The notes beneath the pieces were generated by a model, which saw only the letters and a program-made list of their open reading frames with translations, had not been told where the DNA came from and did not search any database. Positions 1 through 64,000 of a stretch of DNA of 64,000 bases are shown piece by piece (the first letter of the stretch is position 1; the number at the start of each line of letters is the position of its first letter). Source of the stretch: Desulfobacterales bacterium (GTDB lineage: Bacteria; Desulfobacterota; Desulfobacteria; Desulfobacterales; UBA2245); assembly GCA_040771865.1 (NCBI GenBank), contig JAXGZF010000008.1, forward strand, positions 20,722 to 84,721, given 5' to 3'. The position numbers and the translations under genes were made by a program.

Positions 1-1793
1 ACGGAGGTTTTGACGGTCCCCTTGCCCGCTTCTGAATTGATGAAGGTGGTGGATTCGGCTTCGGTGGTGTTCTCGATGTTCGATCCGACCGTGACCGTAC
101 CGCCGGTAGAGGTTATATTCGTGGTGCCCTTCAGTGTGGTAATTGCAGTGGCGTTGGATTCGCTGTAGCTGACGGCAAACGGCGCCGAGCCGGCGGCCTG
201 TGAGCCGATGCTGCCGGCCCCGCCGCCGCTGCGCAGATCCATGCCGCCGGAGGCGCTGGCCACGCTCTCAATTATTGTTTCGGCGTTGATAGTCACGTCA
301 CCGCTGCTGGTGATTGTGGCCCCGTCAAGGGTAACGTAGGATTCGGCGCTGCGGATGCTCACCGAAACGGCCTGGAGCAGCGGGCCGAGCACCGGAATCG
401 CACCGAGAACGGTGCCGAGGATGTCTCCGTAGTCGAGCACCGGGCCCAGTACGTAATTGTTGAAATAGCCCATATCCCCGTCTTCGAGGGGTTTTTGATC
501 CGCCGTGGCGGCCTCGATGGTGACAGACGTCCCGTCGATGGTGGCGCCGGTGATGTTGATGGTGGCGGTCTTGGACTGGACCGCAACCACCGTCAGAGGC
601 GCGGCTAGCATGCTCGTGCGATCGGCCGTGAGGGTGATCTGGCCGCCTCTGATTTCGGCGCCGGTCAAGATGTTGATGCTCACGTCATCCGCCGGGAATA
701 CATCGAGCGGCGAGATGCCGGAATAATCGGTAATTTTCGCCGTGAAGGTGATATCTCCCGTGGTGCTGGTGCCTTCAGTGCTGAGCACGACACCGGGATT
801 GACCGTAATGGACTCCGCTGTGACTTCCAAGGCATGGCCTTCAAAATCGTTCGATTCTCGGAACACAACGGTATCCGACCCGAGGCCGCTGTTGATCGTA
901 AGCGCGAAGGGGGCTGTTGTGCCGAGGTTATCCACGTAAAGGGTGTCGTTACCGGCGCGGAGGTTGATTGTCAGGCTGTTTGTAGGTTTGGCAAAGGAGT
1001 ATTGTTCGAAGCTGGGGATAGATCCTGTATCTGAAATATACAACTGGCCACCCACTTCGGATATAGTCGCTGTGTCGGCTAAAATAGACAGGGTGATTTC
1101 GATATTTTCGGATGTCCCTGAATAAGTGATCGGCTCGAGCCCGGCATAAGTTATGATGTCCCCGTCACGATCGATAATTCCGGAATGGGCATCGAATGCC
1201 TCGTAAGTCAAGCTGCCGTATGTGCCGCCGTCAAGAACCAGACTGTCGAACCCGCCTGCGCCGCCCTCGACGGTTCCGGCCAGGGACCCGTCCTGGGCAA
1301 AGACGAAGGTGTCCTTGTTATCCGCCGCGCCGGTCAGGTTCTCGATGCCGGCAAAGGCCACACTGCCCGTGTCGCCGGCACCGGCCCCGGTGATGTTCCA
1401 GGTCCGGTCTCCGCCGCCGACGAATTCGAGGACGTCGTTGTCCGTTGAGGAGCTATCAATAAAGGAGACAGGTATGGATAAGGGGAGGGTAGAATCCACG
1501 AGGAGGTGGTCGTCGCCGGATGATCCGATAATCTCGATCCCACTGGTATCGGCGGCGGCCTGGCTGGCTACCGCTGTGTCGGTGTCGATATCGATGAGCT
1601 GGAACGTGTCGACTCCGTCGATCTGGTTCAGCTCCAGAGACAGATCCTTTGTTCCATCCATCACGTAGGAAAGGTCGGCCGACAGCAACAACCGCGGCTC
1701 CAGGGGCTCCATCATGGCCTTTCGCTGGGGCTTTCTGGCTGCGGCGGCATCCTTCTTCCGGGCTAATCTGCGTAAATTTCTAGCGATACCCAT
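1..1793 (-). CDS. Giant repetitive LEPR-xLL-leader protein, N-terminal ~597 codons only (gene continues past the left edge of the window)
   Basis: This gene is missing from the ORF track because it has no in-window stop, so I translated it by hand. The ATG (complement of 1791-1793) gives MGIARNLRRLARKKDAAAARKPQRKAMMEPLEPRLLLSADLSYVMDGTKDLSLELNQIDGVDTFQL... and the frame stays open down to nt 1 (...TTFINSEAGKGTVKTS). AGGAGG lies 6 nt upstream of the ATG. The leader is near-identical to those of the two complete giant genes. Confidence 0.85.
   Translation of the reverse strand, partial: MGIARNLRRLARKKDAAAARKPQRKAMMEPLEPRLLLSADLSYVMDGTKDLSLELNQIDGVDTFQLIDIDTDTAVASQAAADTSGIEIIGSSGDDHLLVDSTLPLSIPVSFIDSSSTDNDVLEFVGGGDRTWNITGAGAGDTGSVAFAGIENLTGAADNKDTFVFAQDGSLAGTVEGGAGGFDSLVLDGGTYGSLTYEAFDAHSGIIDRDGDIITYAGLEPITYSGTSENIEITLSILADTATISEVGGQLYISDTGSIPSFEQYSFAKPTNSLTINLRAGNDTLYVDNLGTTAPFALTINSGLGSDTVVFRESNDFEGHALEVTAESITVNPGVVLSTEGTSTTGDITFTAKITDYSGISPLDVFPADDVSINILTGAEIRGGQITLTADRTSMLAAPLTVVAVQSKTATINITGATIDGTSVTIEAATADQKPLEDGDMGYFNNYVLGPVLDYGDILGTVLGAIPVLGPLLQAVSVSIRSAESYVTLDGATITSSGDVTINAETIIESVASASGGMDLRSGGGAGSIGSQAAGSAPFAVSYSESNATAITTLKGTTNITSTGGTVTVGSNIENTTEAESTTFINSEAGKGTVKTS
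1671..1793 (-). other. LEPR-xLL-type N-terminal leader (copy in partial gene)
   Basis: MGIARNLRRLARKKDAAAARKPQRKAMMEPLEPRLLLSADL is rich in basic residues. Its longest hydrophobic run is only about 5 residues. Confidence 0.8.
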
Positions 1794-1797
1794 GACC

Positions 1798-1820
1798 TAC
1801 CTCCTTTGTTCACGAAGGGT
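1798..1820 (-). promoter_or_regulatory. Conserved 5' UTR / Shine-Dalgarno block (paralogous to blocks upstream of the other two giant genes)
   Basis: The minus strand reads ACCCTTCGTGAACAAAGGAGGTA, then 6 nt after the AGGAGG comes the ATG. The blocks upstream of the two complete giant genes read CGCCCTTCATAAACACAGGAGGTG. A perfect TATAAT (complement of 1843-1848) lies ~50 nt upstream of the ATG and may be a -10 box, though that is weak evidence. Confidence 0.6.
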
Positions 1821-2035
1821 ATTACTCCGTTAAGCTGCTGTAATTATAATAAATTATTGTATTTTCATTGAAAATGCGAAAAAAACCGCTTAGCTTTCCA
1901 TATTCTCTTTATACAAATTCGGGTATTGTACCTTGGTACTAATTATATATTTTTTTTTACTATAGAACGCGGCGCGAAATTGATCGGTACCGCCTTTGTC
2001 TGGAAGAGCCCGGGCAGGAATTTTTGAAAAGATGA

Positions 2036-2220
2036 TCAGGAAAATGTCGAACTTGTCGATCGGGTTAAGCTACAATGACAGGTCCTTTTTCCCATCATGC
2101 AGGAGAGAACGGCTGAGAGCATCGGCCTCGCTTCTAAAAGCTCCATTGTTACCTTGCGTCGGGCCTTTCGGGCTAATCCGCGTAAATTTCCAGCGGTACC
2201 TACGGCTTGCCTCCTTTGCT
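2036..2220 (-). pseudogene. Decayed relic of a fourth LEPR-xLL leader / giant-gene 5' end
   Basis: The minus strand reads AAAGGAGGCAAGCC GTA GGT ACC GCT GGA AAT TTA CGC GGA TTA GCC CGA AAG..., translating to (V)GTAGNLRGLARKARRKVTMELLEARPMLSAVLS. This aligns with MGIARNLRRLARK...MMEPLEPRLLLSADL. The ATG has become GTA at 2201-2203, the middle of the leader is shortened, and the frame stops ~25 codons after the LSA motif. An SD-like AAAGGAGG is retained at the expected position. Confidence 0.6.
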
Positions 2221-2492
2221 CACAAATGGTGCTAGCACATGACAAAATTTCCGCTACAATACCGATGAGCACATAAATTTTTGGATACTTTTTTAATAGA
2301 ACCCGGAGGAAAAGGTTCTTTGCCAAAACCTATGCCTATATGACAATGTACTCATTAGTAAATAACTGTATTTGTTAAAATTATAACATAATTATATTCA
2401 AAATAATATAAATTTTTATGCGAACTTGCATCTTGGGAGCAGGCATTATTATCTGCCAGGCAACGGCCTGGAAAGCCCGAATGCGAATTCTT

Positions 2493-2538
2493 AAAAAAAG
2501 AAGAGGGGACCCGGCTGAGTGTATGCGCCAGATCCCCT
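2493..2538 (-). terminator. Rho-independent terminator after the 9,430-codon gene
   Basis: The minus-strand RNA reads AGGGGAUCUGGC-(11-nt loop)-GCCGGGUCCCCU, a 12-bp stem including G.U pairs. It is followed by CUUCUUUUUUUAAG and starts ~35 nt after the stop codon. Confidence 0.6.
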
Positions 2539-2571
2539 GTTTTTGATTGCTTCAATGGAGAAAGTTAAAGT

Positions 2572-5500
2572 CTACACTTCTTCCGCCTCTTCATCCGTGA
2601 ACATGATTTGAATGTTTTCCGTGGGCTCGAACGGATTGCGTTCGCCCTGTGCCCTGGTGATCAGGAATTCCCTCAGCCAGAAATTTTTCTCCATGGCCGT
2701 GGCGGCCGGATCAGGCGCTTCCTCGTCGTCCAGATTCGAGGTGTCCATCACCACCAGGCCGCTGCCGGGCGTCAATCGCTCGCCGGCATCCAGGGCGGCG
2801 CTCATCAGGTCGTCGCTGTCTGCGGGCAGATCCCCGTAGCCCAGCGCATGGCCGATCTCGTGCATCACCACGGTGAGCAGATCCATCCGGTCGGCGTCTT
2901 CGCCGCCCGCAACGGTGAACTCCGTATCGTCAGACGGCGTTCCATCCACATACCAGCCCCATCCGGCCGCATCGTCGTCGATGTAGATCGTATCCGGGGT
3001 GGTCTGGCCGAGGATTCCGCGTCCGCGTCCCTCGAAATCCATGATCTGGAAGTCGATGCCGCCCAGGTCGATCGGTGCGCCCAGGACAGCTTCCCACCGC
3101 GCGATGGCTTCATCCACGATGGGATCCAGCTGCGCCTCCGTCAGCAGCTCAACCTTCGACTGCGGCCCGGTGGCTGTTTCCGCCGCCATCAGCGGGGCGA
3201 GGTCATCGTTGAGAATCGTGACCTCGCCGACTCCATCGGCTATGGTTGCATCACCACCCACAGCGTTGGAAAGCAGGACGTTGAAGGTTTCATCAGGCTC
3301 CCAAACCTTGTCACCGTTGACGATCAGGGTGTAATTCTTTTCTGTCTCGCCGGGTGCAAAGGTGATCGTCGCGTCAGCAACCGCAACATAATCCTCCCCG
3401 CTCACGGCCGTGTCGTCTGCAGTGGCCAGTTTCACGGTCACCGTTTCGGACGAGGCCTGCGAGAGACTGACCGTGACGTTCACCTTGGTCTTGTTGGTCT
3501 TGTTGCCCTCGACGACACTCACATCCGAAATAGAGATCGTCGGCAGGGCAGGGGAGGAGTTATCATCGTCGTTTTCGATGGTGATCGTTCCTGTCCCATC
3601 GGCAATGGCGGCACCCACGGCGTTGGAAAGCAGAACAGTGAAGGCTTCATCGGATTCGAACAGCGTATCGCCGTAAACGGTGAACCACGCTTCTTTGACG
3701 GTTTCACCTTCAGTAAAGATCAGCGTGTCTTCTACGTACTCATAATCCTTGTCCTCGCCGCTATCAGTTGCAGACACGTTCTGCGTCCTGTAATCGACCG
3801 ATACCGTTTCACCGGCAGCGGGAGTCGAGGACAGGGTGAAGGTCAGCTTAACCTCCTTGGATCCGCTGTTGCCTTCCGTCACCAGCGCATCCGAAACCGA
3901 AATCGTCGGCAGGACAACCGGCGGAGGCGCGCTGCCGGCAAAAGCCGGGTCATTGGTACGGACCGTCATCTGGTCGAAGGCGGTTGTCCCGAATGACACC
4001 AGCCCGAATCCGCCGTCCACCAGTGCGGCGTTGAAACCGTAGGTGTCGAGGAATGCGTTGTCGACCAAGATGGAGACCGAGGCGCCGGCGAAAGACAGCT
4101 TCAGGTGGTGTGCCGACCCGTCTTCGAGGGTCTTCGTATAGGTCCGGTCGATTCTCATGCCGCTGTCCGGGGCAACATGGCCGACCTCCACCACGTCACG
4201 TGCCGCATCGATCCGGACAAACTTGAAGTCGTCAAAATCGTAGTAATCGAAGACCAGACCGCCCACACCACCGGGCATCATCGACGCTTCGAGTTCGAGG
4301 ATCGAACTCACCGCGATGCCTGCGCCGAGGTCCGCGAGGCTCACTGCCGGGACTTCTTCCGACCAGCTCCCCGTGAAAAAGCCGCCCTCTGTCAATGCCC
4401 AGTTGCCTGTCTCCTGCTTCAAGACTTGCGCGGCATCCCCCGAGAAATCGTCGATGATCTCGAGGGTGATTTCAGGCGGCAGGACCTGCACCGTGAAGTT
4501 GTCCACCGTACCGCTGCCGCCGTCCATTCCGACGCCGACGAAGCCCTTGTTGAGCGGGATCGGCAGGCCGTCTTCATCCAGCCGCGGATCGAAAGTGTAG
4601 GTGAACCAGGTCACCCCGTCGATGATCAGCGTGACATTGGTGCCGTTAACCGCCACCAGCACGTCATATTGGATGCCCGGCTTGATCCGGACTGGTTGAT
4701 TGGACTTCACGACCTGATGCCAACCGGTTGCATCTCGATAGCCCATCTCGATCTGGTTGGTCGAGACGTTGATCCCGGCGTACTTGAAGTCGATATCCGA
4801 CTGGTAGTCGAAGATGACATAGGCATTCGCCTTGGCGCCGCCGGTAGGCTTGTCCGCCATGAGCAGGGCTCGGACCTCGTAGTAGATCGGCAGGTAGGCA
4901 TCCAGGTTGTAGAAGGCTGTCGCCTGCGTGTCGTAAGAGTCGGCCGCAACATACAATCTGCCGTTGACCGCCTGGAACTTGCCTGTGTCGCGAACGAACA
5001 GGTCCATCGATGCGTTGTTGAAGTCGGACGTTCTCAGTACATCGCGCCGCCCGCCCGGTACGTTGCCGGCCTGCGGGTCTGTCGGGCCGCCGGTCTGGTC
5101 CTGCCAGTAGCCGTGATCCTTCTGGGTTACCAGGCCGATTTCGCCGTAGATCCCGCCCTGCATGGTCGTAACGTTCGAGTAGCGCTGGTTATGGTTCGAC
5201 TGGCCCGTATCGGTGTACCGGGTAATATCTACACCGTCGCCGAATGCCTGGGCGTACAGGAAGTCGAACAGGTGCGGCGGCACCTGCCGGCTGACGGTCG
5301 CAACGCCAAAGGATGCAAACGGTACGATGAAAGAGTTGAATTCGCCGACCCAGTCGATCAGCCGGTCGCCCTTGGTGTTGCCGATCAGGATGTCGAGCCC
5401 CGCGCCGCCGAAGACCCGGTCCTCATAGACCCAATGCGTATCAGGCGTTTCGTCGTAACCGCCCAGCGGGAGCTGTCCGGGATCATTCTGCGGCGGATCG

Positions 5501-8500
5501 GGGTTCACCGTCCCAATCACGTCGTCGGCGTTCATCAGATCGTTGCCGAAGCCGCCGTAAATGTGGTCGCGGCCCGTTCCGCCGACGATCCAGTCGTTGC
5601 CCAGATCGCCAAAAATTGCGTCATCGCCGTCGGTCTGGCGGTATTCCTCCGGGACGTCCGGATCGGGCGTCTGGCCGTCCGGTTTGAATGCAACGTAGCC
5701 CAGCACGCTGACGCCCTCGTTGCTGGTCTGATTGAGGAAGTACTGCTTGAGGACCGGATCTGTGATATCGTCCCCCGTCCAGACCACCGTTTTTCCGTCA
5801 ACCTCATCGAACAGGACAGGCCGGCGCGGGTCGTACTCGTTGTAAAGATAGAACTCGCCAATACGACTCTGGACCGGTTTCGGCCCGTTCCACGGATTGG
5901 TGTCATCACCGAACAGCAGGACGTTGCCAGGGTTGTAAGGATGATCGAAGTCCGTCCGCCAGAGACCGAGCAGATCGCGCTCCTGGCCCTCCTCGTCCAC
6001 TGTGGATCCGTCTATCCGAGGCGCATAGCTTTCCGACAGCGCCTCTCCGCCGGCGATGGCGTCGTCGCCCGATCCGCCGTGCATGAAGTCGTTGCCCAGC
6101 CCGCCGAACAGGATGTCATCGGCGAACATGTGGCTTGACAGCGCCGGATCAGCCGCCCCCAGCTCGGCATCGGTCAGGTTGAACGGCGTCAGATCGACGG
6201 ATTTCTTCAATTCGCCCGAAACATTGATCAGCTCGCTCTGGACGTTGCCCGGCGTATGGATCAGCTCGTCGAGGACGTTGCCCTGGCTGGTCCGGGTGTC
6301 CGGATCCCTGTCGAGCAGCGCCTCGACCCCGTACAGACTCTCAGCCAGCGTTTCATCGGAGGTATTGCGGCTGGTGAAAATCCTGCCGTCGTCGCCCAGG
6401 ATGCCGTCCGTACCGGTACCGCCGGAGATCCAGTCATTGCCCCAGCCGCCGATGATGTCGTCACTATCGGCATCACCAAACAGCCGGTCGTTACCGCCCT
6501 GGCCATAGATAAAGTCATCACCGGTCTCGCCGTGGACTTCATCGTGGCCGCCGATGTCCGTTGTTGCCCAGATGCCGAACATGGCCCGGAAGTCACCACC
6601 AGGATCTGTCTCCGAGAACTCTGTGGGTTCGAAGTCCGGCCCGCCCGGTGTGTAGTCCAGCAGCCGGATGCCGCGCACTACGATCTTCTCACCGCCGTAG
6701 GTGTCGTAGTTGAAGGTGACGTAGTTCTGTTCCGTCGGAGTCGGCTTGACTTCGGGATTTGGGTTCACATCGTCGCCGTTGATGCCGACGATGCGGATGA
6801 TATCCGCGTTGTCGCCCGCGATCGCATCCGAATCGCGGCCGTGCTTGCTGTCGTACGGGGTGCCATCGGTGATCGAAACGATGTCTTCACCGAAGGTCTG
6901 CGGATCACCGTCCGTGTCCGCCTCCGGGTCGAACCCGTTGTTGCGGTCGATCTGCGTCCCGGCGCCGCCGAAGATGTAGTCATGGCCGTCCGGTCGGCTG
7001 TTCGCGTCGGTCAGACTGAAGAAGCTCGAGCTGCCGCCGATCAGGTCGTCCTGGCCGAGGCCGCCGAAGATCGTATCGCAGTCGCCGCCGCCCTCGATGT
7101 AGTCCTCGCCGTCCGAGGCCGCTTCGAAGCTTGCCACCACCTTCAAATCACCGATCGGCACCTCAAGGGTGGCCGCTACGCGTGCCGCACCCACATGTCC
7201 TGTAGCCGCCACTGCACTCTCGATCGAACCGTCGCCCTGGATGATGTCGCAGCCGAGCTGGCCGAAGATCTCGTCATTGCCGGCGCCGCCGGCGATGTAG
7301 TCGTTGCCGAAGCTGCCGACGCCGACAAGAGCCGGTCCGCTGGTAAACATCGGATCACGATCAAAGGTGTGGAGATCGGCATAGTCAATCTCGTACTCGG
7401 CCCACCACTGCGGTCCCGTCGGGTCACGATAGAGCTTCGCAATACCGTCAGTCAACAGGCGGCCGCTGTTGTCTTCATTGATCGGATCGCCGTCATAGGC
7501 CGGGCTTTCGTTCGATTCGGCCGCAAAATCAGTCCGTCCGTAAAGTAACGTGCCGGAGAGGCTTTGGAACCGCAGGTTCTCGATATCGTCGATCAGACTG
7601 TCGTCATAGGCCCCGCCCATGCGGGTCAGGTAGACGTTGTCGCCGAAGATCAGGTCGTCGCCTTCCAGACCGTCGATCATGTCGTTCCCGGCGCCGCCGA
7701 TCAGAATATCGTCGATATCGGTGCCGTAGATCGTGTCGTCACCGCCGTTCTGGAGCTCGCCCGAGTTGATCTCAAGCACCGAGGCAAGGTCGGTCGTCTG
7801 GATCTTCTGCAGCAGGACCGGCGGCAGGTTGGGGTCTTCCACGTACTGCACGATCACGCCGTGGTCGCCGAAGATGATGTTTTCCTGATCCTGCAAACCG
7901 CTGCCGTTGCCGTCAATCACATCCCGGCCCGCCTTCAGGTCGTCCAGCACCGGTGAAGGCGCCGGCTTGAAGGTATTGTCTGTCTTCGGCAGATCCTTGT
8001 CCACGGAAGGTTCGGGACTGTTGTCCTCGGTGGGGATCTGGAGCGCACGGGTCAGAATATTCACGTTCACGCCGCTGTCGCCGTAGATGTGGTCCACGCC
8101 GCGCTGGCCGAGAATCGTGTCGTCGCCCGATCCACCGGCCAGGTGGTCGCCCGCCTGGCTGCCGATGATCAGATCGTCACCCGCACCGCCGTAAGCGGTG
8201 AAGCCAACCGTCGGCACGGCGCCGGCATCCGCCTCCGCAGCAAACAGCGCACTTGCATCGATGATGTCGTTACCGGCGAGCTTGTAAGGATTGGCAAGCG
8301 GGAAGACCCACTCGTCGTCCTCGTTGTCCTCGTCGGGGAGCATTGGGAACGGATCAAAGGGTTTCTCGCCGAACTCGAGGCCCAGCCGGTCGGACGTGTG
8401 CCCGGAGTACCATACACCGTCCTGGCTGGTGTCGCCGTAAACGACAAGCGGGCTGTCCGGTCCTGCCCCGCCGGTAATCACGAAGTGATCGCCGCCGACG

Positions 8501-11500
8501 CGTTTTCCGCCGCCGTCCTGTGTTTCGTCGTAGCCGTAGATCGTGAGCGTGGCAGTGTCATTATCACCGTAGCAGCCACGAAGCGCCGCATTCTCAAGAA
8601 CGATTTTAGTGCCTTCTTCGATGATGTCGGCGATGGTGAAACCGCCCGCCATGCCCTCGATGTAAACGACCTGGCCAACATAGAAGCCCGCGCCTTCCCA
8701 GGTGCCGCCAGAGCGTGCTACCGTAGTCTCAAGCGAGGTCGTGTCGTCAATTGTAACCTCTTCGAGCCTGATTGTGACTTCTTCAGTGATAACAATCTTG
8801 AGCGCCTCGGCAACGTAAAGGCTCTTGGCCACGCCGGTGCCGGACGTCATTACCGGACCGGAGAGAATCAGGATACTATCCGTCCCCCATCCATCGAATG
8901 AACCCGCAGGCACATCCTCTTCAGGCACGCTCGTGATACCTTCAATGACACGGGTGAAGGCCTCGCCCTCGATCTGGATAAGCTGGCCGATCTCGTAACG
9001 GTCTGCGGTCCAGCTTCGGCCGTCGGTTCGGGTCAGTTGGTTGTTGCCTGTCGCACCGGTGATGTCGAAGGTTCCGGTTGTCTCGATATAACGGTTGCCG
9101 CCGCCGTGGACCACCGTCAGGCCGCCATGCGGCCCCTGGACGAAGATCGTCTTGACGACACTTCCTGTGGTGAGCGGCGTGCCCTCGAGTATCATGCCCA
9201 GCCCGTCCTCGGTGAAGGAGAGCACCCGGTACTGCATGTCGCCGGAAGCGTCGCGCAGCGTGATCAGGTGGCCTTCCAGGAAGCCTTCATCCTCCCATGT
9301 CGTGCCGGTCTTGGCGATGGTGCCGCCGGTAGTCGAGCCCGTCACCGCAATGGCCTGGTTGACGAGCATCACGAGCGCGTCGGTCGCGATGATCTTCTGC
9401 TCGCCCGTCAGAACCGGCAGTGGGTCGCCCGAGACGTTCATGACCACGAGGATCGAGTTGTCGTTCGGGTCTTTATAATAGTCGCCGGTGGCCGGATCCT
9501 TGTAGATGTCATCGGTCAGCGGGTCGCCGTTTTCGTCGACGTACTCGTAGTCGTCCTCGATGGCAACCACCTTCCACAACATGCCTTCATAGCCCTCTAT
9601 TTCTATGGTCTGGCCGACGAGGAAGCCCTGGGCCTTCCAGTCGAAATCGTCTCGCACAATGGTACCGTCTCCAATCGAAGGCAGCTCAAGGAGAACGGAA
9701 GGATCGTAGGGTTCCGGTGTAAACACGAACTCATTCTCCGCCGAGACGAATGGCGCGGGTTTCAGCGTGTCGGAAATGGCCAGGTAGTCGTTGCCTTCTC
9801 CCAGCATCAGGTTGACCACCTCGACGGTGGATTCGCTGGCATCGGTGCCAAAACCGGATGAACCGAAGTTGACCTTGCCGTAGCTGATGCCGCCGGGGTA
9901 GATAAGGGATTCCCCGAAGGTGTCGTCCATGTTGCCCGTGGCGAACATGCTGAAATCGAGGTCATCGGCCATGCCAAAGCCCTTGATCGTCGTCTGGTCG
10001 AGGGTGCCGTTGGTGTGAGCCTTGCTCGTATCGTTATAGACGTTCAGCACGTCGATCTGCTGGCTCTCGGGCGGTTGTTCGCCGATGGCGATCAGGAACG
10101 TGTCGGTCTCTCCCGGCAGCTTGACGCCGGTCGTGAGCGACCGGTCGGCCCCGGTCGGCCCGCCTTCAACGGCGAGCGGCCCGCGCAGGTTGGACAGATA
10201 GTGCGCGCTCGCGGGGAAGACCTTCACGCCCTCGCGAGTCGAAGGCACGTCGTAGTCCGGATCGGCTTGGAGCACGATCTCCTGCTGCCTGAACCATGCG
10301 TTGGCGTCGGCAGCATCACCCGTGAACTCGGCCACGACGGCGATGCGGTTCACCTCGACGTTCAGCGTGCCGGTAAGCCACGCGGGCAGGGCGCCGCCGT
10401 TTTCCAGTGTGAACTGGAGCCGGTCGTCCATGGTGTCGTTGTCGCCCCGGATGATGGCGATCTTGAAGTCAGCAGATTCCGCCGTGTTGGCAAGGTTCGT
10501 CACCCGGATTCGCTGTCCCTCAAGGAAGCCCTCGGCAAGCCAGCCTTCCACGGCGCCCACAGCATCGGTGCGGAACAGCCGGTCAACATTGGCCGACAGG
10601 AACGGATCGTACACATCCTCCTCGACCGTGACCTGTCCGCTCCAGATACCCTCGGGCGTCATAACATTCAACGTGACAGCGGCAATTTCGCCCGTTGTCG
10701 TGAAAGTCGCATCGGTGGTGATCATTGTATCCGACACGTCCGTCACGGTAAACTGGCCGTTGTTGGCTCCGGCATTCTCGATCTTGATAATGTCGCCTGC
10801 AACCCAGCCCTCGTCCAAGAAACTGCCGAGGTCGGAACCCGTACCGCGTGTGAGTGTTCCGGAGCCTCCGAAGATGATTGAGCCTTCGAAGCGCTCCGTC
10901 GGACGATACTCGCCAATCGTCTGGTAAAAGATATCGGCGCCGACTTCCAGGATGGTGTCGTCAGACAGAGTGATCTCCTTCACGTCGGCGAGGCCGTCGG
11001 TCAGGATCGCGACGTTCACCTCGTCGGTCGGCTGCAGGGTCAGGCGCAGGGTGTAGCTGTCGGTGCTCGTCGGGTCGTTCTTGATCAGCAGCGTGCTGTC
11101 TCCGCTTTCCAGAACCACCGCCCCCTCGGTCTCGTTGTCGATCACCTCGACGTCGAGGTAGCCCCCACCCGAACGGAGGTTCGGGAACATGTAGTTCGGA
11201 GCGGTCGTTGCATCGTCGCGCTCGAAGTAGATGACCGCCGTTTCCGGATCCTCCGGTGTGAAATCATCCAAGGCCTCGATATTGACCCGGACACCCGTGT
11301 TCCAGTTCGTAGAATCGAAGGAGATAGTCTGCGTCGATGCGTCAAACCGGGCCGAACCGCCGTCGGTGAGCTTGATCGCCGCATCATCGCCTTCAGCAAG
11401 CCGGAGCTTAACCACAATGGTGTCTCCCACCTCGGGTGCCTTGGCAAGCTGCACAAGAACCGCGTCCGTCAGGCCGGTGAGGGTCGTACCCTCGATCACG

Positions 11501-14500
11501 ATGGTGCGGCCGTCGTCCGCCCCGGTCAAGGGATCGATCTCGGTCACGCGCACACCCGGCGTGTCGTTGTCGATCACGGTGGCTTCCACGTTGCGCACAT
11601 CGACGGCATCAAACTTCGCATCTGCAGAATCCGGCGCGATCACACTGTGCTGGATCACCACCACGCGGTCGCCTTCGGAGCGGATATCGTCAGGCGCATA
11701 GACATATACATTTTGTGGAGTGTCCCAGTTACTCGCATTGAAGGTTAGCACCACCGCCCGGTTGTCGATCTGGGTCGGTACACCATTTATTACGATGGAG
11801 CGCTGGAAGTCGCTGTCGGTGACCAGAGCGCCCGGATTAACCGTCGAGAGCCAGATCGTGTCGCCCTCGCCGTCGACCAGAGGATCTTCGTTAATGTCGT
11901 ACCCGTCCCGTTCCTCCTGGTTCGAGCGCGAGGCCGAAACGGTGACATAGACCGTGCCAACCGGCGCTTCAGCCAGGCGCACGGTGTAGAAGTCGAACAT
12001 GCCGACAGTCGATTCCTCGACGATGGTCCGTCCGATGGTGGCGTCGCCGGCGGCCTCCTCGTTGATGACGACGAGACCCTCATTTGCAAAAGCGACGTTG
12101 TAGTCGAGACCGTTGATCAGGATGTTGTTGTAGAGGTAGTCGTCGGAGGTCACGAGGTGATCTACCGCACCGCTTGCGCCTTCCAGCTCACGGGTCACGA
12201 TGTCGCTGGCCACGTCGCCCGCCACGTTGATCGTGTCGGAGCCGAGACCGCCGATGACCCGGTAGGCCACACCAAACGCCGTTGACTGGATGAAGAACTG
12301 ATCATCGCCCTCGAGGCCGTCCACCTCGACAATTTCAATGTTGTCGTAGCGCACGTTGATGCCGGCGCCGTAGATGCCGTCCTCGGTGATAGCGATGTCG
12401 TCGGCGAATTCCGTGCCGAGGATCACGAGCTTGTCAAAGCCCGTACCGCCGTCGACTGAGACCGGCGCATTCACGTTATAGCGCACCTCGTCCTGTCCTC
12501 CGCCCGTACGGATGTCAGGCGCCTGTGCGATGGAGAAGCCGCGTCCGATTTGCGGAGTGGCCACGCCGTCTTCGTCGAGGACGATCGTATCGTCGCTGAA
12601 ATCGCCCTGGGTCAGCATCAGGTCGAGGTAGTTGATCGTCAGGTCGCCGTTGGTATCATAAATGTAGCCGCCCATGCCGTCGGACAGCAGTGCCTCAAGC
12701 TCGGCGCCGTTCGGCAGGTCGGTGAACTGGATCGAGCCGTCGTTGAGACCCTTCAAGATCGCCACGCCGTCATCGAGGTCCTTGACGTCCTGTACGCCGT
12801 CGTCGTTCCAGTCGTAGTCGACCGTGGCTGCCAGGGCAAAGGCCCGGACGATGAAGAGGTCGTTGTCGTCGTCGCCCTCGAGCCGGAGCTCGGCCTGGTT
12901 GGAGTAAACGCGGAACTCGTCGTTGCCGGTGCCGCCCAGCGCCACCATCGGCGCCGATGTCCCGGGCGACAGCCAGCCGCGCGTGGTGGGCACGAGATCC
13001 GCAAAGACGTCCTCGGCCAGGAGGTTGCCCTCGGCCTCGTTCCGGTTCGATCCGAAGATCTGGCCGATCTGGAAGGTGTCGAAGCCTTCGCCGCCGTCCA
13101 GCGTGGTGATGACCGTCGCATCGTCGGCGTAGAAGGCGTCGTTGCCGCCCAGCCCCTCGATCACCAGCCGGCCGTTGAGGCCCGTATCGTAGTTGATCCG
13201 CTGCACCTCAGTGGAGCTCTCGTTGCCCAGCACCACGTCCTCATAGGTTGAAACCACGCCGTGGAGCATGGCCACATAACCGGGACGGTCCACGCCCGTC
13301 TCGCCGGGAATCTCGTTGCCCGCACGGAGCAGGAAGATGTCGTCGACTGGGTAGGTGTTACCCGACAGATCTCGGCCGTTATCAGAGCTGTCGAAGCCGT
13401 AGATGAAGGCCTCGTCCACGCCGTCATTCTGCATGCCCGTGTCAAGAATGTTGATGATGTAGTTACGTTCCTTGGTTGCAGGCCCGCTGTTCGATCCTGT
13501 GGTGTAGATGAAGTAGGTGTCGCTTTCGGATACCCCATCCAGCGTGAGCGTATGCTCGGCCACTACATCCGAGGTCTCCGGCGAAGTGCGTGTCAGCGTA
13601 TCCTGCAGATAGTAGACGATGAACCTGTCTTCGCCGTCCGCATTGTTCGGATCGAGATCCTGACTGCCGTAGGCCCTTGTTTTCGAACCCAGATAGATGT
13701 AACCGGGGTCACCCTGCGTCGTGCCTCCGGCAATCCCTGTCGGATCGCCGAACTGGAAGGCGTCAACATCGGTATTGCCCCAGAACCGCGTGAGATTATA
13801 AGGATCGGGCGCAGTCGTTTTCGGGATGGCGCTGCCGACCGGGTCATCGTCTTCCTTGCTTCCCGGAGTCACATTGGCGTTGGCGATAATACGGCCCCGC
13901 AGCAGCATGACGGCGCCGAACCCGGCATCGAGATTTACCAGGGCGTGGATCACCTCATCGGCGGCGGAGACATCGCCATAAATATCGATCGACTCGGCGG
14001 CGAGAATCTCGCTGTTGGAGTCCAGCGTCACATTGTCGCCGACGCGCAGCAGAACGCTCCCGGATTCGGCGAAAATCTGGCCGTTTGGAACGATACGGTC
14101 CGCATCATCATGGAATGTCGGATAACTGGCATTGGTTTCCGCAAAGCGCGCGCTTCCGCTGTGCAGAAGCTCGAGGTCTTCGCCCTGCGCCGCAGACTCA
14201 CGCACAGTGATCCGGATGTCGCCGTCATAGGCATGGGCCATGACAAGACGCAGGTTTTTCTCGGTTTCGGCCAGATAGATGTTTTCCGTGGCTTCCAGAG
14301 ACACGTCATCCGTACCAGCTGGCGAATCTCTGCGCGAATCGATCTCGAGATCGTTGTCATATGCACCGATGCTGGAACCTTCTCCGTTGGCATCCAGATC
14401 AATGGTCTGGCCGAGCAGGTTTGCGTCATCGTCGCCTGCACCGTCATTGCGGGAATCGAGGATCGAACCGTCAACGGTGCGCAGCGAGATATCCTGTATC

Positions 14501-17500
14501 GTGTGCACGGTGTGCACATGCAGATCGCCATACACTTCATCGAGGAAAATACCGAACGTCGAATTAGCGGTGGTGTCGAAGGCACGCAGCACGCCAAGGC
14601 TCGCGCCTGAACCGTTCAGTATGTCAACATTAATCTCCAGGAAATTATCCGCCGTGCCGATGCCCCCCCAAGCAGCATCAATGTCGAGCAATGTCGGGTT
14701 CAGTACCTCGGCGGCCACATCCGCATGATCCGGGTTGAACAGCCCCACACCGGCCGCCATCGTGATATTCCTGCCGGCCACATCGGCTTCGATGCCGTCG
14801 CCGGCATCATCGCGCGCGTCGATGATCCTGACTGGCGAATAGAGCAGAACGTCGTTTGCCGTCGACTTGATGCGTTCAACCCGCATGTCGCCGGTTTTTT
14901 CAGTCAGGGCGATATACCCGTTGGTCAGCACGTCAATATCGCCCGTACCGTTGACTTCGGTGATGCCGAGCACGTTGACCGTCGTGTCCGTTGGATCCGG
15001 TTGCTCAGCCGCAACAATGATGTTGCCGGTCGGCGTCACGCTGCCCGCTTGCAGACCGGGGAGAGATCGCAGACCGGTGGCTGGATCTATGCCGCGGAAA
15101 TCGTACGTCGAGGGAATCTCCGTGGCGCCCGTAGCAAATACACCCCGGCTCAATGGCTGAGGATCGCCATCAGTTTGGTCAAAGTATGTGTAGTGCGTTT
15201 CACCGGCGCTCGGACTGGCATCGTCAAAATCGACGAGTATGCCGCCGGACAGCCCGGCGCCTGTCTGTACTAGACTCGGCTGGAGCAACACGTCCGCCGT
15301 ATCGCCCGCATTGATCCGGTCGATCTCGATGACATAGAACGAGACGGTCTCACGGAGCAGTCCCTTAAGATCGAGATAGATGTCCTGTGTCGCATCCGCA
15401 GTGAATGTCTCCGCTGCTGTGAGCGTGTGTTCATTACTCAGGTCGCCGGTCGGATTGAGATCGATCGCCTTGCCCGCCTTCGCGTCGCTCAATGACGTGG
15501 CAAGGGAGACCCGCATTCCGTCGTCCGATACGATGGTATAGTAGTATCCGCCATCGGTGAGATTGCCGATTGCTGTCCCATCTACTGCATGGTACTGGAC
15601 AAGCTGGCCCGTGACGAAGCGGCTTTCCAGCCCGATGAGAATGTCGTTCGTGTAGCCATTTACCCTGGCCGTGTCGAAGCTGGCGTCTACCGGTAGTCCG
15701 GCGCTGTCCACGATGTCAATATTCAGCCGGTGGCCGCTCGAACCCGGATCGGACCCGATGTTCACCTTCGCGTCGAGCCGCAGGATATGGGTGCGGATCA
15801 GAGATTCACGAGAGACGCTGTAATCGGTATGGCTATCTCCGCGGTCATCAGTCGACAGGATGCTGCCGCCCGGGTTCACGCCGCCGCCGCCCGTGTTTAG
15901 AATCGATGTTGTGCCAATGGGGTTCTCGATAGTGCCGTTGATATAGACGTCGGAATCGCCGGTATTGACGATCTCGATCAAGGTCGGCGCCACCTCCTGA
16001 ACGATGGTGAATTGCATTGAGGAGGTATATGGATCACTCGCATCGCCAACGGCTGTGGCTGCGGGATCGAGCCACACGAGCGGCTGTTCGTCGTCCACGA
16101 CCTCGATGTTGTTGATGATGATGTCCTTGTCGGACTCGTTCGTGATCGTAATGCGCTGCAGCGTTTCGCGGAACGTCCAGGTACCGCCGGAGCCGGTAAT
16201 ACTCGGGGCTTTGAATACCACATCACCAGGGCCGGGGTTTGTAATGTCGTTGACGAAGATGTCGGGGCTTGCGATAGTGTTGCCTTCGCCTTCCGCGGCC
16301 CCGCCACCGCCCGCCTGATCGTTGACCGTCACCTCGACCGCTGTTTCGATCTCGCCAAAGGGATTGATAGCCAGTTCCTTAACTACCAGTTCCGGTGACC
16401 GGCCGGAGAGAATCAGGACATCCGAGTCGAAGTCGATGCTTCTCGTGATCTGCTCAAGATCCCCCTGTGGATGAGACCCTCCGCCTGCGAGCGAACGTTT
16501 GCTGTGGGTTGGGTTGTGATCAGCATCTATCGAACCATTCGTCGTATTGATGTAGAATGCCAGGTGGCCGGATTCTGCCGCCGTTTCGAGGGCAGAGGAG
16601 TCGTCCGCCCGAGGACCGGCAGTCACCAGGGCATTGCCGGCGCCATAAACCCAGGACGTCGTCCGTGTTGTGTTGTAAGACGTGGAGTTAACCCATCCGA
16701 AGAGGCCGGTTGCCCTGGCGAATGACTTGGCTTCTGTATCGACGCCGTCAAACTTGGTGATGAAATCAACCCCTTCGTACCCGGTGACCTCAGAGTCTGC
16801 ACCGATCAGCACGTTATTGTTCGTGGTGATATCTACACTGGAATAGCCTCCGCCAATGGCAACGAATCCACTGCCGCGGCCATCTGAGCTTGCCGTCGCT
16901 ACGATCTGCGGCACCTTGGCGGAAAGGACAACTTCGCGGCCAAGGAGAACCGCATTGTTCTCCACCTCGACCTGGGTCGTACCGCTCGTAATGTTTATGG
17001 TGGCGTCGGCATCGCCGTCACCGCCGAAACCAATCCCATTACCGGCGGCAGTCGCATATTGAACGGCTCCCGATTCTGCTGCAATCTTTGCCGTTTCGCC
17101 GGCAAGGACGGTCGCGCCTTCCCTCAGCGTTGCAGTCGTCGAGTAGGAAAGGGTGATGTCGGCGTCGGAATTTGCCACTCCTACAAAGCCGCCGGTGTCG
17201 GCGTGGGAGTTGATGTTCGACTGAGTCAGCGAACCGGCAGTCATGGTGAAGTTGTTGTCGGCTATGATGCACGTGTCTTCAGCGACGTAAGCTTGGCTTG
17301 TATTCGTCTGGGTGGCATTGATATCCGGATCACCAACGCCGACAAAGCCGCCTGTGGCGTTGTGCACGTTCCCTTGAGTGTTAGCCACCGACGAGCTTGT
17401 AATGGAAACGTCCGTCCCTGCGGTTACCAGATTCGCATCAATGTATGCGGTAGCTGTCGGTGCAATATCAAGGTCAGAGGTGTTTACGTTGACGCCGACG

Positions 17501-20500
17501 AAGCCGCCGCCCGAGCCGCTCGATGTGGCGGACGAGATGCCGTCATCCGACGAGGGCAAGAGGATATTAAGGGAAATCCCACCCGGCCCCAGCAGCTGTT
17601 GCGTTCCGCTCACACCGCTGGTGATGTCGATGCGAAGGATCTGATCGCCTGATCCGGCCGATAGATCGACGCTGTTCGGACCAATGAAATGGTTGCTCGT
17701 GGCTCCCGCAACTGCCGTGACTGTCAAGGCGCCTCCGCCAGGGGTCGCTGACAGTTCGAAGGTATTGGCATCATCAACGCCATCAAGTTTGACGTAGTAT
17801 GTCTTTCCATCCATGCTAAGGCCGCCGGTCGTCATGGGCAGGTTACTGGCTTTGATAAGGCTGTGCGTGACCCCGGTGAGAGAGCGGCTGCTCTTGTCGC
17901 CGGGGTTGAGAGCTATGGCGTCTTGGCTTTCAACTGTCACAGAGAAGGTCCCGGTATCGTCAACATCGTCCACATCCAAAGTGATCGTGGCACCGCTAAT
18001 ACCCGTGATCTCATAACTACCGCTGCTGTCCGCGGCACCACTGATGTAGATGCCTTGGCCCAGCGCAAAGCCATAATTGGACCAGCTCAGCCCGTCAGTT
18101 CGAACGATTGTGGCGTTCGAACTGCCGTTATTGTTGAACGTGACGTTGCCGGAGAAATATGCCAGCAACTGAAAAAGACCCGTGCTGCCGCTGTAGTCGG
18201 CCTTGTAGACCGTGTTGTTTCTCAGGCCGCCGATCGGCGAACCGTCAGTTGAATAGTAGACGAGGTCGCCACCCGAGAAGCCCGGAGAGACCGGATCTCC
18301 GTCGTCGTTCACAAACTGGATGTTGTTCGCGCTGGAATTATCGTCGAGATCGGCAACCCACTCACCTTCTACCTCCTTCCAACCGCCGTCTACATCGACT
18401 TGCATGCTGCTGAAGGCGGCAGCATCCGGGGCATCGTAAGTTACCGCCATGCCATCGGTGAAGCCGTGGCCGGCAATGGTGAATTGGGTGCCGGTTGTGG
18501 GCGTGAAGTTCTTGTTGTAATAGGTCACAGCCGGATCGCGAAGCTTGATGGTCGTCCCGTCAACCACGACGACCACATACGCCTTAAGCTCCGTCAGACC
18601 GCCGATCGCGGTCGCGTCATCGTCTGCTGTGAGGTAAACGACCCTGTCACCATCAACAAAGTCGTGACCCCGACCAAAATCGATGGTCTCCCTGTCCACG
18701 TCAATTGTTGTCGCTCCATCCAGATCAAAGGCCATTCCGAAGGCGAGGTTGTCCTCATCCGCTACGATGACATTATACTCGCGCAGCGGATCGGCATCGG
18801 GATCGGGATCGACCACATCCAGACCCCCGATCTTAGTGTGCCCCTCGTTGTCATAGACTACTGTGTCGCCGGTCGTAAGACCGTGGTTGATGACTTGCAC
18901 CGTGTCATTAGTCGTATCTGTAGATTCGATTTCATAGGTCGGCGCGTCAGCGCTCGCCGCCTGAGGCTGCACGGTTGCCGCCACACTGATGCTCCCTCCT
19001 GCGTGGACTTCGGAGGCCAGGAGATAGGAGTCCACGTCGGGTTTGACCGTTGTCTTGGAAATGGAGCTGCCGACTCCGGCCACACCACCAATGCTGACGC
19101 CCTTTGTAAGAGCATCCGCCTCGGAACTCTCCAGTGCGACTGCTTCAATGTTCGAGCTAACCCTGATGGCGCCCGAGCTTCCGATGTAAGCCTTAACTGT
19201 TGGTTTAATTTCCGCCAGTGAATCGTTCGCCTGGCCTGAGACCAGACCTCCGCCAGTCGCTGCGATCGCTCTTGCGGATGTGATATCGGTCGATGTTGCG
19301 TGGATGGTGAGGTTAGCCGCTCCCACACCGCCAGAGTCGTCTTTGATCTCTCCGTCGAAATGGGCCTTGACCGTGCCGTTCGCCTTTGCGTCCGCATCGG
19401 TCAAACCGACGCCGACCAACCCGCCTGCCGCACCATCGCTCTGAGCAAATGCCCTGTTTACTCCAGCTGCAGTGATCGTCACGTCGCCGCTGTTGTTCAC
19501 ATCCACGCCTGAGCCCACGGAAGCCTCAACGTCGGGGCTATTGATCGCGGTGCTATAGCTACCGGTTCCCGCACCGAGGCCGCCAGCGGCGGCAAAGGCC
19601 GTAGCATCCGCACCAAAATCATCGGGAGCGCTCAAATTCGAGTAGGCCAATACAGACAAATTTACCGCTTCAATGTCGCCATTAACCACATGGCTATGAA
19701 CTTCGGGCGTCAGTGTAGAATTGGCTTTCGATACGCCTCCGGCAATACCTCCTGCGGCATAACCAGTGATAGTGGTATCAATGTTGGCATCAGACTCTGC
19801 GCTGACCAGCGCGTTGCCGGTCAGCCTGATATTCGCGCCAGTGCCGCCATTTCCGACCTCGGCAACGACTTCCGGCGATACGGTGGCAAAGGCAAAATTA
19901 GCCGATATGGCCACGCCGCCGCCTGATAAGCCAAAGGCTTTACCGTTCACTGTGATATCCGAATGGGCCTCAACAGTCAGTCCGCCCACATTGTCGTCCA
20001 CACCCTGGCCGATCTGGACGTTGTTGCCGACAAATGCGAGGACTTCCGTCGTCGAGTCGTTATCCACGTTCACCTTTGTAAATGAAGCCCCGACGCCAAC
20101 CGCACCGACGCTCACGCCAACCGTCTGGACTTCGAAGATCTGCTCGGATGCAGCGTCGATGTCGATAAGCGAGGCATTATGAACGATGGCGTTGTCGCTG
20201 AGGCCGGCCGTCGTTGTGCTTGCATCATCAACGACCACCACTGCCGCTCCTAAACCCACAAAGCCTGCAGCTCCGGCGAACCCGACAATATCGATATTCT
20301 CGTAGAGATCGGCGTAGATTCCGATTGAACCGTCCGCTGAAAGAGTTCCCCCGGCTGTGGCCGAAACGTTGGAAGCAATGTTGACGACAGCAATGCCTGC
20401 ACCAACTCCGGCCAAGCCAGCGGCCACCCCGCCCGCCGTCAAGGTCACCTGTACATTTTCAACGGCGTTCACGGCGATCTCACCGCCCACTGCAACAAAG

Positions 20501-23500
20501 GCCCCTCCGCCGATGGCGGCGTTGGTGCCCACACTCGGACCTTCGAGAGAATCAAGAAGCTCGGTCGAGGTCGGGCTGTGGTCGGCGAAACCTCCGGTAC
20601 CGTAAAGACCCTGATAGACGATTGCGGAGCTGCGGTCGTTGCTGTTCGAGGCGGTATCGGGATCCGTGGCGCCCGTGTCCAGACTGGCCAGCGAGTCCAC
20701 AACCTTTCCGCTTGCATCATCGCCCTGAGTGGCCGCATCATCATCAACAGTCCCGTCAGCAGTTCCGTCATCGTCTGTGTCTCTTTCGAGCGCATTTGAA
20801 GGACTGCCGCCATCGCCTGAATAGTTGCGTTCGAGCCTCTCGCCGATTGACCAAACTTCAACCGCGCCTGCCAGAGCCGCTAAGCCGGCCGAGCCGCTCG
20901 CCGAAATGCCGCTTACCTCCTTGATGCCCAGGGCGTTGACTTCGACAGAATCCTTGGCCGATACGGTGGCACCCGATTTAATCTCTGCATTGATATCGTT
21001 GCGCACCATGCCCACATCCACAGCGCCGCCAAGGGCTGCCACGCCTGCTGCGAGGCTGCCGGTAAAGGTGGTGATCCTCACCTCATTGGCCGCATTGACG
21101 CACACATCCTGCGTCAAAGCCGCAAGGTGATTGTCCGCCTGGTTGATATCTGCATCCCCTATATAGGCGTGCGTATCTGAGTTAATGCTCGTGACAAGGA
21201 CACCGCCTGCAAGACCGACAAACCCGCCGCCCACCGCAACCGCCAGGTGGAAGACGTCTTCACTTGACTGAGCCTCAACCACAAGACCGTTCACTCCATC
21301 GGTTGCGGTGCGATCAAAGCCGGAGGCGGTATCGCCGCCAGTCAGCGTGCCCGCAAGGGCGCTGATTCCCGTGCCGTTACCCCGTGCATTCACACTCGCA
21401 TTGTCGGCAACATAGGCCTGTGTAGTTTTGCCGAGACTGATGACGCCCACCGACGCACCGGCGCCGCCAAGGCCGAATCCCGCCGCTCCGTCAATAACCA
21501 CTACTTCTGAGGCATCATTCGCAGAGACAAGCACATCTCCGCCCGCGGTGACTGATCCAGCGATGGCGGCTGTAGTGGCGTTATCAACAGAGAGAACGCT
21601 CACGGCGCCGCCTATGCCGACCGTGGCCCCCGCGAGGCCCACACCGACGAGCAGGATGTCTTCGTTTGCTTCAGCCGTCACCATCACATCATTTTTGGCA
21701 TTGGCAATAGCTCCGGTATCGATGGAGGCAACCGTGGTGTTGGAGAGCACGGTTACATCCACCGCCGGTGCGACAGCTCCTCCTCCAGATATGGCAAGTG
21801 CGGCGGAGGCCGCTACATGACGGAAATCATTGCCGGCACCCACCGAGATACTCTGAAGGTCATTTGCGCCAGAGGTGTCGGTGTTGACCCTGGCATTGGC
21901 GCCGATATAGGCCTGAGTATCCGTGGTGATCACATTGACCGCCGCCGTCACCGCAATTGCCGCCGTACCGCTGCCGGAAAGCCCAGCGGAATAGGTCTCG
22001 ATGTCGTCCCGGTTGGTCGCGCTGATCGTCACACCGTAAAAATCGTGCGGAGTCGGCGCCACGGCTACCGAATTACCCAGCATGTTGCTGCTTGTTTCGG
22101 GGTTGTCCGGTCTGTCTTCCACATTGGTCGAATTGGCGTTGGTCACGCTCGGCGTAGAAATCTCGCCGGCCGAGGAAAGCTCATCGATATTCTGCTCACC
22201 GGTATACGAGTCAGAGTCCATCCCCGGCGTTGAGCTTGTCTCGGGCGTCGTTGTAAGTTTGAACCCGCCCGTGTAGCCGGAGACTGCCGTATACCCGTCA
22301 GCAGTCACCTTTGCACCTTCACCGATGAAGGCGTGCGTATCCTTGTTGACAACAGTCACGGCGGCACCAGCTGTAACCGCGGCTGTCCCCGATACCGACG
22401 CCATGCCGACAACCGCGTCTATTTCGGTGCGGTCGTCGGCGGCAATTCCTACCGATCCCCTCGCATACACGTTGCCGGCTCCGGCAGAGGTGACGGCATC
22501 TTCCGGATCGTCGCCGATCCAGGCGCGGGTCGACACGTTGAGAACGTGAACGTTTGCATCAACGGTGACGGCCGCAGTCCCGCTCACGGCAATGCCCGCC
22601 GCGACAGACGTGATGTCTTCACTCGACTTGGCTGACAAGTCTATGTTGCCGTCGATAGTCGCAGTAACTCCCGAATCGATGTAGGCCCAGGTCTTCTTTG
22701 AGATTGTAGCCACGTCCGCGCCGGCGCCGACTGCAGCAGTGCCTGCACCGGCGAGTTGCCCAGCTACGGATACGATGGTCGTGTCGTCCTGGGCATGCAC
22801 CGTGAGACCAGGATCGTGCGTTGCATCCGTGCCGGACACCTGGGCGCTTCTACCGACGAATGCAAGGGTCGTCTCGTCAAGGATATTGATCGTTGCCGCT
22901 CCTGCCACCCCCGCGGTACTGGCGAAGCCTCCTGCCGCAGAGATCGTGATCAGCTCTTCACTCGAGGTAGCCTCCACCTGCAAGCCCTCGTCGCCCTTTG
23001 TGGTGACTGTCGCCCGGTCACCCACATAAGCCTTGACTGTGTCCGTGTGGTCAATAGTGGTGTTTGCCCCACCTACGCCGGCAGTGCTGGCAGCTCCGAT
23101 AGCGCCTGCGATCAGGGTCGCATCGAAATGACCGTCCGCAGTGATCTGAACGTTGCCGTCGGCGTTCACTGCGGCCGCCGTCCCGACGGGCGTTTCTTCG
23201 ATAAAGGCAGCCGTGTTGGTGGTGAGCACCTGCACCGTGACCGAGGCGGCGAGGCCTACGGTCTCAGCGGCCCCCAGGTTGGCGGCGATGGAAAGGATGT
23301 CTTCGCTCGAGTCTGCGTTTATCGCCACGTCGCCTTCCGATTCAACCTTGGCGCCGCTGCCGATATAGGCGTACGTATCCTTGTGGATGATCGTAACGTC
23401 GAGGCCTATGCCTATGCCGGCCGCACCGGTCGAGACCCCGAGAGAGCCTGCGTAGTCGTCGATCTCGGTGGCGTTTGTTGCGCTTACGGTTATTGACCCA

Positions 23501-26500
23501 CCGCGACCTGCGACAGAAGTGCTCTTGTTGATTTGCGAGCCGTCGGCAATATAGGCCGTCGTGTCAAGGTCGAGGACGTTGACAACGACAGCCGCCCCGA
23601 TACCCACCTCACCGGTGGTGGCGCCGCCGGCTATGGCCATGGCGGTGATGTCGAAGTCGAACAGATCGTAACCCAGGATCGTCAAGTTGAAGACAGCAGG
23701 ACCGAAATCGGTCTTTGCCGTCACCGACAGGGCACCCGTAGCATCGGCGTAGCCGGCAATGTAGGCCGTGGTCATAGGCTCATCGGTCGTGTCGCCATCG
23801 TCGTTCACATCAACGCCGTCAACGACGTTGATTGCCACCGATGCGCCTATGGCTGCGTCGCCGGTGCTAAACCCTGCACCAACGGCAAGGGCCTGGATAC
23901 GGAGATCGTTTTCAGCCCCCACCGTGAGGTCGCCATTGGAGATCAGTGTCGATCCATCCGCGGCCGATGCCTCGGTTCGGAACTTGATGATATTGATGGC
24001 CACTGAGCCTGCCACTCCGGCATCTCCCTGGCCGCCCCCCGCGGAGACACCCCAGGCGACGAAGTCGTTCGTCTCCTCCACATCGGCCGTCTCAGCGTCA
24101 TCGGTTATCGCTTCAATAGTGATATCACCGCCCTGGATGGTTGAGCCGGCGCTCACCGAAGCGACGTTTTCGGCGTGGACCCAGTTAAGGCCGACGGCCG
24201 CGGCTACATTGGTAGACTCGCTCTCCAGACTTACGGCATAGCCGACAGCCTTGGCCGTTGCATCCACCTCGGCCTGAGCGCTCACTGTGACATCGCCATC
24301 GGCGTAGATATCGGCTCCGCTCGCAACTGTGGCCGTGTTGTGGACTTTCACCACGTTGACGGCCACTGCTGCGGCCACACCGACACCGCTGGAGCCGGTG
24401 CCCGACTCGGAATTGGCGCTGCTGCTCGCGCTGCTCGACTCACCGCTCGCGCTTGGCAGGCTCTGGCTGCCCCTCTCCCTCGTGACGTTCGAGCTGTTCG
24501 TCTGGCCGCTGGCCTCATTGTCGGCATTGTCACCGCTGCTGTCCGCGCCGCCGGCACTCGCCTTCACCTCAATGGTGCTCTCTACGTCTGCCGTCGCTTC
24601 GATGGTGACACTGCCGTTAGCGTCTGCGAGAAAGCCAAGATTCCGGGCGAGTTCGGCGGTCGCGGTCTCATCCACCACGGCTACCGCCACCGACACGCCA
24701 ACGCCCACATCACCCGCGACATCGGCATCCGCCTTGGTGGTTACGGTACTTGTATGGTCTGACTTGATCACCGCATTGCCGGTAAAAGGAATGGTGTAAC
24801 CAATAGTATCAGTGCCTATGCGGGCAATGGTTTGATTGTCAACGAGGACCACGGAGACGCTGGCAGTTACTGCGACGTCATCGCCCGCCGCGCCGTTCGA
24901 CGCCTCGGTGATTGTCGTGTAATCGCCCAGTGCTTCGATACTGATGTCCGTCGGTTTGCCGCCGTCGTAACCGATGATGTGCGCGCCGTCCTCCACCTTT
25001 GCCCAGGTCAGATTGTCGATGATCGCGATCGACACCGAGGCGCCGACGCCCACATCGCCGGATGCCCCGCCGCCTGCCGGTTTTGCCGTGGTCGTGCTCT
25101 CCGTGATTGAATCAGCACCTACTGTCAGTGCGCCGTTGTCTATCCCCACCGTAGCCCCGTCAAGGATTTCCGCCTTGGTAAACGCATCGACGATGTTGAT
25201 CGCTACCGATCCCGCTATTCCAACGTCCTTGGCGCCCGCACCGGAAATGGCCTCGGCCTTGAAGGTATGGGTCTGGGGATCAGCCTCGCCGTCCCTGGCT
25301 TCCATGTCGGCGATGATGGAAAGACCCGCCGCATATACGGTCGTATCGGCCGCAATATATGCCGTGTTGACAAGGTCTGGCAGATTTACGACCACTGCGG
25401 CGCCGATGCCTACATCCAGGCCGGTCGCGCCGATGGCAAATTTATGTTTGGTTCCGGATCCCGTACTCGTCAGGTCGCGAACCCCTGTGCCTGCCTCCGC
25501 ATGTTCTTTTGTGTCGGAAAGTTTGATATGGTTGTCATCGACCTTGATGACATAGTAGGTGGTGTCGTTGGTGAGGCCACCGATGGCTGTGTCGGTGAGC
25601 CCGCCTTTGCTGTACTTGACGGCATCACCCGTCCTCAATTTGTGATTTTCAAGGGTAATGGTTTCAGCACTGGAATCAGTATTGATGACGCCCGCCGCCT
25701 GGGGATCGAAGGTGATCTGTGCGGCCGCGGCCCTACCGTCCGCAATTCCAATCACATCCGCATTGGCGCCCGAATGGATGTCAAGCGAACCGGCCGCGGT
25801 CAGGTTGGCCAGAACCGCCGCCTGGGCCGTCACATCCGATGTATTGACGGCAATGGCCGCCGCGATGCCGACAGCCCCGTCACTCGTGCTGGCGCTGGTG
25901 TCCGTGTCCGTGCCCGAATCCCGGCCGCGCCCCGCGCTGCTGCCCGAGGAAGAGGCGGTTGTGGTGGCATGGTCCCTCTGGGCGCTCGTTTGCCCATCGG
26001 CGGTTGTGCTGCCGCCGGTGCTCCCCGACTTCACCCCCATGGCGCTCGCCTTGGCCGTGGTTTCGACCCTGGCTTCGGTCGTCGCCTCTATCTTTGATAC
26101 ATCCGTACCGCCCACGGTAAGGGCGCGCTCGGAGGTGGCAAAGGTCTCATCGTCCGTAATGGCGATGGCAATGGCGGCGCCTATGCCCACGTCCTTGCCG
26201 GCAGCCTCGCCATCGGCCGTGGTGAACACGGTGCCGCTTACCTCGGCGGCCTGGATCGTGAGCTCACCGCCGATCGTTGTCGCGGCACCGGTCCCGAGAC
26301 GGGCCGTCGCAATCGAGTCGGCAATCGTAATCGCCACGGCGCCGCCTATGGCGACGTCAGATGCAGCGCCCGCCTGAGCCTTTGTCCTTGTTGTGGGCGA
26401 GGTGGCGGCGGTGATATCGAGATCATCCGCATGGGTGAGAACCGCACCCGGCGTGAGGATTGTGATTTCGTCGACATCAAGGATATTGCCCTCGATCTCG

Positions 26501-29500
26501 GCCGTGGCGGCCGTATCGACGATGTTCAGGGCCACGGAAAGGCCCACGCCGGCATCCGCCTTCCCCGTCACCGTCGAATTGGCAACGCCCACGGTGGCGC
26601 CGATGCTCTGAGCATTTAGAAGCACGCTGCCACCGTCGGCGCCGTCATCGGTGCCGTCGGCATCTACCACTGCGCCCGACTTGATCAACGCGCTGGTCTT
26701 GTTGTCCACGATATTGAGGGCCAGGGAACCGGCCACGCCCACATCCTTCGCCCCGGCGCCCGAGGTGGCCTCAGCCAGGTAAGTGTTGAGCTTGATCAGC
26801 TTGTGGGTGGAACTCTCCGCCTTCGTCAGGTCCACCACCTTCACCGCCGACGCATCGGCCGTCGATTTGGCAAGCATCACCTTGTTCGGATCGCTGTCGT
26901 CGACGATAACGTAGTAGATCTCCCCATCCGTCAAGCCGCCCACCGCCTCTCCCGTACCCTTTCTGTAGAGGATCAGGTCTCCGGTCTTGAGGCCGTGGTC
27001 TTCACCGAGGTCGATGGTCTCGTGAAAGTGGACCAGTTTGTGCCCTGTTCCCGTGGTCTCGGTGACATTAATATCTATTGCCGTACCGGCCTGGGCATCT
27101 TTATAGGATTTCGCCAGCTTGATCGTATTGTCATCCACCCGGATGATGTAATAGACGGTCCCGCTTTTCAGGTTCCCGACCGGCTTGTCCGAATCGATCC
27201 CGGTTCTGTATTCAACCACGTCTCCCGTCGTGAAACCGTGGCCGGTGATCGAGATGGTGTCGTTGTCCGCGTTAACCACGTCGGTGGCCTTGGGATCAAA
27301 CGTCTTTTCCGTCCTGGAGTCATCGACGGAGGTGGAGGCGTCGAACTCTATTTCTGTTGCCGTTTGCGTTGCCTGAATGGTGACACCCTCTGCCTGAACC
27401 GTGGCATCGCCGATATAGGCCTCGTTGACGATATCGACCTTGTTGACCGAGACAGCCGCGCCGACCCCTACATCGGTCTTTTTCGGATCAACGGCGCTTC
27501 CGTCGGCCAGGGCATAGGCGCTCGCATCATTCGCGGTGGTGAGAGACAGGGACCCCCCGGCGCTGATGGTGACATCATCCGGGATATAGGCCCTTGCCGT
27601 GGAATCCGTCAAATTGATGCCGATGGCCGCGGCAACCGACACAGCACCGCCCGAGGAACTGGCGGACGGGGTCTGTCTGTCACCGGAACCTCTGGCGCTT
27701 CGTGAGGCGGCCGTGGCATCCGCGCCTGACCGCTGACTCGAAGCTTCGGAATCAACGGTACTGCCACCGGACGAACTGTTTGTACGCCCTCCCTTGGCAC
27801 TTGCCTTGGCATCAGACTTGCTCGAACCGGAAGAGGTCGCTTCGAAGCTGATATTGCCGCCGGCCGTGATCGAACGGGCCGTGGTAGCAACTGCCCAATC
27901 CCCCAACAGTGTCAAGGCCAGGGATGCGCCGATGGCTGCATCCCCCGTTGATGTAGTATCGCCCTCAGCCTTGGTGGATGCCGTACTGCTGTGATCCGCC
28001 GTTACAGCCAGATCGCCTGCGAGAGAAAGCGCGCCGGAAGCCGCCCCAATCTGAGCGATCGTGTCATTGTTCGCCAGGGAAATCGCCACGACGGGCGTAA
28101 TGGCAATACCGCCTGCCGCCCCACCCTTCGCCTGAGTGGTCATCTTGTGACTGCCCGTGGCGGATAGGGTTATATCATTGGCATTTGTGACAATGGCGCC
28201 CGCCGTTTCAAGAGCATCGTACTCATCTAAAATATCTCCGCCTATTTGAGCCCTCACCACATTGTCGCCGATATTCAGGGCAACCGACGCCCCGATCCCG
28301 ACGCTCTCGCCGGTGGCCGCCTCCTTGGGCGTCACCGTGGCGGTAATCTGTGTCTTGGACGAAGCCTTGAGGGTCAGATTCGCATCATTGAGGTCCACGA
28401 CCGCTCCTGACGCCACATAGGCTTCGGCGTTGGTCTGTATGAGATTCATGGCAAACGCGCCTGCAACGCCCACGCTACTGGCCGCGCTCGCACCCGATGC
28501 CGCCTCAGCGATAAAACTGCTTGCCTTTTCGGTAAGGGTATGGCTACCAGAAGCGGAACCGACCGTGAGATCAATGGCGATGCCCTTTTTTGCGTTATCC
28601 TTTGAGGAAGCGAGTCTCACCTTGGTGGGTTCAGTTTGGGTAAGTGTGTGGTGATCCCCCGAACCTGTGGAGGTCAGATCAATGGCCGTGCCGGCCTCCG
28701 CATTGCTTGCGCTGGCGGCAAGCTTCACCTTTGTCAGCTCTCCTTCAACGGCAATGACATAATAGGTCTTCCCGTCGTCCAGTCCGCCGATATCAGTTCC
28801 CCCGCCATTATCGTAGATCACCCTGTCACCGGTCTTCAGGCCGTGATTCGAACCCAGATCGATGGTTTCATCGTCTGCGTCTGTATCGACTACATCCGTT
28901 CCTGATGGATTAAAAGTAAACCGCTGAGGGTCCACGGCAATAATATAGTAGGTGTCTCCGTCGGTCAGACCACTGATAGCGGTTCCGCCGCCGGCGCTGT
29001 AAATCACCGTGTCGCCTGTCTGGAAGCCGTGGGGCAAACTGAGGTCGATGGTTTCATGGAAGCGGGTGAGCTTGTGGTCGTCTCCGGTTCCCGTACCGGT
29101 CAGGTCAATGGCCGTACCCGCCCTGGCGTCTTTTGCTGTCTTTGCGAGCTTGACCTTATCGTTTCCGTCGAGAATCACATAGTACACGTTCCCGCTGGTC
29201 AAACCGCCGATGCTCTGGTTCGTGCCGCCGCCATTGTCGTACAGAACGACGTCCCCGGTCTGGAAACCATGGTCCGTGCCGATGGTAATAGTTTCATGTC
29301 CGCTGGCAATATCCACCGCAGATGAATTGAACGTTTTTTCCGTCCGGGCGCCATCGACAATATCGGATGGATCGAACTCCCACTCCCGGCCATCTATGGT
29401 TGCCTTGGCTGTTACCGCATCCGCCGCAGTCAGGTCCGCCGTGCCGCCGATGTAGGCCCTGCTGTCCACGTCCGCGAAGTTGAGCCCTACAGCGACGCCG

Positions 29501-30864
29501 ACAGCCGCAGAGCTGGCGCTTGTTGCACTGCCATCTGCCGTGGCCCTCCCTCTGTTGGCGGATGCCGCATTGATGTCGATGTCCCCATCGGAGACCAGTG
29601 TGCTGCCGGATTCGGCGGAAATGTAGGCCTGCGTATCGCTGATGAGATCGGTGATGGCCACCGCGGCCGCGATGCCGATGCTGCCTTCGGAAGTGCCGGC
29701 GCCGGTACGGCTGAGCTGGCTTTCGGTATTGGTGTCCCCGGAAGAACTCTCACTCGCGCCGCCGGCCGAAGCTATGGCCGTGGTGACTACGGTGCTGTCA
29801 GCGGCAGCGGCCAAGGCCATGGAGCCGGCATCGACGGAAGAGGTTCCTTCGATGTAAGCCTCGGTATCCTGCAGGACTACCGCCAGGGCCAGGGTGCCGC
29901 CAAAGGTCGCATCTCCCTCGCTGGCGTCTGCGATGACCGAGGCTGTAACCGCATTGAGGGCCGAAAGGCTGAAGTTGCCGTCAACGGCGACCAGACTTTC
30001 TCCCGAGATGCGGGCGATGGCGCCGCTGTCCACGATCGCCACGGCGACCGCATTGTCGGTGCTTGAGTCGGAACTGTCGTTATTGTCAGGATTTGCGGCG
30101 GTGCTGGCATAGGCGACTACATTCGAGGCGGCCGAAACAGTCAGGTTTCCGAATGCCGTAATATCTGCGCCTCCGGCAATGACCTCGGCGTTGGATCCTG
30201 CATAAAGAGCCGCAAGGCCGATGCCGAAAACATCGAACCCGCTGGTGTTGAAATCCAGTTCGGAAACGGCGGAAAGAGAAATGTTCTTTCCGACAAGGGT
30301 CGCGCCGCTCATGTCCAGCTTGGCGCTTACATTGGCAAACAGGATCTGATCGATGTTCAGATCGTATTCACTGACGTCGATGCCGAGCCCAACGAGGCCA
30401 GCCAGATAGGTCAGCGGGTGAATGACCCCGTCGCCCGTTACAGAGACGCTGACCGAAAGGTCCACGTCCGGTATGCTCAGATCACCCATCGCCAGGCTGT
30501 CCTCACCGCCAGAGCCTTTGAAAAGGATGTTTAATGCGTTGAAGTCCGTAATGTTTTCAAGATTTTCAAAGGTGAGGGAGAGGGAGTCGTCGCTGACGGT
30601 TCCGGTGATAGTGAGATTGATGATGCCGTCTGTATCAATGGAAGCGGAGGCTTGTGATTCCGTTCCTTCCATCAGAGCTATCTGATTATCCCCATCAAAA
30701 ACCAGCTTGAGATCTTCGCTGGCGTCCCCCATGGCGTAGGACAGGTCTGCGCTCAGCAATATTCTCGGCTCCAGAGGTTCCATCATGGCCTTTCGCCGTG
30801 ATTTAACGGCGGCGACAGCGTTTTGCTTCTTTGCTAACCTGCGTAAATTTCTGGCGATACCCAT
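2572..30864 (-). CDS. Giant (9,430 aa) LEPR-xLL-leader, beta-helix/RTX/LamG/Calx-beta/metzincin-like repetitive protein; presumed secreted or surface-associated
   Basis: A single uninterrupted ORF with an ATG start and AGGAGG 6 nt upstream. Recognisable motifs occur throughout (listed in the sub-features below). All long plus-strand ORFs across this span lie inside it and look like antisense artefacts. Confidence 0.95.
   Translation of the reverse strand: [9430 protein letters not shown]
2575..3200 (-). other. C-terminal metzincin-like zinc-peptidase-like domain ([11 protein letters not shown]) plus conserved acidic tail
   Basis: The domain reads ...[33 protein letters not shown]...[39 protein letters not shown]... 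The [11 protein letters not shown] motif is at 2830-2862. The tail [44 protein letters not shown] ends the protein. Confidence 0.7.
3203..3915 (-). other. Two tandem Calx-beta domains
   Basis: The first domain (3565-3915) reads [25 protein letters not shown]...[61 protein letters not shown]. The second (3203-3547) reads [26 protein letters not shown]...[45 protein letters not shown]...[11 protein letters not shown]. Both follow the classic Calx-beta pattern. Confidence 0.85.
3950..4985 (-). other. Two tandem LamG/concanavalin-A-like jelly-roll domains
   Basis: The first domain (~4480-4985) contains [41 protein letters not shown]...[15 protein letters not shown]...[20 protein letters not shown]. 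The second (~3950-4470) contains [30 protein letters not shown]...[14 protein letters not shown]...[19 protein letters not shown]. Confidence 0.7.
5380..8210 (-). repeat. RTX-type (hemolysin-type) calcium-binding nonapeptide repeat blocks
   Basis: Repeat stretches include [183 protein letters not shown] and [20 protein letters not shown]. Confidence 0.85.
8600..10860 (-). repeat. Six ~50-60-aa W-x3-GF-x2-GQ-x-I-x-I-x-G modules
   Basis: The six copies are [104 protein letters not shown] and [22 protein letters not shown]. Confidence 0.65.
10900..12010 (-). other. Three beta-sandwich-like modules (tentatively Calx-beta/cadherin-like), with boundaries marked by V-x-V-I-D-N-[DE]-T
   Basis: Boundary motifs are ...[20 protein letters not shown]... 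and ...[18 protein letters not shown].... I assigned this from the motif style only, without an HMM. Confidence 0.35.
12215..13160 (-). repeat. Calcium-binding-like GGxGxD-F/L repeats (divergent RTX-like block)
   Basis: Motifs seen are [70 protein letters not shown] and [12 protein letters not shown]. Confidence 0.55.
15415..15660 (-). repeat. Cluster 5 of the ~70-aa modules (1 copy)
   Basis: [69 protein letters not shown]. Confidence 0.6.
17675..18945 (-). repeat. Cluster 4: diverged ~70-aa modules plus one W-x3-GF-x2-GQ module
   Basis: Module-like segments here include [27 protein letters not shown]..., [67 protein letters not shown]... and [16 protein letters not shown]. The segment [21 protein letters not shown] lies at ~17971-18115. 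Confidence 0.5.
19000..23600 (-). repeat. Long run of ~60-70-aa beta-helix-like repeats (T.AYIG.GA.V...G.V.I.A.S.EDI.S.A...TAAV... pattern)
   Basis: Examples are [106 protein letters not shown] and [18 protein letters not shown]... The pattern recurs tens of times, and the composition is dominated by A/G/V/T/S/D. Confidence 0.65.
25435..25720 (-). repeat. Cluster 3 of the ~70-aa modules (1 copy)
   Basis: [76 protein letters not shown]. Confidence 0.65.
26785..27355 (-). repeat. Cluster 2 of the ~70-aa modules (2 copies)
   Basis: The two copies read [21 protein letters not shown]...[48 protein letters not shown] and [42 protein letters not shown]...[29 protein letters not shown]. Confidence 0.7.
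28560..29400 (-). repeat. Cluster 1 of ~70-aa HGF-TGD / YYVI / KLA / AGTAIDLT modules (3 copies plus a partial copy)
   Basis: An example copy reads [76 protein letters not shown]. Two further copies follow it. Confidence 0.7.
30742..30864 (-). other. LEPR-xLL-type N-terminal leader
   Basis: [41 protein letters not shown]. Confidence 0.8.
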
Positions 30865-30868
30865 GATA

Positions 30869-30892
30869 CACCTCCTGTGTTTATGAAGGGCG
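30869..30892 (-). promoter_or_regulatory. Conserved 5' UTR / Shine-Dalgarno block
   Basis: The minus strand reads CGCCCTTCATAAACACAGGAGGTG. This 24-mer is identical to the one at 51763-51786 upstream of the 6,768-codon gene. Confidence 0.65.
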
Positions 30893-31371
30893 TTTTCCCC
30901 TCGACATTATTCAAACATGATAAATTGTCGTGTTTTGATCGAAAAGGTGGAACAATCCTCCCAACAGGCCGTTGAGAAACGAAAATCAGGTCGTGAGACA
31001 AGGCGAGCGACGATTCAACAGTCACAGCATATTCAGGCAGAAGTCAGAAGCAGTGAGAGCCGCTTCAAGCAACAGGGCGGCTTCAGGCGAAAGCATTCAA
31101 CAGCCTTTTATAATAAAACTGATTTATAATGAGGCGTCCCGAACAGGGATTCGGGCAATTCAAGGCCCGCATTTCAGGGCTGCGAAAAATGAGGCGATGT
31201 GCGAATCGGGAAGACCCCATTACGGATATCGATAAATCTCACCTGGATATGACCATGGGTGAGAATAGTTTCTACGTCGTATTGGATGCAACAAATCAAA
31301 GAACTTATATTTGGTAGAGGAGTTTCATGAACCTCAACCCCTCCCCGTCGTTCCGGAAACCCCGGACGCGA

Positions 31372-31421
31372 ATTTTTCTGAAAAGGGCAGGGGGACGCCG
31401 GCGTGCGCCAGGCCCCCTGCC
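31372..31421 (-). terminator. Probable Rho-independent terminator after the 6,768-codon gene
   Basis: A 9-bp GC-rich stem, GGCAGGGGG (31386-31394) paired with CCCCCTGCC (31413-31421), encloses an 18-nt loop. On the minus strand it is followed by CUUUUCAGAAAAAUU, which is a short U-tract. The hairpin core (CUGGCGCA...GCCGG) resembles the terminator at 2493-2538. Confidence 0.45.
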
Positions 31422-31451
31422 GTTGTCGCTGTAAAGAAGAACAGTTAAATT

Positions 31452-34400
31452 CTACGCTTCCTCTGTCTCTTCGTCCGTGATCACGATTTGAAATTTTTCC
31501 GTGGGCTCGAAGGGATTGCGTTCGCCCTGTGCCCGGGTGATCAGAAACTCCCTCAGCCAGAAATTCTTCTCCATGGCCGTGGCGGCAGGATCCGGGGGAT
31601 CGTCGTCGCCAAGGTAGGAGGTGTCCATCACCACCAGGCTGCCGCCGTCGAGCGTCAAGCGTTCGCCGGCATCCAGGGCGGCGCTCATGAGGTCGTCGCT
31701 GTCGGCGGACAGATCGCCGTAGCCCAGTGCATGGCCGATCTCGTGCATCACCGCAGTGAGCAGATCCATCCGGTCTTCAAGGTTGCCGTCATCGGTGTCG
31801 TCATCCGGCGTCTGATCCACATACCAGCCCCATCCGGCCGCATCGGCATCGATGTAGATCATATCCGGGGTGGTCTGGCCGAGGATTCCGCGTCCGCGCC
31901 CCTCGAAATCCATGATCTGGAAGTCGATGCCGCCCAGGTCGACCGGTGCGCCCAGAGCAGCTTCCCACCTCGTGATGGCTTCGTCCACGATGGGATTCAG
32001 CTGCTCATCCGTCAGAAGTTCAACCTTCGACTGCGGCCCGGTGGCTGTTTCCGCCGCCAGCAGCGGGGCAGGGTCATCGTTGAGAATCGTGACCTCGCCA
32101 AATCCATCGGCGATGGTTGCACCCTCTGCATTGGAAAGCAGTACGTTGAAGGTTTCATCAGGCTCCCAAACCTTGTCCCCGTTGATAGTCAGGGTGTATT
32201 GCTTTACAGTCTCTCCGGGTGCGAAGGTAATGGCCGCGTCCGCAACCGGTACATAATCGTACCCGCTGTTGGCTGTGCCGTCCTGGGTGGCCAGATGGAC
32301 GATAACGGAATCCGCTGAAGGCGCGGAAAGGGTTACTGTGATATTGACCTTGGTCTTGTTGGTCTTGGCGCCCTCGAGGACAATCACATCCGAAATCGAC
32401 AGAGTCGGGCTGGATGCTACACCATCATCGTCGACAATGGCGATGTTGCCGACGCCGTCGCCGATGATTGCGTTCTCAGAATTGAAAAGCTGGACGCTGA
32501 ACACTTCATCGGTTTCGATAGAATCATCGCCGATAATATTGAACACGAGCTGCTGGCTGGTTTCTCCGACGGCAAAGGTCAGCGTACCTGTTGCTGATGT
32601 GTAATCGTCGCCTGCAACCGCTGTTCCGTCCACAGTCGTATACGAAACGAGCACATCTTTATCGGATGGGGCAGACAGCGTGACCGTTACCGAAACCGTG
32701 CCATCGCCTTCATTAACCGAGGCATCCGACACGGAGAGCGTGGGCAGAGCCGGTGTGCTGTAGGCCGGATCATCCGTTCTGACGGTGAACTCATCGAAGT
32801 CAACCGCGCCGTCTTGCGCCAGGAGGCCGAACTCGCCGTCAGTGATCAGGGCGTTAAAGGCATAACTCAGAGCCGGCATTTCATTGAGAGTCACACTGAC
32901 CGAGCGCTCCGCAATCGTGATGCCAAGGGTATAGTTCGTCCCGGCGCTCAGGGTTGCACTCCATTCCGCATCGAACGCCACGCCGGCCCTGGACGTGCTG
33001 TGTCCGACCAGCACCTTGCCGGTTTCCACCGACACGGCGACGTATTTGAAATCTTCGGGACCGTAGTAGTCGAACACGAATCCGCCCTGGTACGACGTCT
33101 TCAAGATCGCTTCCAGCGACAGCACCGATGCGGGCGCCACCTGCATATTCACGAGGTCAACGGCAGTGCCACCAGGATCGGCCGTGAGGGTATGCAGGCC
33201 GCCGTCTATTGTAAGAACATCCTGGAAGAGGCTGTCAACGTCGGCCTGGTCGGAAAAATCCACGGTCTGCGTGTAGGTCATTGCCGGAGGAATGCGCTGC
33301 ACCACCACGTTGTCGATCTGAGCCTTGGCGTTGTTGGCCCCGAGACCCACCATGCCGTCATTGAGGAAGGTGCCGTAAGTCGATTCAAACGTGTACGTCA
33401 GCGAGATCCTGTTGTTTACGACCAGGATTGCCGTATTGCCGTTGAGGGACAGGAACACATTGTAGTCCGTGTCGGCCCTGAGGGCGCCGGTGTAAGGCGC
33501 CTGGACCACCACATGCCAACCCAAAGCATCGCGATAGCCAATCTCGAGTTTGCTGGTCGATACGTTGATGCCGGCAAATTTGAAGTCCTCGGAGCTCTGG
33601 TAGTCGAAAACCAGATAGGCGTTGGCGTTGTAACCCGCGATGGGCTTCACCGCTTGGATCGTGGCCATCATCTCGAAGTAGTTCGGGATGAACTCGTTGA
33701 CGAAGAAAACACTCAACGCGTCGCCGCCAAGGGCCGTGGGCGCCACCTGGTAACGGCCGCTGACCACGGACCAGACGCCGCTGTCCACAAAGAAGTCATC
33801 CGAGGTGCCGTCGTTGAATCCTGCCGAACGGAGTACGTCACGGGCGCCGCCGGGGATGTTGCCCGCCTGCGGGTCGGCCGGAGCGCCGGTCTGATCCTGC
33901 CAGGCGAAGTCCTTCTGCAGGACGAGGCCCATCTCGGCTTCGGGTTCGCCGTTGCGGGCTTCATCTCCCATCCTGGTGAAGTCGGCGCCGTCGCCCGCAG
34001 AAAGTGCATACAGGAACTCCGGCAGGAAGGGCTGAAGGGTCCGGCTGACCGAAGCTTGGCCGAACGGCGCATACGGCACCAGGTAGGAGTTGTATTCGCC
34101 CACCCAGTCGATCAACCGGTCGCCGCCGGTGTTGCCGATGAGAATGTCGCGACCCGCTCCGCCATAGGCGCGATCCTGGTAGAACGGATGGGTGTCGGGC
34201 AGGTCATTGGCGCCAACCGTGACGCCGTCCTCTCCCAGAGTCGTGTGGTCGTCATCGGCGTTGAGCAGGTCATTGCCCCAGCCGCCATACAGGTCGTCCG
34301 CGCCCGTACCGCCCACCAGCCAGTCGTTGCCCAGGTCGCCGAAGATGGCATCCCTGCCGTCATCCCAGACCTGAGGATAAGTTTCCGTCTGCTGGCCGGT

Positions 34401-37400
34401 TGCCTTGGGCACCTCGCCGGCCGGTCGGACCACGCCCTCGGTTTCGTCAAAGTTGAGCAGGAACTCGTACGCCGTTCCCTGATCGCTGGACTTCCAGAGG
34501 TTGCCATCGGAATCCAGCATGATCTTAAGCCGCGGGTCGTACTCATCATAAAGGAAGAACTCTCCGGCCCGGTAACGGTTGTTGAGATGCTGACCATCGG
34601 TGTCCATCGGGTTGAAGGCCAGAGCGTCGCCCGGATTCATCGACAGGAGATTGGCCGGAACGCCGGCCATGTCGTAACCGAGATCGAGTATGTCTGTCGG
34701 CGTTAGCACGTCGTCCACAAGGGTGAAGTTAACCGGCACGTAGGCATGTTCCAATGCCTCTGCGCCGGAGATGGCGTCGTCGCCGGAACCGCCGTGCAGC
34801 CAGTCGCTGCCCAGACCGCCGAAGATGATGTCATCGGCGTATGGTTGATTGTCCTGGTTGTCCGGGAACTCATCGTCGATGGCAATCCAATCTGGATCAT
34901 AGCTGAACGGCACCAGATCGATGCTCTTCTTCAGCTGTCCTTCGACATTGATCACCGCGTACTGGATCGAGCCCGGTGTGTAAATGATTTCGTTGAGCAC
35001 ATCGCCGTCCGCGTATTTCGGACGGGAATCCTTGGCCGCCAGACCGGCGACGCCGTACAGCGGCTCGCCGGTGGTGCTGTTGCGGCTGGTGAGGACCAGA
35101 CCGTCGTCGCCGAGGACGCCGTCCTGACCCGTACCGCCGGAGATCCAGTCATTGCCGTAGCCGCCGACGATGTCGTCATCCTGGCCCTCGCCGAAGATCA
35201 CGTCGCTGCCGGTCATGCCGAAGATAATGTCGTCGCCCGATTCGCCGTGGATCAGGTCGGCCGCGCCGTTGTCGGCAGGTTGACCCGTCAGTTCAGCTGC
35301 ACCATTAATATACGCACCTCCATAGTAATCCGCGCCGCCCAGCGTATAGTCGAGTTGCTCCATGGCGCGCGGGATAATGTGATCGTAGGTGTTCGGGTCG
35401 GTGTCTGGTGCATATGTGTCGTAGTTGAACGTCAGGAACTCATCCGTCGCCGCGTTGACCAACCGGTAAACATTAGCGTTGTCGCCCATGATGAAGTCGG
35501 CGTCGCGGACATGGCCGCCGGGCAATGCCAGAACCGTGTTCTCCGGGATATCCGGATCACTGCCATCAGCAAGAGTAGCATCACCGATATCATTGCGGTC
35601 AGTGTCTATACCGGCGCCACCGAAGATGAAATCGGAGTCATCCGGCCGCATGGCTTCGGTGACCAGCCCGAACAGTTCGGAACTGCCGCCGATCATGTCA
35701 TCCTGGCCGAGTCCGCCGTACATCAGGTCGGAGCCGCCGTTGCCTTCCAGGTAGTCGTCACCGTCGCTCGCGGCTTCGGGGATGTTGAAGTAAAGGGTTT
35801 CGTCGGTATCGGGCGGGTTGACCAGCGGATCCGTTGAGTCGTCGATGTCGATGCGGTAGGTGATGGTCCCGGCGTCGCCGTCATCAGCGCCAATATACCC
35901 ATCCCCCTGCATCAGGTCGTTGGCCAACTGGCCGAACATCGTGTCGCTGTCGGCGCCGCCGGCCATCACATCGGAACCGTAAAGCCCGCTCATTGTGGTG
36001 TCGCTGTGATCGACCAGTTCGATGTCGCGGCCGATCGCGTCAGCGGGATCACTCTGCCAATCGCCGCCAATATTTGCGATGATGGTGCTGTTGGTGGTCG
36101 AATAGATGGCGTCTCCGGTCAGCTCACGGAAGCGCGGGCTGAAATCGTCGCCTCGCCGCCAGATGATGGCGTTGTCGCCTGCCATGGAATCGTCGCCCGT
36201 GCCGCCGTCCATGAGGTCGTTGACGTCGTCAATGGCGGGAACCGCAATGCCCGCTCCGTCGAGGCTCGCCAGGATGGTCGTTACAGTCAACTCGTCGATG
36301 CCGCTGGAAACGTTGTGGCCGCCGGTCATGTCGTCGTCGCCGGAGCCGCCGAACATCCGGTCATCACCCTGCTGGCCGAGCATGGTGTCGTCGCCTTCCT
36401 CGCCCCACATCCGGTCGCCCTCGCCGCCGTCAACATCGCCGATGTCGATGGCGAAGAAGTTGCGTGAATTGAAAGCCTCTCTCCAATCTTGGCCCTCTTC
36501 CCGTAATGTGCTGAACTGCGGGTAGATACGGCCATGATCACCTAGGAGTAAATCATTATTGCTGCTGTCAGCAATTTCATCCAGGGTGCCATCATCGCCA
36601 TAGATCGTATCAGCATCCGTCCCACCAAATACCAAATCGCGGCCATTATCGCCATAAATCGTATCCCTGCCGCCGCTCGTGGGCTGCTCGGTAGTCACCA
36701 GGTCGAGCGTGCTGAGGTCGGTGTCGGACATCGGAATTGGGTTCTCCGGATCTGTTAAATCATAGAACCAATCATAGAGATCAGGATTGTTGGCTTCGAT
36801 ATCAATGCCGGTCACCTCATCAAGCCGCCCTTCGGACAGCCACTCAAAGGCGCCGTTGTCGCCGAGGATGATGTCATCGCCTTCGTTGGCTTCGGTCGTC
36901 GCATCCGGGGCTTCCCGATCTCCGTAGATGATGTCGCCAAAAACACCGCCGGCGATGATGTCGCCCTTGGCATTACCGGAGATGGTGTCAGCGCCGCCGG
37001 TATGGATCGGGTCGACGGTGTCGGTGGTGCGGATCAGAAAAACAGCCGCATCCAGCACCAGTTTCAGATCAAAGCCCGCTACCGGCATCGCAGGCGCTGC
37101 CAACAGAAAGATGTCGGCATTGTCGCCGAGCAGCAGATCTGCCAGGTCATCGGCGCCCGAGAGTTGCGCCAATGTCTCGGCGTCTCCGTAAATAAAGTCG
37201 CCGCCGGTCCCGCCGATCGCCACATCCATCCCCTTGTTGCCTGAGATGATGTCCGTGCCGCCGAAGCCGTCCTCGAAGGAGTGGATCAGGTCGAGGGTCA
37301 TGCGGTCGGTGTCAGTCTCGAACGTGAAGTCGAGCAGGCCGTTGTCGCCGAGCATGATGTCGTCAACGTCGTTGGCGATGGTGGTTGCATCGGGAAATTC

Positions 37401-40400
37401 CCGGTCGCCGTACAAGGTGTCGACCTCCGGGTCACCGAGACTATCGTCGTTGTTCACCCCGCCGAGCATGACGTCGTTTCCGGCATTGCCCGACATGGTG
37501 TCGGCGCCGCCGGTCGACTCTTCGGTATCAGTGGTGGTAATAAGATCAACCGCCGTGCTCAACACAATGAGGCGACCCGTCGTACCGATCAATTCGATGC
37601 TGCCGTTGTCGCCGAAGAGTATGTCGTCGCTGTCGCTGGCTCCGGAATTTGCGGCCGCGTTATCGCCATAGACAATGTCGCTGCCGACGCCGCCGAAGGC
37701 CGTATCGCAGCCCGCGTTGCCGGAGATCACATCATTACCGCCCAGGATGACGGTGTCGTCTTCAGTAAAGGTTTGGAAACTCCAATCCAGGATGGAAGCC
37801 TCGCTGATTTTGTAAGCCCTTGTCGCCACGATATCGAGGGTGGTCAGGTCTGTATCCGTCCCGAACGCAAAGTGGAGCAGGCCGTTGTCGCCGATCAGAA
37901 CGTCATCGGAGTCGTACAACGTCTTTGGGGTAGCCGCATCGCCATACAGGGTATCGGTCTCGCCATTGCTCACCCCGCCGATGACGACATCCACGTCCGC
38001 ATTGCCCGAGATGGTGTCGCCGCCGCCCGTGGCGTTTGTCTCATCGGTCGTGTGGATGAAGACCACCGAGCTCCCCATGACCGTCAGCCGTCCCGGAACA
38101 TGACCGCCGAGACGAATGGCGCCGCTGTCCCCAATAAGGATATCACCGTAATCCTTGTCATTTGCCGACGCGGCGGCATCATCGCCGTAAATCGTGTCCG
38201 CGCCGGTCCCGCCCATGACGGTGTCGTTGCCGGCGTTGCCGGAGATCGTGTCCGCCCCGCCCAGACCGTTGATATCCGACTTGACCAGATCGAGAGTCGT
38301 GAGGTCGGGCCCGGTCTGCTTCGTACCGAAGCCGAGTTCATTTCCGATCCGCGCGGTGACGATGAATTTTTCTACGGTAGCGTCAGTTGCCGTCATGCTG
38401 ATTCGGTTGCCATCCGCCTCAGCCAGGATGAGAGTATCGAGGCTTGCATCTGTCAGACCTTCGTTGACCGCCACCGCAAGTGCCTCGGTATCCGCATACG
38501 TACCTGCCGTCACGGTTACATAGACCGGATCATCCTCGTTGATCCGGATCTTGATAATAACGGCTTCCGGAAGCGTCAGCGCTGCATCCGCCTCAGCCGT
38601 CAGGGCGATCGGCTCGTCGGCAAAGTCAAGGAGGCCGTTGTCGCCGAGGATCGCATCGTGTCCTACGTTTCCGAACAGCGTGTCTCTCTCGGGATCTCCT
38701 GACCCGTCATCGTTGTTCACACCACCCAGGATGACGTCATCGCCTTCCAGGCCGTCGATGGTGTCGGCGCCGCCTGTCGTCTCCACCGTATCGCTCGTGT
38801 AGATCCTTTCCACCTGATTGGCGGATACATAGAACTCCACAACCCCGTTGTCGCCGAGCAGGATGTCGTTGTCGTTGTACACCGCATCCCCGTTGGCATC
38901 AAAGATCGGAGCACCTTCGTTATCTAAGGACTGCGGAACAGCCCCGAGTGCCGGTCTGTGTCCGCCGTAGACTGTATCGTTGCCCGTACCACCGAATCCG
39001 ATATCCTCACCATTGTCGCCCACCAGGGTGTCGGCGTAAAAGGCTCCAGGGATTGGATCCTCGGGCAGCGAGAGGATGCGGCTGTACCGCCGGCCGTAAA
39101 ACTCGATCCGGCCGCTGTCGCCCAGCATCACATCCTCGCCGGGAGGATCGCTGTCAGCTGGGAGTGCGGTCGTGAGAAGAAGATAATTGCCGCCACCGAG
39201 ATCGATTGCCGCAGCCCCCCCAGTACTCGTGACAATAACGGGCCGGCCGTTCTTCATCGGATCCGCGTCATAAACGTAAATGTTGGTGTCGATCGTACCT
39301 GTTCTATCCGTATAGGTCTTGAAGAGCGGCACGTCACCGCCGACCCAGTCGTTCCCGGCGCCGCCCAGGACAATGTCGTTGCCGGCGCCGCCCGCAACCA
39401 CGTCATTGCCGTCGGTGGCCGCAACGGCCGTCAGATAGATATCGGGGCTCAGCGGATCGTCATCAGGTGTAAAGCCCGCATCCAGAACATCAAGCAGACT
39501 CTGGGTCGGCGCATCACCGATCAGCCTGTGGCCGTCCGCGGTGATCCGGATCAGGGAACCGGTATAATCCCACTCGGGCAGGGAGTCGTCGTAGTTGACA
39601 TAGGCCACCAGTCCGTCGTCGCCAAAGACCACGTCGCTCCCCTCGGACCCGTCAATAATGTCGGAACCGGCCCCGCCGAAGATGAGGTCGGAACCGAGGG
39701 AACCATAGATAAGGTCGTTTCCCTCGTCGCCGAAGAGGATATCGTCGGCCTGATCGCCGTAGATGACGTCGTTGCCGGCATTCCCGCGGACGTAGTCCTG
39801 ATGATCGCCGCCGTAAATGAGGTCGCCGCCGTCAGCAGTCGCGGCAGTCAGATCGGAATCATCGGATTTTCCCGGGGCCGCCTGAGGATCACGGAACCCG
39901 AAGATGGTGTCGCGTCCCTTCTCCCCATAAATATCATCGCTGCCGCCGCCGCCGTAAAGGATGTCTGCCCCTTCGCCGCCGAGCACTTGGTCGTCGTCCG
40001 CGCCGCCATCGAGGATATCATCCCCCGGCCCGCCGAAGAGCGCGTCCATCCCGGCCCCGCCGAAGATCACGTCGTTGCCGCCGGTACCCATGTAGAGTGT
40101 AATCGCGTCGATATTGACCGACGGGCTGTTGTGCGGCACGTCGCCATTTACAAAGGTAAAATAGCCTCCGTCGCCGATTGCAAGGTCGTTCCCGGCGCCT
40201 GTCTTGATGATATCGGCAAAGCCGCCGCCGAAGACCACATCATTCCCGTCTCCGGTGGATATGGTGTCAATTCCGTCTTCATCCGTCCGTGCCCAGCCAA
40301 TGGCTTTGTCACGAAGGCCGGTGTCCCGGTTGATCCTCAGGATTCCGTTGTCACCGAACACCGTGCTGCTGCTGGCGCCGGTTACGGTGATGGTGTCGGC

Positions 40401-43400
40401 CCCTTCCTCGCCGTAGAGGACGTTGGCGCCGCCGGTCGTATCGATCGTGACCGTGTCGTTCCCGATGCCGCCGTAGAAGAGCACGTTGGCCTGTCCATTA
40501 TGGACGTTGAGGGTGTCGTCGCCCGGCCCGCCGTAGAATTCGATGTCCACGGGACTGGTGCACCCGCCCAGATCGACATCGACGACGTCGTTCCCCTCGC
40601 CGCCATAGACGATCAGCCGGTCGCCGTCATAGGGCTGCGCTCCGCCGGAGCTCACATTGAACTGGCCGGAGTAAACGCTCCATGAGCCGCCGCCTTCATA
40701 AATGACGCTCATGCTCTCGCTTGTGTCGGAGGTATCGCCGTTGAGGCGGGATTCGCTGTTCGGCCCCATGTTGAGGAGGAGGGCGTCGGCCCGCTCAGTC
40801 CCCAGTATAGGCGCCCGCTCGAAGGGAATCTTGAACTCGAACAGAACGATCTTCGGCGTAATCTCGAATTCAAGCTCCAGCATCAGGATGTTGAGGAAGG
40901 CCCGGAGCTGGAAGTAAATGTCGCCGGAGATATCGAAAATCGCCATGGGAGCCTTGGCCGGATTCCCACATTCGAGTTCGTACATGAAAGTGCTGACCAG
41001 TTCGTCGATCCGTACCCGCCCATCGTGGTCAGGATCGTAGAGGTCGAAATTCACCCTGAGACCTATGGCGGCTTCGACGCCCGCCGAAGCGATTCCGAGG
41101 TTAAGCTCGGCACCAACGGCGATTTCTCCCAGGAGGGTTAATTCCGGAACGTCTGTACCGCCGGTTCCCTCGGGAAGATCGGTGTCGCTCACGAAGAACC
41201 CCGCCAAAAGGTCAAGGGGGTTCTCGCAGTCACCCTCGATAAACCGGGCGATGCCTTCCGTGTCGTATCCGAAGGCAAAGTCGATTGTCACGCCGAAAGT
41301 TACCCCCACGTTAGCATACAGCGGCGGATAGATCGGGAAACTCATATCCCAGGTAAACTCCATGCCGAAGGGCGGCAGGTCGTAAGTGATCAGGGCCGCC
41401 GGGCGACCGAGGAGGAGCCCGAAAATCTGCGAGGGATTCTCCAGGATCGGGAAGGCAAATCCGTAACCGTCATCGCCCCCGGCACCGCCGGTACTGATAA
41501 GGTCCTGCATGGTGGATTTGCTTGCAGCATCGCCTTCAGTGTTGCTGTCCAACAGTCCGCTGAATCCCTCGAGGGTGTCAACGAAGCCTGCCGGCAGAGC
41601 GCTCTTGAGGTCGAAGCTGCCGTCGTCGGTCAGGTCGAAATTGGGATCCGTAAGGCTCGATCCGGTGAGATCGGAGGTCGAGCCTTCACCGATGAGGACG
41701 AAGTCTCCCAGATTGATGCCCAGGAATCCCGGCTCGGCCGGGATACTGTTGACGAAGGTGATGAGATCGGCGATGGCATAGATCATGCCAGCATCGATGT
41801 ATCCCATCATCTCCGCGATATCAATGAGGGTGATATCGCGGCCCGCAAGATCGCTCAGGACCGGAATGGGCGCCGTGAGGACGTCGATGATCGGCTGGAC
41901 TGGCTCCGTGATCTCCTGAATCTTATCCACCACGGGACCCAGCAGGTCGCCGATGAACGAACCCATGTCGATCGTCACGTCATAGAATGCAAGAAGATCG
42001 AGCCCATCCCCAAAGATATTGAACTCCGCGCCGCCGAGCAGGTTTTCTATAGGATCAGGGTTCCAGTCGAGTACGAATTGTGTTGTTATGGAGGGCAGAA
42101 GCGCCGAAATGGTGTCCGGAAGAATTGCCTCGTTGAACTTGACCTCCAGGTCGAGGTTCAGCTCGGCGCCCGCGGACATGCCGATGCCGATGTCGAGTTT
42201 GGAAGTAAGCTCGGAGAACTTGATCAGACCGTCCGAGCCCGTTTCAGTCAGGTCCACGGTGAAGCCGGCCTCGAAACGGTTCGGGTCGGGACCAATGTTA
42301 TTTGGGTCATCATCAAGGTTGTTATCAAAGTTGGTGTCTACAGCTTTAACTTCAAGCTGGAGGAAGCCGAGGGTGCCGGTCATTGTCGAACCGGTAGCAA
42401 TCTCGACGCCTAAATCCACAGTGAGGTCATCTTCTGCGCTCACATCAAAGAAGACGCCGTTCTCCAAGCTTATCCCGATTCCGGTCACAAACGACCAGTC
42501 AATATTGACGAGCAGGTCTGCGTCCAGATCAAAATTAAGCGCTGGCCAACCCATATCGAAGTCGACGTTGAAATCGGGCTGGAAGGAGTCGCCCAGGCGG
42601 AACTTCCATTCTACAGAATTCGTCCCGTCACCGATGAGCTTCATGGCCGCAGCGATCTGAGTTTCGGAATAATCCCCCGTCCCCACATCATCGAGAGGAT
42701 CGATATCGCCTCCAACCAAATCGTAATTCACAAGGAGGCCCAGTCCGGGGATGTTGTCCGGAATGCTTGCCACATTGTCGCCGCCCGGTCCGAGGATCGC
42801 GAACAAGAAGTCGCGGATCATCTCCTTGACGAGATCTGGTGTTTCCTGAATGAACTCCTCGAAGGGGGTGATGATTCCCCTTCGGACGGTTTCGATGAAG
42901 TCGGCCCCGGCTGCGAGCTGGTCGCCGATGAAGGGGAGCTGGAAGCCGAAGACTTCACCATCCAGGATCCCCTGCACGGTCGCGAGGAAGTCGTCCAGCC
43001 CGTCGATCATGCTGAAGAGATTCTCGAAGATATTAAAGTTCTCGAAGTCGAGTTCCATGATCTCGTCGGCGATGGCGAGGGGGTCGATGCCGGAGAGGTC
43101 AAGATTGAAGCCGGCATCAAGGTCAAGACCGGTGGCGTCAAGCCCGATTTCACCGATGAATTCGGAGGCATCGAAGTTGTATACCGGCAGAATCACCTCA
43201 AAGGCCGGCACATCGAAAATTTTTTCAAAACCGTTAAAGACGTCCGTCATGTTTGACAGGTCATCGATGTACTCGTTCGCAGGGAACGGTCCCATCATGT
43301 TTCCCAGACCGATGTCGAGGTCGATGTCGATGACGCCGTCTCTGACCGTCAGCCCGCGGGTGTCGATGTTGATCCCGAAGTTGAGCGGGTCGCTTCCGCT

Positions 43401-46400
43401 GGTAACCACAAAGTCTCCCGTGATCCCTGTGATGGCAACCCCATTAGAATCACTCTCGAACAGCACGATGTGATGATCCTCGAGATCGATTCCCAGACCT
43501 ATCCGGGCATCCAGATAAGCCCTTGCGCCGAGCCCCGTATCGCCCTGGAGGAAGAGGTTCTCTCCGCCGACCTCGAATACGCCCAGGTCCAGGTTGACCG
43601 GCAGGTTGTCGTCAACATACCCCACTGGCAGCCGCAGGGCGACCTGCAGGAATTTATGCCCGTCGACGTTGACTATCTGGAGTCCAACCGGCGTCGTCGT
43701 TGTATCTGCCAAACCCAGCTTCTGGTAGAATTGTATTACCTCATTGACGACAGTGGCTGGATCGTCAATGGGCAACCCGAAGGCCTGCCGGATTGCCTGA
43801 TCCAGGTCCTGAATGCTCGCCGAGGGATTCTGTTCGATCGCCGTCAGGGCCTGGCGGAAACGGCCCGCGAGATCGAGGTAGCTGTTGATGCTTTCTCCGA
43901 GGAAGGGCAGTTCATCGTCGAGGAAAGGAAGGTCGCCGAACTGTTCAAGGAACTCGGCCCCCTTGCGCAGGGCAGCCAGGACGAGCGAGAAATCCACATC
44001 GCCGAGGAATCCCAGGTCTCCCAATTCGGTCAGATCGGTCAGGTTGGAGCTCGTTACCGTCGCGGTGGGCGCGCCGGGGTCGAAGGATTCCTGGACCGCG
44101 TCGAGCCCGAGTTCGTTTCCTGCCGGTGTTGTAATCGTGAAAGTATCCACCGAGGCGTTGGCCGCTTCGAACCGGATATAGTTGCCGTCTGCAACGGCGA
44201 TAATCCGGCCGGCAAGATTGGAGTAACGGCCGAGAGCAGTGTTGATGTCCGCGATAAGGCCGTCAAGATCGGTATTATCGACCGTATCGGCCGCCCTGAC
44301 CCTCACCGTGACCGGTGTGTCGCTGTTGACGCTGACCTTGAAGGTGGCGTCGCTCGTAAGGATAAAGCCATCAGGTGTATGGTCGGCAACAAGGTAAGGC
44401 GGATCGGCAAACGGATTGCCCAGATCATTCATGATGATCGCAAGCTTTCCATCTCCCGCATCGAGGGGCGAGCTGTCGGCCCATTCGAAAGCAGGCAGGA
44501 CGGCTATGTCGAGGATGAAGTTGCTGTCTGTAGAATAGCTCCACGTTCCGAGGCTGGTTTCCGATGCGGATGCGTCTATCGAAAAACTTGTCAGGTTTTC
44601 GCCACTACCGATAAGACGAAGGTGGCCATGGTAATCCGAGGCCTCGATTTTGATCCCTCCAACTAGACCGGCGGTTTCCAGTGCATCATTTATGTCATCA
44701 ACATAATCTGCCATGGTGGTGTTATCGGCAGTCACGCCAAGGCTATTAATTGTCAGGGTTAAGTGCTCATCTTCATCAACTATCGCTTTAAGCTGAAGCT
44801 TCGTTTCGGATGCATCCTTTTCCGCATAGACCAGAGTGGTCAGATTGACAGTACTTCCGTCAGCGGCTACAGCGCTTGCCAGAGCAGAATTCAAATCTGT
44901 TACGAGGTCATTAATCGGTATGGGTTCTCCAATTAAATCCAAATTGTGTATCCTGATTGTGTACGAGTCAGTGCCAGCAATAGTCAATAGGAAGGAAATC
45001 GTGGAACCGGTTTGCAGTGTAGGTGTTTCCGATGCAGTGAGAGTATCGGTAGCCGATGCCCCATCTTCAAACCCTATGACCGATGGCTCTCCATAGAGAG
45101 GCACGGTGTATCTCCATGTACCGCGATATATGCCCAATGAGGTAGACTCATCTGTCGCCGTGATTTTCAGCTTTGTACCGAAAATTGTAAGCACCTTCTC
45201 AGCTGTCACTGTACTGGTCAGGTCAACGGTCGCCCATGTATCGTCCTTCGCATTCTTTAGGGCGGTATTCAGGTCAGCAACAAGGCCATCAATTGAGGCA
45301 TTCCCGTCTGTAGCTGACTTGGGTACGTTGATCACATAATTCACACCATTGAGCGTAAGAAGCAGTGTAACATCCGTACCTGGTGAAAAATCCGGAGGCG
45401 ATGCAGCAGCAGTGATTGCTCCGGTTCCCTCCTGACCATCTGTAAAGCCTAAGAGAGGGATATCGGAATAAGCATAGACAAAGAAACTTTCATCAGTTGT
45501 CAGATTGAAGCTCTCAACCTTTTCTTCCGTGATATTTATCGGCGCCAGCTCGAATGTGGGCAGATCTACCGCCGTTAGGAGATCGGAAAGCTGTCCCGGA
45601 ACATCATCTCCGTCAGCATCGCCGAGGGCCAGGAACATATCCCGCAGGAAGACACCTTCATTGTCGGCAAGCTTTATGTCAAAGTCAGCGCTATACAAAG
45701 CTTCGTTGCCTGATTGGGTAAGCATCACCTCAACAAAACCAAAGTTGCCCGTAACGGCAATATCATTGGACACAGGGGTATCCAAAGGATTTCCCACCCA
45801 AACGGATGCCGAAAGGAACGGGCGGTCTGCCTCAAGCGGTGCGAGGAAGAAGCGGTCACCCAGCTTCTCCGGGCTGAGACGGCTGCCCTCAATGAGGCCG
45901 TCGGCGGTCTTCCCTTCGGAGAGGTCGACCGTCGTCATGTCGGAACCGAAAATGCCCAGCGCCAGGGCGGCCGAAGACCGGTTTACCGTGGCTACGTTGA
46001 ACATCTCGGTGTTGGATGGATCAAACCCGTTGTCGACCAGATTGATGCCGATTTTCTTGTAGTTAAGATCGGCGAAAACAGGGTCACCACCCAAACCATT
46101 GATGGCGTCGAGAACACCCTGAATGTCGGTTGCTCCGTCGAGCGTAACGGCATGGTACTTGCCATCCGAGGTGCGGATAAGCAGGTCGGCCATGTTGGCA
46201 TTAAAGGTTGACGTTTCTAGACCGGTGAGGTCTGTGGTCACATCCCATAGCTTGAGGTCCGTCACCGACGGGTCGTTCACATCGGCAATGACGCTGAAGG
46301 CAACCAGGGTCGTATCGATCTGGTCGAGTACAAGGCGGGCACCGTCCTTATCGAATTTCACCATTCCTGTTAGATCAGCAGTAACCGCAGTCGGGTTACC

Positions 46401-49400
46401 ACCACTGTCCAGAACCACCGCAGTCTTGAGCGCGGCGTTGAGGTCTTGGACCAGACTGTACATGGTCCGGTTGTCCAGGGCGCCCGCCATGCTGAGGGAT
46501 ACCTGATAGGTCGTTTCCGATGAGCCGTCATTGATCGATACTTTGAAGGTCGCGTCAGCGGCAGGACCGTAGTAGAAGGGAACGTTTGTGCTTGAGGTCA
46601 CTGCCAGGACCGCTTCGGCAGTTGTCCCATCGACCAGCCCGAGGTCTGTCTCGGCCGGGTCGTCGTCCGGGACGTCAATGGTGAATGTTTTCACCGAATC
46701 ATCGATCGCCCGGAACTGGAGTTTGCTTCCATTGAGCTCGGCAAGGATTTTGTCGTTTATTCCGGCTGTTGTCAACGCGGCATTGATCACATCGACCAGG
46801 TCGCTCAGCGACTGGTTGTCCACCGTGTCAGCTTCCGTTACGGTAACGAGTGTGCCCGTGTCATCGTCATTGAAAGTGATCGTGAAGTGCGCGTCACCAG
46901 TTAGCTGTCCATAGATAGCTGTGGCGCTGATCTCGCCGTCGGGAGAGTGTCCGATGTTCTGCGCACCCAAAAGCCACACGCCTGCTACCTGCCCGTTGGT
47001 GAAGCCGAGGTCGCTCGCGTCAGTAACTTTGAATACCTCTACGGAGGCATCAATCGCCGCCAGAATGATCTGCTGGCCATACCGTCCGGCAACGATCTTG
47101 CCATATAGGTCGGTCAGAGCAATAGCCTGGTTAATATCCAGTACCAGGTCGGTAAGGGTCGCGTTGCCTGCGGTGTTCCTTACCTCTACTAAGGTTTCGG
47201 TTGCGCTCCCGTTCACGTAAATCTTGAAATCCAAGTCCCCGGGGGTGACATCGCTGACCGCTGTCCCGGTCATCTCAACCGTGTAGGCGGTGTTTGGCCG
47301 GATCCCGAGCTCCGTAAATGCCGTATTGTTCGTGGCGGACGAAACCGAGAACCCATCGACACCGTCGGCTGCATTAAGCTGGATGCGGCCGTTGACGAGG
47401 GTGGCCGTCAAGTATTGAGACAGGTCGATTGTCCTGTCATTGGAATCAGTTGTACCTTCCGCAAAGCCGAAGGGATTATCAGCTGCCGCGGTGATCGAGA
47501 ATTTCAGGACGGAATTGTCGGCCGCCATCAACCTGATGACGTCCATTTCACTCACCGTGATCGCCTCGGCAATGATGTTCACTCCCGATGCTGAGAGGGC
47601 GGCATTGATATCAGCGACAAAATCGGCCAGAGTCTCGTTCCCTGCTGTGGCTCCGACCGTGACCGTCACCGTTACCGGGATCGCACTGCCGTTAATCGCA
47701 ACATCGAACGAGGCACCTGTCGATAATTCAAATGAGCTGATCTCGCTCCCAACAACAGAAGGAGCCGATGCCGTGGCATTCAGTGCATGTGCCAGGGCGT
47801 TGTTCAGGTCGAGGATAAGGTCGTCAGCATCAAGGTTGTCGTCCGTCCCCGTAAGATCTCCGGTATCATCAGGATCGGATTTGTAAACGGTCACAGTTGC
47901 CTGAACGGGGCTTCCACTCTCCGGGATAATAACCACGTCGAAGATCGCGTCCGCCGTCAATCGACCGTACACTTTGAGGACATCCTCCGCGCCGGTAAGG
48001 GCCAGGGTGTCTTTTATGGTGATGTCGAGGTAATCGAGAGTCGTATCGTAATCGATATTCCCCACATTCGCGCCCATGACAAAACCCATCGTGGCATCGA
48101 AATAGCCGGTGGCGTAAAGTGCAACCTGGGATTCGCTGTAAAGGCTGGAGAGCGGGTCGAGATCGATCCCCAGGTCGATCGGAGCAATAACCGTAGTAAA
48201 GGTGTGCTCGAGACTGAGGTCGTAAGTCAGGTGCTTTGTGGCTGGATCATACCGGACCGGCTTGGTTCCGGTGAGGAGGTTGAGTTCGGCCATCAGGTAA
48301 GCAAGGTCCTGGGCGGTGATGTACCGGACCGTCAGGTTCTCCTCCGAATCGTAGCCAAGGATTTTCGCGATGTCATCTATATGGGGCGTTTCCGTTGTTT
48401 CCGATGGTTTCTGCAGCCCGTCATCTCCGTCGTTGATCAGCAGTTCGTCGTCGATGATGTCCCCAAAATCGAGGAGGTCGCCCAAGACCGCCCGGGCGAA
48501 GGGGATGTCGGTGTTGTTCAGGAGCGCCGTTTCGGGAAGCCGGTCAAGCCAGGCCCGGAGCTGGATGATAAGGGACGCCACATCCTGCGCGGTGATCACG
48601 TTGAAGTCCAGGAGATCGTCGAAAGCCACGTCTGATGACTGGTCTTCAACAAAGCCGATTTCCTCGGCCCCTGCAGATATCTCGATTTTTTTCTCTGTTG
48701 CGTCGCCCAAGGTCTTCAGCATGATGAATTGCGCACCGCCGACTGGAGAATATACGAAGGCCTGAATAAGGCCATCAAGGTCTGTGCCGGCTATGGCATC
48801 GTTAATGTCGTCCGCCAGGTCCTCAGGGAGCGCGTTGTCAGTGGTATCTGCCGCAAGAACGGTAACCGCGGTACCATCATCAATGCTGATATCGAAGGTC
48901 GCATCAGCAGTCAGCTGCCCGTCGCCCGGAGCAGCGTCTCCGGCAATAATGAAGGTCGCCGTTTCACGAAGGCTCTCGACAAGAGGCGTGTTGAATTCGT
49001 CGGTGATGAGGAATGACAGCTTGTCATAGCCTTCCACATTGACCAGGGTCGTTGCCCCTTCCACAAAGGGATTGAAGTCCGCCTTCAGGACGGCCGAAGG
49101 CTCGTAATAGACCCAGTTGTCGGGGTCTGAATCCGAAGACACATCCCAGATCTCTCCTTCACCCGCATCCGCTCCGGTCTTTGCCTTGACGCCAAGGTTC
49201 ATGTAGAACCGGGAGTCGGGATCGGCCGCCGGATCGGGGAACAGGTCTTCGCTGTCGACCGCTTCGAGCTCGGCACCGGTGATCCGGTTGTCCGCGTCGA
49301 GGGTCAGCTTGCGTGTCACCTCCAATGTCTCCGGAGGATCTCCGGCGGTCCCGAAATGGGTCAGCGTTAACCTGCCGCCCACAACAGTGCCGGCTGCCAC

Positions 49401-51758
49401 ATGGGTGCCACCGATGTCAGCCAGCACCCGGTTGATATCTGCAGCCAGATCTTCAGCGGAAGTGTTCCCTTTTGTTACCTTAGGGATAACGACATCGAAG
49501 GATTCAATATCATCCGCCGCATCCGCTTTGACTTTCAGCGTGATCCGGACACCTTCAGCCACGGCCTCTAACGATCCGCCGATTCCGGCATCGCTCAGGG
49601 CATCATTGATGGCGGATACGAAACCGGCCGATTCTGTACCAGCTGGCACAGTAATCGTAAATGTCTCTTCGGCACCAAACGTCGGAACGACTACTATGTC
49701 GATGGTGGCATCAACGGTCAGAGCCACCGTCGAAGCATCGGTATCGGTCGTAACGGAGAGCGTGATCATCTGACCATTAACGAACCCCGTTTCCGCAGCA
49801 TCCCCGTCAAGGTCCGATATGGCAATGGAGTTGATCGTCGTGTCGGTAGCCGCGAGTTCGATCCGTGTACCATCCGAACTCAGCTGGGCGACAACGTGAC
49901 TGGACCAGTATTCGCTGAATCCATATGGCCAGCTCACGGCTGCCATGGCGTCATTGATATCCTGAACCAGATCGGAAAGAGAGGTATTGTCGCTCCATCC
50001 GGGAGCTGTCTGGGGTAATGTGACTGTAGCGGTATACTCAGAAGTTCCTATCGTTACAATAATGTCGAAGGACTTGTCGCCGGGCGTTGAAAACTGGCCG
50101 GTTGTCGGTCCGGTATTTTCGGCCGCAAGCGGAAGAAGCTCCGCTTGTTCAGAAGGCGCGAACCCCAATTCTTCTATGGCAGTGTCGGTGGCAGGAAGGG
50201 TGATCACATACGGGAGCTGGCCGTTCACGGAAAGCAGGAATGAAATGTCCGAGGCAAATTCGTAACCCGCGGGAACTGCTGAAGCGGTGAGGACAACCTC
50301 GCCATCGTTGTCGCCATCCGAGGCGTATGCCTCGCCCGTTCCATCATTGTTGAAACCAAGCAGATCGGACTGCGACGGCACGGACAGCGTGATCTTGCCG
50401 GCGCCATCGTCGGCTACGGTGATGATATCAGCGAGCGCAGGGCTGGCGTCCTCGATGGCATAACGAATGTCATCAAGGAGATCTTCCAGGGATGTGTTCG
50501 CATCCCCACCACCGCTCCCTGTGTCGGCATTGGAGCCATTCGTGTTTTCGGCCTGCAGAACGATTTCCACCGGCGCGATCTGATCGTTGTTTCCGATCTC
50601 GAGAGTGAAGATGACGTCGTATTTCAATGTAAAGTTGTCGGGTTCCGTCAGATCCTCAATGGAGAAATCCGCTACAATCGTTCCTGGATCGGTGTTGCCG
50701 GAGGCGTTGGGCAGGGTGTCAAACCCGAGGGCGTCCGGGTCGCTCGGATCGTGGACCGAGGTTTCGATGAGCATGTCAATGGAGAAGTCGTCGTTGGCCG
50801 TTTCATAGGCTGCCCATGTTTCGAGGAAGCCCACGTTCATGGTGAATTGGCTCAGCGTGTCCTGATATGTGTCGACCGCGATCGAGAGTTTTCCTACCTC
50901 AGGGACCTCAATGTAGAACTCGCTGTCCACATTGTCGAATCCGAGGATGAAGTCCAGGGCAACGGTAGATCCCACCCAGGTGTACACAGTCGGCAAATCC
51001 TGAATCATCAGATCGCTGGCCTGTTCTCCCAAGTTAATAGGGTATTTATGCCAAAATGTGAGAGCGAAACTGACATCGAAGGAGGCGCCATCTTCCAAGA
51101 CCGAGGATGTAAAACCGTCGCCGTCGATGTCGATGTTGTCCACGGCAATATTTATCCCCTCGTACACCTCCAGATTTCCGACGGTGCTGCTGAACAAGGC
51201 CGAGCCATCAAGATTATTATTAAGGAAGGTCGCGAAATCGGTCTGGAAGGTGGGTAGATTTAAGGGATCATCGAGATCATCTGGGTTAGCTGGTGTGTAT
51301 TCGTCCAGGAAAGCGCTGATCTCGTCGGTAACGTAGGCATTGAAGAACTCCTCGAAGTCCACCTTGCCGTCTTTGGCAAATTGTAAAGGAGAGACAGAGA
51401 CCAGCTCATACTGATCCAGCCCATTGAGCGTGGCCTCGCCTGTATCTGTTCGGTCTCCGTCTCGGTTGAGGTCGGTCTCTATGGCGAGGAGGTCCTGAAC
51501 GGTGGGAGACTCGTTGTACCGCAAAACGCCGGGGACATAAGTGTCAAGAAGAGGCTCCTGATCGACGAAGTCCTGCACGACGGCTCCGAGGGCATCAAGA
51601 CCATCGGGCATCGCAACCCCAATGCCGGGGAGCAGGTCGTCGGCACTCAACAACAGCCGCGGCTCCATGGGTTCCATCATTGCTTTTCGTTGGGGTTTTT
51701 TAGCGGCGGCGGCGTCCTGCTTCCGGGCTAATCTGCGTAAATTTCTGGCGATACCCAT
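31452..51758 (-). CDS. Giant (6,768 aa) LEPR-xLL-leader repetitive protein with DLVxDINxAL modules, RTX repeats, LamG, Calx-beta and a metzincin-like C-terminus
   Basis: A single uninterrupted ORF with an ATG start (51756-51758) and AGGAGG 6 nt upstream. The leader and the C-terminal cassette are paralogous to those of the 9,430-codon gene. Confidence 0.95.
   Translation of the reverse strand: [6768 protein letters not shown]
31455..32070 (-). other. C-terminal metzincin-like domain ([11 protein letters not shown]) plus conserved acidic tail
   Basis: The domain reads ...[39 protein letters not shown]..., with the motif at 31713-31745. The tail is [44 protein letters not shown]. Confidence 0.7.
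32075..32750 (-). other. Two tandem Calx-beta domains
   Basis: The first domain (32425-32750) reads [22 protein letters not shown]...[61 protein letters not shown]. The second (32075-32410) reads [26 protein letters not shown]...[62 protein letters not shown]. Confidence 0.85.
32775..33790 (-). other. Two tandem LamG/concanavalin-A-like jelly-roll domains
   Basis: The two domains contain [41 protein letters not shown]...[14 protein letters not shown]...[20 protein letters not shown] and [30 protein letters not shown]...[14 protein letters not shown]...[20 protein letters not shown]. Confidence 0.7.
34100..40620 (-). repeat. RTX-type calcium-binding repeat region, including a ~115-120-aa super-repeat (about 36530-38790)
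   Basis: Repeat stretches include [194 protein letters not shown] and [20 protein letters not shown]. Confidence 0.85.
44050..50640 (-). repeat. At least 15 copies of a ~90-190-aa module with a central [ST]-L-x-D-L-V-x-D-I-N-x-A-L helix-like motif
   Basis: The motif instances, in order, are [178 protein letters not shown] and [13 protein letters not shown]. Each is flanked by (T)ADATF.V.I.. and ...I.L.A.D.SV..F.I strand-like segments. Confidence 0.75.
51636..51758 (-). other. LEPR-xLL-type N-terminal leader
   Basis: [41 protein letters not shown]. Confidence 0.8.
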
Positions 51759-51762
51759 AACC

Positions 51763-51786
51763 CACCTCCTGTGTTTATGAAGGGCG
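51763..51786 (-). promoter_or_regulatory. Conserved 5' UTR / Shine-Dalgarno block
   Basis: The minus strand reads CGCCCTTCATAAACACAGGAGGTG, identical to 30869-30892. Confidence 0.65.
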
Positions 51787-52579
51787 CTACCTTGTAATTT
51801 TTAGTAACTTATGATGAATGATCGTATTGTTATCGAAGGATATGAAAAGTCCTGCCCGTACTTACATATCCCTTTTGAGCCATTTTGTATTTCGTACTTT
51901 GGCAATAGAAGAGCTATCCCGGCAAGACCGCACAGCATCATCCGTGAAAAAACAGCTCTGCAATCGCGCTGTAGAGGAGCGGTATATAAGCAAGAAACCG
52001 ACAAAAAATCATGCTCCGGCATTCATAAAACCAGAGTGGTGGGGAATGCCCGGAAGGGAGATCAGACGCCAACTGCATGAACATGATGAACCCAGGGCCG
52101 CTTCCTGCTTATAACGCCCTGTTTTCCGTCCTAAAACCCAGACCTCCTAATTAGCCTGCGTTTTTCCGCTGCAACTTTCGTCTAAAAAAGCCTGATTTTT
52201 TATAAAGAAAAGAAGTGAATGATAAAAAATAACGTAAGGGTCCGACCATTGTCAATAAAAAAACAAATTGTTTTAGGGTGCAACGGGCACGCCTGTCAGT
52301 GGCAAGACGGGTTTTGGATCACCTCGGCGTATGCTTCGGCCCCCGTATTCACGGTCATGAGTACGGCCGGCGAGTCTTTTTTTGAATTCAGGATCGTTTG
52401 TCCGCTTTCCGCTGCCGGTGTTTTGTCGAAGGGTTCCGGACCGTTGTGATCGGGTCGTTGACTGGGGTGATAGGACCTGTATATGGATTTGGAGCTTCAA
52501 GGTCAAGGAGAATGACAAAAAGAGGCGAAAGCTTTGCTGCGGGGCTTTGATGAAATCCCTGAGGGGAGGGCCGGTTTTT

Positions 52580-53116
52580 TTACATACCCGCAAAATCTGT
52601 GTTCTTGAGTGCGACGAACCGGGCCTCGAGGTCGATCAGCTTCTTTTTCAGAGCCGTGCCTCCGCCGAAGCCGCCGCTTTCGCCGCTGGCGCGAATTACG
52701 CGATGGCAGGGGACGAGAATCGGAAACGGATTTTTGCCCAGGGCGTTTCCGGCAGCCCGGAATGCTTTGGGCCGGCCTACGGCTCTTGCAATATCCCGGT
52801 ACGAGCGCAGGTTTCCATAGGGGATCCGCGCGGTTGCCTCAAGCACGGCCCGCTCAAATCCGGTCAGATCCCGGGTGTGGAGCCATTGCCACGGCGGTGC
52901 GCCGATTCGTTTTCCTTCAAAATAAGCCTGTATCATCTGGACGACCTCGAATAGGGCAGGGGGCGAATCGTTGCGGTCATCAAGGGGCCGGGCCTTCGGG
53001 ACGCTCTCCCCGGGCAGGAGGATGCGGAAAATGCAGAAGGGCTCGGCCCGAAACAGGACGGCGAACGGGCCGAAGGGGCTGTCCGCCCTGCGAAGATCGA
53101 ACGGGTCGAGGGTCAT
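52580..53116 (-). CDS. ogt: Methylated-DNA--protein-cysteine S-methyltransferase (O6-alkylguanine-DNA alkyltransferase)
   Basis: A 178-aa protein with the active-site motif ILVPCHRVIRASG. It also contains the typical YGNLRSYRDIARAVGRPKAFRAAGNALGKNP helix-turn-helix region. Its ATG overlaps the upstream gene's TGA as ATGA at 53113-53116. Confidence 0.9.
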   Translation of the reverse strand: MTLDPFDLRRADSPFGPFAVLFRAEPFCIFRILLPGESVPKARPLDDRNDSPPALFEVVQMIQAYFEGKRIGAPPWQWLHTRDLTGFERAVLEATARIPYGNLRSYRDIARAVGRPKAFRAAGNALGKNPFPILVPCHRVIRASGESGGFGGGTALKKKLIDLEARFVALKNTDFAGM

Positions 53117-54402
53117 GGAAGCAGGCTTTCAAAAGCAGGCAGGTTGCCCTGCGAATCCAGGGTCATGGGCGCCCACTCGGTGAGTCTTGTCAGATCCGGC
53201 CGGGAATCGATTTCGGATTCAAACGCCCTGGAAACCTGAAAAATTTCAAGCTTCGAGGTGTCACGAATGCGAACCGTGCGGGCCGTGTCCAGACAGTCCA
53301 GTCCGAGACCTGCCGCGGCCGCCTGCAGACACTCCCGGTCCGTGTCGAAATACATGGGGACGGCGGCTTTCTCCAGGGAGATCGCTGTCAGGGCGTTGAT
53401 GTAGGTTTTTTCCCGGTCCATGCGTTCCACCAGACGCCGGGTGGTGATGTCGGCCAGACCGATCCCGCTGGCATTGCCGTCAGAGCCGGGCGAAAGGTCC
53501 CGGACAAATATGCGCCGCACATGGGGGTGCGCGAAGAAATCCCCGACAATGTCCCGGTGTCTTCCGGTCACGTTGGAATCCATGCCGATGCCGCTGATGT
53601 CCTTGCCGATGAAATCCACGATCAGCAGGTCGATTCCGTCCACGGGGATTCCGGGCATCAGACGGTAGGCTTCCTTGAGAAGCGCTTTTTCGCGTTCGAT
53701 CATCCGGCCGGGAAGGACCGCCTCCACATGGGCCGGTTGGCCGAATCCGTCCTCGACCACGGCCAGGCCGAAGAGAATGTTCTGATGCGACAGAATCCAG
53801 GCGGCGGCCTTCTCGAGAATGCCGAATCCATGACGAACCGCGCAGCGATGAAAAATCCGGGCGCCCCGGTCTTTTCCCAGACCGATGGTCAGCATCTTGC
53901 AGAGGCCGCTTTCGATGTCGGCGTTGAATTTGGTATGGGGTTTGATTCGATTGACGATTACGATGTGATCCGCATTCAGGGCAGCCTGATCAAGGCATAT
54001 TTCCATTTGGTCCAGCTCGCCGACGCGGCGAACCGTCATGTCCGATACGATGGGCGCCTGCATGGCGGCTTCCGTAATGCCCAGGCGCTTGAGCACGGAA
54101 AGCTGTCCCTTGGCCGATGCGCCCCCGTGGCTTCCCATGGCGGGCACGATAAATGGTCTGAGTCCCAGGGATTTCAGGTGATGAATGCAGTGAAGAACGA
54201 TGCAGTTCAGTTGACGGATGCCCCGGCTTCCGACGGCTACGGCCACAGTCTGCCCGGGGCGGACGCCGGAAGGGCGGACATGCGCCAGAATCTCCTTCAG
54301 GCGCAGGGGAAGGTCTTTAATAGCGGCGGCATGAATCTTCTGCCGGACATATGCCATCTGCGGCGGTCGAAAGGAGCCGAGAGCGTTCCAAATGGATCCC
54401 AT
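53113..54402 (-). CDS. Conserved protein of unknown function (possibly LarA-N/DUF2088-like; family assignment from memory only)
   Basis: A 429-aa ORF with an ATG start and protein-like composition. Conserved-looking segments are FIVPAMGSHGGASAKGQ and VNRIKPHTKFNADIESGLCKMLTIGLGK. It is translationally coupled to ogt. Confidence 0.7.
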   Translation of the reverse strand: MGSIWNALGSFRPPQMAYVRQKIHAAAIKDLPLRLKEILAHVRPSGVRPGQTVAVAVGSRGIRQLNCIVLHCIHHLKSLGLRPFIVPAMGSHGGASAKGQLSVLKRLGITEAAMQAPIVSDMTVRRVGELDQMEICLDQAALNADHIVIVNRIKPHTKFNADIESGLCKMLTIGLGKDRGARIFHRCAVRHGFGILEKAAAWILSHQNILFGLAVVEDGFGQPAHVEAVLPGRMIEREKALLKEAYRLMPGIPVDGIDLLIVDFIGKDISGIGMDSNVTGRHRDIVGDFFAHPHVRRIFVRDLSPGSDGNASGIGLADITTRRLVERMDREKTYINALTAISLEKAAVPMYFDTDRECLQAAAAGLGLDCLDTARTVRIRDTSKLEIFQVSRAFESEIDSRPDLTRLTEWAPMTLDSQGNLPAFESLLP

Positions 54403-54488
54403 GGGCGGGTGTCGTTAAATCACGGCAGGAGGGAGGAAAAAAGTTCCCCCGGCCGGGTGAGGACCGGGGGAACGGGCAATACGGATCA

Positions 54489-54677
54489 TTAGACTTCTTC
54501 GACTGTGATCGCGTCCACTTCGCAAACTTCCACGCAGCTTTCGCAGCCCAGGCATTCTTCCGCATTCACGACGACGGATTTTCCGTCCCGAAGCTCGAAC
54601 ACTTCAACCGGGCATACATCGACGCACTCTTCGCAGCCCACGCATTTTTCTTCATCAACAACCGGATTAAAAGCCAT
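54489..54677 (-). CDS. 2x[4Fe-4S] ferredoxin
   Basis: A 62-aa protein with CVGCEECVDVCP and CLGCESCVEVCE, i.e. two CxxCxxCxxxC(P/E) cluster motifs. A strong SD (AAAGGAGA) lies upstream of the ATG. Confidence 0.88.
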   Translation of the reverse strand: MAFNPVVDEEKCVGCEECVDVCPVEVFELRDGKSVVVNAEECLGCESCVEVCEVDAITVEEV

Positions 54678-54747
54678 TTGAAAGTCTCCTTTCTGATTAA
54701 AATATTAAACTTCACTGGAAAAGCATCATTTAAGGCATCAAAAAAAC

Positions 54748-54776
54748 CCAATATCCTAATTGCCGCGCTCAGTCAA
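54748..54776 (-). promoter_or_regulatory. Candidate sigma70-type promoter for the ferredoxin gene
   Basis: The minus strand has TTGACT (54771-54776), a 17-nt spacer and TATTGG (54748-54753), ~70 nt upstream of the ATG in an AT-rich spacer. The -10 box is weak. Confidence 0.3.
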
Positions 54777-54864
54777 GCCTTCTTGTGTTTTTTTTAAATG
54801 AAAAAATTGTTGCAATATTAAGTAGTTATATAATTCATACGAAATTTGCAGCCGATTTTCCGAT

Positions 54865-55824
54865 TCAGGCCCACTGCACGCAGGCCATCAGCGTATGGAA
54901 ATGCATCGGCGGCGCGCCTGTTTCCCGGAACTCATCAGGGTTGTCAAAAAACCGGGCCAGAATATCCATGGCGGTGGTATTCGGCGCCAGATACAGTTCA
55001 AGGGAGATGCCGCCGGTTGAATCGGTTCCGGGACCTGAGAGTTCCTCGCCGGAAAAATCTTTTTCGGACGCCAGCTTTTCGAGGTCTTTCAGAAAAGCTT
55101 CGCGCGACGCCAGAGGACCGGAATCCGCGGTGATGCCTTTTTGCATGAGCAGCCGGCGCGGCTGTGGAATCTGATCCAGTACCGCCTCAAAAACCGCGGG
55201 GCTGTCGGTGACCAGAAGTCCGGGAATTTCCTTGGACCCGGCCATGATTCGGGCCCAGGCGCGAAGACGTTCAAGGGTCATATGGCTTCCGAGGTCCTGA
55301 AGCGGAACGTATCTTTCCACCGAGAATTCGGGCTCTTCCGGACCCTTCATGTGCCTTTGCAGCGCCATTTCGATGGATTGAATGGCTTTCAGGTCCTGAT
55401 CGACCTCCTGGTTCTGAAGGTCCCAGAGCTGGGCGATCAGAAGAAAAAGGCGGCTGTCGAAAAGCGGATCCGTCTCCAACCCGGCCGGTTTTTCATCGGT
55501 CCGGGTTCGAATGTCCCGAAGAATCTGGGTCCGGGAGGATTCGCTGAAAAAGGGGACGGTCTGTCGCTGGGTCTTGAAGAAACGCGCATCCGCCCCCCGG
55601 TGCGCTTCCGACCACTGGCGGAATTCGTGCAGCACGCGGTCCAGGTTGCCCTCATCTCCGGCAATGGGCACGCGGATATCGATGCGGCCATTTTCGGCCC
55701 ATTTTGCAAGAAATTCCGGAATGCGTCCCCAGGCCTGGTAGATGACCGGCGGACCGAAGCATGCGGCCACCGCGGTCAGGGCGGATTCGGCGATCGTGGT
55801 AAATGGAAAGTAAACTGGTTTCAT
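54865..55824 (-). CDS. Hypothetical protein (319 aa), no recognisable motif
   Basis: An ATG start with a GAGGG SD, located 22 nt downstream of the stop of the preceding CysK/CysRS-like gene. The composition is ordinary for a globular protein. Confidence 0.65.
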   Translation of the reverse strand: MKPVYFPFTTIAESALTAVAACFGPPVIYQAWGRIPEFLAKWAENGRIDIRVPIAGDEGNLDRVLHEFRQWSEAHRGADARFFKTQRQTVPFFSESSRTQILRDIRTRTDEKPAGLETDPLFDSRLFLLIAQLWDLQNQEVDQDLKAIQSIEMALQRHMKGPEEPEFSVERYVPLQDLGSHMTLERLRAWARIMAGSKEIPGLLVTDSPAVFEAVLDQIPQPRRLLMQKGITADSGPLASREAFLKDLEKLASEKDFSGEELSGPGTDSTGGISLELYLAPNTTAMDILARFFDNPDEFRETGAPPMHFHTLMACVQWA

Positions 55825-55846
55825 GGTCCCTCTGCAGGCACTGCGG

Positions 55847-58120
55847 TTATTGGGCCTTGTCGTCCTGAAGACGCACGCCCAGAGCGATCAGCTGATTCCT
55901 GATCTCGTCGGCCAGCTTCCAGTTCCTGTTCCGGCGGGCCTCTTCCCTCTGCCGGATCAGATGTTCATAGCCGGGGTCCGGGGAAGGAGTTTCGAAGCTG
56001 AAAATTTCGAGCGCCGCATTGATCCCCTTGAATGCTTCAAGGATCTTCCGAGCGTCCGCGTCGCCGATCTGCCTTTTGAACAGAAGCTTGTTGACGGTTT
56101 TGACGACCTTGAAAATCGAGGCCATGGCCGCCGAAATATTCAGATCGTCGTCCATGGCGGCGACAAAGCCGTTTTTGATGTCATAGAGGAGCTGATCGAT
56201 TTCCGGGTAGGAAATGCCTTCCGGCGTCTGGCTCAGGGCCTGAATGCAGTTGTTCACCCGTTTGAGGGCGCTTCCGGCGTGGTTCAGACTTTCCAGTGAA
56301 AAGACCAGGGGCTTTCGGTAATGGGTGGACAGCAGCCAGTACCGAATGTCTCTTCGCGAGTATCCTTTACTTTCCAGGGTTTCAAGGGTCAGGTCGCCGC
56401 TCGTCAGTTTCTTGCCGTCCGCCAGCACCCGGTCGCTGTGAATCCAGAACCGGGCCGGGGCCTTGCCGGTGACGGCCCGGCAGATGGCCGAGACGTTTTC
56501 ATGGTGGGGAAATATCAGTTCCCGGGCGCTGGTCTGAATGTCAAAGCACTCCCCGAGATACTTCATGGAAATCGCCGCACACTGGGTATGCCAGGAGGGC
56601 CGGACGTTTCCCCATTCGGTTCTAGCGTAAATGCCGCGTTTGAGCTCGGAAAGCCGGGAGCGTTTAAGGAGCGTGAAATCCCTTGGGTTGTCCTTTTCAT
56701 AGTCATCCAGGTCTACTGTGGCGCCGATTCGAATCTTGTTGATGTCGATGCCGGACAGCCTTCCATAATCGGCCAGACGGGAGATGTCGCAATAGATGGA
56801 CCGGAGCTTTTCGTAGGCAAAGCCCTTTTGGACGAGTTTTTTCGTGAGGGCGGTCATCTCCTCGATGTGTTCGCTGGCCCGGGGATAGACATCGGCGGGC
56901 TTGATGCCGAGAAATTCCAGATCCTTGAAGATTGCCTCCAAATGCTTTCGGGTGAATTCGCCCAAGGGTATGCCGGCCTGTTCCGAACCTTGAATGGTCT
57001 TGTCGTCCAGATCCGTGATGTTCATCACGTGTTTGACCGAAAAACCCCTGTATTCAAGATACCTTTTTAAAAGGTCCGAAAACACGAAGCGGCGGCATTC
57101 ATCCAGGCCCATGCGGGCGTGGGCCGTCGGCCCGCAGGTGTACATGGAAACCTTTCCCGGAACCGACGGCTCGAAAGGCTCCTTGGTCCGGGTCAGAGTG
57201 TTGAACAGTTTCAGGGGGGCCTGGTCCCGGACGGTGAAAAGCGGGGTGGAGAGGTACCTTTCCCCGCTGTCCGGAAATATCACGACCATCACGCCGGATT
57301 CCATCTCCTGGGCCTGCCGGGCCGCAACGGCCATGGCGGCGCCGCTGCTCATGCCGACGAAAAGGCCTTCTTCCCTGGCAAGCTTACGGGCCATTTCAAA
57401 GGCGTCTTCATCGTCGATATTGACTTTGAGGTCCAGCCGTTTTTTGTCGTAGATTTCCGGGCAATAGGCTTCCTTCATGTTCTTGAGGCCCTGAATCTTG
57501 TGCCCGAGGTAGGGTTCCACACCGATGATGCGGATGGCGGGATTGTATTCCTTCAGGCGCCGGGACAGACCCATCAGGGTGCCGGCGGTTCCCAGCGTGG
57601 CCACCAGGGCGGTGATCGACCCGCCGGTCTGCTCCCAGATTTCCACGGCCGTTCCCTCGTAATGGGCCTTCCAGTTGGCCTCGTTGTTGTACTGATCCGC
57701 CATGAAATAGGCATCCGGATTTTCCCGCACCAGCCGGTAAACCTCCTCGATGGCCCCGTCGGTTCCAAGGTGGCCCGGCGTCAGAAGAATCTGGGCGCCT
57801 CTGGCCTTGAGAATTTTCCGGCGTTCCTCGCTGGCCGCATCCGACATGGCCAGAAGCAGTTTATATCCCTTGATCGTGCAGACCATGGCCAGACCGATGC
57901 CTGTATTGCCGCTGGTGGCTTCGATCACCGTCTTGTCCGGGGTGAGGGCGCCGGATCTCTCGCCGGCCTCGATCATGTACAGGGCCGCCCGGTCCTTGAT
58001 GGAGCCTCCGGGATTCATGTATTCGATCTTGGCCAGAATCCTGACCTTCGGATTGGGGTTGAGCTTTCGAATCTCAACCAGCGGGGTATTGCCGATGGCA
58101 TCCAGCAGAGAATAACTCAT
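55847..58120 (-). CDS. Fusion protein: cysteine synthase (CysK/CysM-type PLP enzyme) fused to a cysteinyl-tRNA-synthetase-like domain with degenerate HIGH and KMSKS motifs
   Basis: The true start is MSYSLLDAIGNTPLVEI... (ATG at 58118-58120), 4 nt after the tmk stop. The 963-aa track ORF is a spurious upstream extension that overlaps tmk. The CysK half carries GGSIKDRAA (PLP lysine), TSGNTG, GTAGTLMG and SSGAA. The CysRS-like half begins LKLFNTLTRTKEPF...MYTCGPT and continues with NITDLDDK, FPHHEN and MDDDLN. HIGH is replaced by GLDE (57098-57109) and KMSKS by KKLTS (56399-56413). Confidence 0.85.
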   Translation of the reverse strand: MSYSLLDAIGNTPLVEIRKLNPNPKVRILAKIEYMNPGGSIKDRAALYMIEAGERSGALTPDKTVIEATSGNTGIGLAMVCTIKGYKLLLAMSDAASEERRKILKARGAQILLTPGHLGTDGAIEEVYRLVRENPDAYFMADQYNNEANWKAHYEGTAVEIWEQTGGSITALVATLGTAGTLMGLSRRLKEYNPAIRIIGVEPYLGHKIQGLKNMKEAYCPEIYDKKRLDLKVNIDDEDAFEMARKLAREEGLFVGMSSGAAMAVAARQAQEMESGVMVVIFPDSGERYLSTPLFTVRDQAPLKLFNTLTRTKEPFEPSVPGKVSMYTCGPTAHARMGLDECRRFVFSDLLKRYLEYRGFSVKHVMNITDLDDKTIQGSEQAGIPLGEFTRKHLEAIFKDLEFLGIKPADVYPRASEHIEEMTALTKKLVQKGFAYEKLRSIYCDISRLADYGRLSGIDINKIRIGATVDLDDYEKDNPRDFTLLKRSRLSELKRGIYARTEWGNVRPSWHTQCAAISMKYLGECFDIQTSARELIFPHHENVSAICRAVTGKAPARFWIHSDRVLADGKKLTSGDLTLETLESKGYSRRDIRYWLLSTHYRKPLVFSLESLNHAGSALKRVNNCIQALSQTPEGISYPEIDQLLYDIKNGFVAAMDDDLNISAAMASIFKVVKTVNKLLFKRQIGDADARKILEAFKGINAALEIFSFETPSPDPGYEHLIRQREEARRNRNWKLADEIRNQLIALGVRLQDDKAQ

Positions 58121-58124
58121 GATA

Positions 58125-58787
58125 TTATTCAACCTGTTGCTTTGTCTGGATTGAGGATTGAATGAAAACCGACAGAACTTCCAGAATCTGTTCCCGAACC
58201 TGGTTTGAAGTCCGGGTCGCATCAATGACTCGAAACCGCCGGGAATTCCGCCGGGCGAGCTCCAGATAGCCGGTTCTGACCTTTTCATGAAAGGACAGAG
58301 CTTCCTCTTCAAAACGGGATTCGGCCTGATTCCTAGAACCGTCGGCGATCTGGCCGATGGCGCGGTTGAGGCCGGTACGGGCCGGAAGATCCAGCAGCAG
58401 GGTAAGGTCCGGTTGAAGGTCGTCGAAAACCAGTTGATGGAGCCTGCCGGCAAACTCCGGCCCCAGGCCCCGGACCGCTCCCTGATAGACGAGCGTGGCG
58501 TCCAGATACCGGTCGCAGACAACGGTGCGGCCTTCGGCGAGACTTGGCAGAATGACCGTATGAATGTGCTGGGCCCGGTCGGCCATGTACAGCAACAGTT
58601 CGGCCTTCGGATGAAGGCCCCTGCATGCCGGATCGAGCAGGATGGACCGTATTCTGGCCCCGATCGCGGTGCCGCCGGGTTCGCGGGTGGCGATGCACCG
58701 GCACCCCTTTCCTTCCAGAAATTCGACGATATGACCAATCTGGGTGGTTTTGCCCGAGCCTTCGATGCCTTCCAGGGTGATAAACAT
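58125..58787 (-). CDS. tmk: Thymidylate kinase (dTMP kinase)
   Basis: MFITLEGIEGSGKTTQ contains the P-loop, and REPGGT and DRY motifs are also present. The protein is 220 aa. Confidence 0.9.
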   Translation of the reverse strand: MFITLEGIEGSGKTTQIGHIVEFLEGKGCRCIATREPGGTAIGARIRSILLDPACRGLHPKAELLLYMADRAQHIHTVILPSLAEGRTVVCDRYLDATLVYQGAVRGLGPEFAGRLHQLVFDDLQPDLTLLLDLPARTGLNRAIGQIADGSRNQAESRFEEEALSFHEKVRTGYLELARRNSRRFRVIDATRTSNQVREQILEVLSVFIQSSIQTKQQVE

Positions 58788-58791
58788 CGGA

Positions 58792-59748
58792 TCAGTCGCC
58801 TTTCCCCCTGCCCGTGTAAAAATAACGGCCGAAAGCCGAATGATAAGAGGTCCAGACGTCGTTAGGGCTTTCGGCGTCCATGAATTCCCGGATGCCGTTG
58901 ACCTTGGCGTCGATGTCGTCGATAAAATTGAGCAGAACCGCCTCGATGGTTTTGGGGGGTTCCGGCGAGCCGAAATCGCGGGTGCCGTGATGGCTGATCA
59001 TCATGTGATCGAGGAGCAGGGCGGTTTCCTCGGGGAAATCTTCGATCCGGCTTATTTTTTCATCCATCATCTGAACGCCGATGACGATGTGGCTGAGCAA
59101 CCTGCCCGCATCGGAGTATTCGATGGCGGATTTGTATTCAAACTCCCGAATCTTTCCGATATCGTGAAGAATGGCAGCGGTGACAAGCAGGTCCCGGTCG
59201 ATGCCGCTGTAGTGGCTCGCTGTTTTCTCGGCCAGAAGCGCCGTGGACAGCGAATGTTCCAGAAGGCCGCCCAGGTAGGCGTGGTGCATGCGCTTGGCTG
59301 CCGGGGCTTTTTTGAAATTTTCCACGAAATCGGCGTCCTGCCAGAACGCCTCCAAAAGCTTGCGAAGGCAGTCGGTTTTTACCGTTTCGGTGATCTTGAG
59401 CAACCGGTCGAACATCGCGTCGACATTTCGGGCCGTGACGGGCATGAAATCCGACGAATCAAATTTTCCGGGTTCACATGCGGACATGTGCTTGATCACG
59501 AGCTGGACGTTCTGACGGTATTCGCTTGCGCCGGCCTTCACATGCACGTAGTCTCCGGCAGCGGCTTTTGATGAGATCTCATCCACGCGGTCCCAGACGA
59601 CTCCGCGTATGCTGCCGGTCTTGTCCGAAAGCGTCACGTTCAGATACGGACTGCCGTCTTTTTTCTGGGCTAGGCTTTTTTCCGAGAGAACAAACACGTC
59701 ATCGACGCTGTCTCCGGCCTTGAGTTGACCGATATACTGGTTTTTCAA
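58792..59748 (-). CDS. YhaM-like 3'-5' exoribonuclease (OB-fold plus HD domain)
   Basis: A 318-aa protein with an N-terminal OB-like segment (GSPYLNVTLSDKTGSIRGVVW) and HD-domain motifs HHAYLGGLLEHSL and ILHDIGK. The start is TTG at 59746-59748, with AAGGAG 5 nt upstream. Confidence 0.75.
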   Translation of the reverse strand: MKNQYIGQLKAGDSVDDVFVLSEKSLAQKKDGSPYLNVTLSDKTGSIRGVVWDRVDEISSKAAAGDYVHVKAGASEYRQNVQLVIKHMSACEPGKFDSSDFMPVTARNVDAMFDRLLKITETVKTDCLRKLLEAFWQDADFVENFKKAPAAKRMHHAYLGGLLEHSLSTALLAEKTASHYSGIDRDLLVTAAILHDIGKIREFEYKSAIEYSDAGRLLSHIVIGVQMMDEKISRIEDFPEETALLLDHMMISHHGTRDFGSPEPPKTIEAVLLNFIDDIDAKVNGIREFMDAESPNDVWTSYHSAFGRYFYTGRGKGD

Positions 59749-59779
59749 AGGGTCTCCTTGCGCTTCGTGCGCCGGGTCT

Positions 59780-60553
59780 TCAAACGCCTTCGGGTCCGTT
59801 GAGACGGATTTTCCAGGATTTCAGGCTTTCCATGAAATCGTAATCCGTCATATCGCATTTGACCGGGGTAATGGAAATATAATTTTCACAAAGCACGGAG
59901 GAATCGGCGTCCGGGTCTTCACGGCTCTGCTGGGACTGGCAGCTTTGCCAGTAGTAAACGCGATTCCGCGGATCGGTGCGTTTGTCGAAATATTCGGAAA
60001 AAAGCTTGATCCCCTGGCGGCTGATTCGAATACCCCGCGTCTGATCCAGCGCCATGTTGGGAATATTCACATTTAAAAAGGTGCCGAACGGCAGCTTGTT
60101 TTCCATGACTTTTTCCGCCAGATTTCGAATGAAGGCGGCCGCCTCGTTGAAATGCCGGGAGGAGTTTCCGTAAAGAGATACGGCTATGGCGGGGACGCCG
60201 TACAGGGCTGCTTCCTTGGCGGCGGATACGGTTCCTGAATAGTTCAGGTTCACGCCCACGTTGGCGCCGGAATTGATGCCCGCGACGACCAGGTCCGGCT
60301 TGAATTTGAGAATTTCCATGACGGCCAGCTTGATGCAGTCCGCCGGCGTGCCGTTGACCGCATAGCCGGAATACCCGTTGACCTGTACCCGGTTGGACCG
60401 CAGGGGCTTGTGCAGGGTGATGCCGTGACTCACCGCGCTTCGTTCCCGGTCCGGCGCCACCACGACCACCGAATGCGATTTCTCAAATTGCCTGTATAGC
60501 GCCCAGAGGCCTTCGGCATGAATGCCGTCGTCATTGGTCAGCAGAATATTCAT
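59780..60553 (-). CDS. surE: 5'/3'-nucleotidase SurE
   Basis: MNILLTNDDGIHAEGL..., GINSGANVG and YSGTV are canonical SurE motifs. I prefer the ATG at 60551-60553 over the track's TTG start at 60565, which is 4 codons upstream. Confidence 0.9.
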   Translation of the reverse strand: MNILLTNDDGIHAEGLWALYRQFEKSHSVVVVAPDRERSAVSHGITLHKPLRSNRVQVNGYSGYAVNGTPADCIKLAVMEILKFKPDLVVAGINSGANVGVNLNYSGTVSAAKEAALYGVPAIAVSLYGNSSRHFNEAAAFIRNLAEKVMENKLPFGTFLNVNIPNMALDQTRGIRISRQGIKLFSEYFDKRTDPRNRVYYWQSCQSQQSREDPDADSSVLCENYISITPVKCDMTDYDFMESLKSWKIRLNGPEGV

Positions 60554-60780
60554 CGAATCATCCAAAAGCCCGCGCCGGCAACCGGTGCGGTAGGTTTTCC
60601 AAGTTTTCGAAATGAATCATGCAGACATTTATACCCCAACTTTCGTTTGCGTCAATTGGTAATTGGATAAAAATCGCCGAAATCCGGTTGCCCGAGGACT
60701 CGATATGGTTTAAACAGAGCTCTGTTCTCTTTTCATACACCGGCTGATTCAGAAGCCAACTGAAAGTTCCGGAAAAAAAT

Positions 60781-61140
60781 ATGATGTCAAGTAAACATAG
60801 CGAAGTCAAACCCTACGTCACCAGGGACGGCTCCCTCATTCGCGAGCTTGTGCATCCCGCTGTTCATGGAAACATCCGCCTGAGTCTGGCCGAGGCCGTT
60901 GTTCCGGCAGGCGGAAGAACCCTTCTGCACCGGCACCGGATCAGCGAGGAGATTTATCACATTACGCGGGGAAACGGTCTCATGACCCTGGGGGAAGAAA
61001 CCTTTCCGGTCGAAGCCGGTGATTCGGTCTGCATTCCGCCGAATACAGCCCACTGTATCGAAAACAGCGGGAATGAACCGCTGAAAATTCTCTGCTGCTG
61101 CGCGCCGGCTTATGATCACGAGGATACCGAAATGCTTTAA
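60781..61140 (+). CDS. Cupin domain protein
   Basis: A 119-aa protein with GGRTLLHRHRISEEIYHITRGNG...GDSVCIPPNTAHCIEN, the two cupin motifs G-x5-H-x-H-x3-E and G-x5-P-x-G-x2-H-x3-N in loose form. Confidence 0.8.
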   Translation: MMSSKHSEVKPYVTRDGSLIRELVHPAVHGNIRLSLAEAVVPAGGRTLLHRHRISEEIYHITRGNGLMTLGEETFPVEAGDSVCIPPNTAHCIENSGNEPLKILCCCAPAYDHEDTEML

Positions 61141-61153
61141 CCGGCCCGGAATA

Positions 61154-62680
61154 TTATTGCCGTCCGGCCATAACAAAGAAGGGCGCATGGTTGGAGGTGA
61201 ACACCGGCGGCGTGTTTCGAAGGATAGCGGCAATCTCCCGGCGCCGCCGGAACCGCTTGTCGAGAAAGCGCCTGACCGCGGTTCGGTTCCAGCCCGCCGG
61301 GTGAACAAAATCCTGGTAAAGGCAGAGGTCTCCCTCATAAAAATTGTGCATCTCAAGGTTCTTCGCGTCCGGGCTGTGGGCCGGAAGGTTGAATACGGCC
61401 AGATTTAGAAAATTGATCTGATCGGCGTGACCGGCAGTGAATTCAAGGGTTTTTTCCGCGCTTTGAAGGTTTTCCCACGGAGTTCCGAAAAGCAGATACG
61501 CATACACGGCGATACCCGCTGCCTTGAGCGCATGAAGGCATCTCGATATTGTCTGCGGGTCGATGCCTTTCTGCATGCCTTCAAGTACCCCCTCATCGGC
61601 CGATTCTAGGCCCAGCTTCAGCATCACGCATCCGGACCGGCGAAGCGCCCTGCAGAAATCGGCATCCATCAGCGGCGAACCGATTCTGGCAAACCCATAC
61701 CATGGAATCCGAAGCTGATTTTGCGCCAGAAATTCGAGCATCGACGGATGCAGGGCGTTGTCGAGAAGATGAATCAGGGAAGGGCGGAATTTTTCAGACA
61801 GAACATCCAGGTCGGATTTGACCCGCGATGGCCCGACGGGCCGGTATTCGGGGGCATGCACCTTTTCCGGGCAGAAGGCGCAGCGGTTCCAGTAGCAGCC
61901 CGAGGACGCGCTGTACGGCAGAACAAAGCCCGGAGACAGGTAGGGCGTTTCTGCAAAAGGCGCGTAATCCGGGCAGGTTGTTTCGATTTGCACCGTTTTT
62001 TCGGCAAATTTCAGCAGGATTTCCTCGCCGGGCCCGGCCGCCATCTCATCCACCAGGCCCGAGAAGGGGGATTTGAAGCCCGGCTGTTTGAGCCATGCGG
62101 TGATCAGCCCGCCGCCGAGGATGATGCGAAGGCGCGGATACAGCTTCCGGAAAAACCCGATCATGGCAAAGGCGCACAGGGCCTGGTCGAGATAGTTGAT
62201 TGAAAGGCCTATTACCGACGGGTTGATCTGCTCCGCAACCGGCGACAAACGCTGTCTGAAATAGGCATAAAACGGGTTCCGTTGAAAGGTTTCGGCGGAT
62301 TGAATCAGATCGGCGCTTCGAACCGGGGAAAGGTTCCGGTCCTGATATTCGGCCAGGCCGATACGCTGGCTTCGGTTGGAACCGGCCTGCCCGAGCAGGC
62401 GCTGAATGTCGTGCACCGCCCGTTTGTAGCGGTCCGGATTCCGGCAGGCGTCCGGATCCCGCAGGAACGCCAGATTGGCCTCAAGACCGCGGATCGCCCT
62501 GCGGGTCCAGGTGTCGTTGGCGCTTAATACGGAAGCGGCGGCAAATATCAGGGCTTCGAGATTGGCGTCGATCGCGCTTGCTTTCACTCCGTGCCGGTTC
62601 AGGGCTGCCATCAGCCGGGCGATTCCGGGCGGCGGTTCGCCGGGTTTGGCTACCGGCGGATAGATCAGCAGAACAGGCAT
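61154..62680 (-). CDS. B12-binding-like / radical SAM family protein with an atypical CX4CX2C cluster motif
   Basis: A 508-aa protein whose N-terminus, MPVLLIYPPVAKPGEPPPGIARL, is typical of class-B (B12-domain) radical SAM enzymes. The cysteine motif SGCYWNRCAFCPE lies at 61871-61897. The start is 7 nt after the stop of the upstream acyl-CoA ligase gene. Confidence 0.7.
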   Translation of the reverse strand: MPVLLIYPPVAKPGEPPPGIARLMAALNRHGVKASAIDANLEALIFAAASVLSANDTWTRRAIRGLEANLAFLRDPDACRNPDRYKRAVHDIQRLLGQAGSNRSQRIGLAEYQDRNLSPVRSADLIQSAETFQRNPFYAYFRQRLSPVAEQINPSVIGLSINYLDQALCAFAMIGFFRKLYPRLRIILGGGLITAWLKQPGFKSPFSGLVDEMAAGPGEEILLKFAEKTVQIETTCPDYAPFAETPYLSPGFVLPYSASSGCYWNRCAFCPEKVHAPEYRPVGPSRVKSDLDVLSEKFRPSLIHLLDNALHPSMLEFLAQNQLRIPWYGFARIGSPLMDADFCRALRRSGCVMLKLGLESADEGVLEGMQKGIDPQTISRCLHALKAAGIAVYAYLLFGTPWENLQSAEKTLEFTAGHADQINFLNLAVFNLPAHSPDAKNLEMHNFYEGDLCLYQDFVHPAGWNRTAVRRFLDKRFRRRREIAAILRNTPPVFTSNHAPFFVMAGRQ

Positions 62681-62687
62681 TGAAATC

Positions 62688-64000
62688 TCAGACCGGCCGG
62701 ATCGTCTGAAGCTGCTCTTTCTTCAAATCCTTTCTCAACACCTTTCCGACAATGGATTTGGGCAGAGTCAAGCGGAATTCGATCTCTTCGGGAAGCTTGT
62801 ACCTGGCCAGACGGGATTTGCAGAATTCAATGAGTTCCTCGCAGGTGGCGGTCTGATTCTCTTTCAGGACCACGTAAGCCTTGACCGCCTCGCCCCTGTA
62901 GTTGTGGGGAATGCCTATGGCGCAGACCTCCTGAACCTTGGGATGTTCGTGGAGAACTTCTTCGATTTCGCGGGGATAAACGTTGTAGCCGCTCGATATG
63001 ATCATGTCCTTCTTGCGGTCAACGATGTAAAAATAGCCGTCCGCGTCCATGACCGCGACGTCTCCCGTACGGAGCCACCCGTCCTCCATGACGTTTGCGG
63101 TTTCGCCGGGCATTTTCCAGTATCCCTGCATCACTTGGGGTCCCCGGACAAGGAGTTCTCCGGGTTTTCCCACCGGCACGTCGGTTTTCCCGTCTTCCAG
63201 GTCCACAATCCGGCACAGGGTGTCGCTGATCGGCACACCGATGCTGCCCACCTTGCGTTTGCCTTCGGTAAAGGGGTTGACGTGGGTGACGGGCGAGGCT
63301 TCGGTCAGGCCGTATCCTTCCACGATCACGGCGCCGGTTTTTCGTTCAAACTTGCGGATGACCTCCACGGGAAGCGGGGCGCTTCCGGAAAAGCATCCTC
63401 GAAGCGAGGTCAGGTCGGTCTTTTCAATATCCGGATGATCGAGAATGCCGATGAACATGGTGGGCACCAGGGGCGCGAAGCTGGGCCGGAATTTTCGAAT
63501 CGCCTTGAGGAGCGTCTCCGGTGTGGGCCTGGGAATCAGGATGTTGCCCCATCCCATGTAAATGGCAAAGTTCATGGTGGTGGAAAGACCGAACACATGG
63601 AAAAAGGGGAGGGCGCCCAGCATGACCCCGTCGTCGCAATGCAGCTCCGGGCACCAGGCGCAGATCTGCTGAACCTGTACGCTCAGATTCCGGTGGCTGA
63701 GCAATACGCCCTTGGAAATGCCCGTGGTTCCCCCGGTGTACTGATACATGGCGATGTCGTCAGGCCGCACCTTCACCCGGGGTCCGGGAACGGGGCTGTG
63801 CTTGAGCAGATCCTTCCACCGGTGAACCCGGCTTGCGGGTTTGACCCTGGCTGCCAGCTTCCGGCGTTTGGCCACGAGTTTAAAGAGATGGTTTTTGGGA
63901 AAGGGTAGGTAATCGCCCAGACTGGTGTAGATGATGTCCCGAATGCCGGTTTTCGGCCTCAGATCGATCATGCGGTTTGCCAGAAGGTCCAGGGTTATAA
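62688..64000 (-). CDS. Long-chain-fatty-acid--CoA ligase / AMP-binding enzyme (C-terminal ~437 codons; N-terminus lies beyond the right edge)
   Basis: It carries the AMP-binding motif YTGGTTGISKGVLLSHRNL plus GYGLTE, TGDV and the terminal PKSIVGKVLRKDL. The frame is still open upstream of the track's Met at 63971 (...ITLDLLANRM...). The AMP motif would sit too close to that Met for a complete enzyme. Confidence 0.88.
   Translation of the reverse strand, partial: ITLDLLANRMIDLRPKTGIRDIIYTSLGDYLPFPKNHLFKLVAKRRKLAARVKPASRVHRWKDLLKHSPVPGPRVKVRPDDIAMYQYTGGTTGISKGVLLSHRNLSVQVQQICAWCPELHCDDGVMLGALPFFHVFGLSTTMNFAIYMGWGNILIPRPTPETLLKAIRKFRPSFAPLVPTMFIGILDHPDIEKTDLTSLRGCFSGSAPLPVEVIRKFERKTGAVIVEGYGLTEASPVTHVNPFTEGKRKVGSIGVPISDTLCRIVDLEDGKTDVPVGKPGELLVRGPQVMQGYWKMPGETANVMEDGWLRTGDVAVMDADGYFYIVDRKKDMIISSGYNVYPREIEEVLHEHPKVQEVCAIGIPHNYRGEAVKAYVVLKENQTATCEELIEFCKSRLARYKLPEEIEFRLTLPKSIVGKVLRKDLKKEQLQTIRPV

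What the first reader, a model, noticed from the sequence alone, without database searches (positions are those of the whole stretch)
1..51758. Tandem array of three giant paralogous genes (9,430, 6,768 and more than 597 codons) sharing a leader and a C-terminal cassette
Seen in sequence: three co-oriented ORFs fill 50.4 kb of the 64 kb. Each has the same ~41-aa N-terminal leader and the same 5' UTR block. The two complete genes end in the same cassette: RTX, 2 LamG, 2 Calx-beta, a metzincin-like domain and a conserved tail. Their middles are built from different repeat families, so the array looks like a family of interchangeable-payload giant exoproteins. At 9,430 aa, the larger protein is among the biggest bacterial polypeptides. 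Established knowledge: RTX and Calx-beta domains are extracellular Ca-binding folds typical of adhesins. Inference: these proteins could be matrix, sheath or cell-cell adhesion fibres, and no partner genes for export are visible in the window.
Basis: partly seen in the sequence, partly recalled or inferred. Interest (0 to 1): 0.85.

Follow-up and report, generated by a model that had tools for sequence, protein, structure and literature searches.

The report
Array of giant secreted fibre proteins
Three neighbouring genes of a sulfate-reducer-type bacterium (Desulfobacteraceae relative) encode enormous calcium-binding surface or extracellular proteins with the same start and the same end; in related bacteria such genes sit next to an unusual, poorly understood export machine, which these proteins may use.

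Summary
Three co-oriented minus-strand ORFs of 9,430 aa, 6,768 aa and at least 597 aa fill 50.4 kb. They share a 41-aa LEPR-XLL leader and a roughly 100-nt upstream block. The two complete genes share a ~1,900-aa C-terminal cassette. RTX and two Calx-beta domains are solid, and the metzincin-like domain is supported by sequence profile and by fold. The two "LamG" domains stay below threshold. No high-identity DNA repeats exist, and a related Desulfobacteraceae MAG carries collinear orthologues, so these are not assembly artefacts. New here: the last ~60 aa (WLxxFL...NPFEPxxxIxI) mark large proteins encoded directly upstream of a conserved cluster in relatives. That cluster is DUF3467, GAF-HlyD, PqqD/M50-HlyD, a truncated SecA-like ATPase, HlyD and TolC-like. 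The module was described in 2015 with its substrates unknown. It is not in the window and probably lies past the left edge; this is inference. Leader and tail relics, and paralogue tails more alike than orthologue tails, indicate recombination-driven turnover. Verdict: real and ordinary in kind (giant LEPR-XLL/RTX exoproteins), but a useful lead to the cargo of an orphan secretion module.

The parts
2572..30864 (-). Gene A, 9,430 aa giant LEPR-XLL protein (ATG at 30864, stop codon at 2572-2574)
   Evidence: AGGAGG 8 nt upstream of the ATG
31452..51758 (-). Gene B, 6,768 aa giant LEPR-XLL protein
   Evidence: The collinear orthologue X (5,880 aa) in MAG UBA2245 is 60% identical over 2,678 aa
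3..1793 (-). Gene C, first 597 codons; continues beyond the left edge of the window
   Evidence: The orthologue Y in UBA2245 is 76% identical and at least 3,965 aa
30742..30864 (-). Leader of A (aa 1-41): basic N-terminus followed by MEPLEPRILLSAD (LEPR-XLL)
   Evidence: NF012209, 34 bits against a cutoff of 17; no Sec-type hydrophobic core
51636..51758 (-). Leader of B (aa 1-41)
   Evidence: NF012209, 23.6 bits
1671..1793 (-). Leader of C (aa 1-41)
   Evidence: NF012209, 28.8 bits; weak PF07595 Planc_extracel hit
30865..30965 (-). Conserved 5' block upstream of A (ribosome-binding site plus an AT-rich, promoter-like stretch)
   Evidence: alignments. The promoter scan found no site here. No Rfam match at gathering threshold
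51759..51860 (-). Conserved 5' block upstream of B
1794..1895 (-). Conserved 5' block upstream of C; contains weak sigma-70-like hexamers at 1880..1846
2055..2203 (-). Degenerate, frameshifted relic of a leader plus the first codons of a C-like gene, in the A-C spacer
   Evidence: tblastn and ORF list. The same relic is in UBA2245 at L001 10001-10119
23665..29739 (-). A aa 376-2400: ~600-aa super-repeats. Ala/Gly/Thr-rich, beta-solenoid-like stretches alternate with ~67-aa small beta-barrel-like modules
   Evidence: Weak End_beta_barrel and phage endosialidase similarity
20065..23664 (-). A aa 2401-3600: second repeat family (about 80-100-aa units, beta-helix-like sequence pattern)
   Evidence: no Pfam hit
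8365..20064 (-). A aa 3601-7500: weakly repetitive region with no Pfam hit even at E<=1
5455..8364 (-). A aa 7501-8470: RTX nonapeptide blocks (start of the shared cassette)
   Evidence: HemolysinCabind E=4.7e-35, 6 stretches; GGxGxD counts
3895..5007 (-). A aa 8620-8990: two candidate concanavalin/LamG-like beta-sandwich domains (sub-threshold)
   Evidence: Laminin_G_2 E=0.0023 and Laminin_G_1 E=0.0051; CBM66 E=0.055
3202..3882 (-). A aa 8995-9221: two Calx-beta domains
   Evidence: PF03160, 98 bits, 2 stretches
2755..3201 (-). A aa 9222-9370: matrixin-like metzincin domain, with HEIGHALGYGD and a conserved Met (candidate Met-turn)
2575..2754 (-). A aa 9371-9430: acidic C-terminal tail with the motifs WLREFL...NPFEPTENIQIMF; candidate secretion signal
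34059..40511 (-). B aa 3750-5900: RTX-rich region
32754..33791 (-). B aa 5990-6335: LamG-like pair (sub-threshold)
32073..32744 (-). B aa 6339-6562: two Calx-beta domains
   Evidence: PF03160, 126 bits
31455..32072 (-). B aa 6563-6768: matrixin-like domain plus tail. 82% aa identity and 86-92% DNA identity to the same part of A
40659..51635 (-). B aa 42-3700: acidic, Leu/Phe-rich payload with no Pfam hit, unrelated to the payloads of A and C

Best explanation
**Shown**
- The three ORFs are real genes. Each carries its own copy of a conserved upstream block, which suggests separate transcription.
- The organism is a relative of a Desulfobacteraceae MAG (Desulfobacterota).
- The products are giant, highly acidic, nearly cysteine-free proteins of the LEPR-XLL class.
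- Each has three parts:
  1. a basic 41-aa leader ending in EPLEPRxLLSAD;
  2. a gene-specific fibrous payload of diverged repeats;
  3. in A and B, a shared cassette. The cassette holds RTX Ca-binding blocks, two probable beta-sandwich domains, two Calx-beta domains, a small matrixin-like metalloprotease domain (HExxHxxGxxD plus a candidate Met-turn) and a ~60-aa acidic tail.

**Inferred**
- The proteins are exported unfolded, fold with Ca2+ outside the cell, and form surface or extracellular fibres.
- Export most likely uses the 'secondary SecA_DEAD' tripartite module, not a classical ABC type I system. That module consists of a GAF-HlyD adaptor, a PqqD/M50-like intramembrane protease fused to HlyD, a truncated SecA-like ATPase, a second HlyD adaptor and a TolC-like channel, with small DUF3467 proteins encoded alongside.
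- In relatives this module lies immediately downstream of the last giant gene. Here it is expected past gene C, beyond the left edge of the window.
- The conserved tail is the best candidate for the export signal.
- The leader may be bound by the PqqD-like domain and cut by the M50-like protease of the module. This step is speculative.
- The conserved ends also act as substrates for recombination, which swaps, duplicates and deletes payload genes.
For: **The genes are real**
- The open frames are 9,430 and 6,768 codons long.
- TRF at score >=100 found no tandem DNA repeats, and the longest direct repeats are at most 92% identical.
- MAG UBA2245 has collinear orthologues in the same synteny after the CysM-CysS gene.

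**Class membership**: NF012209 passes its cutoff in all three proteins.

**Extracellular character**
- RTX and Calx-beta domains are present.
- A has 1,402 D+E against 453 K+R and only 5 Cys in 9,430 aa. There is no Sec-type hydrophobic region.

**Metalloprotease domain**
- H114, E115 and G121 are invariant, and H118 and M133 nearly invariant, in 25 homologues.
- A profile search of the PDB finds stromelysin-3 at E=1.1e-5.
- The AF2 core has pLDDT above 80, and the top Foldseek hits are all MMP catalytic domains with probability 1.0.

**Link to the export module**
- Tail homologues P0004 and P0073 are followed by DUF3467 and GAF-HlyD genes. In L005 the rest of the module follows as well; in L009 the contig ends in the GAF-HlyD gene.
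- P0005 and P0001 are followed by a DUF3467 gene, as far as their contigs reach. P0001 is the closest relative found, 83% identical to the tail of A.
- Going the other way, two long contigs were picked only by their GAF-HlyD gene. They carry giant genes of 12,231 and 10,665 aa directly upstream. Those genes end in the same cassette, 41-47% identical over about 1,000-2,500 aa.
- The scan returned 80 metagenome loci. Wherever a locus extends far enough downstream, the four core genes lie together.
- Nineteen loci have a GAF-HlyD at least 56% identical to the reference and at least 2.5 kb of upstream DNA. About 16 of them carry a large same-strand ORF ending in W[LIV]xxF[LV]...[DN]PNxxIx[ILV]. 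In most of these, tblastn with the last 210 aa of A finds no match.
- LEPR-leader ORFs also flank the module in L024/L025 and L026, and in two distant-subgroup loci, L065 and L070.
- Wherever the tail is matched, it ends at the extreme C-terminus.
- The module has no ABC transporter. Its SecA-like protein lacks the C-terminal scaffold and wing part. PMC4452313 says the same.

**Recombination**
- The last 210 aa of A and B are 82% identical, against 60% for B and its orthologue X.
- Relics of leaders and tails lie in the spacers.
Against: - None of the module genes is in the window or in the 42 kb held from the related MAG. Its presence in this genome is therefore extrapolated.
- Conserved adjacency within one order could partly reflect shared ancestry rather than function.
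- Loci of the distant GAF-HlyD subgroup (49% identity or less) mostly lack a tail-bearing ORF upstream.
- Two tail-homologue loci, L006 and L007, show no module within 10 kb.
- No experiment links the module to any cargo (PMC4452313).
- RTX repeats are the classic mark of ABC-type T1SS substrates.
- The DUF3467 fold could not be modelled (pLDDT 48).
- The promoter scan of the conserved 5' block is inconclusive.
- The third zinc ligand is Asp rather than His, so protease activity is not assured.
- Fibre or adhesin function is inferred from composition only.
Confidence: 0.55

Rival explanations
1. These are classical type I secretion (ABC-HlyD-TolC) RTX adhesins of the LapA/SiiE/MpIBP kind. The C-terminal tail is an ordinary T1SS signal, the leader region is a retention element, and the T1SS operon lies elsewhere in the genome.
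For: - RTX blocks are strong.
- The C-terminal tail is acidic and unstructured, with a predicted amphipathic helix.
- The proteins are giant, repetitive, acidic and Cys-poor.
- No export genes are in the window, so a system acting in trans is needed in any case.
Against: - In the relatives whose downstream DNA could be read, the adjacent apparatus never includes an ABC transporter.
- The tail is conserved in sequence across distant proteins. Classical T1SS signals are poorly conserved (established knowledge).
- In A the RTX blocks lie about 1,000-1,900 aa from the C-terminus, not next to it.
- No match to a LapA-type retention domain was seen. The only LapA hit is E=0.64.
Confidence: 0.2
2. 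The LEPR-XLL leader is itself an unusual N-terminal export signal, as proposed for the Planctomycete motif RRLxxExLExRxLLA. It would send the protein across the inner membrane through the general Sec route or an unknown route. The neighbouring SecA-like module in relatives would serve something else, for example a peptide product.
For: - The leader is conserved and passes NF012209.
- It gives a weak PF07595 hit.
- PMC8567305 cites Studholme 2004 for the motif as a putative novel N-terminal export signal, and reports 20 of 52 motif proteins of T. immobilis in its proteomic data, 8 of them only in the SDS-soluble fraction.
- The module contains a PqqD-like domain and an M50 protease related to RiPP leader peptidases (NF041824, 2e-40). 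In L008 and L011 a radical SAM gene and a methyltransferase gene lie next to the DUF3467 genes.
Against: - The leader has no hydrophobic core (maximum 10-residue Kyte-Doolittle score 1.3-1.7), so it is not a Sec or Tat signal peptide.
- The small DUF3467 proteins do not look like RiPP precursors, since they lack a Cys/Ser/Thr-rich core.
- The link between the tail and the module holds across different upstream domains.
Confidence: 0.15
3. The ORFs are assembly artefacts or decaying pseudogenes and make no functional protein.
For: The sequence is repeat-rich and probably metagenome-derived. Several homologues in public data are fragmented by frameshifts (for example L005). Relic leaders and tails show that family members do decay.
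Against: - The frames are uninterrupted over 28.3 and 20.3 kb.
- TRF at score >=100 found no tandem DNA repeats, and the best direct repeat is 92% identical over 300 nt.
- Collinear orthologues with intact frames exist in an independent assembly.
- Intact ribosome-binding sites and conserved 5' blocks are present.
Confidence: 0.03

Closest known systems
LEPR-XLL domain-containing proteins (NCBIfam NF012209 'LEPR-8K') and the Pfam PF07595 'Planctomycete extracellular' motif (Studholme et al. 2004, as cited in PMC8567305)
   Same: An N-terminal basic stretch followed by LEPRxLL at the start of very large repetitive proteins predicted to be extracellular. All three genes pass the NF012209 cutoff.
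   Different: The family is defined only by the motif. The export route and the fate of the leader are unknown. Here the host is a Desulfobacteraceae relative, not a planctomycete, and PF07595 itself is below threshold (17 < 25.5).
Giant RTX adhesins secreted by type I systems (LapA, SiiE, MpIBP, FrhA)
   Same: Giant, acidic, repetitive proteins with RTX Ca-binding blocks towards the C-terminus, a C-terminal element likely needed for export, and a predicted fibre or adhesin role.
   Different: No ABC transporter accompanies the relatives. The tail is conserved in sequence. There is an N-terminal LEPR-XLL leader instead of a LapG-cleaved retention module. A matrixin-like domain lies between the Calx-beta domains and the tail.
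Secondary SecA_DEAD / type-I-like module (Kamneva, Poudel & Ward 2015, PLoS One, PMC4452313)
   Same: The cluster found next to the relatives' giant genes has the same composition: GAF-HlyD, Peptidase_M50-like-HlyD, a SecA_DEAD protein lacking the C-terminal domains, HlyD and an OEP, with no ABC transporter.
   Different: That paper reports the module's role as 'completely unknown' and names no cargo. Its text does not mention DUF3467. Here giant LEPR-XLL proteins bearing the tail, together with DUF3467 genes, are its recurrent neighbours. The module is not in this window.
Omnitrophota and Actinobacteriota giant proteins with built-in divergent SecA domains (West-Roberts et al. 2023, bioRxiv 10.1101/2023.11.21.568195)
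   Same: Giant proteins are associated with a SecA DEAD plus preprotein-binding unit that lacks the scaffold and wing domain, proposed to help export the giant protein itself.
   Different: [quoted passage not shown] Here A and B have no Pfam SecA hit, and the SecA-like protein is a separate ~660-aa gene in a HlyD/TolC cluster.
Matrixins and bacterial MMP-like metzincins (karilysin, M10) and snapalysin (M7)
   Same: HExxHxxG, a conserved Met downstream and an MMP-like predicted fold. The third ligand is Asp, as in snapalysin's HExxHxxGxxD.
   Different: The domain is about 150 aa, shorter than MMP catalytic domains. It is below the Pfam M10 threshold, is embedded at the C-terminus of giant proteins, and its activity is untested. 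The module family is large: 11,362 representative proteins match at E<=1e-3.

Membership tests
LEPR-XLL domain-containing protein (NF012209) | N-terminal LEPRxLL motif scoring above the curated cutoff (17 bits) | tested here: met
   34, 23.6 and 28.8 bits for A, B and C, at residues 28-48
LEPR-XLL domain-containing protein (NF012209) | Motif sits at the extreme N-terminus of a very large repetitive protein | tested here: met
   9,430 aa, 6,768 aa and at least 597 aa (orthologue at least 3,965 aa)
Classical T1SS RTX substrate or adhesin | RTX nonapeptide repeats (PF00353) | tested here: met
   E=4.7e-35 (A) and 1.1e-31 (B), several blocks
Classical T1SS RTX substrate or adhesin | Cognate ABC transporter, MFP and TolC encoded nearby | tested here: not met
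   None in the window or in the related MAG's flanks. Relatives have MFPs and a TolC-like protein but a SecA-like ATPase instead of an ABC transporter
Classical T1SS RTX substrate or adhesin | Uncleaved secretion signal in the last ~60 aa that is required for export | not testable with these tools
   A conserved acidic tail exists. Whether it is required needs an experiment
Classical T1SS RTX substrate or adhesin | LapA-type N-terminal retention module with a LapG site | tested here: not met
   No Pfam hit in the N-terminal regions. The LapA domain scores only E=0.64, and that hit is in the C-terminal cassette of B
Cargo of the secondary SecA_DEAD/HlyD/M50 module (PMC4452313) | Encoded adjacent to the module | tested here: inconclusive
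   Not in the window. True for homologues in L005, L009, L011 and L012 and for about 16 of 19 close metagenome loci. The region downstream of gene C is unavailable
Cargo of the secondary SecA_DEAD/HlyD/M50 module (PMC4452313) | Carries the C-terminal W[LIV]xxF[LV]...[DN]P(N/F)xxxIx[ILV] tail shared by module-adjacent large proteins | tested here: met
   A: FWLREFL...NPFEPTENIQIMF. B: FWLREFL...NPFEPTEKFQIVI
Cargo of the secondary SecA_DEAD/HlyD/M50 module (PMC4452313) | Export depends on the module | not testable with these tools
   Requires genetics or biochemistry
Metzincin / matrixin (Peptidase_M10) | HExxHxxGxxH zinc motif | tested here: inconclusive
   HEIGHALGYGD: the third ligand is Asp (snapalysin-like). 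Homologues vary between H and D
Metzincin / matrixin (Peptidase_M10) | Met-turn downstream of the motif | tested here: met
   A nearly invariant Met (M133, 'DLMS') aligns to the 'ALMS' of stromelysin-3
Metzincin / matrixin (Peptidase_M10) | Pfam gathering score | tested here: not met
   21.4 bits against a cutoff of 24. Many homologues do carry a precomputed PF00413 hit
Metzincin / matrixin (Peptidase_M10) | MMP catalytic fold | tested here: met
   AF2 core pLDDT 80-94. The top 40 or more Foldseek PDB hits are MMPs or karilysin; the best have probability 1.0 and target-normalised TM about 0.5
Calx-beta (PF03160) | Pfam gathering score | tested here: met
   98 and 126 bits against a cutoff of 27, two stretches each
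Laminin G / concanavalin-like lectin | Pfam gathering score for any LamG model | tested here: not met
   18.8 < 22.9 and 17.5 < 24. A profile of five sequences finds only CBM66 at E=0.055
Two-partner secretion (TpsA/FhaB) or autotransporter | N-terminal TPS domain or C-terminal beta-barrel translocator | tested here: not met
   No such Pfam hits anywhere in A, B or C
Omnitrophota-type giant proteins | SecA_DEAD domain and many TM helices inside the giant protein | tested here: not met
   No SecA Pfam hit. The most hydrophobic 19-aa windows are Gly/Ala-rich repeat sequence

The most novel reading that the evidence does not exclude
Giant LEPR-XLL proteins such as A, B and C would be the long-sought cargo of the 'secondary SecA_DEAD' module. 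That would make it a distinct secretion route across both membranes, built as follows:
- a truncated SecA-like ATPase takes the place of the ABC transporter as the motor;
- a PqqD/M50-HlyD fusion recognises the conserved N-terminal leader and perhaps removes it;
- the conserved WLxxFL...NPFEP tail is the targeting signal;
- DUF3467 proteins act as dedicated chaperones.

If so, the Planctomycete 'extracellular' motif and this module would be two halves of one system, spread over Planctomycetes, Verrucomicrobia, Proteobacteria and Desulfobacterota.
Probability: 0.35. Interest if true: 0.85.

Novelty: new variant of a known kind. Interest (0 to 1): 0.6.

Why it matters
- Giant LEPR-XLL proteins are common in public data, yet how they leave the cell is not described in the literature searched here. 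The tail and protease profile alone finds 11,362 representative proteins.
- A conserved SecA-like/HlyD/M50/TolC module has been known since 2015 without any known cargo or role.
- The comparative evidence gathered here puts the two side by side and points to a short, conserved C-terminal tail as the likely signal. This turns both open questions into a simple genetic test.
- For the organism, two proteins of 6,768 and 9,430 aa and a third of at least 597 aa (its orthologue is at least 3,965 aa) are a large investment. They are likely to shape its surface, aggregation or partner contacts.
- The array also shows how conserved ends allow payload genes to be swapped, duplicated and lost.

Tried and rejected
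1. **Collapsed repeats or assembly artefact: rejected.** TRF at score >=100 finds no tandem DNA repeats, and the best direct repeat is 92% identical over 300 nt.
2. **Riboswitch or known RNA in the conserved 5' block: no support.** There is no Rfam match at gathering threshold. Promoter and terminator scans are not above shuffled expectation.
3. **Extending the contig leftwards: failed.**
   - The genome scan found only a related MAG (76% identity). Its held stretch ends inside the gene C orthologue.
4. **Finding the module gene of UBA2245 by the length of its contig: failed.** It was not among the 120 rows listed.
5. **DUF3467 as a SecB-like chaperone: untested.** The AF2 model was too poor to search with (pLDDT 48). 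A profile search found no PDB relative.
6. **LamG domains: not confirmed** by Pfam or by a PDB profile search.
7. **Pfam hits to Cpn10 and DnaJ_C in gene A: treated as spurious.** They match a 'GDxV..Y' beta-hairpin of the ~67-aa module.
8. **TPS, autotransporter or built-in SecA architecture: rejected.** No such hits were found.
9. **Small DUF3467 proteins as RiPP precursors: considered unlikely.** They are conserved, folded-looking ~110-aa proteins without a modifiable core.


Full report
**1.

The window contains three co-oriented minus-strand reading frames:

| Gene | Coordinates | Length |
|---|---|---|
| A | 2572..30864 | 9,430 aa |
| B | 31452..51758 | 6,768 aa |
| C | 3..1793 | 597 aa, open at the left edge |

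- Together they occupy 50.4 kb.
- Each starts with ATG, 8 nt after an AGGAGG ribosome-binding site.
- About 100 nt upstream of each start are conserved among the three genes. The same block precedes the two orthologues found in another genome. The first ~32 coding nucleotides are almost invariant.
- No Rfam family matches at gathering threshold. The promoter and terminator scans are not informative.
- The first 40 residues are 80-92% identical. They pass the curated cutoff of NCBIfam NF012209, the LEPR-XLL domain, in all three proteins.
- A 7520-9429 aligns with B 4883-6767 at 43% identity over 2,045 columns. Identity rises to about 80-85% in the last ~330 residues.

**2. These are not assembly artefacts**

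- Tandem Repeats Finder at score >=100 reports nothing.
- The longest direct DNA repeats are the A and B tails. They are 78-92% identical over a few hundred bases, too diverged to collapse in assembly.
- An independent assembly, Desulfobacteraceae bacterium UBA2245 (contig DDYB01000013.1), has the same neighbourhood. It starts with a CysM-CysS gene and two conserved genes.
  - Next comes a 5,880-aa gene X, collinear with B and 60% identical over 2,678 aa.
  - After a 2.4-kb spacer comes gene Y, 76% identical to C and open for at least 3,965 aa.
- This also places the window in a Desulfobacteraceae-related organism.

**3. Anatomy**

Shared cassette:
- Pfam and NCBIfam recognise only the cassette. 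It holds several RTX blocks, two Calx-beta domains and a weak Peptidase_M10 signal (21.4 bits against 24).
A five-sequence profile of that region finds nothing better than a CBM66 beta-sandwich at E=0.055. They are best called probable concanavalin-like beta-sandwich domains, not confirmed LamG.

Payloads:
- The rest has no family hit even at E<=1: A 1-7,500, B 1-3,700 and C.
- Self-comparison shows that A is built from diverged repeats. These are ~600-aa super-repeats (aa 376-2,400) and an 80-100-aa unit (aa 2,400-3,600).
- A also contains a ~67-aa module, 'HGxxTGDxVxY...GGLxxGxxYYVI...IxLAxSxxDAxAGTAIDL'. It occurs at least 8 times in A and about 14 times in Y, but not in B.
- This module weakly resembles the small beta-barrel domain of phage endosialidases.
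- The payload of B is a different, acidic, Leu/Phe-rich sequence.

Composition and leader:
- A has 1,402 Asp+Glu, 453 Lys+Arg and 5 Cys.
- The leaders have 9-10 Lys/Arg in the first 27 residues and no hydrophobic core, so they are not Sec or Tat signal peptides.

**4. The C-terminal module**

- A search with the last 209 aa of A found 61 homologues. In an alignment of 23 of them with A and B, several features are conserved:
  - 'DAAGWGWFVDxTPxDDxEF';
  - 'MDLLTVVMHExGHxLG';
  - a Met about 15 residues further on;
  - a terminal 'SWLxxFL...NPFEPxxxIxI'.
- A profile of this alignment finds stromelysin-3 (E=1.1e-5) and karilysin in the PDB. The match runs from the zinc helix to the Met-turn.
- An AlphaFold model has a confident core (pLDDT 80-94 for residues 20-140). 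The top Foldseek hits are all MMP catalytic domains.
- In A and B the third zinc ligand is Asp (HEIGHALGYGD), as in snapalysin. Relatives vary between His and Asp.
- The profile finds 11,362 representative proteins at E<=1e-3, so the module is widespread. Several are full-length giants, for example 5,996, 5,473 and 5,842 aa. They begin with a LEPR-type leader and carry the module at the extreme C-terminus.

**5. The missing export partner**

*Module next to tail homologues*
- The window itself has only housekeeping genes on the right: Ogt, a LarA-like isomerase, CysM-CysS, a YhaM-like gene, SurE, a B12-radical SAM gene and FadD.
- Contigs carrying tail homologues tell more. In L005 and L009 the tail-bearing gene is followed by one or two small DUF3467 genes and then a GAF-HlyD adaptor.
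- L009 ends inside that adaptor gene. L005 continues with four more genes:
  - a ~715-aa fusion of a PqqD-like domain, an M50-like intramembrane metalloprotease and an HlyD part (the closest curated model is the daptide leader protease, 2e-40);
  - a ~660-aa SecA-like ATPase that lacks the C-terminal scaffold and wing part;
  - a short HlyD adaptor;
  - a TolC-like protein.
- L008, and L013 as far as they extend, show a DUF3467 gene after the tail. L013 carries the closest tail found, 83% identical to the tail of A.

*Reverse test and metagenome scan*
- I picked two long contigs solely by their GAF-HlyD gene. Both have a giant gene directly upstream, of 12,231 and 10,665 aa. Both genes end in the same cassette as A and B, 41-47% identical over about 1,000-2,500 aa.
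- A metagenome scan with the GAF-HlyD protein returned 80 loci. The four core genes lie together wherever a locus extends far enough downstream.
- Nineteen loci have an adaptor at least 56% identical to the reference and at least 2.5 kb of upstream DNA.
  - About 16 of them have a large same-strand ORF, often running off the locus and up to at least 3,164 aa.
  - That ORF ends in W[LIV]xxF[LV]...[DN]PNxxIx[ILV].
  - In most of them tblastn with the last 210 aa of A finds no match.
- LEPR-leader ORFs also flank the module in L024/L025 and L026, and in two loci of the distant subgroup, L065 and L070.
- The short tail is therefore the feature common to module-adjacent large proteins. That makes it the best candidate for the export signal.

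**6. What is already known**

- The module was described by Kamneva, Poudel and Ward in 2015 (PMC4452313). They reported GAF-HlyD, Peptidase_M50-like-HlyD, a secondary SecA_DEAD protein, HlyD and sometimes an OEP. They found no ABC transporter. [quoted passage not shown]
  - They proposed the SecA-like protein as the ATPase and the M50 protein as a possible membrane pore.
  - They stated that the biological role is completely unknown and named no cargo.
- The LEPR motif corresponds to the 'Planctomycete extracellular' motif. Studholme et al. [quoted passage not shown]
- West-Roberts et al. 2023 reported truncated SecA domains inside Omnitrophota giant proteins and suggested self-export.
- I found no paper in the held library that links LEPR-XLL giants, DUF3467 and the SecA_DEAD module.

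**7. Array dynamics**

- The A-C spacer holds a degenerate, frameshifted copy of the leader and first codons of a C-like gene (window 2203..2055). The same relic lies upstream of Y in UBA2245.
- Where the window has gene A, UBA2245 has only two tail relics (L001 8219-8317 and 9496-9625) and a DUF2299 ORF.
- The last 210 aa of A and B are 82% identical. B and its orthologue X are only 60% identical there.
- The conserved ends therefore evolve in concert and appear to serve as recombination handles for gain and loss of payload genes.

**8. Mechanism, with status**

- Shown:
  - the gene structure, the domains, the composition and the absence of a Sec-type signal;
  - a matrixin-like fold, the conserved tail, and its adjacency to the module in relatives.
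- Inferred:
  - secretion in an unfolded state and Ca-dependent folding outside the cell;
  - use of the SecA-like/HlyD/M50/TolC module, probably encoded past gene C;
  - the tail as the signal.
- Speculative:
  - recognition of the leader by the PqqD-like domain and its cleavage by the M50-like protease;
  - DUF3467 as a chaperone;
  - the matrixin-like domain trimming the tail or releasing the protein;
  - a role in adhesion or aggregation.

**9. Verdict**

- The finding is real. In kind it is a new variant of a known class, the giant LEPR-XLL/RTX exoproteins.
- Size alone is not exceptional, because larger relatives exist.
- Its value is as an entry point. The shared tail connects this class to an orphan secretion module and makes the cargo question testable.
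- Interest is 0.6. It is held down because the module is not in the window and no experiment exists.

Noticed in passing
window 55847..58738 (-): One open frame holds a complete cysteine synthase (CysM/CysK, residues 213-501) followed 7 residues later by a complete cysteinyl-tRNA ligase (509-961). The related MAG has an 813-aa ORF at the syntenic position (L004 957..3398); its domains were not scanned. This looks like a CysM-CysS fusion protein.
   Followed up: partly
window 53113..54402 (-) and 54865..55824 (-): The two genes between CysM-CysS and the giant array are conserved in synteny with UBA2245. The 429-aa one is a nickel-pincer-cofactor (LarA-like) isomerase, group 22 (460 bits against a cutoff of 400). 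The 319-aa one has no family hit.
   Followed up: partly
L001 8622-9134 (+) (UBA2245 spacer); also L017, L027 and L047 upstream of the module: A ~170-aa DUF2299 protein (E=3.5e-21) lies in the UBA2245 spacer, between the giant genes and next to the tail relics. ORFs with a similar C-terminal sequence recur between the giant gene and the DUF3467 gene in several metagenome loci. It may be another accessory protein of the system.
   Followed up: partly
L008 and L011 (also L013, L026, L027, L043, L047): A long form of DUF3467 (530-703 aa) has an N-terminal DUF3467 domain and duplicated unknown C-terminal domains. It often lies directly after the giant gene. In L008 and L011 it is followed by a radical SAM gene and a methyltransferase gene (NUDIX-fused in L011), and then the short DUF3467 gene; in L011 the export module follows. 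This hints at a modification step.
   Followed up: partly
window 30833..30864, 51727..51758 and 1762..1793 (-): The first ~32 coding nucleotides (ATGGGTATCGCCAGAAATTTACGCAGATTAGC) are nearly identical in all three genes and in both UBA2245 orthologues, including synonymous sites. This suggests a constraint at the RNA or DNA level (translation initiation, regulation or gene conversion) beyond the protein sequence.
   Followed up: partly
L002 and L003 (Actinomycetes and Gaiellaceae MAGs): The N-terminal beta-helix-like part of gene C (residues 67-396) has 37-39% identical relatives in actinobacterial MAGs. Payload segments are therefore shared across phyla.
   Followed up: no
window 61154..62680 (-): A B12-binding radical SAM protein (508 aa) whose best, sub-threshold match is to PhpK-type P-methyltransferases. 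Its role is unknown and it is probably unrelated to the array.
   Followed up: no

Follow-up and report, generated by a model that had tools for sequence, protein, structure and literature searches.

The HisRS-like domain of GCN2, a eukaryotic kinase regulator, senses uncharged tRNA and binds many uncharged tRNAs. HisZ, which is devoid of an anticodon-binding domain, senses histidine. It is a HisRS-like protein that acts as a regulatory subunit of the ATP phosphoribosyltransferase HisG (PMC9437257). CysRS-derived proteins outside standard Cys-tRNA-Cys formation have been described as well, namely the mycothiol ligase MshC and CysRS* of some Desulfobacterales (PMC9437257). The latter belongs to a UGA-Cys system, has no anticodon-binding domain and is genetically coupled to SelC* and SelB* (PMC9437257). 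In canonical CysRS of E. coli, five residues read the anticodon of tRNA-Cys, chiefly G34, as seen in the 1U0B complex (PMC12684709, PMC13449415).

Here we analyze a gene in which a cysteine synthase is fused to a paralog of CysRS. The gene is located in a stretch of 64,000 nucleotides from a Desulfobacterales bacterium (GCA_040771865.1, JAXGZF010000008.1:20722-84721), referred to as the window. It belongs to a large, undescribed fusion family of sulfate-reducer-type bacteria, whose members are labeled as ordinary tRNA synthetases in databases. A full-text literature search found no publication describing a CysM/CysRS-like fusion. With moderate confidence, we propose that the protein combines an active sulfhydrylase with a non-catalytic module that binds tRNA-Cys, with or without cysteine, and is probably regulatory.

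Results

A CysM-type domain is joined to a full-length CysRS paralog

The gene encodes a protein of 757 aa, starting with an ATG at 58120 and ending with the stop codon at 55847-55849 (Table 1). Orthologs of 757-765 aa align across 100% of its length, which supports the choice of the start codon. Pfam assigned residues 6-284 to PALP (E 2.8e-73), residues 316-615 to tRNA-synt_1e (E 2.5e-69), residues 652-689 to DALR_2 (E 1.7e-8) and residues 715-755 to CysS_C. Judged by these matches and by alignment, residues 305-757 are a full-length CysRS paralog with degenerate ATP motifs. The paralog retains the domain order of canonical CysRS (E. coli CysS, 1LI5/1U0B), i.e., Rossmann fold, CP insertion, SCF, helical bundle and anticodon-binding domain. 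The linker between both halves is the least conserved segment of the protein (mean pairwise identity 0.55). In the AF2 model, pLDDT is below 50 at residues 296-300, representing a disordered 5-residue linker. The global confidence of this model is only moderate (pTM 0.72), and it showed no fixed inter-domain interface able to carry allostery.

Table 1. Position of the fusion gene, its domains and motifs, and the adjacent genes (coordinates counted from the first letter of the window).
Feature	Position	Strand	Evidence
Upstream neighbor tmk (thymidylate kinase)	58125..58787	-	Thymidylate_kin E 1.2e-47
Whole gene, 757-aa CysM/CysRS-like fusion	55847..58120	-	ORF and translation; full-length ortholog matches
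N-terminal CysM/CysK-type cysteine synthase domain, residues 1-296	57233..58120	-	PALP; TIGR01136 cysKM; solved-structure matches
PLP-binding lysine K42 in GGSIKDR	57995..57997	-	Invariant in 123/123 family members and 36/36 phylum-wide fusions
Short inter-domain linker, residues 297-304	57209..57232	-	Least conserved segment; low AF2 pLDDT
CysRS-like Rossmann fold and CP insertion, residues 305-615, degenerate ATP site	56276..57208	-	tRNA-synt_1e; alignment to 1li5 and 8qhp
C329, equivalent of zinc ligand Cys28	57134..57136	-	Kept 123/123 at order level; lost in 9/36 phylum-wide fusions
HIGH position, reads GLDE, residues 338-341	57098..57109	-	Alignment to CysRS
W510 to C514 (WHTQC), equivalents of E. 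coli W205 and zinc ligand Cys209	56579..56593	-	Family alignment
FPHHEN region with zinc ligand H539 (H234 in E. coli) retained and a Val (V543) in place of zinc ligand E238	56492..56506	-	Family alignment
KMSKS position, reads KLTSG, residues 571-575	56396..56410	-	Alignment to CysRS
Helical bundle / DALR region, residues 641-712	55985..56200	-	DALR_2; helices predicted at 641-704
C-terminal part	55850..55984	-	CysS_C match, profile positions 5-45 of 51
R725, R729, W734, D738, R741, anticodon-contact equivalents	55898..55948	-	Alignment; roles from PMC12684709, PMC13449415
Downstream neighbor, conserved 319-aa protein	54865..55824	-	Syntenic; starts 22 nt after fusion stop

The N-terminal half is the only recognizable cysteine synthase of the genome

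A sequence-only reading of the window had described residues ~1-300 as an intact CysK/CysM-type enzyme, and the strong PALP match together with the presence of all motifs named then (GGSIKDRAA, TSGNTG, GTAGTLMG, and SSGAA) bears this out. The fusion passes the TIGR01136 cysKM cut-off (365.2 versus 344.15 bits), whereas it stays below the cut-offs of both equivalog models, with 360 versus 394 bits for cysM and 317 versus 351 bits for cysK. A search of solved structures with the N-terminal domain returned cysteine synthases as best matches (M. tuberculosis CysM 213, E. coli CysM 238, CysK proteins 246-254 bits), and the domain has the short CysM-type loop where CysK carries an insertion. O-phosphoserine specificity was considered and not adopted from the sequence, since the domain is no closer to the OPS-specific CysM of M. 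tuberculosis than to E. coli CysM or CysK.

The PLP lysine, the TSGNTG loop, GTxGT, SSGAA and a GHKIQGLKN motif show no variation among 123 order-level and 36 phylum-wide sequences. The invariant GHKIQGLKN, and the fact that the domain is always partnered with a CysRS paralog, distinguish the fusion-type domain from other CysM/CysK sulfhydrylases, which act on O-acetylserine or O-phosphoserine. In CysK/CysM the TSGNTG loop clamps the free alpha-carboxylate, and its invariance argues for a free amino-acid substrate. The N-terminal module is best read, as a prediction from its motifs, as an active CysM-type sulfhydrylase.

As far as profile searches recognize such enzymes, the fusion holds the only cysteine synthase of this genome. 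A search for a stand-alone cysK, which the sequence-only reading had recommended, came back empty: the fusion is the sole cysKM-type gene, and the next-best PALP match is IlvA. Neither a recognizable cysE (serine acetyltransferase) nor a recognizable transsulfuration enzyme was found in the genome. We considered that the fusion might replace CysE, and rejected this idea for lack of a correlation: in ~105 of the 151 genomes of the order, a CysE-like gene occurs alongside the fusion.

The CysRS-like half has lost its ATP-binding motifs

Motif positions were set by HMMER alignment to E. coli CysRS (1li5) and to 8qhp. The CysRS-like half matches 8QHP with E 3e-93, making it the closest solved relative, and 1LI5 with E 1.3e-72. 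The landmarks LKLFNTLTR, MYTCGPT, NITDLDDK, FPHHEN, and MDDDLN can all be read, in agreement with the ~450 aa of CysRS similarity noted from sequence alone; the alignment was said to be free of gaps, but a few short ones are present. GLDE lies opposite HIGH, as originally placed. The KMSKS position was likewise recognized as degenerate, although its reading as KKLTS (56399-56413) was one residue out of register. The alignment puts K571-L-T-S-G575 (KLTSG, 56396-56410) there, and the motif is degenerate in either register. No indel relative to 1li5 or 8qhp brings HIGH back, a check that had been called for at the outset. The initial list of altered motifs was correct but incomplete, as it missed that the GGGxD position reads TSARE and that the fourth zinc ligand, E238, is replaced by Val.

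Family-wide, the consensus at HIGH is HxGE, and GLDE places this fusion among the more degenerate members. At KMSKS the consensus reads K-V-D-E-Q/N, with no family member retaining the second lysine. Acidic residues in the consensus sequences HxGE, TSSxE, and KVDE replace the phosphate-binding His and Lys of canonical CysRS, and the ATP-motif positions vary freely among orthologs. With TIGR00435 (cysS), the fusion scores 332.6 bits against a cut-off of 340, i.e., 7 bits below it, and it fails the MshC model TIGR03447 (164 versus 485 bits). The search for a canonical cysS elsewhere was successful. A CysRS of 471 aa with intact HIGH and KMSKS is encoded on another contig of the same genome and reaches 473 bits with Pfam PF01406, compared to 237 bits for the fusion.

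It is very unlikely that the CysRS-like half acts as a synthetase, because HIGH, KMSKS and GGGxD are degenerate, the cysS score is below the cut-off and a canonical cysS exists elsewhere; the same had been suspected from the first two motifs. A still working cysteinyl-tRNA synthetase is what the database name "cysteine--tRNA ligase" implies, and the full-length CysRS architecture with its anticodon contacts and a TIGR00435 score that is only 7 bits short would be in line with the name. We regard this as barely credible in view of the acidic replacements and free variation at the three motifs, and of the canonical-strength CysRS match that accompanies the fusion here and in 100 of the 104 fusion-bearing genomes of the phylum. 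The four genomes that have no such match are all incomplete assemblies. The fusion was also considered as the sole active CysRS of some lineages and rejected, since in genome G190 the fused module is fully degenerate and the only strong PF01406 match is a separate CysRS.

A chemical activity that does not depend on the ATP site also has to be weighed. For E. coli and mammalian CysRS, a cysteine persulfide synthase (CPERS) activity has been reported that requires neither ATP nor tRNA nor the zinc cysteines, but all four lysines K73, K76, K266, and K269 (PMC5660078). A module that had kept this activity could act on cysteine made by the adjoining domain, and a fused cysteine source would fit a sulfidic organism. 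However, the four positions read K, Q, K, and S here and K269 is lost throughout the family, which makes a persulfide synthase highly improbable.

The anticodon-reading residues are kept beyond the zinc pocket

In the zinc pocket the fusion keeps C329, C514, H539, and W510, hence three of the four zinc ligands and W205 of canonical CysRS, and T68 is kept as well. At the order level, retention is 100% for Cys28, 98% for Cys209, 100% for H234 (123 of 123 members), 99% for W205 and 98% for T68, whereas E238 is found in only 72% of the family. Among the 36 phylum-wide fusions, W205 is kept in 35 and C209 in 28, and nine have lost Cys28 and/or Cys209. At the equivalents of R423, R427, W432, D436, and R439, the five anticodon contacts, all 36 have the identical or a conservatively exchanged residue, and this includes the nine fusions in which zinc ligands and every ATP motif have disappeared. 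Unlike canonical CysRS, the fusion lacks the last beta-hairpin of the anticodon domain. This terminal hairpin is deleted in 99% of the order-level members, and its loss could weaken or alter anticodon recognition.

Since the five contact residues and the fold are conserved, the CysRS-like half plausibly retains binding of tRNA-Cys, one of the two functions that the sequence-only reading had thought possible. The other one, binding of cysteine, appears less secure, with one of four zinc ligands lost here and the two cysteines not constant in the phylum. Conservation of the C-terminal Arg and Asp residues could instead reflect fold stability or another RNA or anionic ligand.

Cysteine feedback usually acts on CysE, which is not recognizable in this genome. 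Together with the nearly complete order-level retention of Cys28, Cys209, H234, W205, and T68, this would suit a zinc pocket that binds cysteine, the reaction product, and exerts feedback on the synthase like HisZ with histidine, tRNA being irrelevant. We consider such a cysteine-only sensor unlikely, because E238 is a Val in this protein and incompletely kept in the family, Cys28 and/or Cys209 can disappear while the anticodon contacts remain unchanged, and a CysE-like gene accompanies the fusion in most genomes of the order.

The CysRS-like half has a mean pairwise identity of 0.72, compared with 0.82 for the CysM half. The CP segment 431-505 reaches 0.86 and is the most conserved part of the whole protein. 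Residues that are invariant specifically in the paralog clade include the second Arg after the HIGH region, YEK and R487. These features leave some room for a module that only serves as a scaffold or for stability, i.e., for oligomerization, localization or docking to another protein, e.g., the canonical CysRS, without a specific small-molecule or RNA ligand. The CP insertion is not a known ligand site, and the clade-specific invariants could form a protein interface. A mere scaffold would leave unexplained why precisely the five anticodon contacts never change among clades whose C-terminal domains have diverged at nearly all other positions, and we give this explanation a small probability only. 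The binding of tRNA-Cys would account for these contacts and remains our preferred reading.

The fusion is ancient and its CysRS paralog has a single origin

Within the same order, ~125 of 151 genomes carry a full-length ortholog of the fusion, and in the phylum the count is 104 of 251. The fusion is thus real and ancient, and not a frameshift or assembly artefact, an objection that had been raised against it. In a phylogenetic tree, a well-supported branch (SH-aLRT 99) separates 35 fusions and four split forms from all canonical CysRS. No member of this clade retains the ATP motifs. The CysRS paralog is hence of single origin and widely distributed; it differs from canonical CysRS in its fusion to CysM and its separate position on the tree, and it coexists with canonical cysS. 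One fusion with intact HIGN and KMSKS motifs (P0126) was evaluated as a potential ancestral state. It was dismissed as such because the tree nests it among canonical CysRS, which points to an independent fusion.

Three split forms were examined (P0137, P0142, P0143). Their CysRS-like gene is located 2-35 nt downstream of a separate CysM gene, which is of the same subtype as the CysM of the fusion and, where compared, 62-69% identical to it. In genome G143, the apparent occurrence of a standalone CysRS-like gene together with the gene of the 319-aa protein found downstream of the fusion probably reflects a contig end.

The split forms bear on the idea that the protein performs tRNA-dependent chemistry, in which an aminoacyl-tRNA-Cys (e.g., Sep-, Ser-, Sec- or persulfide-Cys-tRNA) is docked and then converted or edited by the PLP domain or the dead site. 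A PLP beta-replacement enzyme is, after all, covalently tethered to a module with the anticodon contacts for tRNA-Cys, and the organism lives with sulfide and has a tRNA-Sec gene, indicating selenocysteine use. However, the genome encodes neither SepRS (best sepS match 27.8 bits versus a cut-off of 381) nor SepCysS (best match 39 versus 365 bits); one of the two weak SepCysS matches, on contig C5, is a NifS-type desulfurase. The only tRNA-Cys of the genome is ordinary (GCA, U73, A37), the invariant TSGNTG loop, which binds the substrate carboxylate, points to a free amino acid, and in the split forms the same CysM subtype functions as a gene of its own. The analogy to tRNA-dependent cysteine formation by SepCysS that was drawn from the sequence alone is not supported, given the missing SepRS/SepCysS pair and the invariant loop, and tRNA-dependent chemistry in general appears improbable.

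The adjacency of the downstream gene reflects inherited synteny

The fusion is tightly placed between tmk and a hypothetical gene, as had been stated: the tmk stop lies 4 nt before the start of the fusion, and the gene of the 319-aa protein follows after 22 nt. The 319-aa protein had no match in Pfam or NCBIfam, and an ESM Atlas look-up gave no usable match. Homologs are present in 126 of 151 genomes of the order and follow the fusion in most of them. In genomes without the fusion, the 319-aa protein gene directly follows tmk, so that its adjacency is inherited synteny and no evidence of coupling; we therefore discarded it as a dedicated partner of the fusion. A ferredoxin gene is a further neighbor of the locus. 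To look for a nearby RNA leader or an operator resembling a tRNA, the window and three orthologous loci were compared with Rfam, which gave no match. The genome has just the single ordinary tRNA-Cys gene, so that a second or atypical one was rejected. In sum, neither a regulatory RNA element nor a second tRNA-Cys nor any other partner in support of a sensing circuit was found nearby.

Discussion

We propose a protein of two modules. Module 1 (residues 1-296) would produce free L-cysteine from an activated serine and sulfide as a PLP-dependent CysM-type sulfhydrylase. Module 2 (residues 305-757) is a CysRS paralog that would be catalytically dead, neither binding ATP nor forming Cys-AMP. As judged from the alignments, most of the zinc/cysteine pocket is preserved in this lineage, and module 2 still has the CysRS fold and the complete set of residues for reading the GCA anticodon. 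It may thus bind tRNA-Cys, and possibly cysteine, as ligands without chemistry, and may couple the sulfhydrylase to the demand for tRNA-Cys or to its charging state. The tRNA binding and any regulatory coupling are the parts of this best explanation that we infer.

A more specific version of this model is that the dead CysRS module is a dedicated tRNA-Cys sensor, in which charged or uncharged tRNA-Cys switches the cysteine synthase on or off via the anticodon contacts. We offer this only tentatively, as a possibility that is less likely to be right than wrong. It would resemble the HisRS-like domain of GCN2, also a synthetase-derived pseudoenzyme, in that tRNA would be bound as a signal and not as a substrate. 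The difference would be a proposed specificity for tRNA-Cys and a metabolic enzyme as output. If true, the cognate tRNA would itself act directly as the regulator of a metabolic enzyme. Bacteria would then have an equivalent of GCN2 or T-box logic in a single polypeptide, a type of control that has not yet been described in amino-acid biosynthesis.

A close parallel is HisZ. In both cases an inactive synthetase paralog is physically associated with the biosynthetic enzyme of the cognate amino acid, and the coupling of a paralog without catalytic motifs to CysM exists in fused and in adjacent-gene forms. HisZ is, however, a class II paralog and a separate subunit, while the paralog described here belongs to class I, is usually fused, and has its best-kept functional site in the anticodon-reading residues. 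It would be a class I counterpart of HisZ. MshC and CysRS* differ in another respect, since both are ATP-dependent, active and without anticodon domain, whereas the fusion combines a dead ATP site with a retained anticodon domain. CysRS* is further set apart by its genetic coupling, as the fusion is found next to tmk, the 319-aa protein and a ferredoxin. To MshC and CysRS* the family would therefore add a third kind of CysRS paralog, one that is the mirror image of both, with the chemistry lost and the tRNA-reading part kept.

In 104 of 251 sampled genomes of the phylum, the label "cysteine--tRNA ligase" stands for a cysteine synthase plus a pseudo-synthetase. Consequently, automated metabolic reconstructions will miss cysteine synthesis and count a false synthetase. 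As the only recognizable cysteine synthase occurs here together with no recognizable serine acetyltransferase, transsulfuration enzyme or SepRS, the source of activated serine in these sulfate reducers comes into question. If the module binds tRNA-Cys, the fusion would provide a directly testable case of a metabolic enzyme that is wired to its cognate tRNA.

The fusion gene and its two modules

The fusion gene is a single open reading frame encoding the 757-aa protein P0001. The longest possible reading frame extends upstream to a TTG at 58738, where it overlaps tmk; we assign the start to the ATG at 58120, from which the 757-765-aa orthologs align full length. All sequence motifs listed by the sequence-only reading were found in P0001. 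Using the NCBIfam models, P0001 scored 365 bits with cysKM, above the cut-off of 344, and 332.6 bits with the cysS equivalog, slightly below the cut-off of 340. An AF2 model from a 59-sequence alignment (mean pLDDT 86.2, pTM 0.72) gave a confident prediction for both modules, with a disordered linker at 296-300. The model supports two folded modules; its support stops short of a fixed interface between them.

Positions of features in the window, in P0001 and at split loci
Feature	Position	Strand	Remarks
Fusion gene	window 55847-58120	minus	single ORF, product P0001
PALP	P0001 residues 6-284		Pfam, E 2.8e-73
Class I CysRS catalytic domain	P0001 residues 316-615		Pfam, E 2.5e-69
DALR_2	P0001 residues 652-689		Pfam
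CysRS C-terminal anticodon-binding domain	P0001 residues 715-755		Pfam
319-aa downstream protein	window 54865-55824	minus
429-aa protein	window 53113-54402	minus	weak DUF362 match only; after ferredoxin
178-aa ORF	window 52580-53116	minus	after ferredoxin
Two-gene versions	L090:251-2588; L091:5108-7455; L093:1-1834		CysM gene, then standalone CysRS-like gene with HIGx and KMSRS/KMARS

The ATP site is degenerate and the anticodon contacts are retained

Motif positions in P0001 were read from alignments made with HMMER against 8qhp, the closest solved relative, and against E. coli CysRS (1li5), whose numbering is used here for the zinc-pocket and anticodon-contact residues. These alignments place GLDE opposite HIGH, as had been proposed from the sequence, TSARE opposite GGGxD and HHENV opposite HHENE, and thus the fourth zinc ligand is lost. 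KMSKS is degenerate as claimed, although the proposed register, KKLTS, was one residue off, since K-L-T-S-G stands opposite the motif. No indel brings back any motif in P0001. Residual aminoacylation is very unlikely. A persulfide synthase activity is also weakened as an explanation: P0001 lacks two of the four lysines that this activity is reported to require (PMC5660078).

Within the order-level family (n = 123) the former ATP site has the consensus HxGE, TSSxE and K-V-D-E, placing acidic residues where canonical CysRS has phosphate-binding His and Lys. P0001 (GLDE, KLTSG, V543) belongs to the more strongly eroded part of the family. The zinc pocket is mostly kept in this family (Cys28 100%, Cys209 98%, H234 100%), as are W205 (99%) and T68 (98%), with E238 retained in just 72%. 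Among 36 diverse phylum-wide fusions, KMSKS is intact in P0126 only and is KMSRS in seven, the rest having nothing recognisable; Cys28 and/or Cys209 are lost in nine. Zinc ligands missing from several clades, and E238 missing from P0001 itself, weaken the case for a sensor of cysteine only. In the fusion clades represented by five genomes (G190, G191, G228, G261 and G381; loci L070-L073 and L088) and by the proteins P0128, P0132 and P0133, Cys28, Cys209, E238, HIGH and KMSKS are all gone from the CysRS-like half, which nevertheless retains the residues that contact the anticodon, along with the terminal hairpin.

Equivalents of R423, R427, W432, D436 and R439 are present in 36/36 diverse fusions, with conservative substitutions only (K for R, F/Y for W). 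In analyses of the 1U0B complex these residues contact the anticodon, chiefly G34, and changes at these positions were used to direct CysRS to a different anticodon (PMC12684709, PMC13449415). Mean pairwise identity in the family is 0.82 for the CysM domain, 0.72 for the whole CysRS-like half, 0.86 for the CP insertion and 0.55 for the anticodon-binding domain, within which the invariant contact residues stand out. This order has lost the beta-hairpin that ends the canonical domain. Clade-wide comparison revealed further, paralog-specific invariant residues: a second Arg C-terminal to the HIGH region, Y-E-K at 436-438, P479 and R487. The CysRS-like paralog is under purifying selection with its anticodon contacts invariant. 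Order-level and phylum-wide sequences alike show no variation in the CysM catalytic motifs, GHKIQGLKN among them, and the fusion carries an intact cysteine synthase.

Cysteine synthesis in the source genome

The source assembly (2.98 Mb, 13 contigs, estimated completeness 98.3%) encodes a separate canonical 471-aa CysRS on another contig, with CHIGHARS, HGGGKDL and EKMSKSLGN. The CysRS-like half is a paralog without the ATP site, beside this separate, working cysS. We found no stand-alone cysK; the fusion is the sole cysKM-type gene, and the next-best PALP match is a threonine ammonia-lyase. Cys/Met-metabolism PLP enzymes gave nothing beyond weak partial matches, and neither SepRS nor SepCysS was found; of two weak SepCysS-like matches, one lies on contig C5 and belongs to a NifS-type desulfurase. 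Since no other such genes were found, cysteine synthesis in this genome has one recognisable route, through the CysM domain of the fusion. The SepCysS-like, tRNA-dependent cysteine formation suggested by the sequence-only reading is weakened on two counts, the absence of SepRS and a CysM loop for the free carboxylate that is still intact. Serine acetyltransferase was not found with TIGR01172 or SATase_N; a CysE-like gene occurs together with the fusion in ~105/151 genomes of the order, and the lack of cysE is confined to this lineage. The obvious candidate for the activated serine in this genus is O-phosphoserine.

The genome has one tRNA-Cys gene, which is ordinary (GCA, U73, A37). This gene (C5:81822-81896) lies ~1.5 kb from a NifS-type cysteine desulfurase gene (C5:83437-84633), probably by coincidence. 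On contig C8, whose positions 20722-84721 form the window, a single tRNA-Sec (UCA) gene lies outside the window at 180000-180097 and indicates that the organism probably uses selenocysteine.

Distribution and origin of the fusion

More than 120 non-redundant full-length fusion proteins with 68-95% identity are present in public data, which rules out an assembly or frameshift artefact; the named ones are labelled 'cysteine--tRNA ligase'. Full-length orthologs occur in ~125/151 genomes of the order (54-95% identity) and in 104/251 genomes of the phylum (46-68%). A canonical-strength PF01406 match besides the fusion was detected in 100 of these 104; the remaining four genomes are 62-95% complete.

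Maximum-likelihood analysis of 90 CysRS and CysRS-like sequences gave a tree in which a branch with SH-aLRT 99 separates 35 fusions and four unfused forms from all 49 canonical enzymes; the degenerate paralog seems to have arisen once. P0126 (L025:8001-10307), a 768-aa CysM-CysRS fusion of an uncultured organism with fully intact HIGN and KMSKS, is placed among the canonical CysRS; an active CysRS was therefore joined independently to the same CysM subtype in this protein, which may be truly bifunctional. The genes for the unfused P0142, P0143 and P0137 each follow a separate CysM gene after 2-35 nt; where compared, the product of that CysM gene shares 62-69% identity with the fusion's CysM domain. 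Hence, the partnership of CysM and the CysRS paralog has both fused and split forms.

Neighbouring genes

The fusion lies in a conserved block of SurE, an OB/HD protein, tmk, the fusion, a 319-340-aa protein, a 2x[4Fe-4S] ferredoxin, a DUF362-like protein and a DNA_binding_1-domain protein, which distant members share whole or in part. The 319-aa protein has no Pfam, NCBIfam or Atlas match. Its homologs (126/151 order genomes) almost always directly follow the fusion, or tmk where the fusion is absent, and its adjacency to the fusion is thus synteny. In the four fusion loci that were read from end to end, the 61-62-aa ferredoxin comes after the 319-aa-type protein. A 176-185-aa DNA_binding_1-domain protein is encoded just downstream of the ferredoxin at the orthologous loci L029 and L030, and L030 also has the DUF362-like protein. 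Neither the window nor three orthologous loci contained an Rfam element.

Discussion

A 2022 review that covers synthetase paralogs names MshC and CysRS* as the only ones for CysRS (PMC9437257), and our full-text literature search found no published description of this fusion. New here are the apparent single origin of the degenerate paralog, with P0126 fused separately, the split two-gene forms, the phylum-wide spread nearly always alongside canonical cysS, and the downstream 319-aa orphan as a syntenic neighbour. Equally new is that the universally retained site is that of the anticodon contacts, not the zinc pocket. We infer that tRNA-Cys is a ligand of the paralog, with cysteine perhaps a second one in this order, and that the paralog would do no chemistry itself. 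Most plausibly, it would couple cysteine synthesis to tRNA-Cys status.
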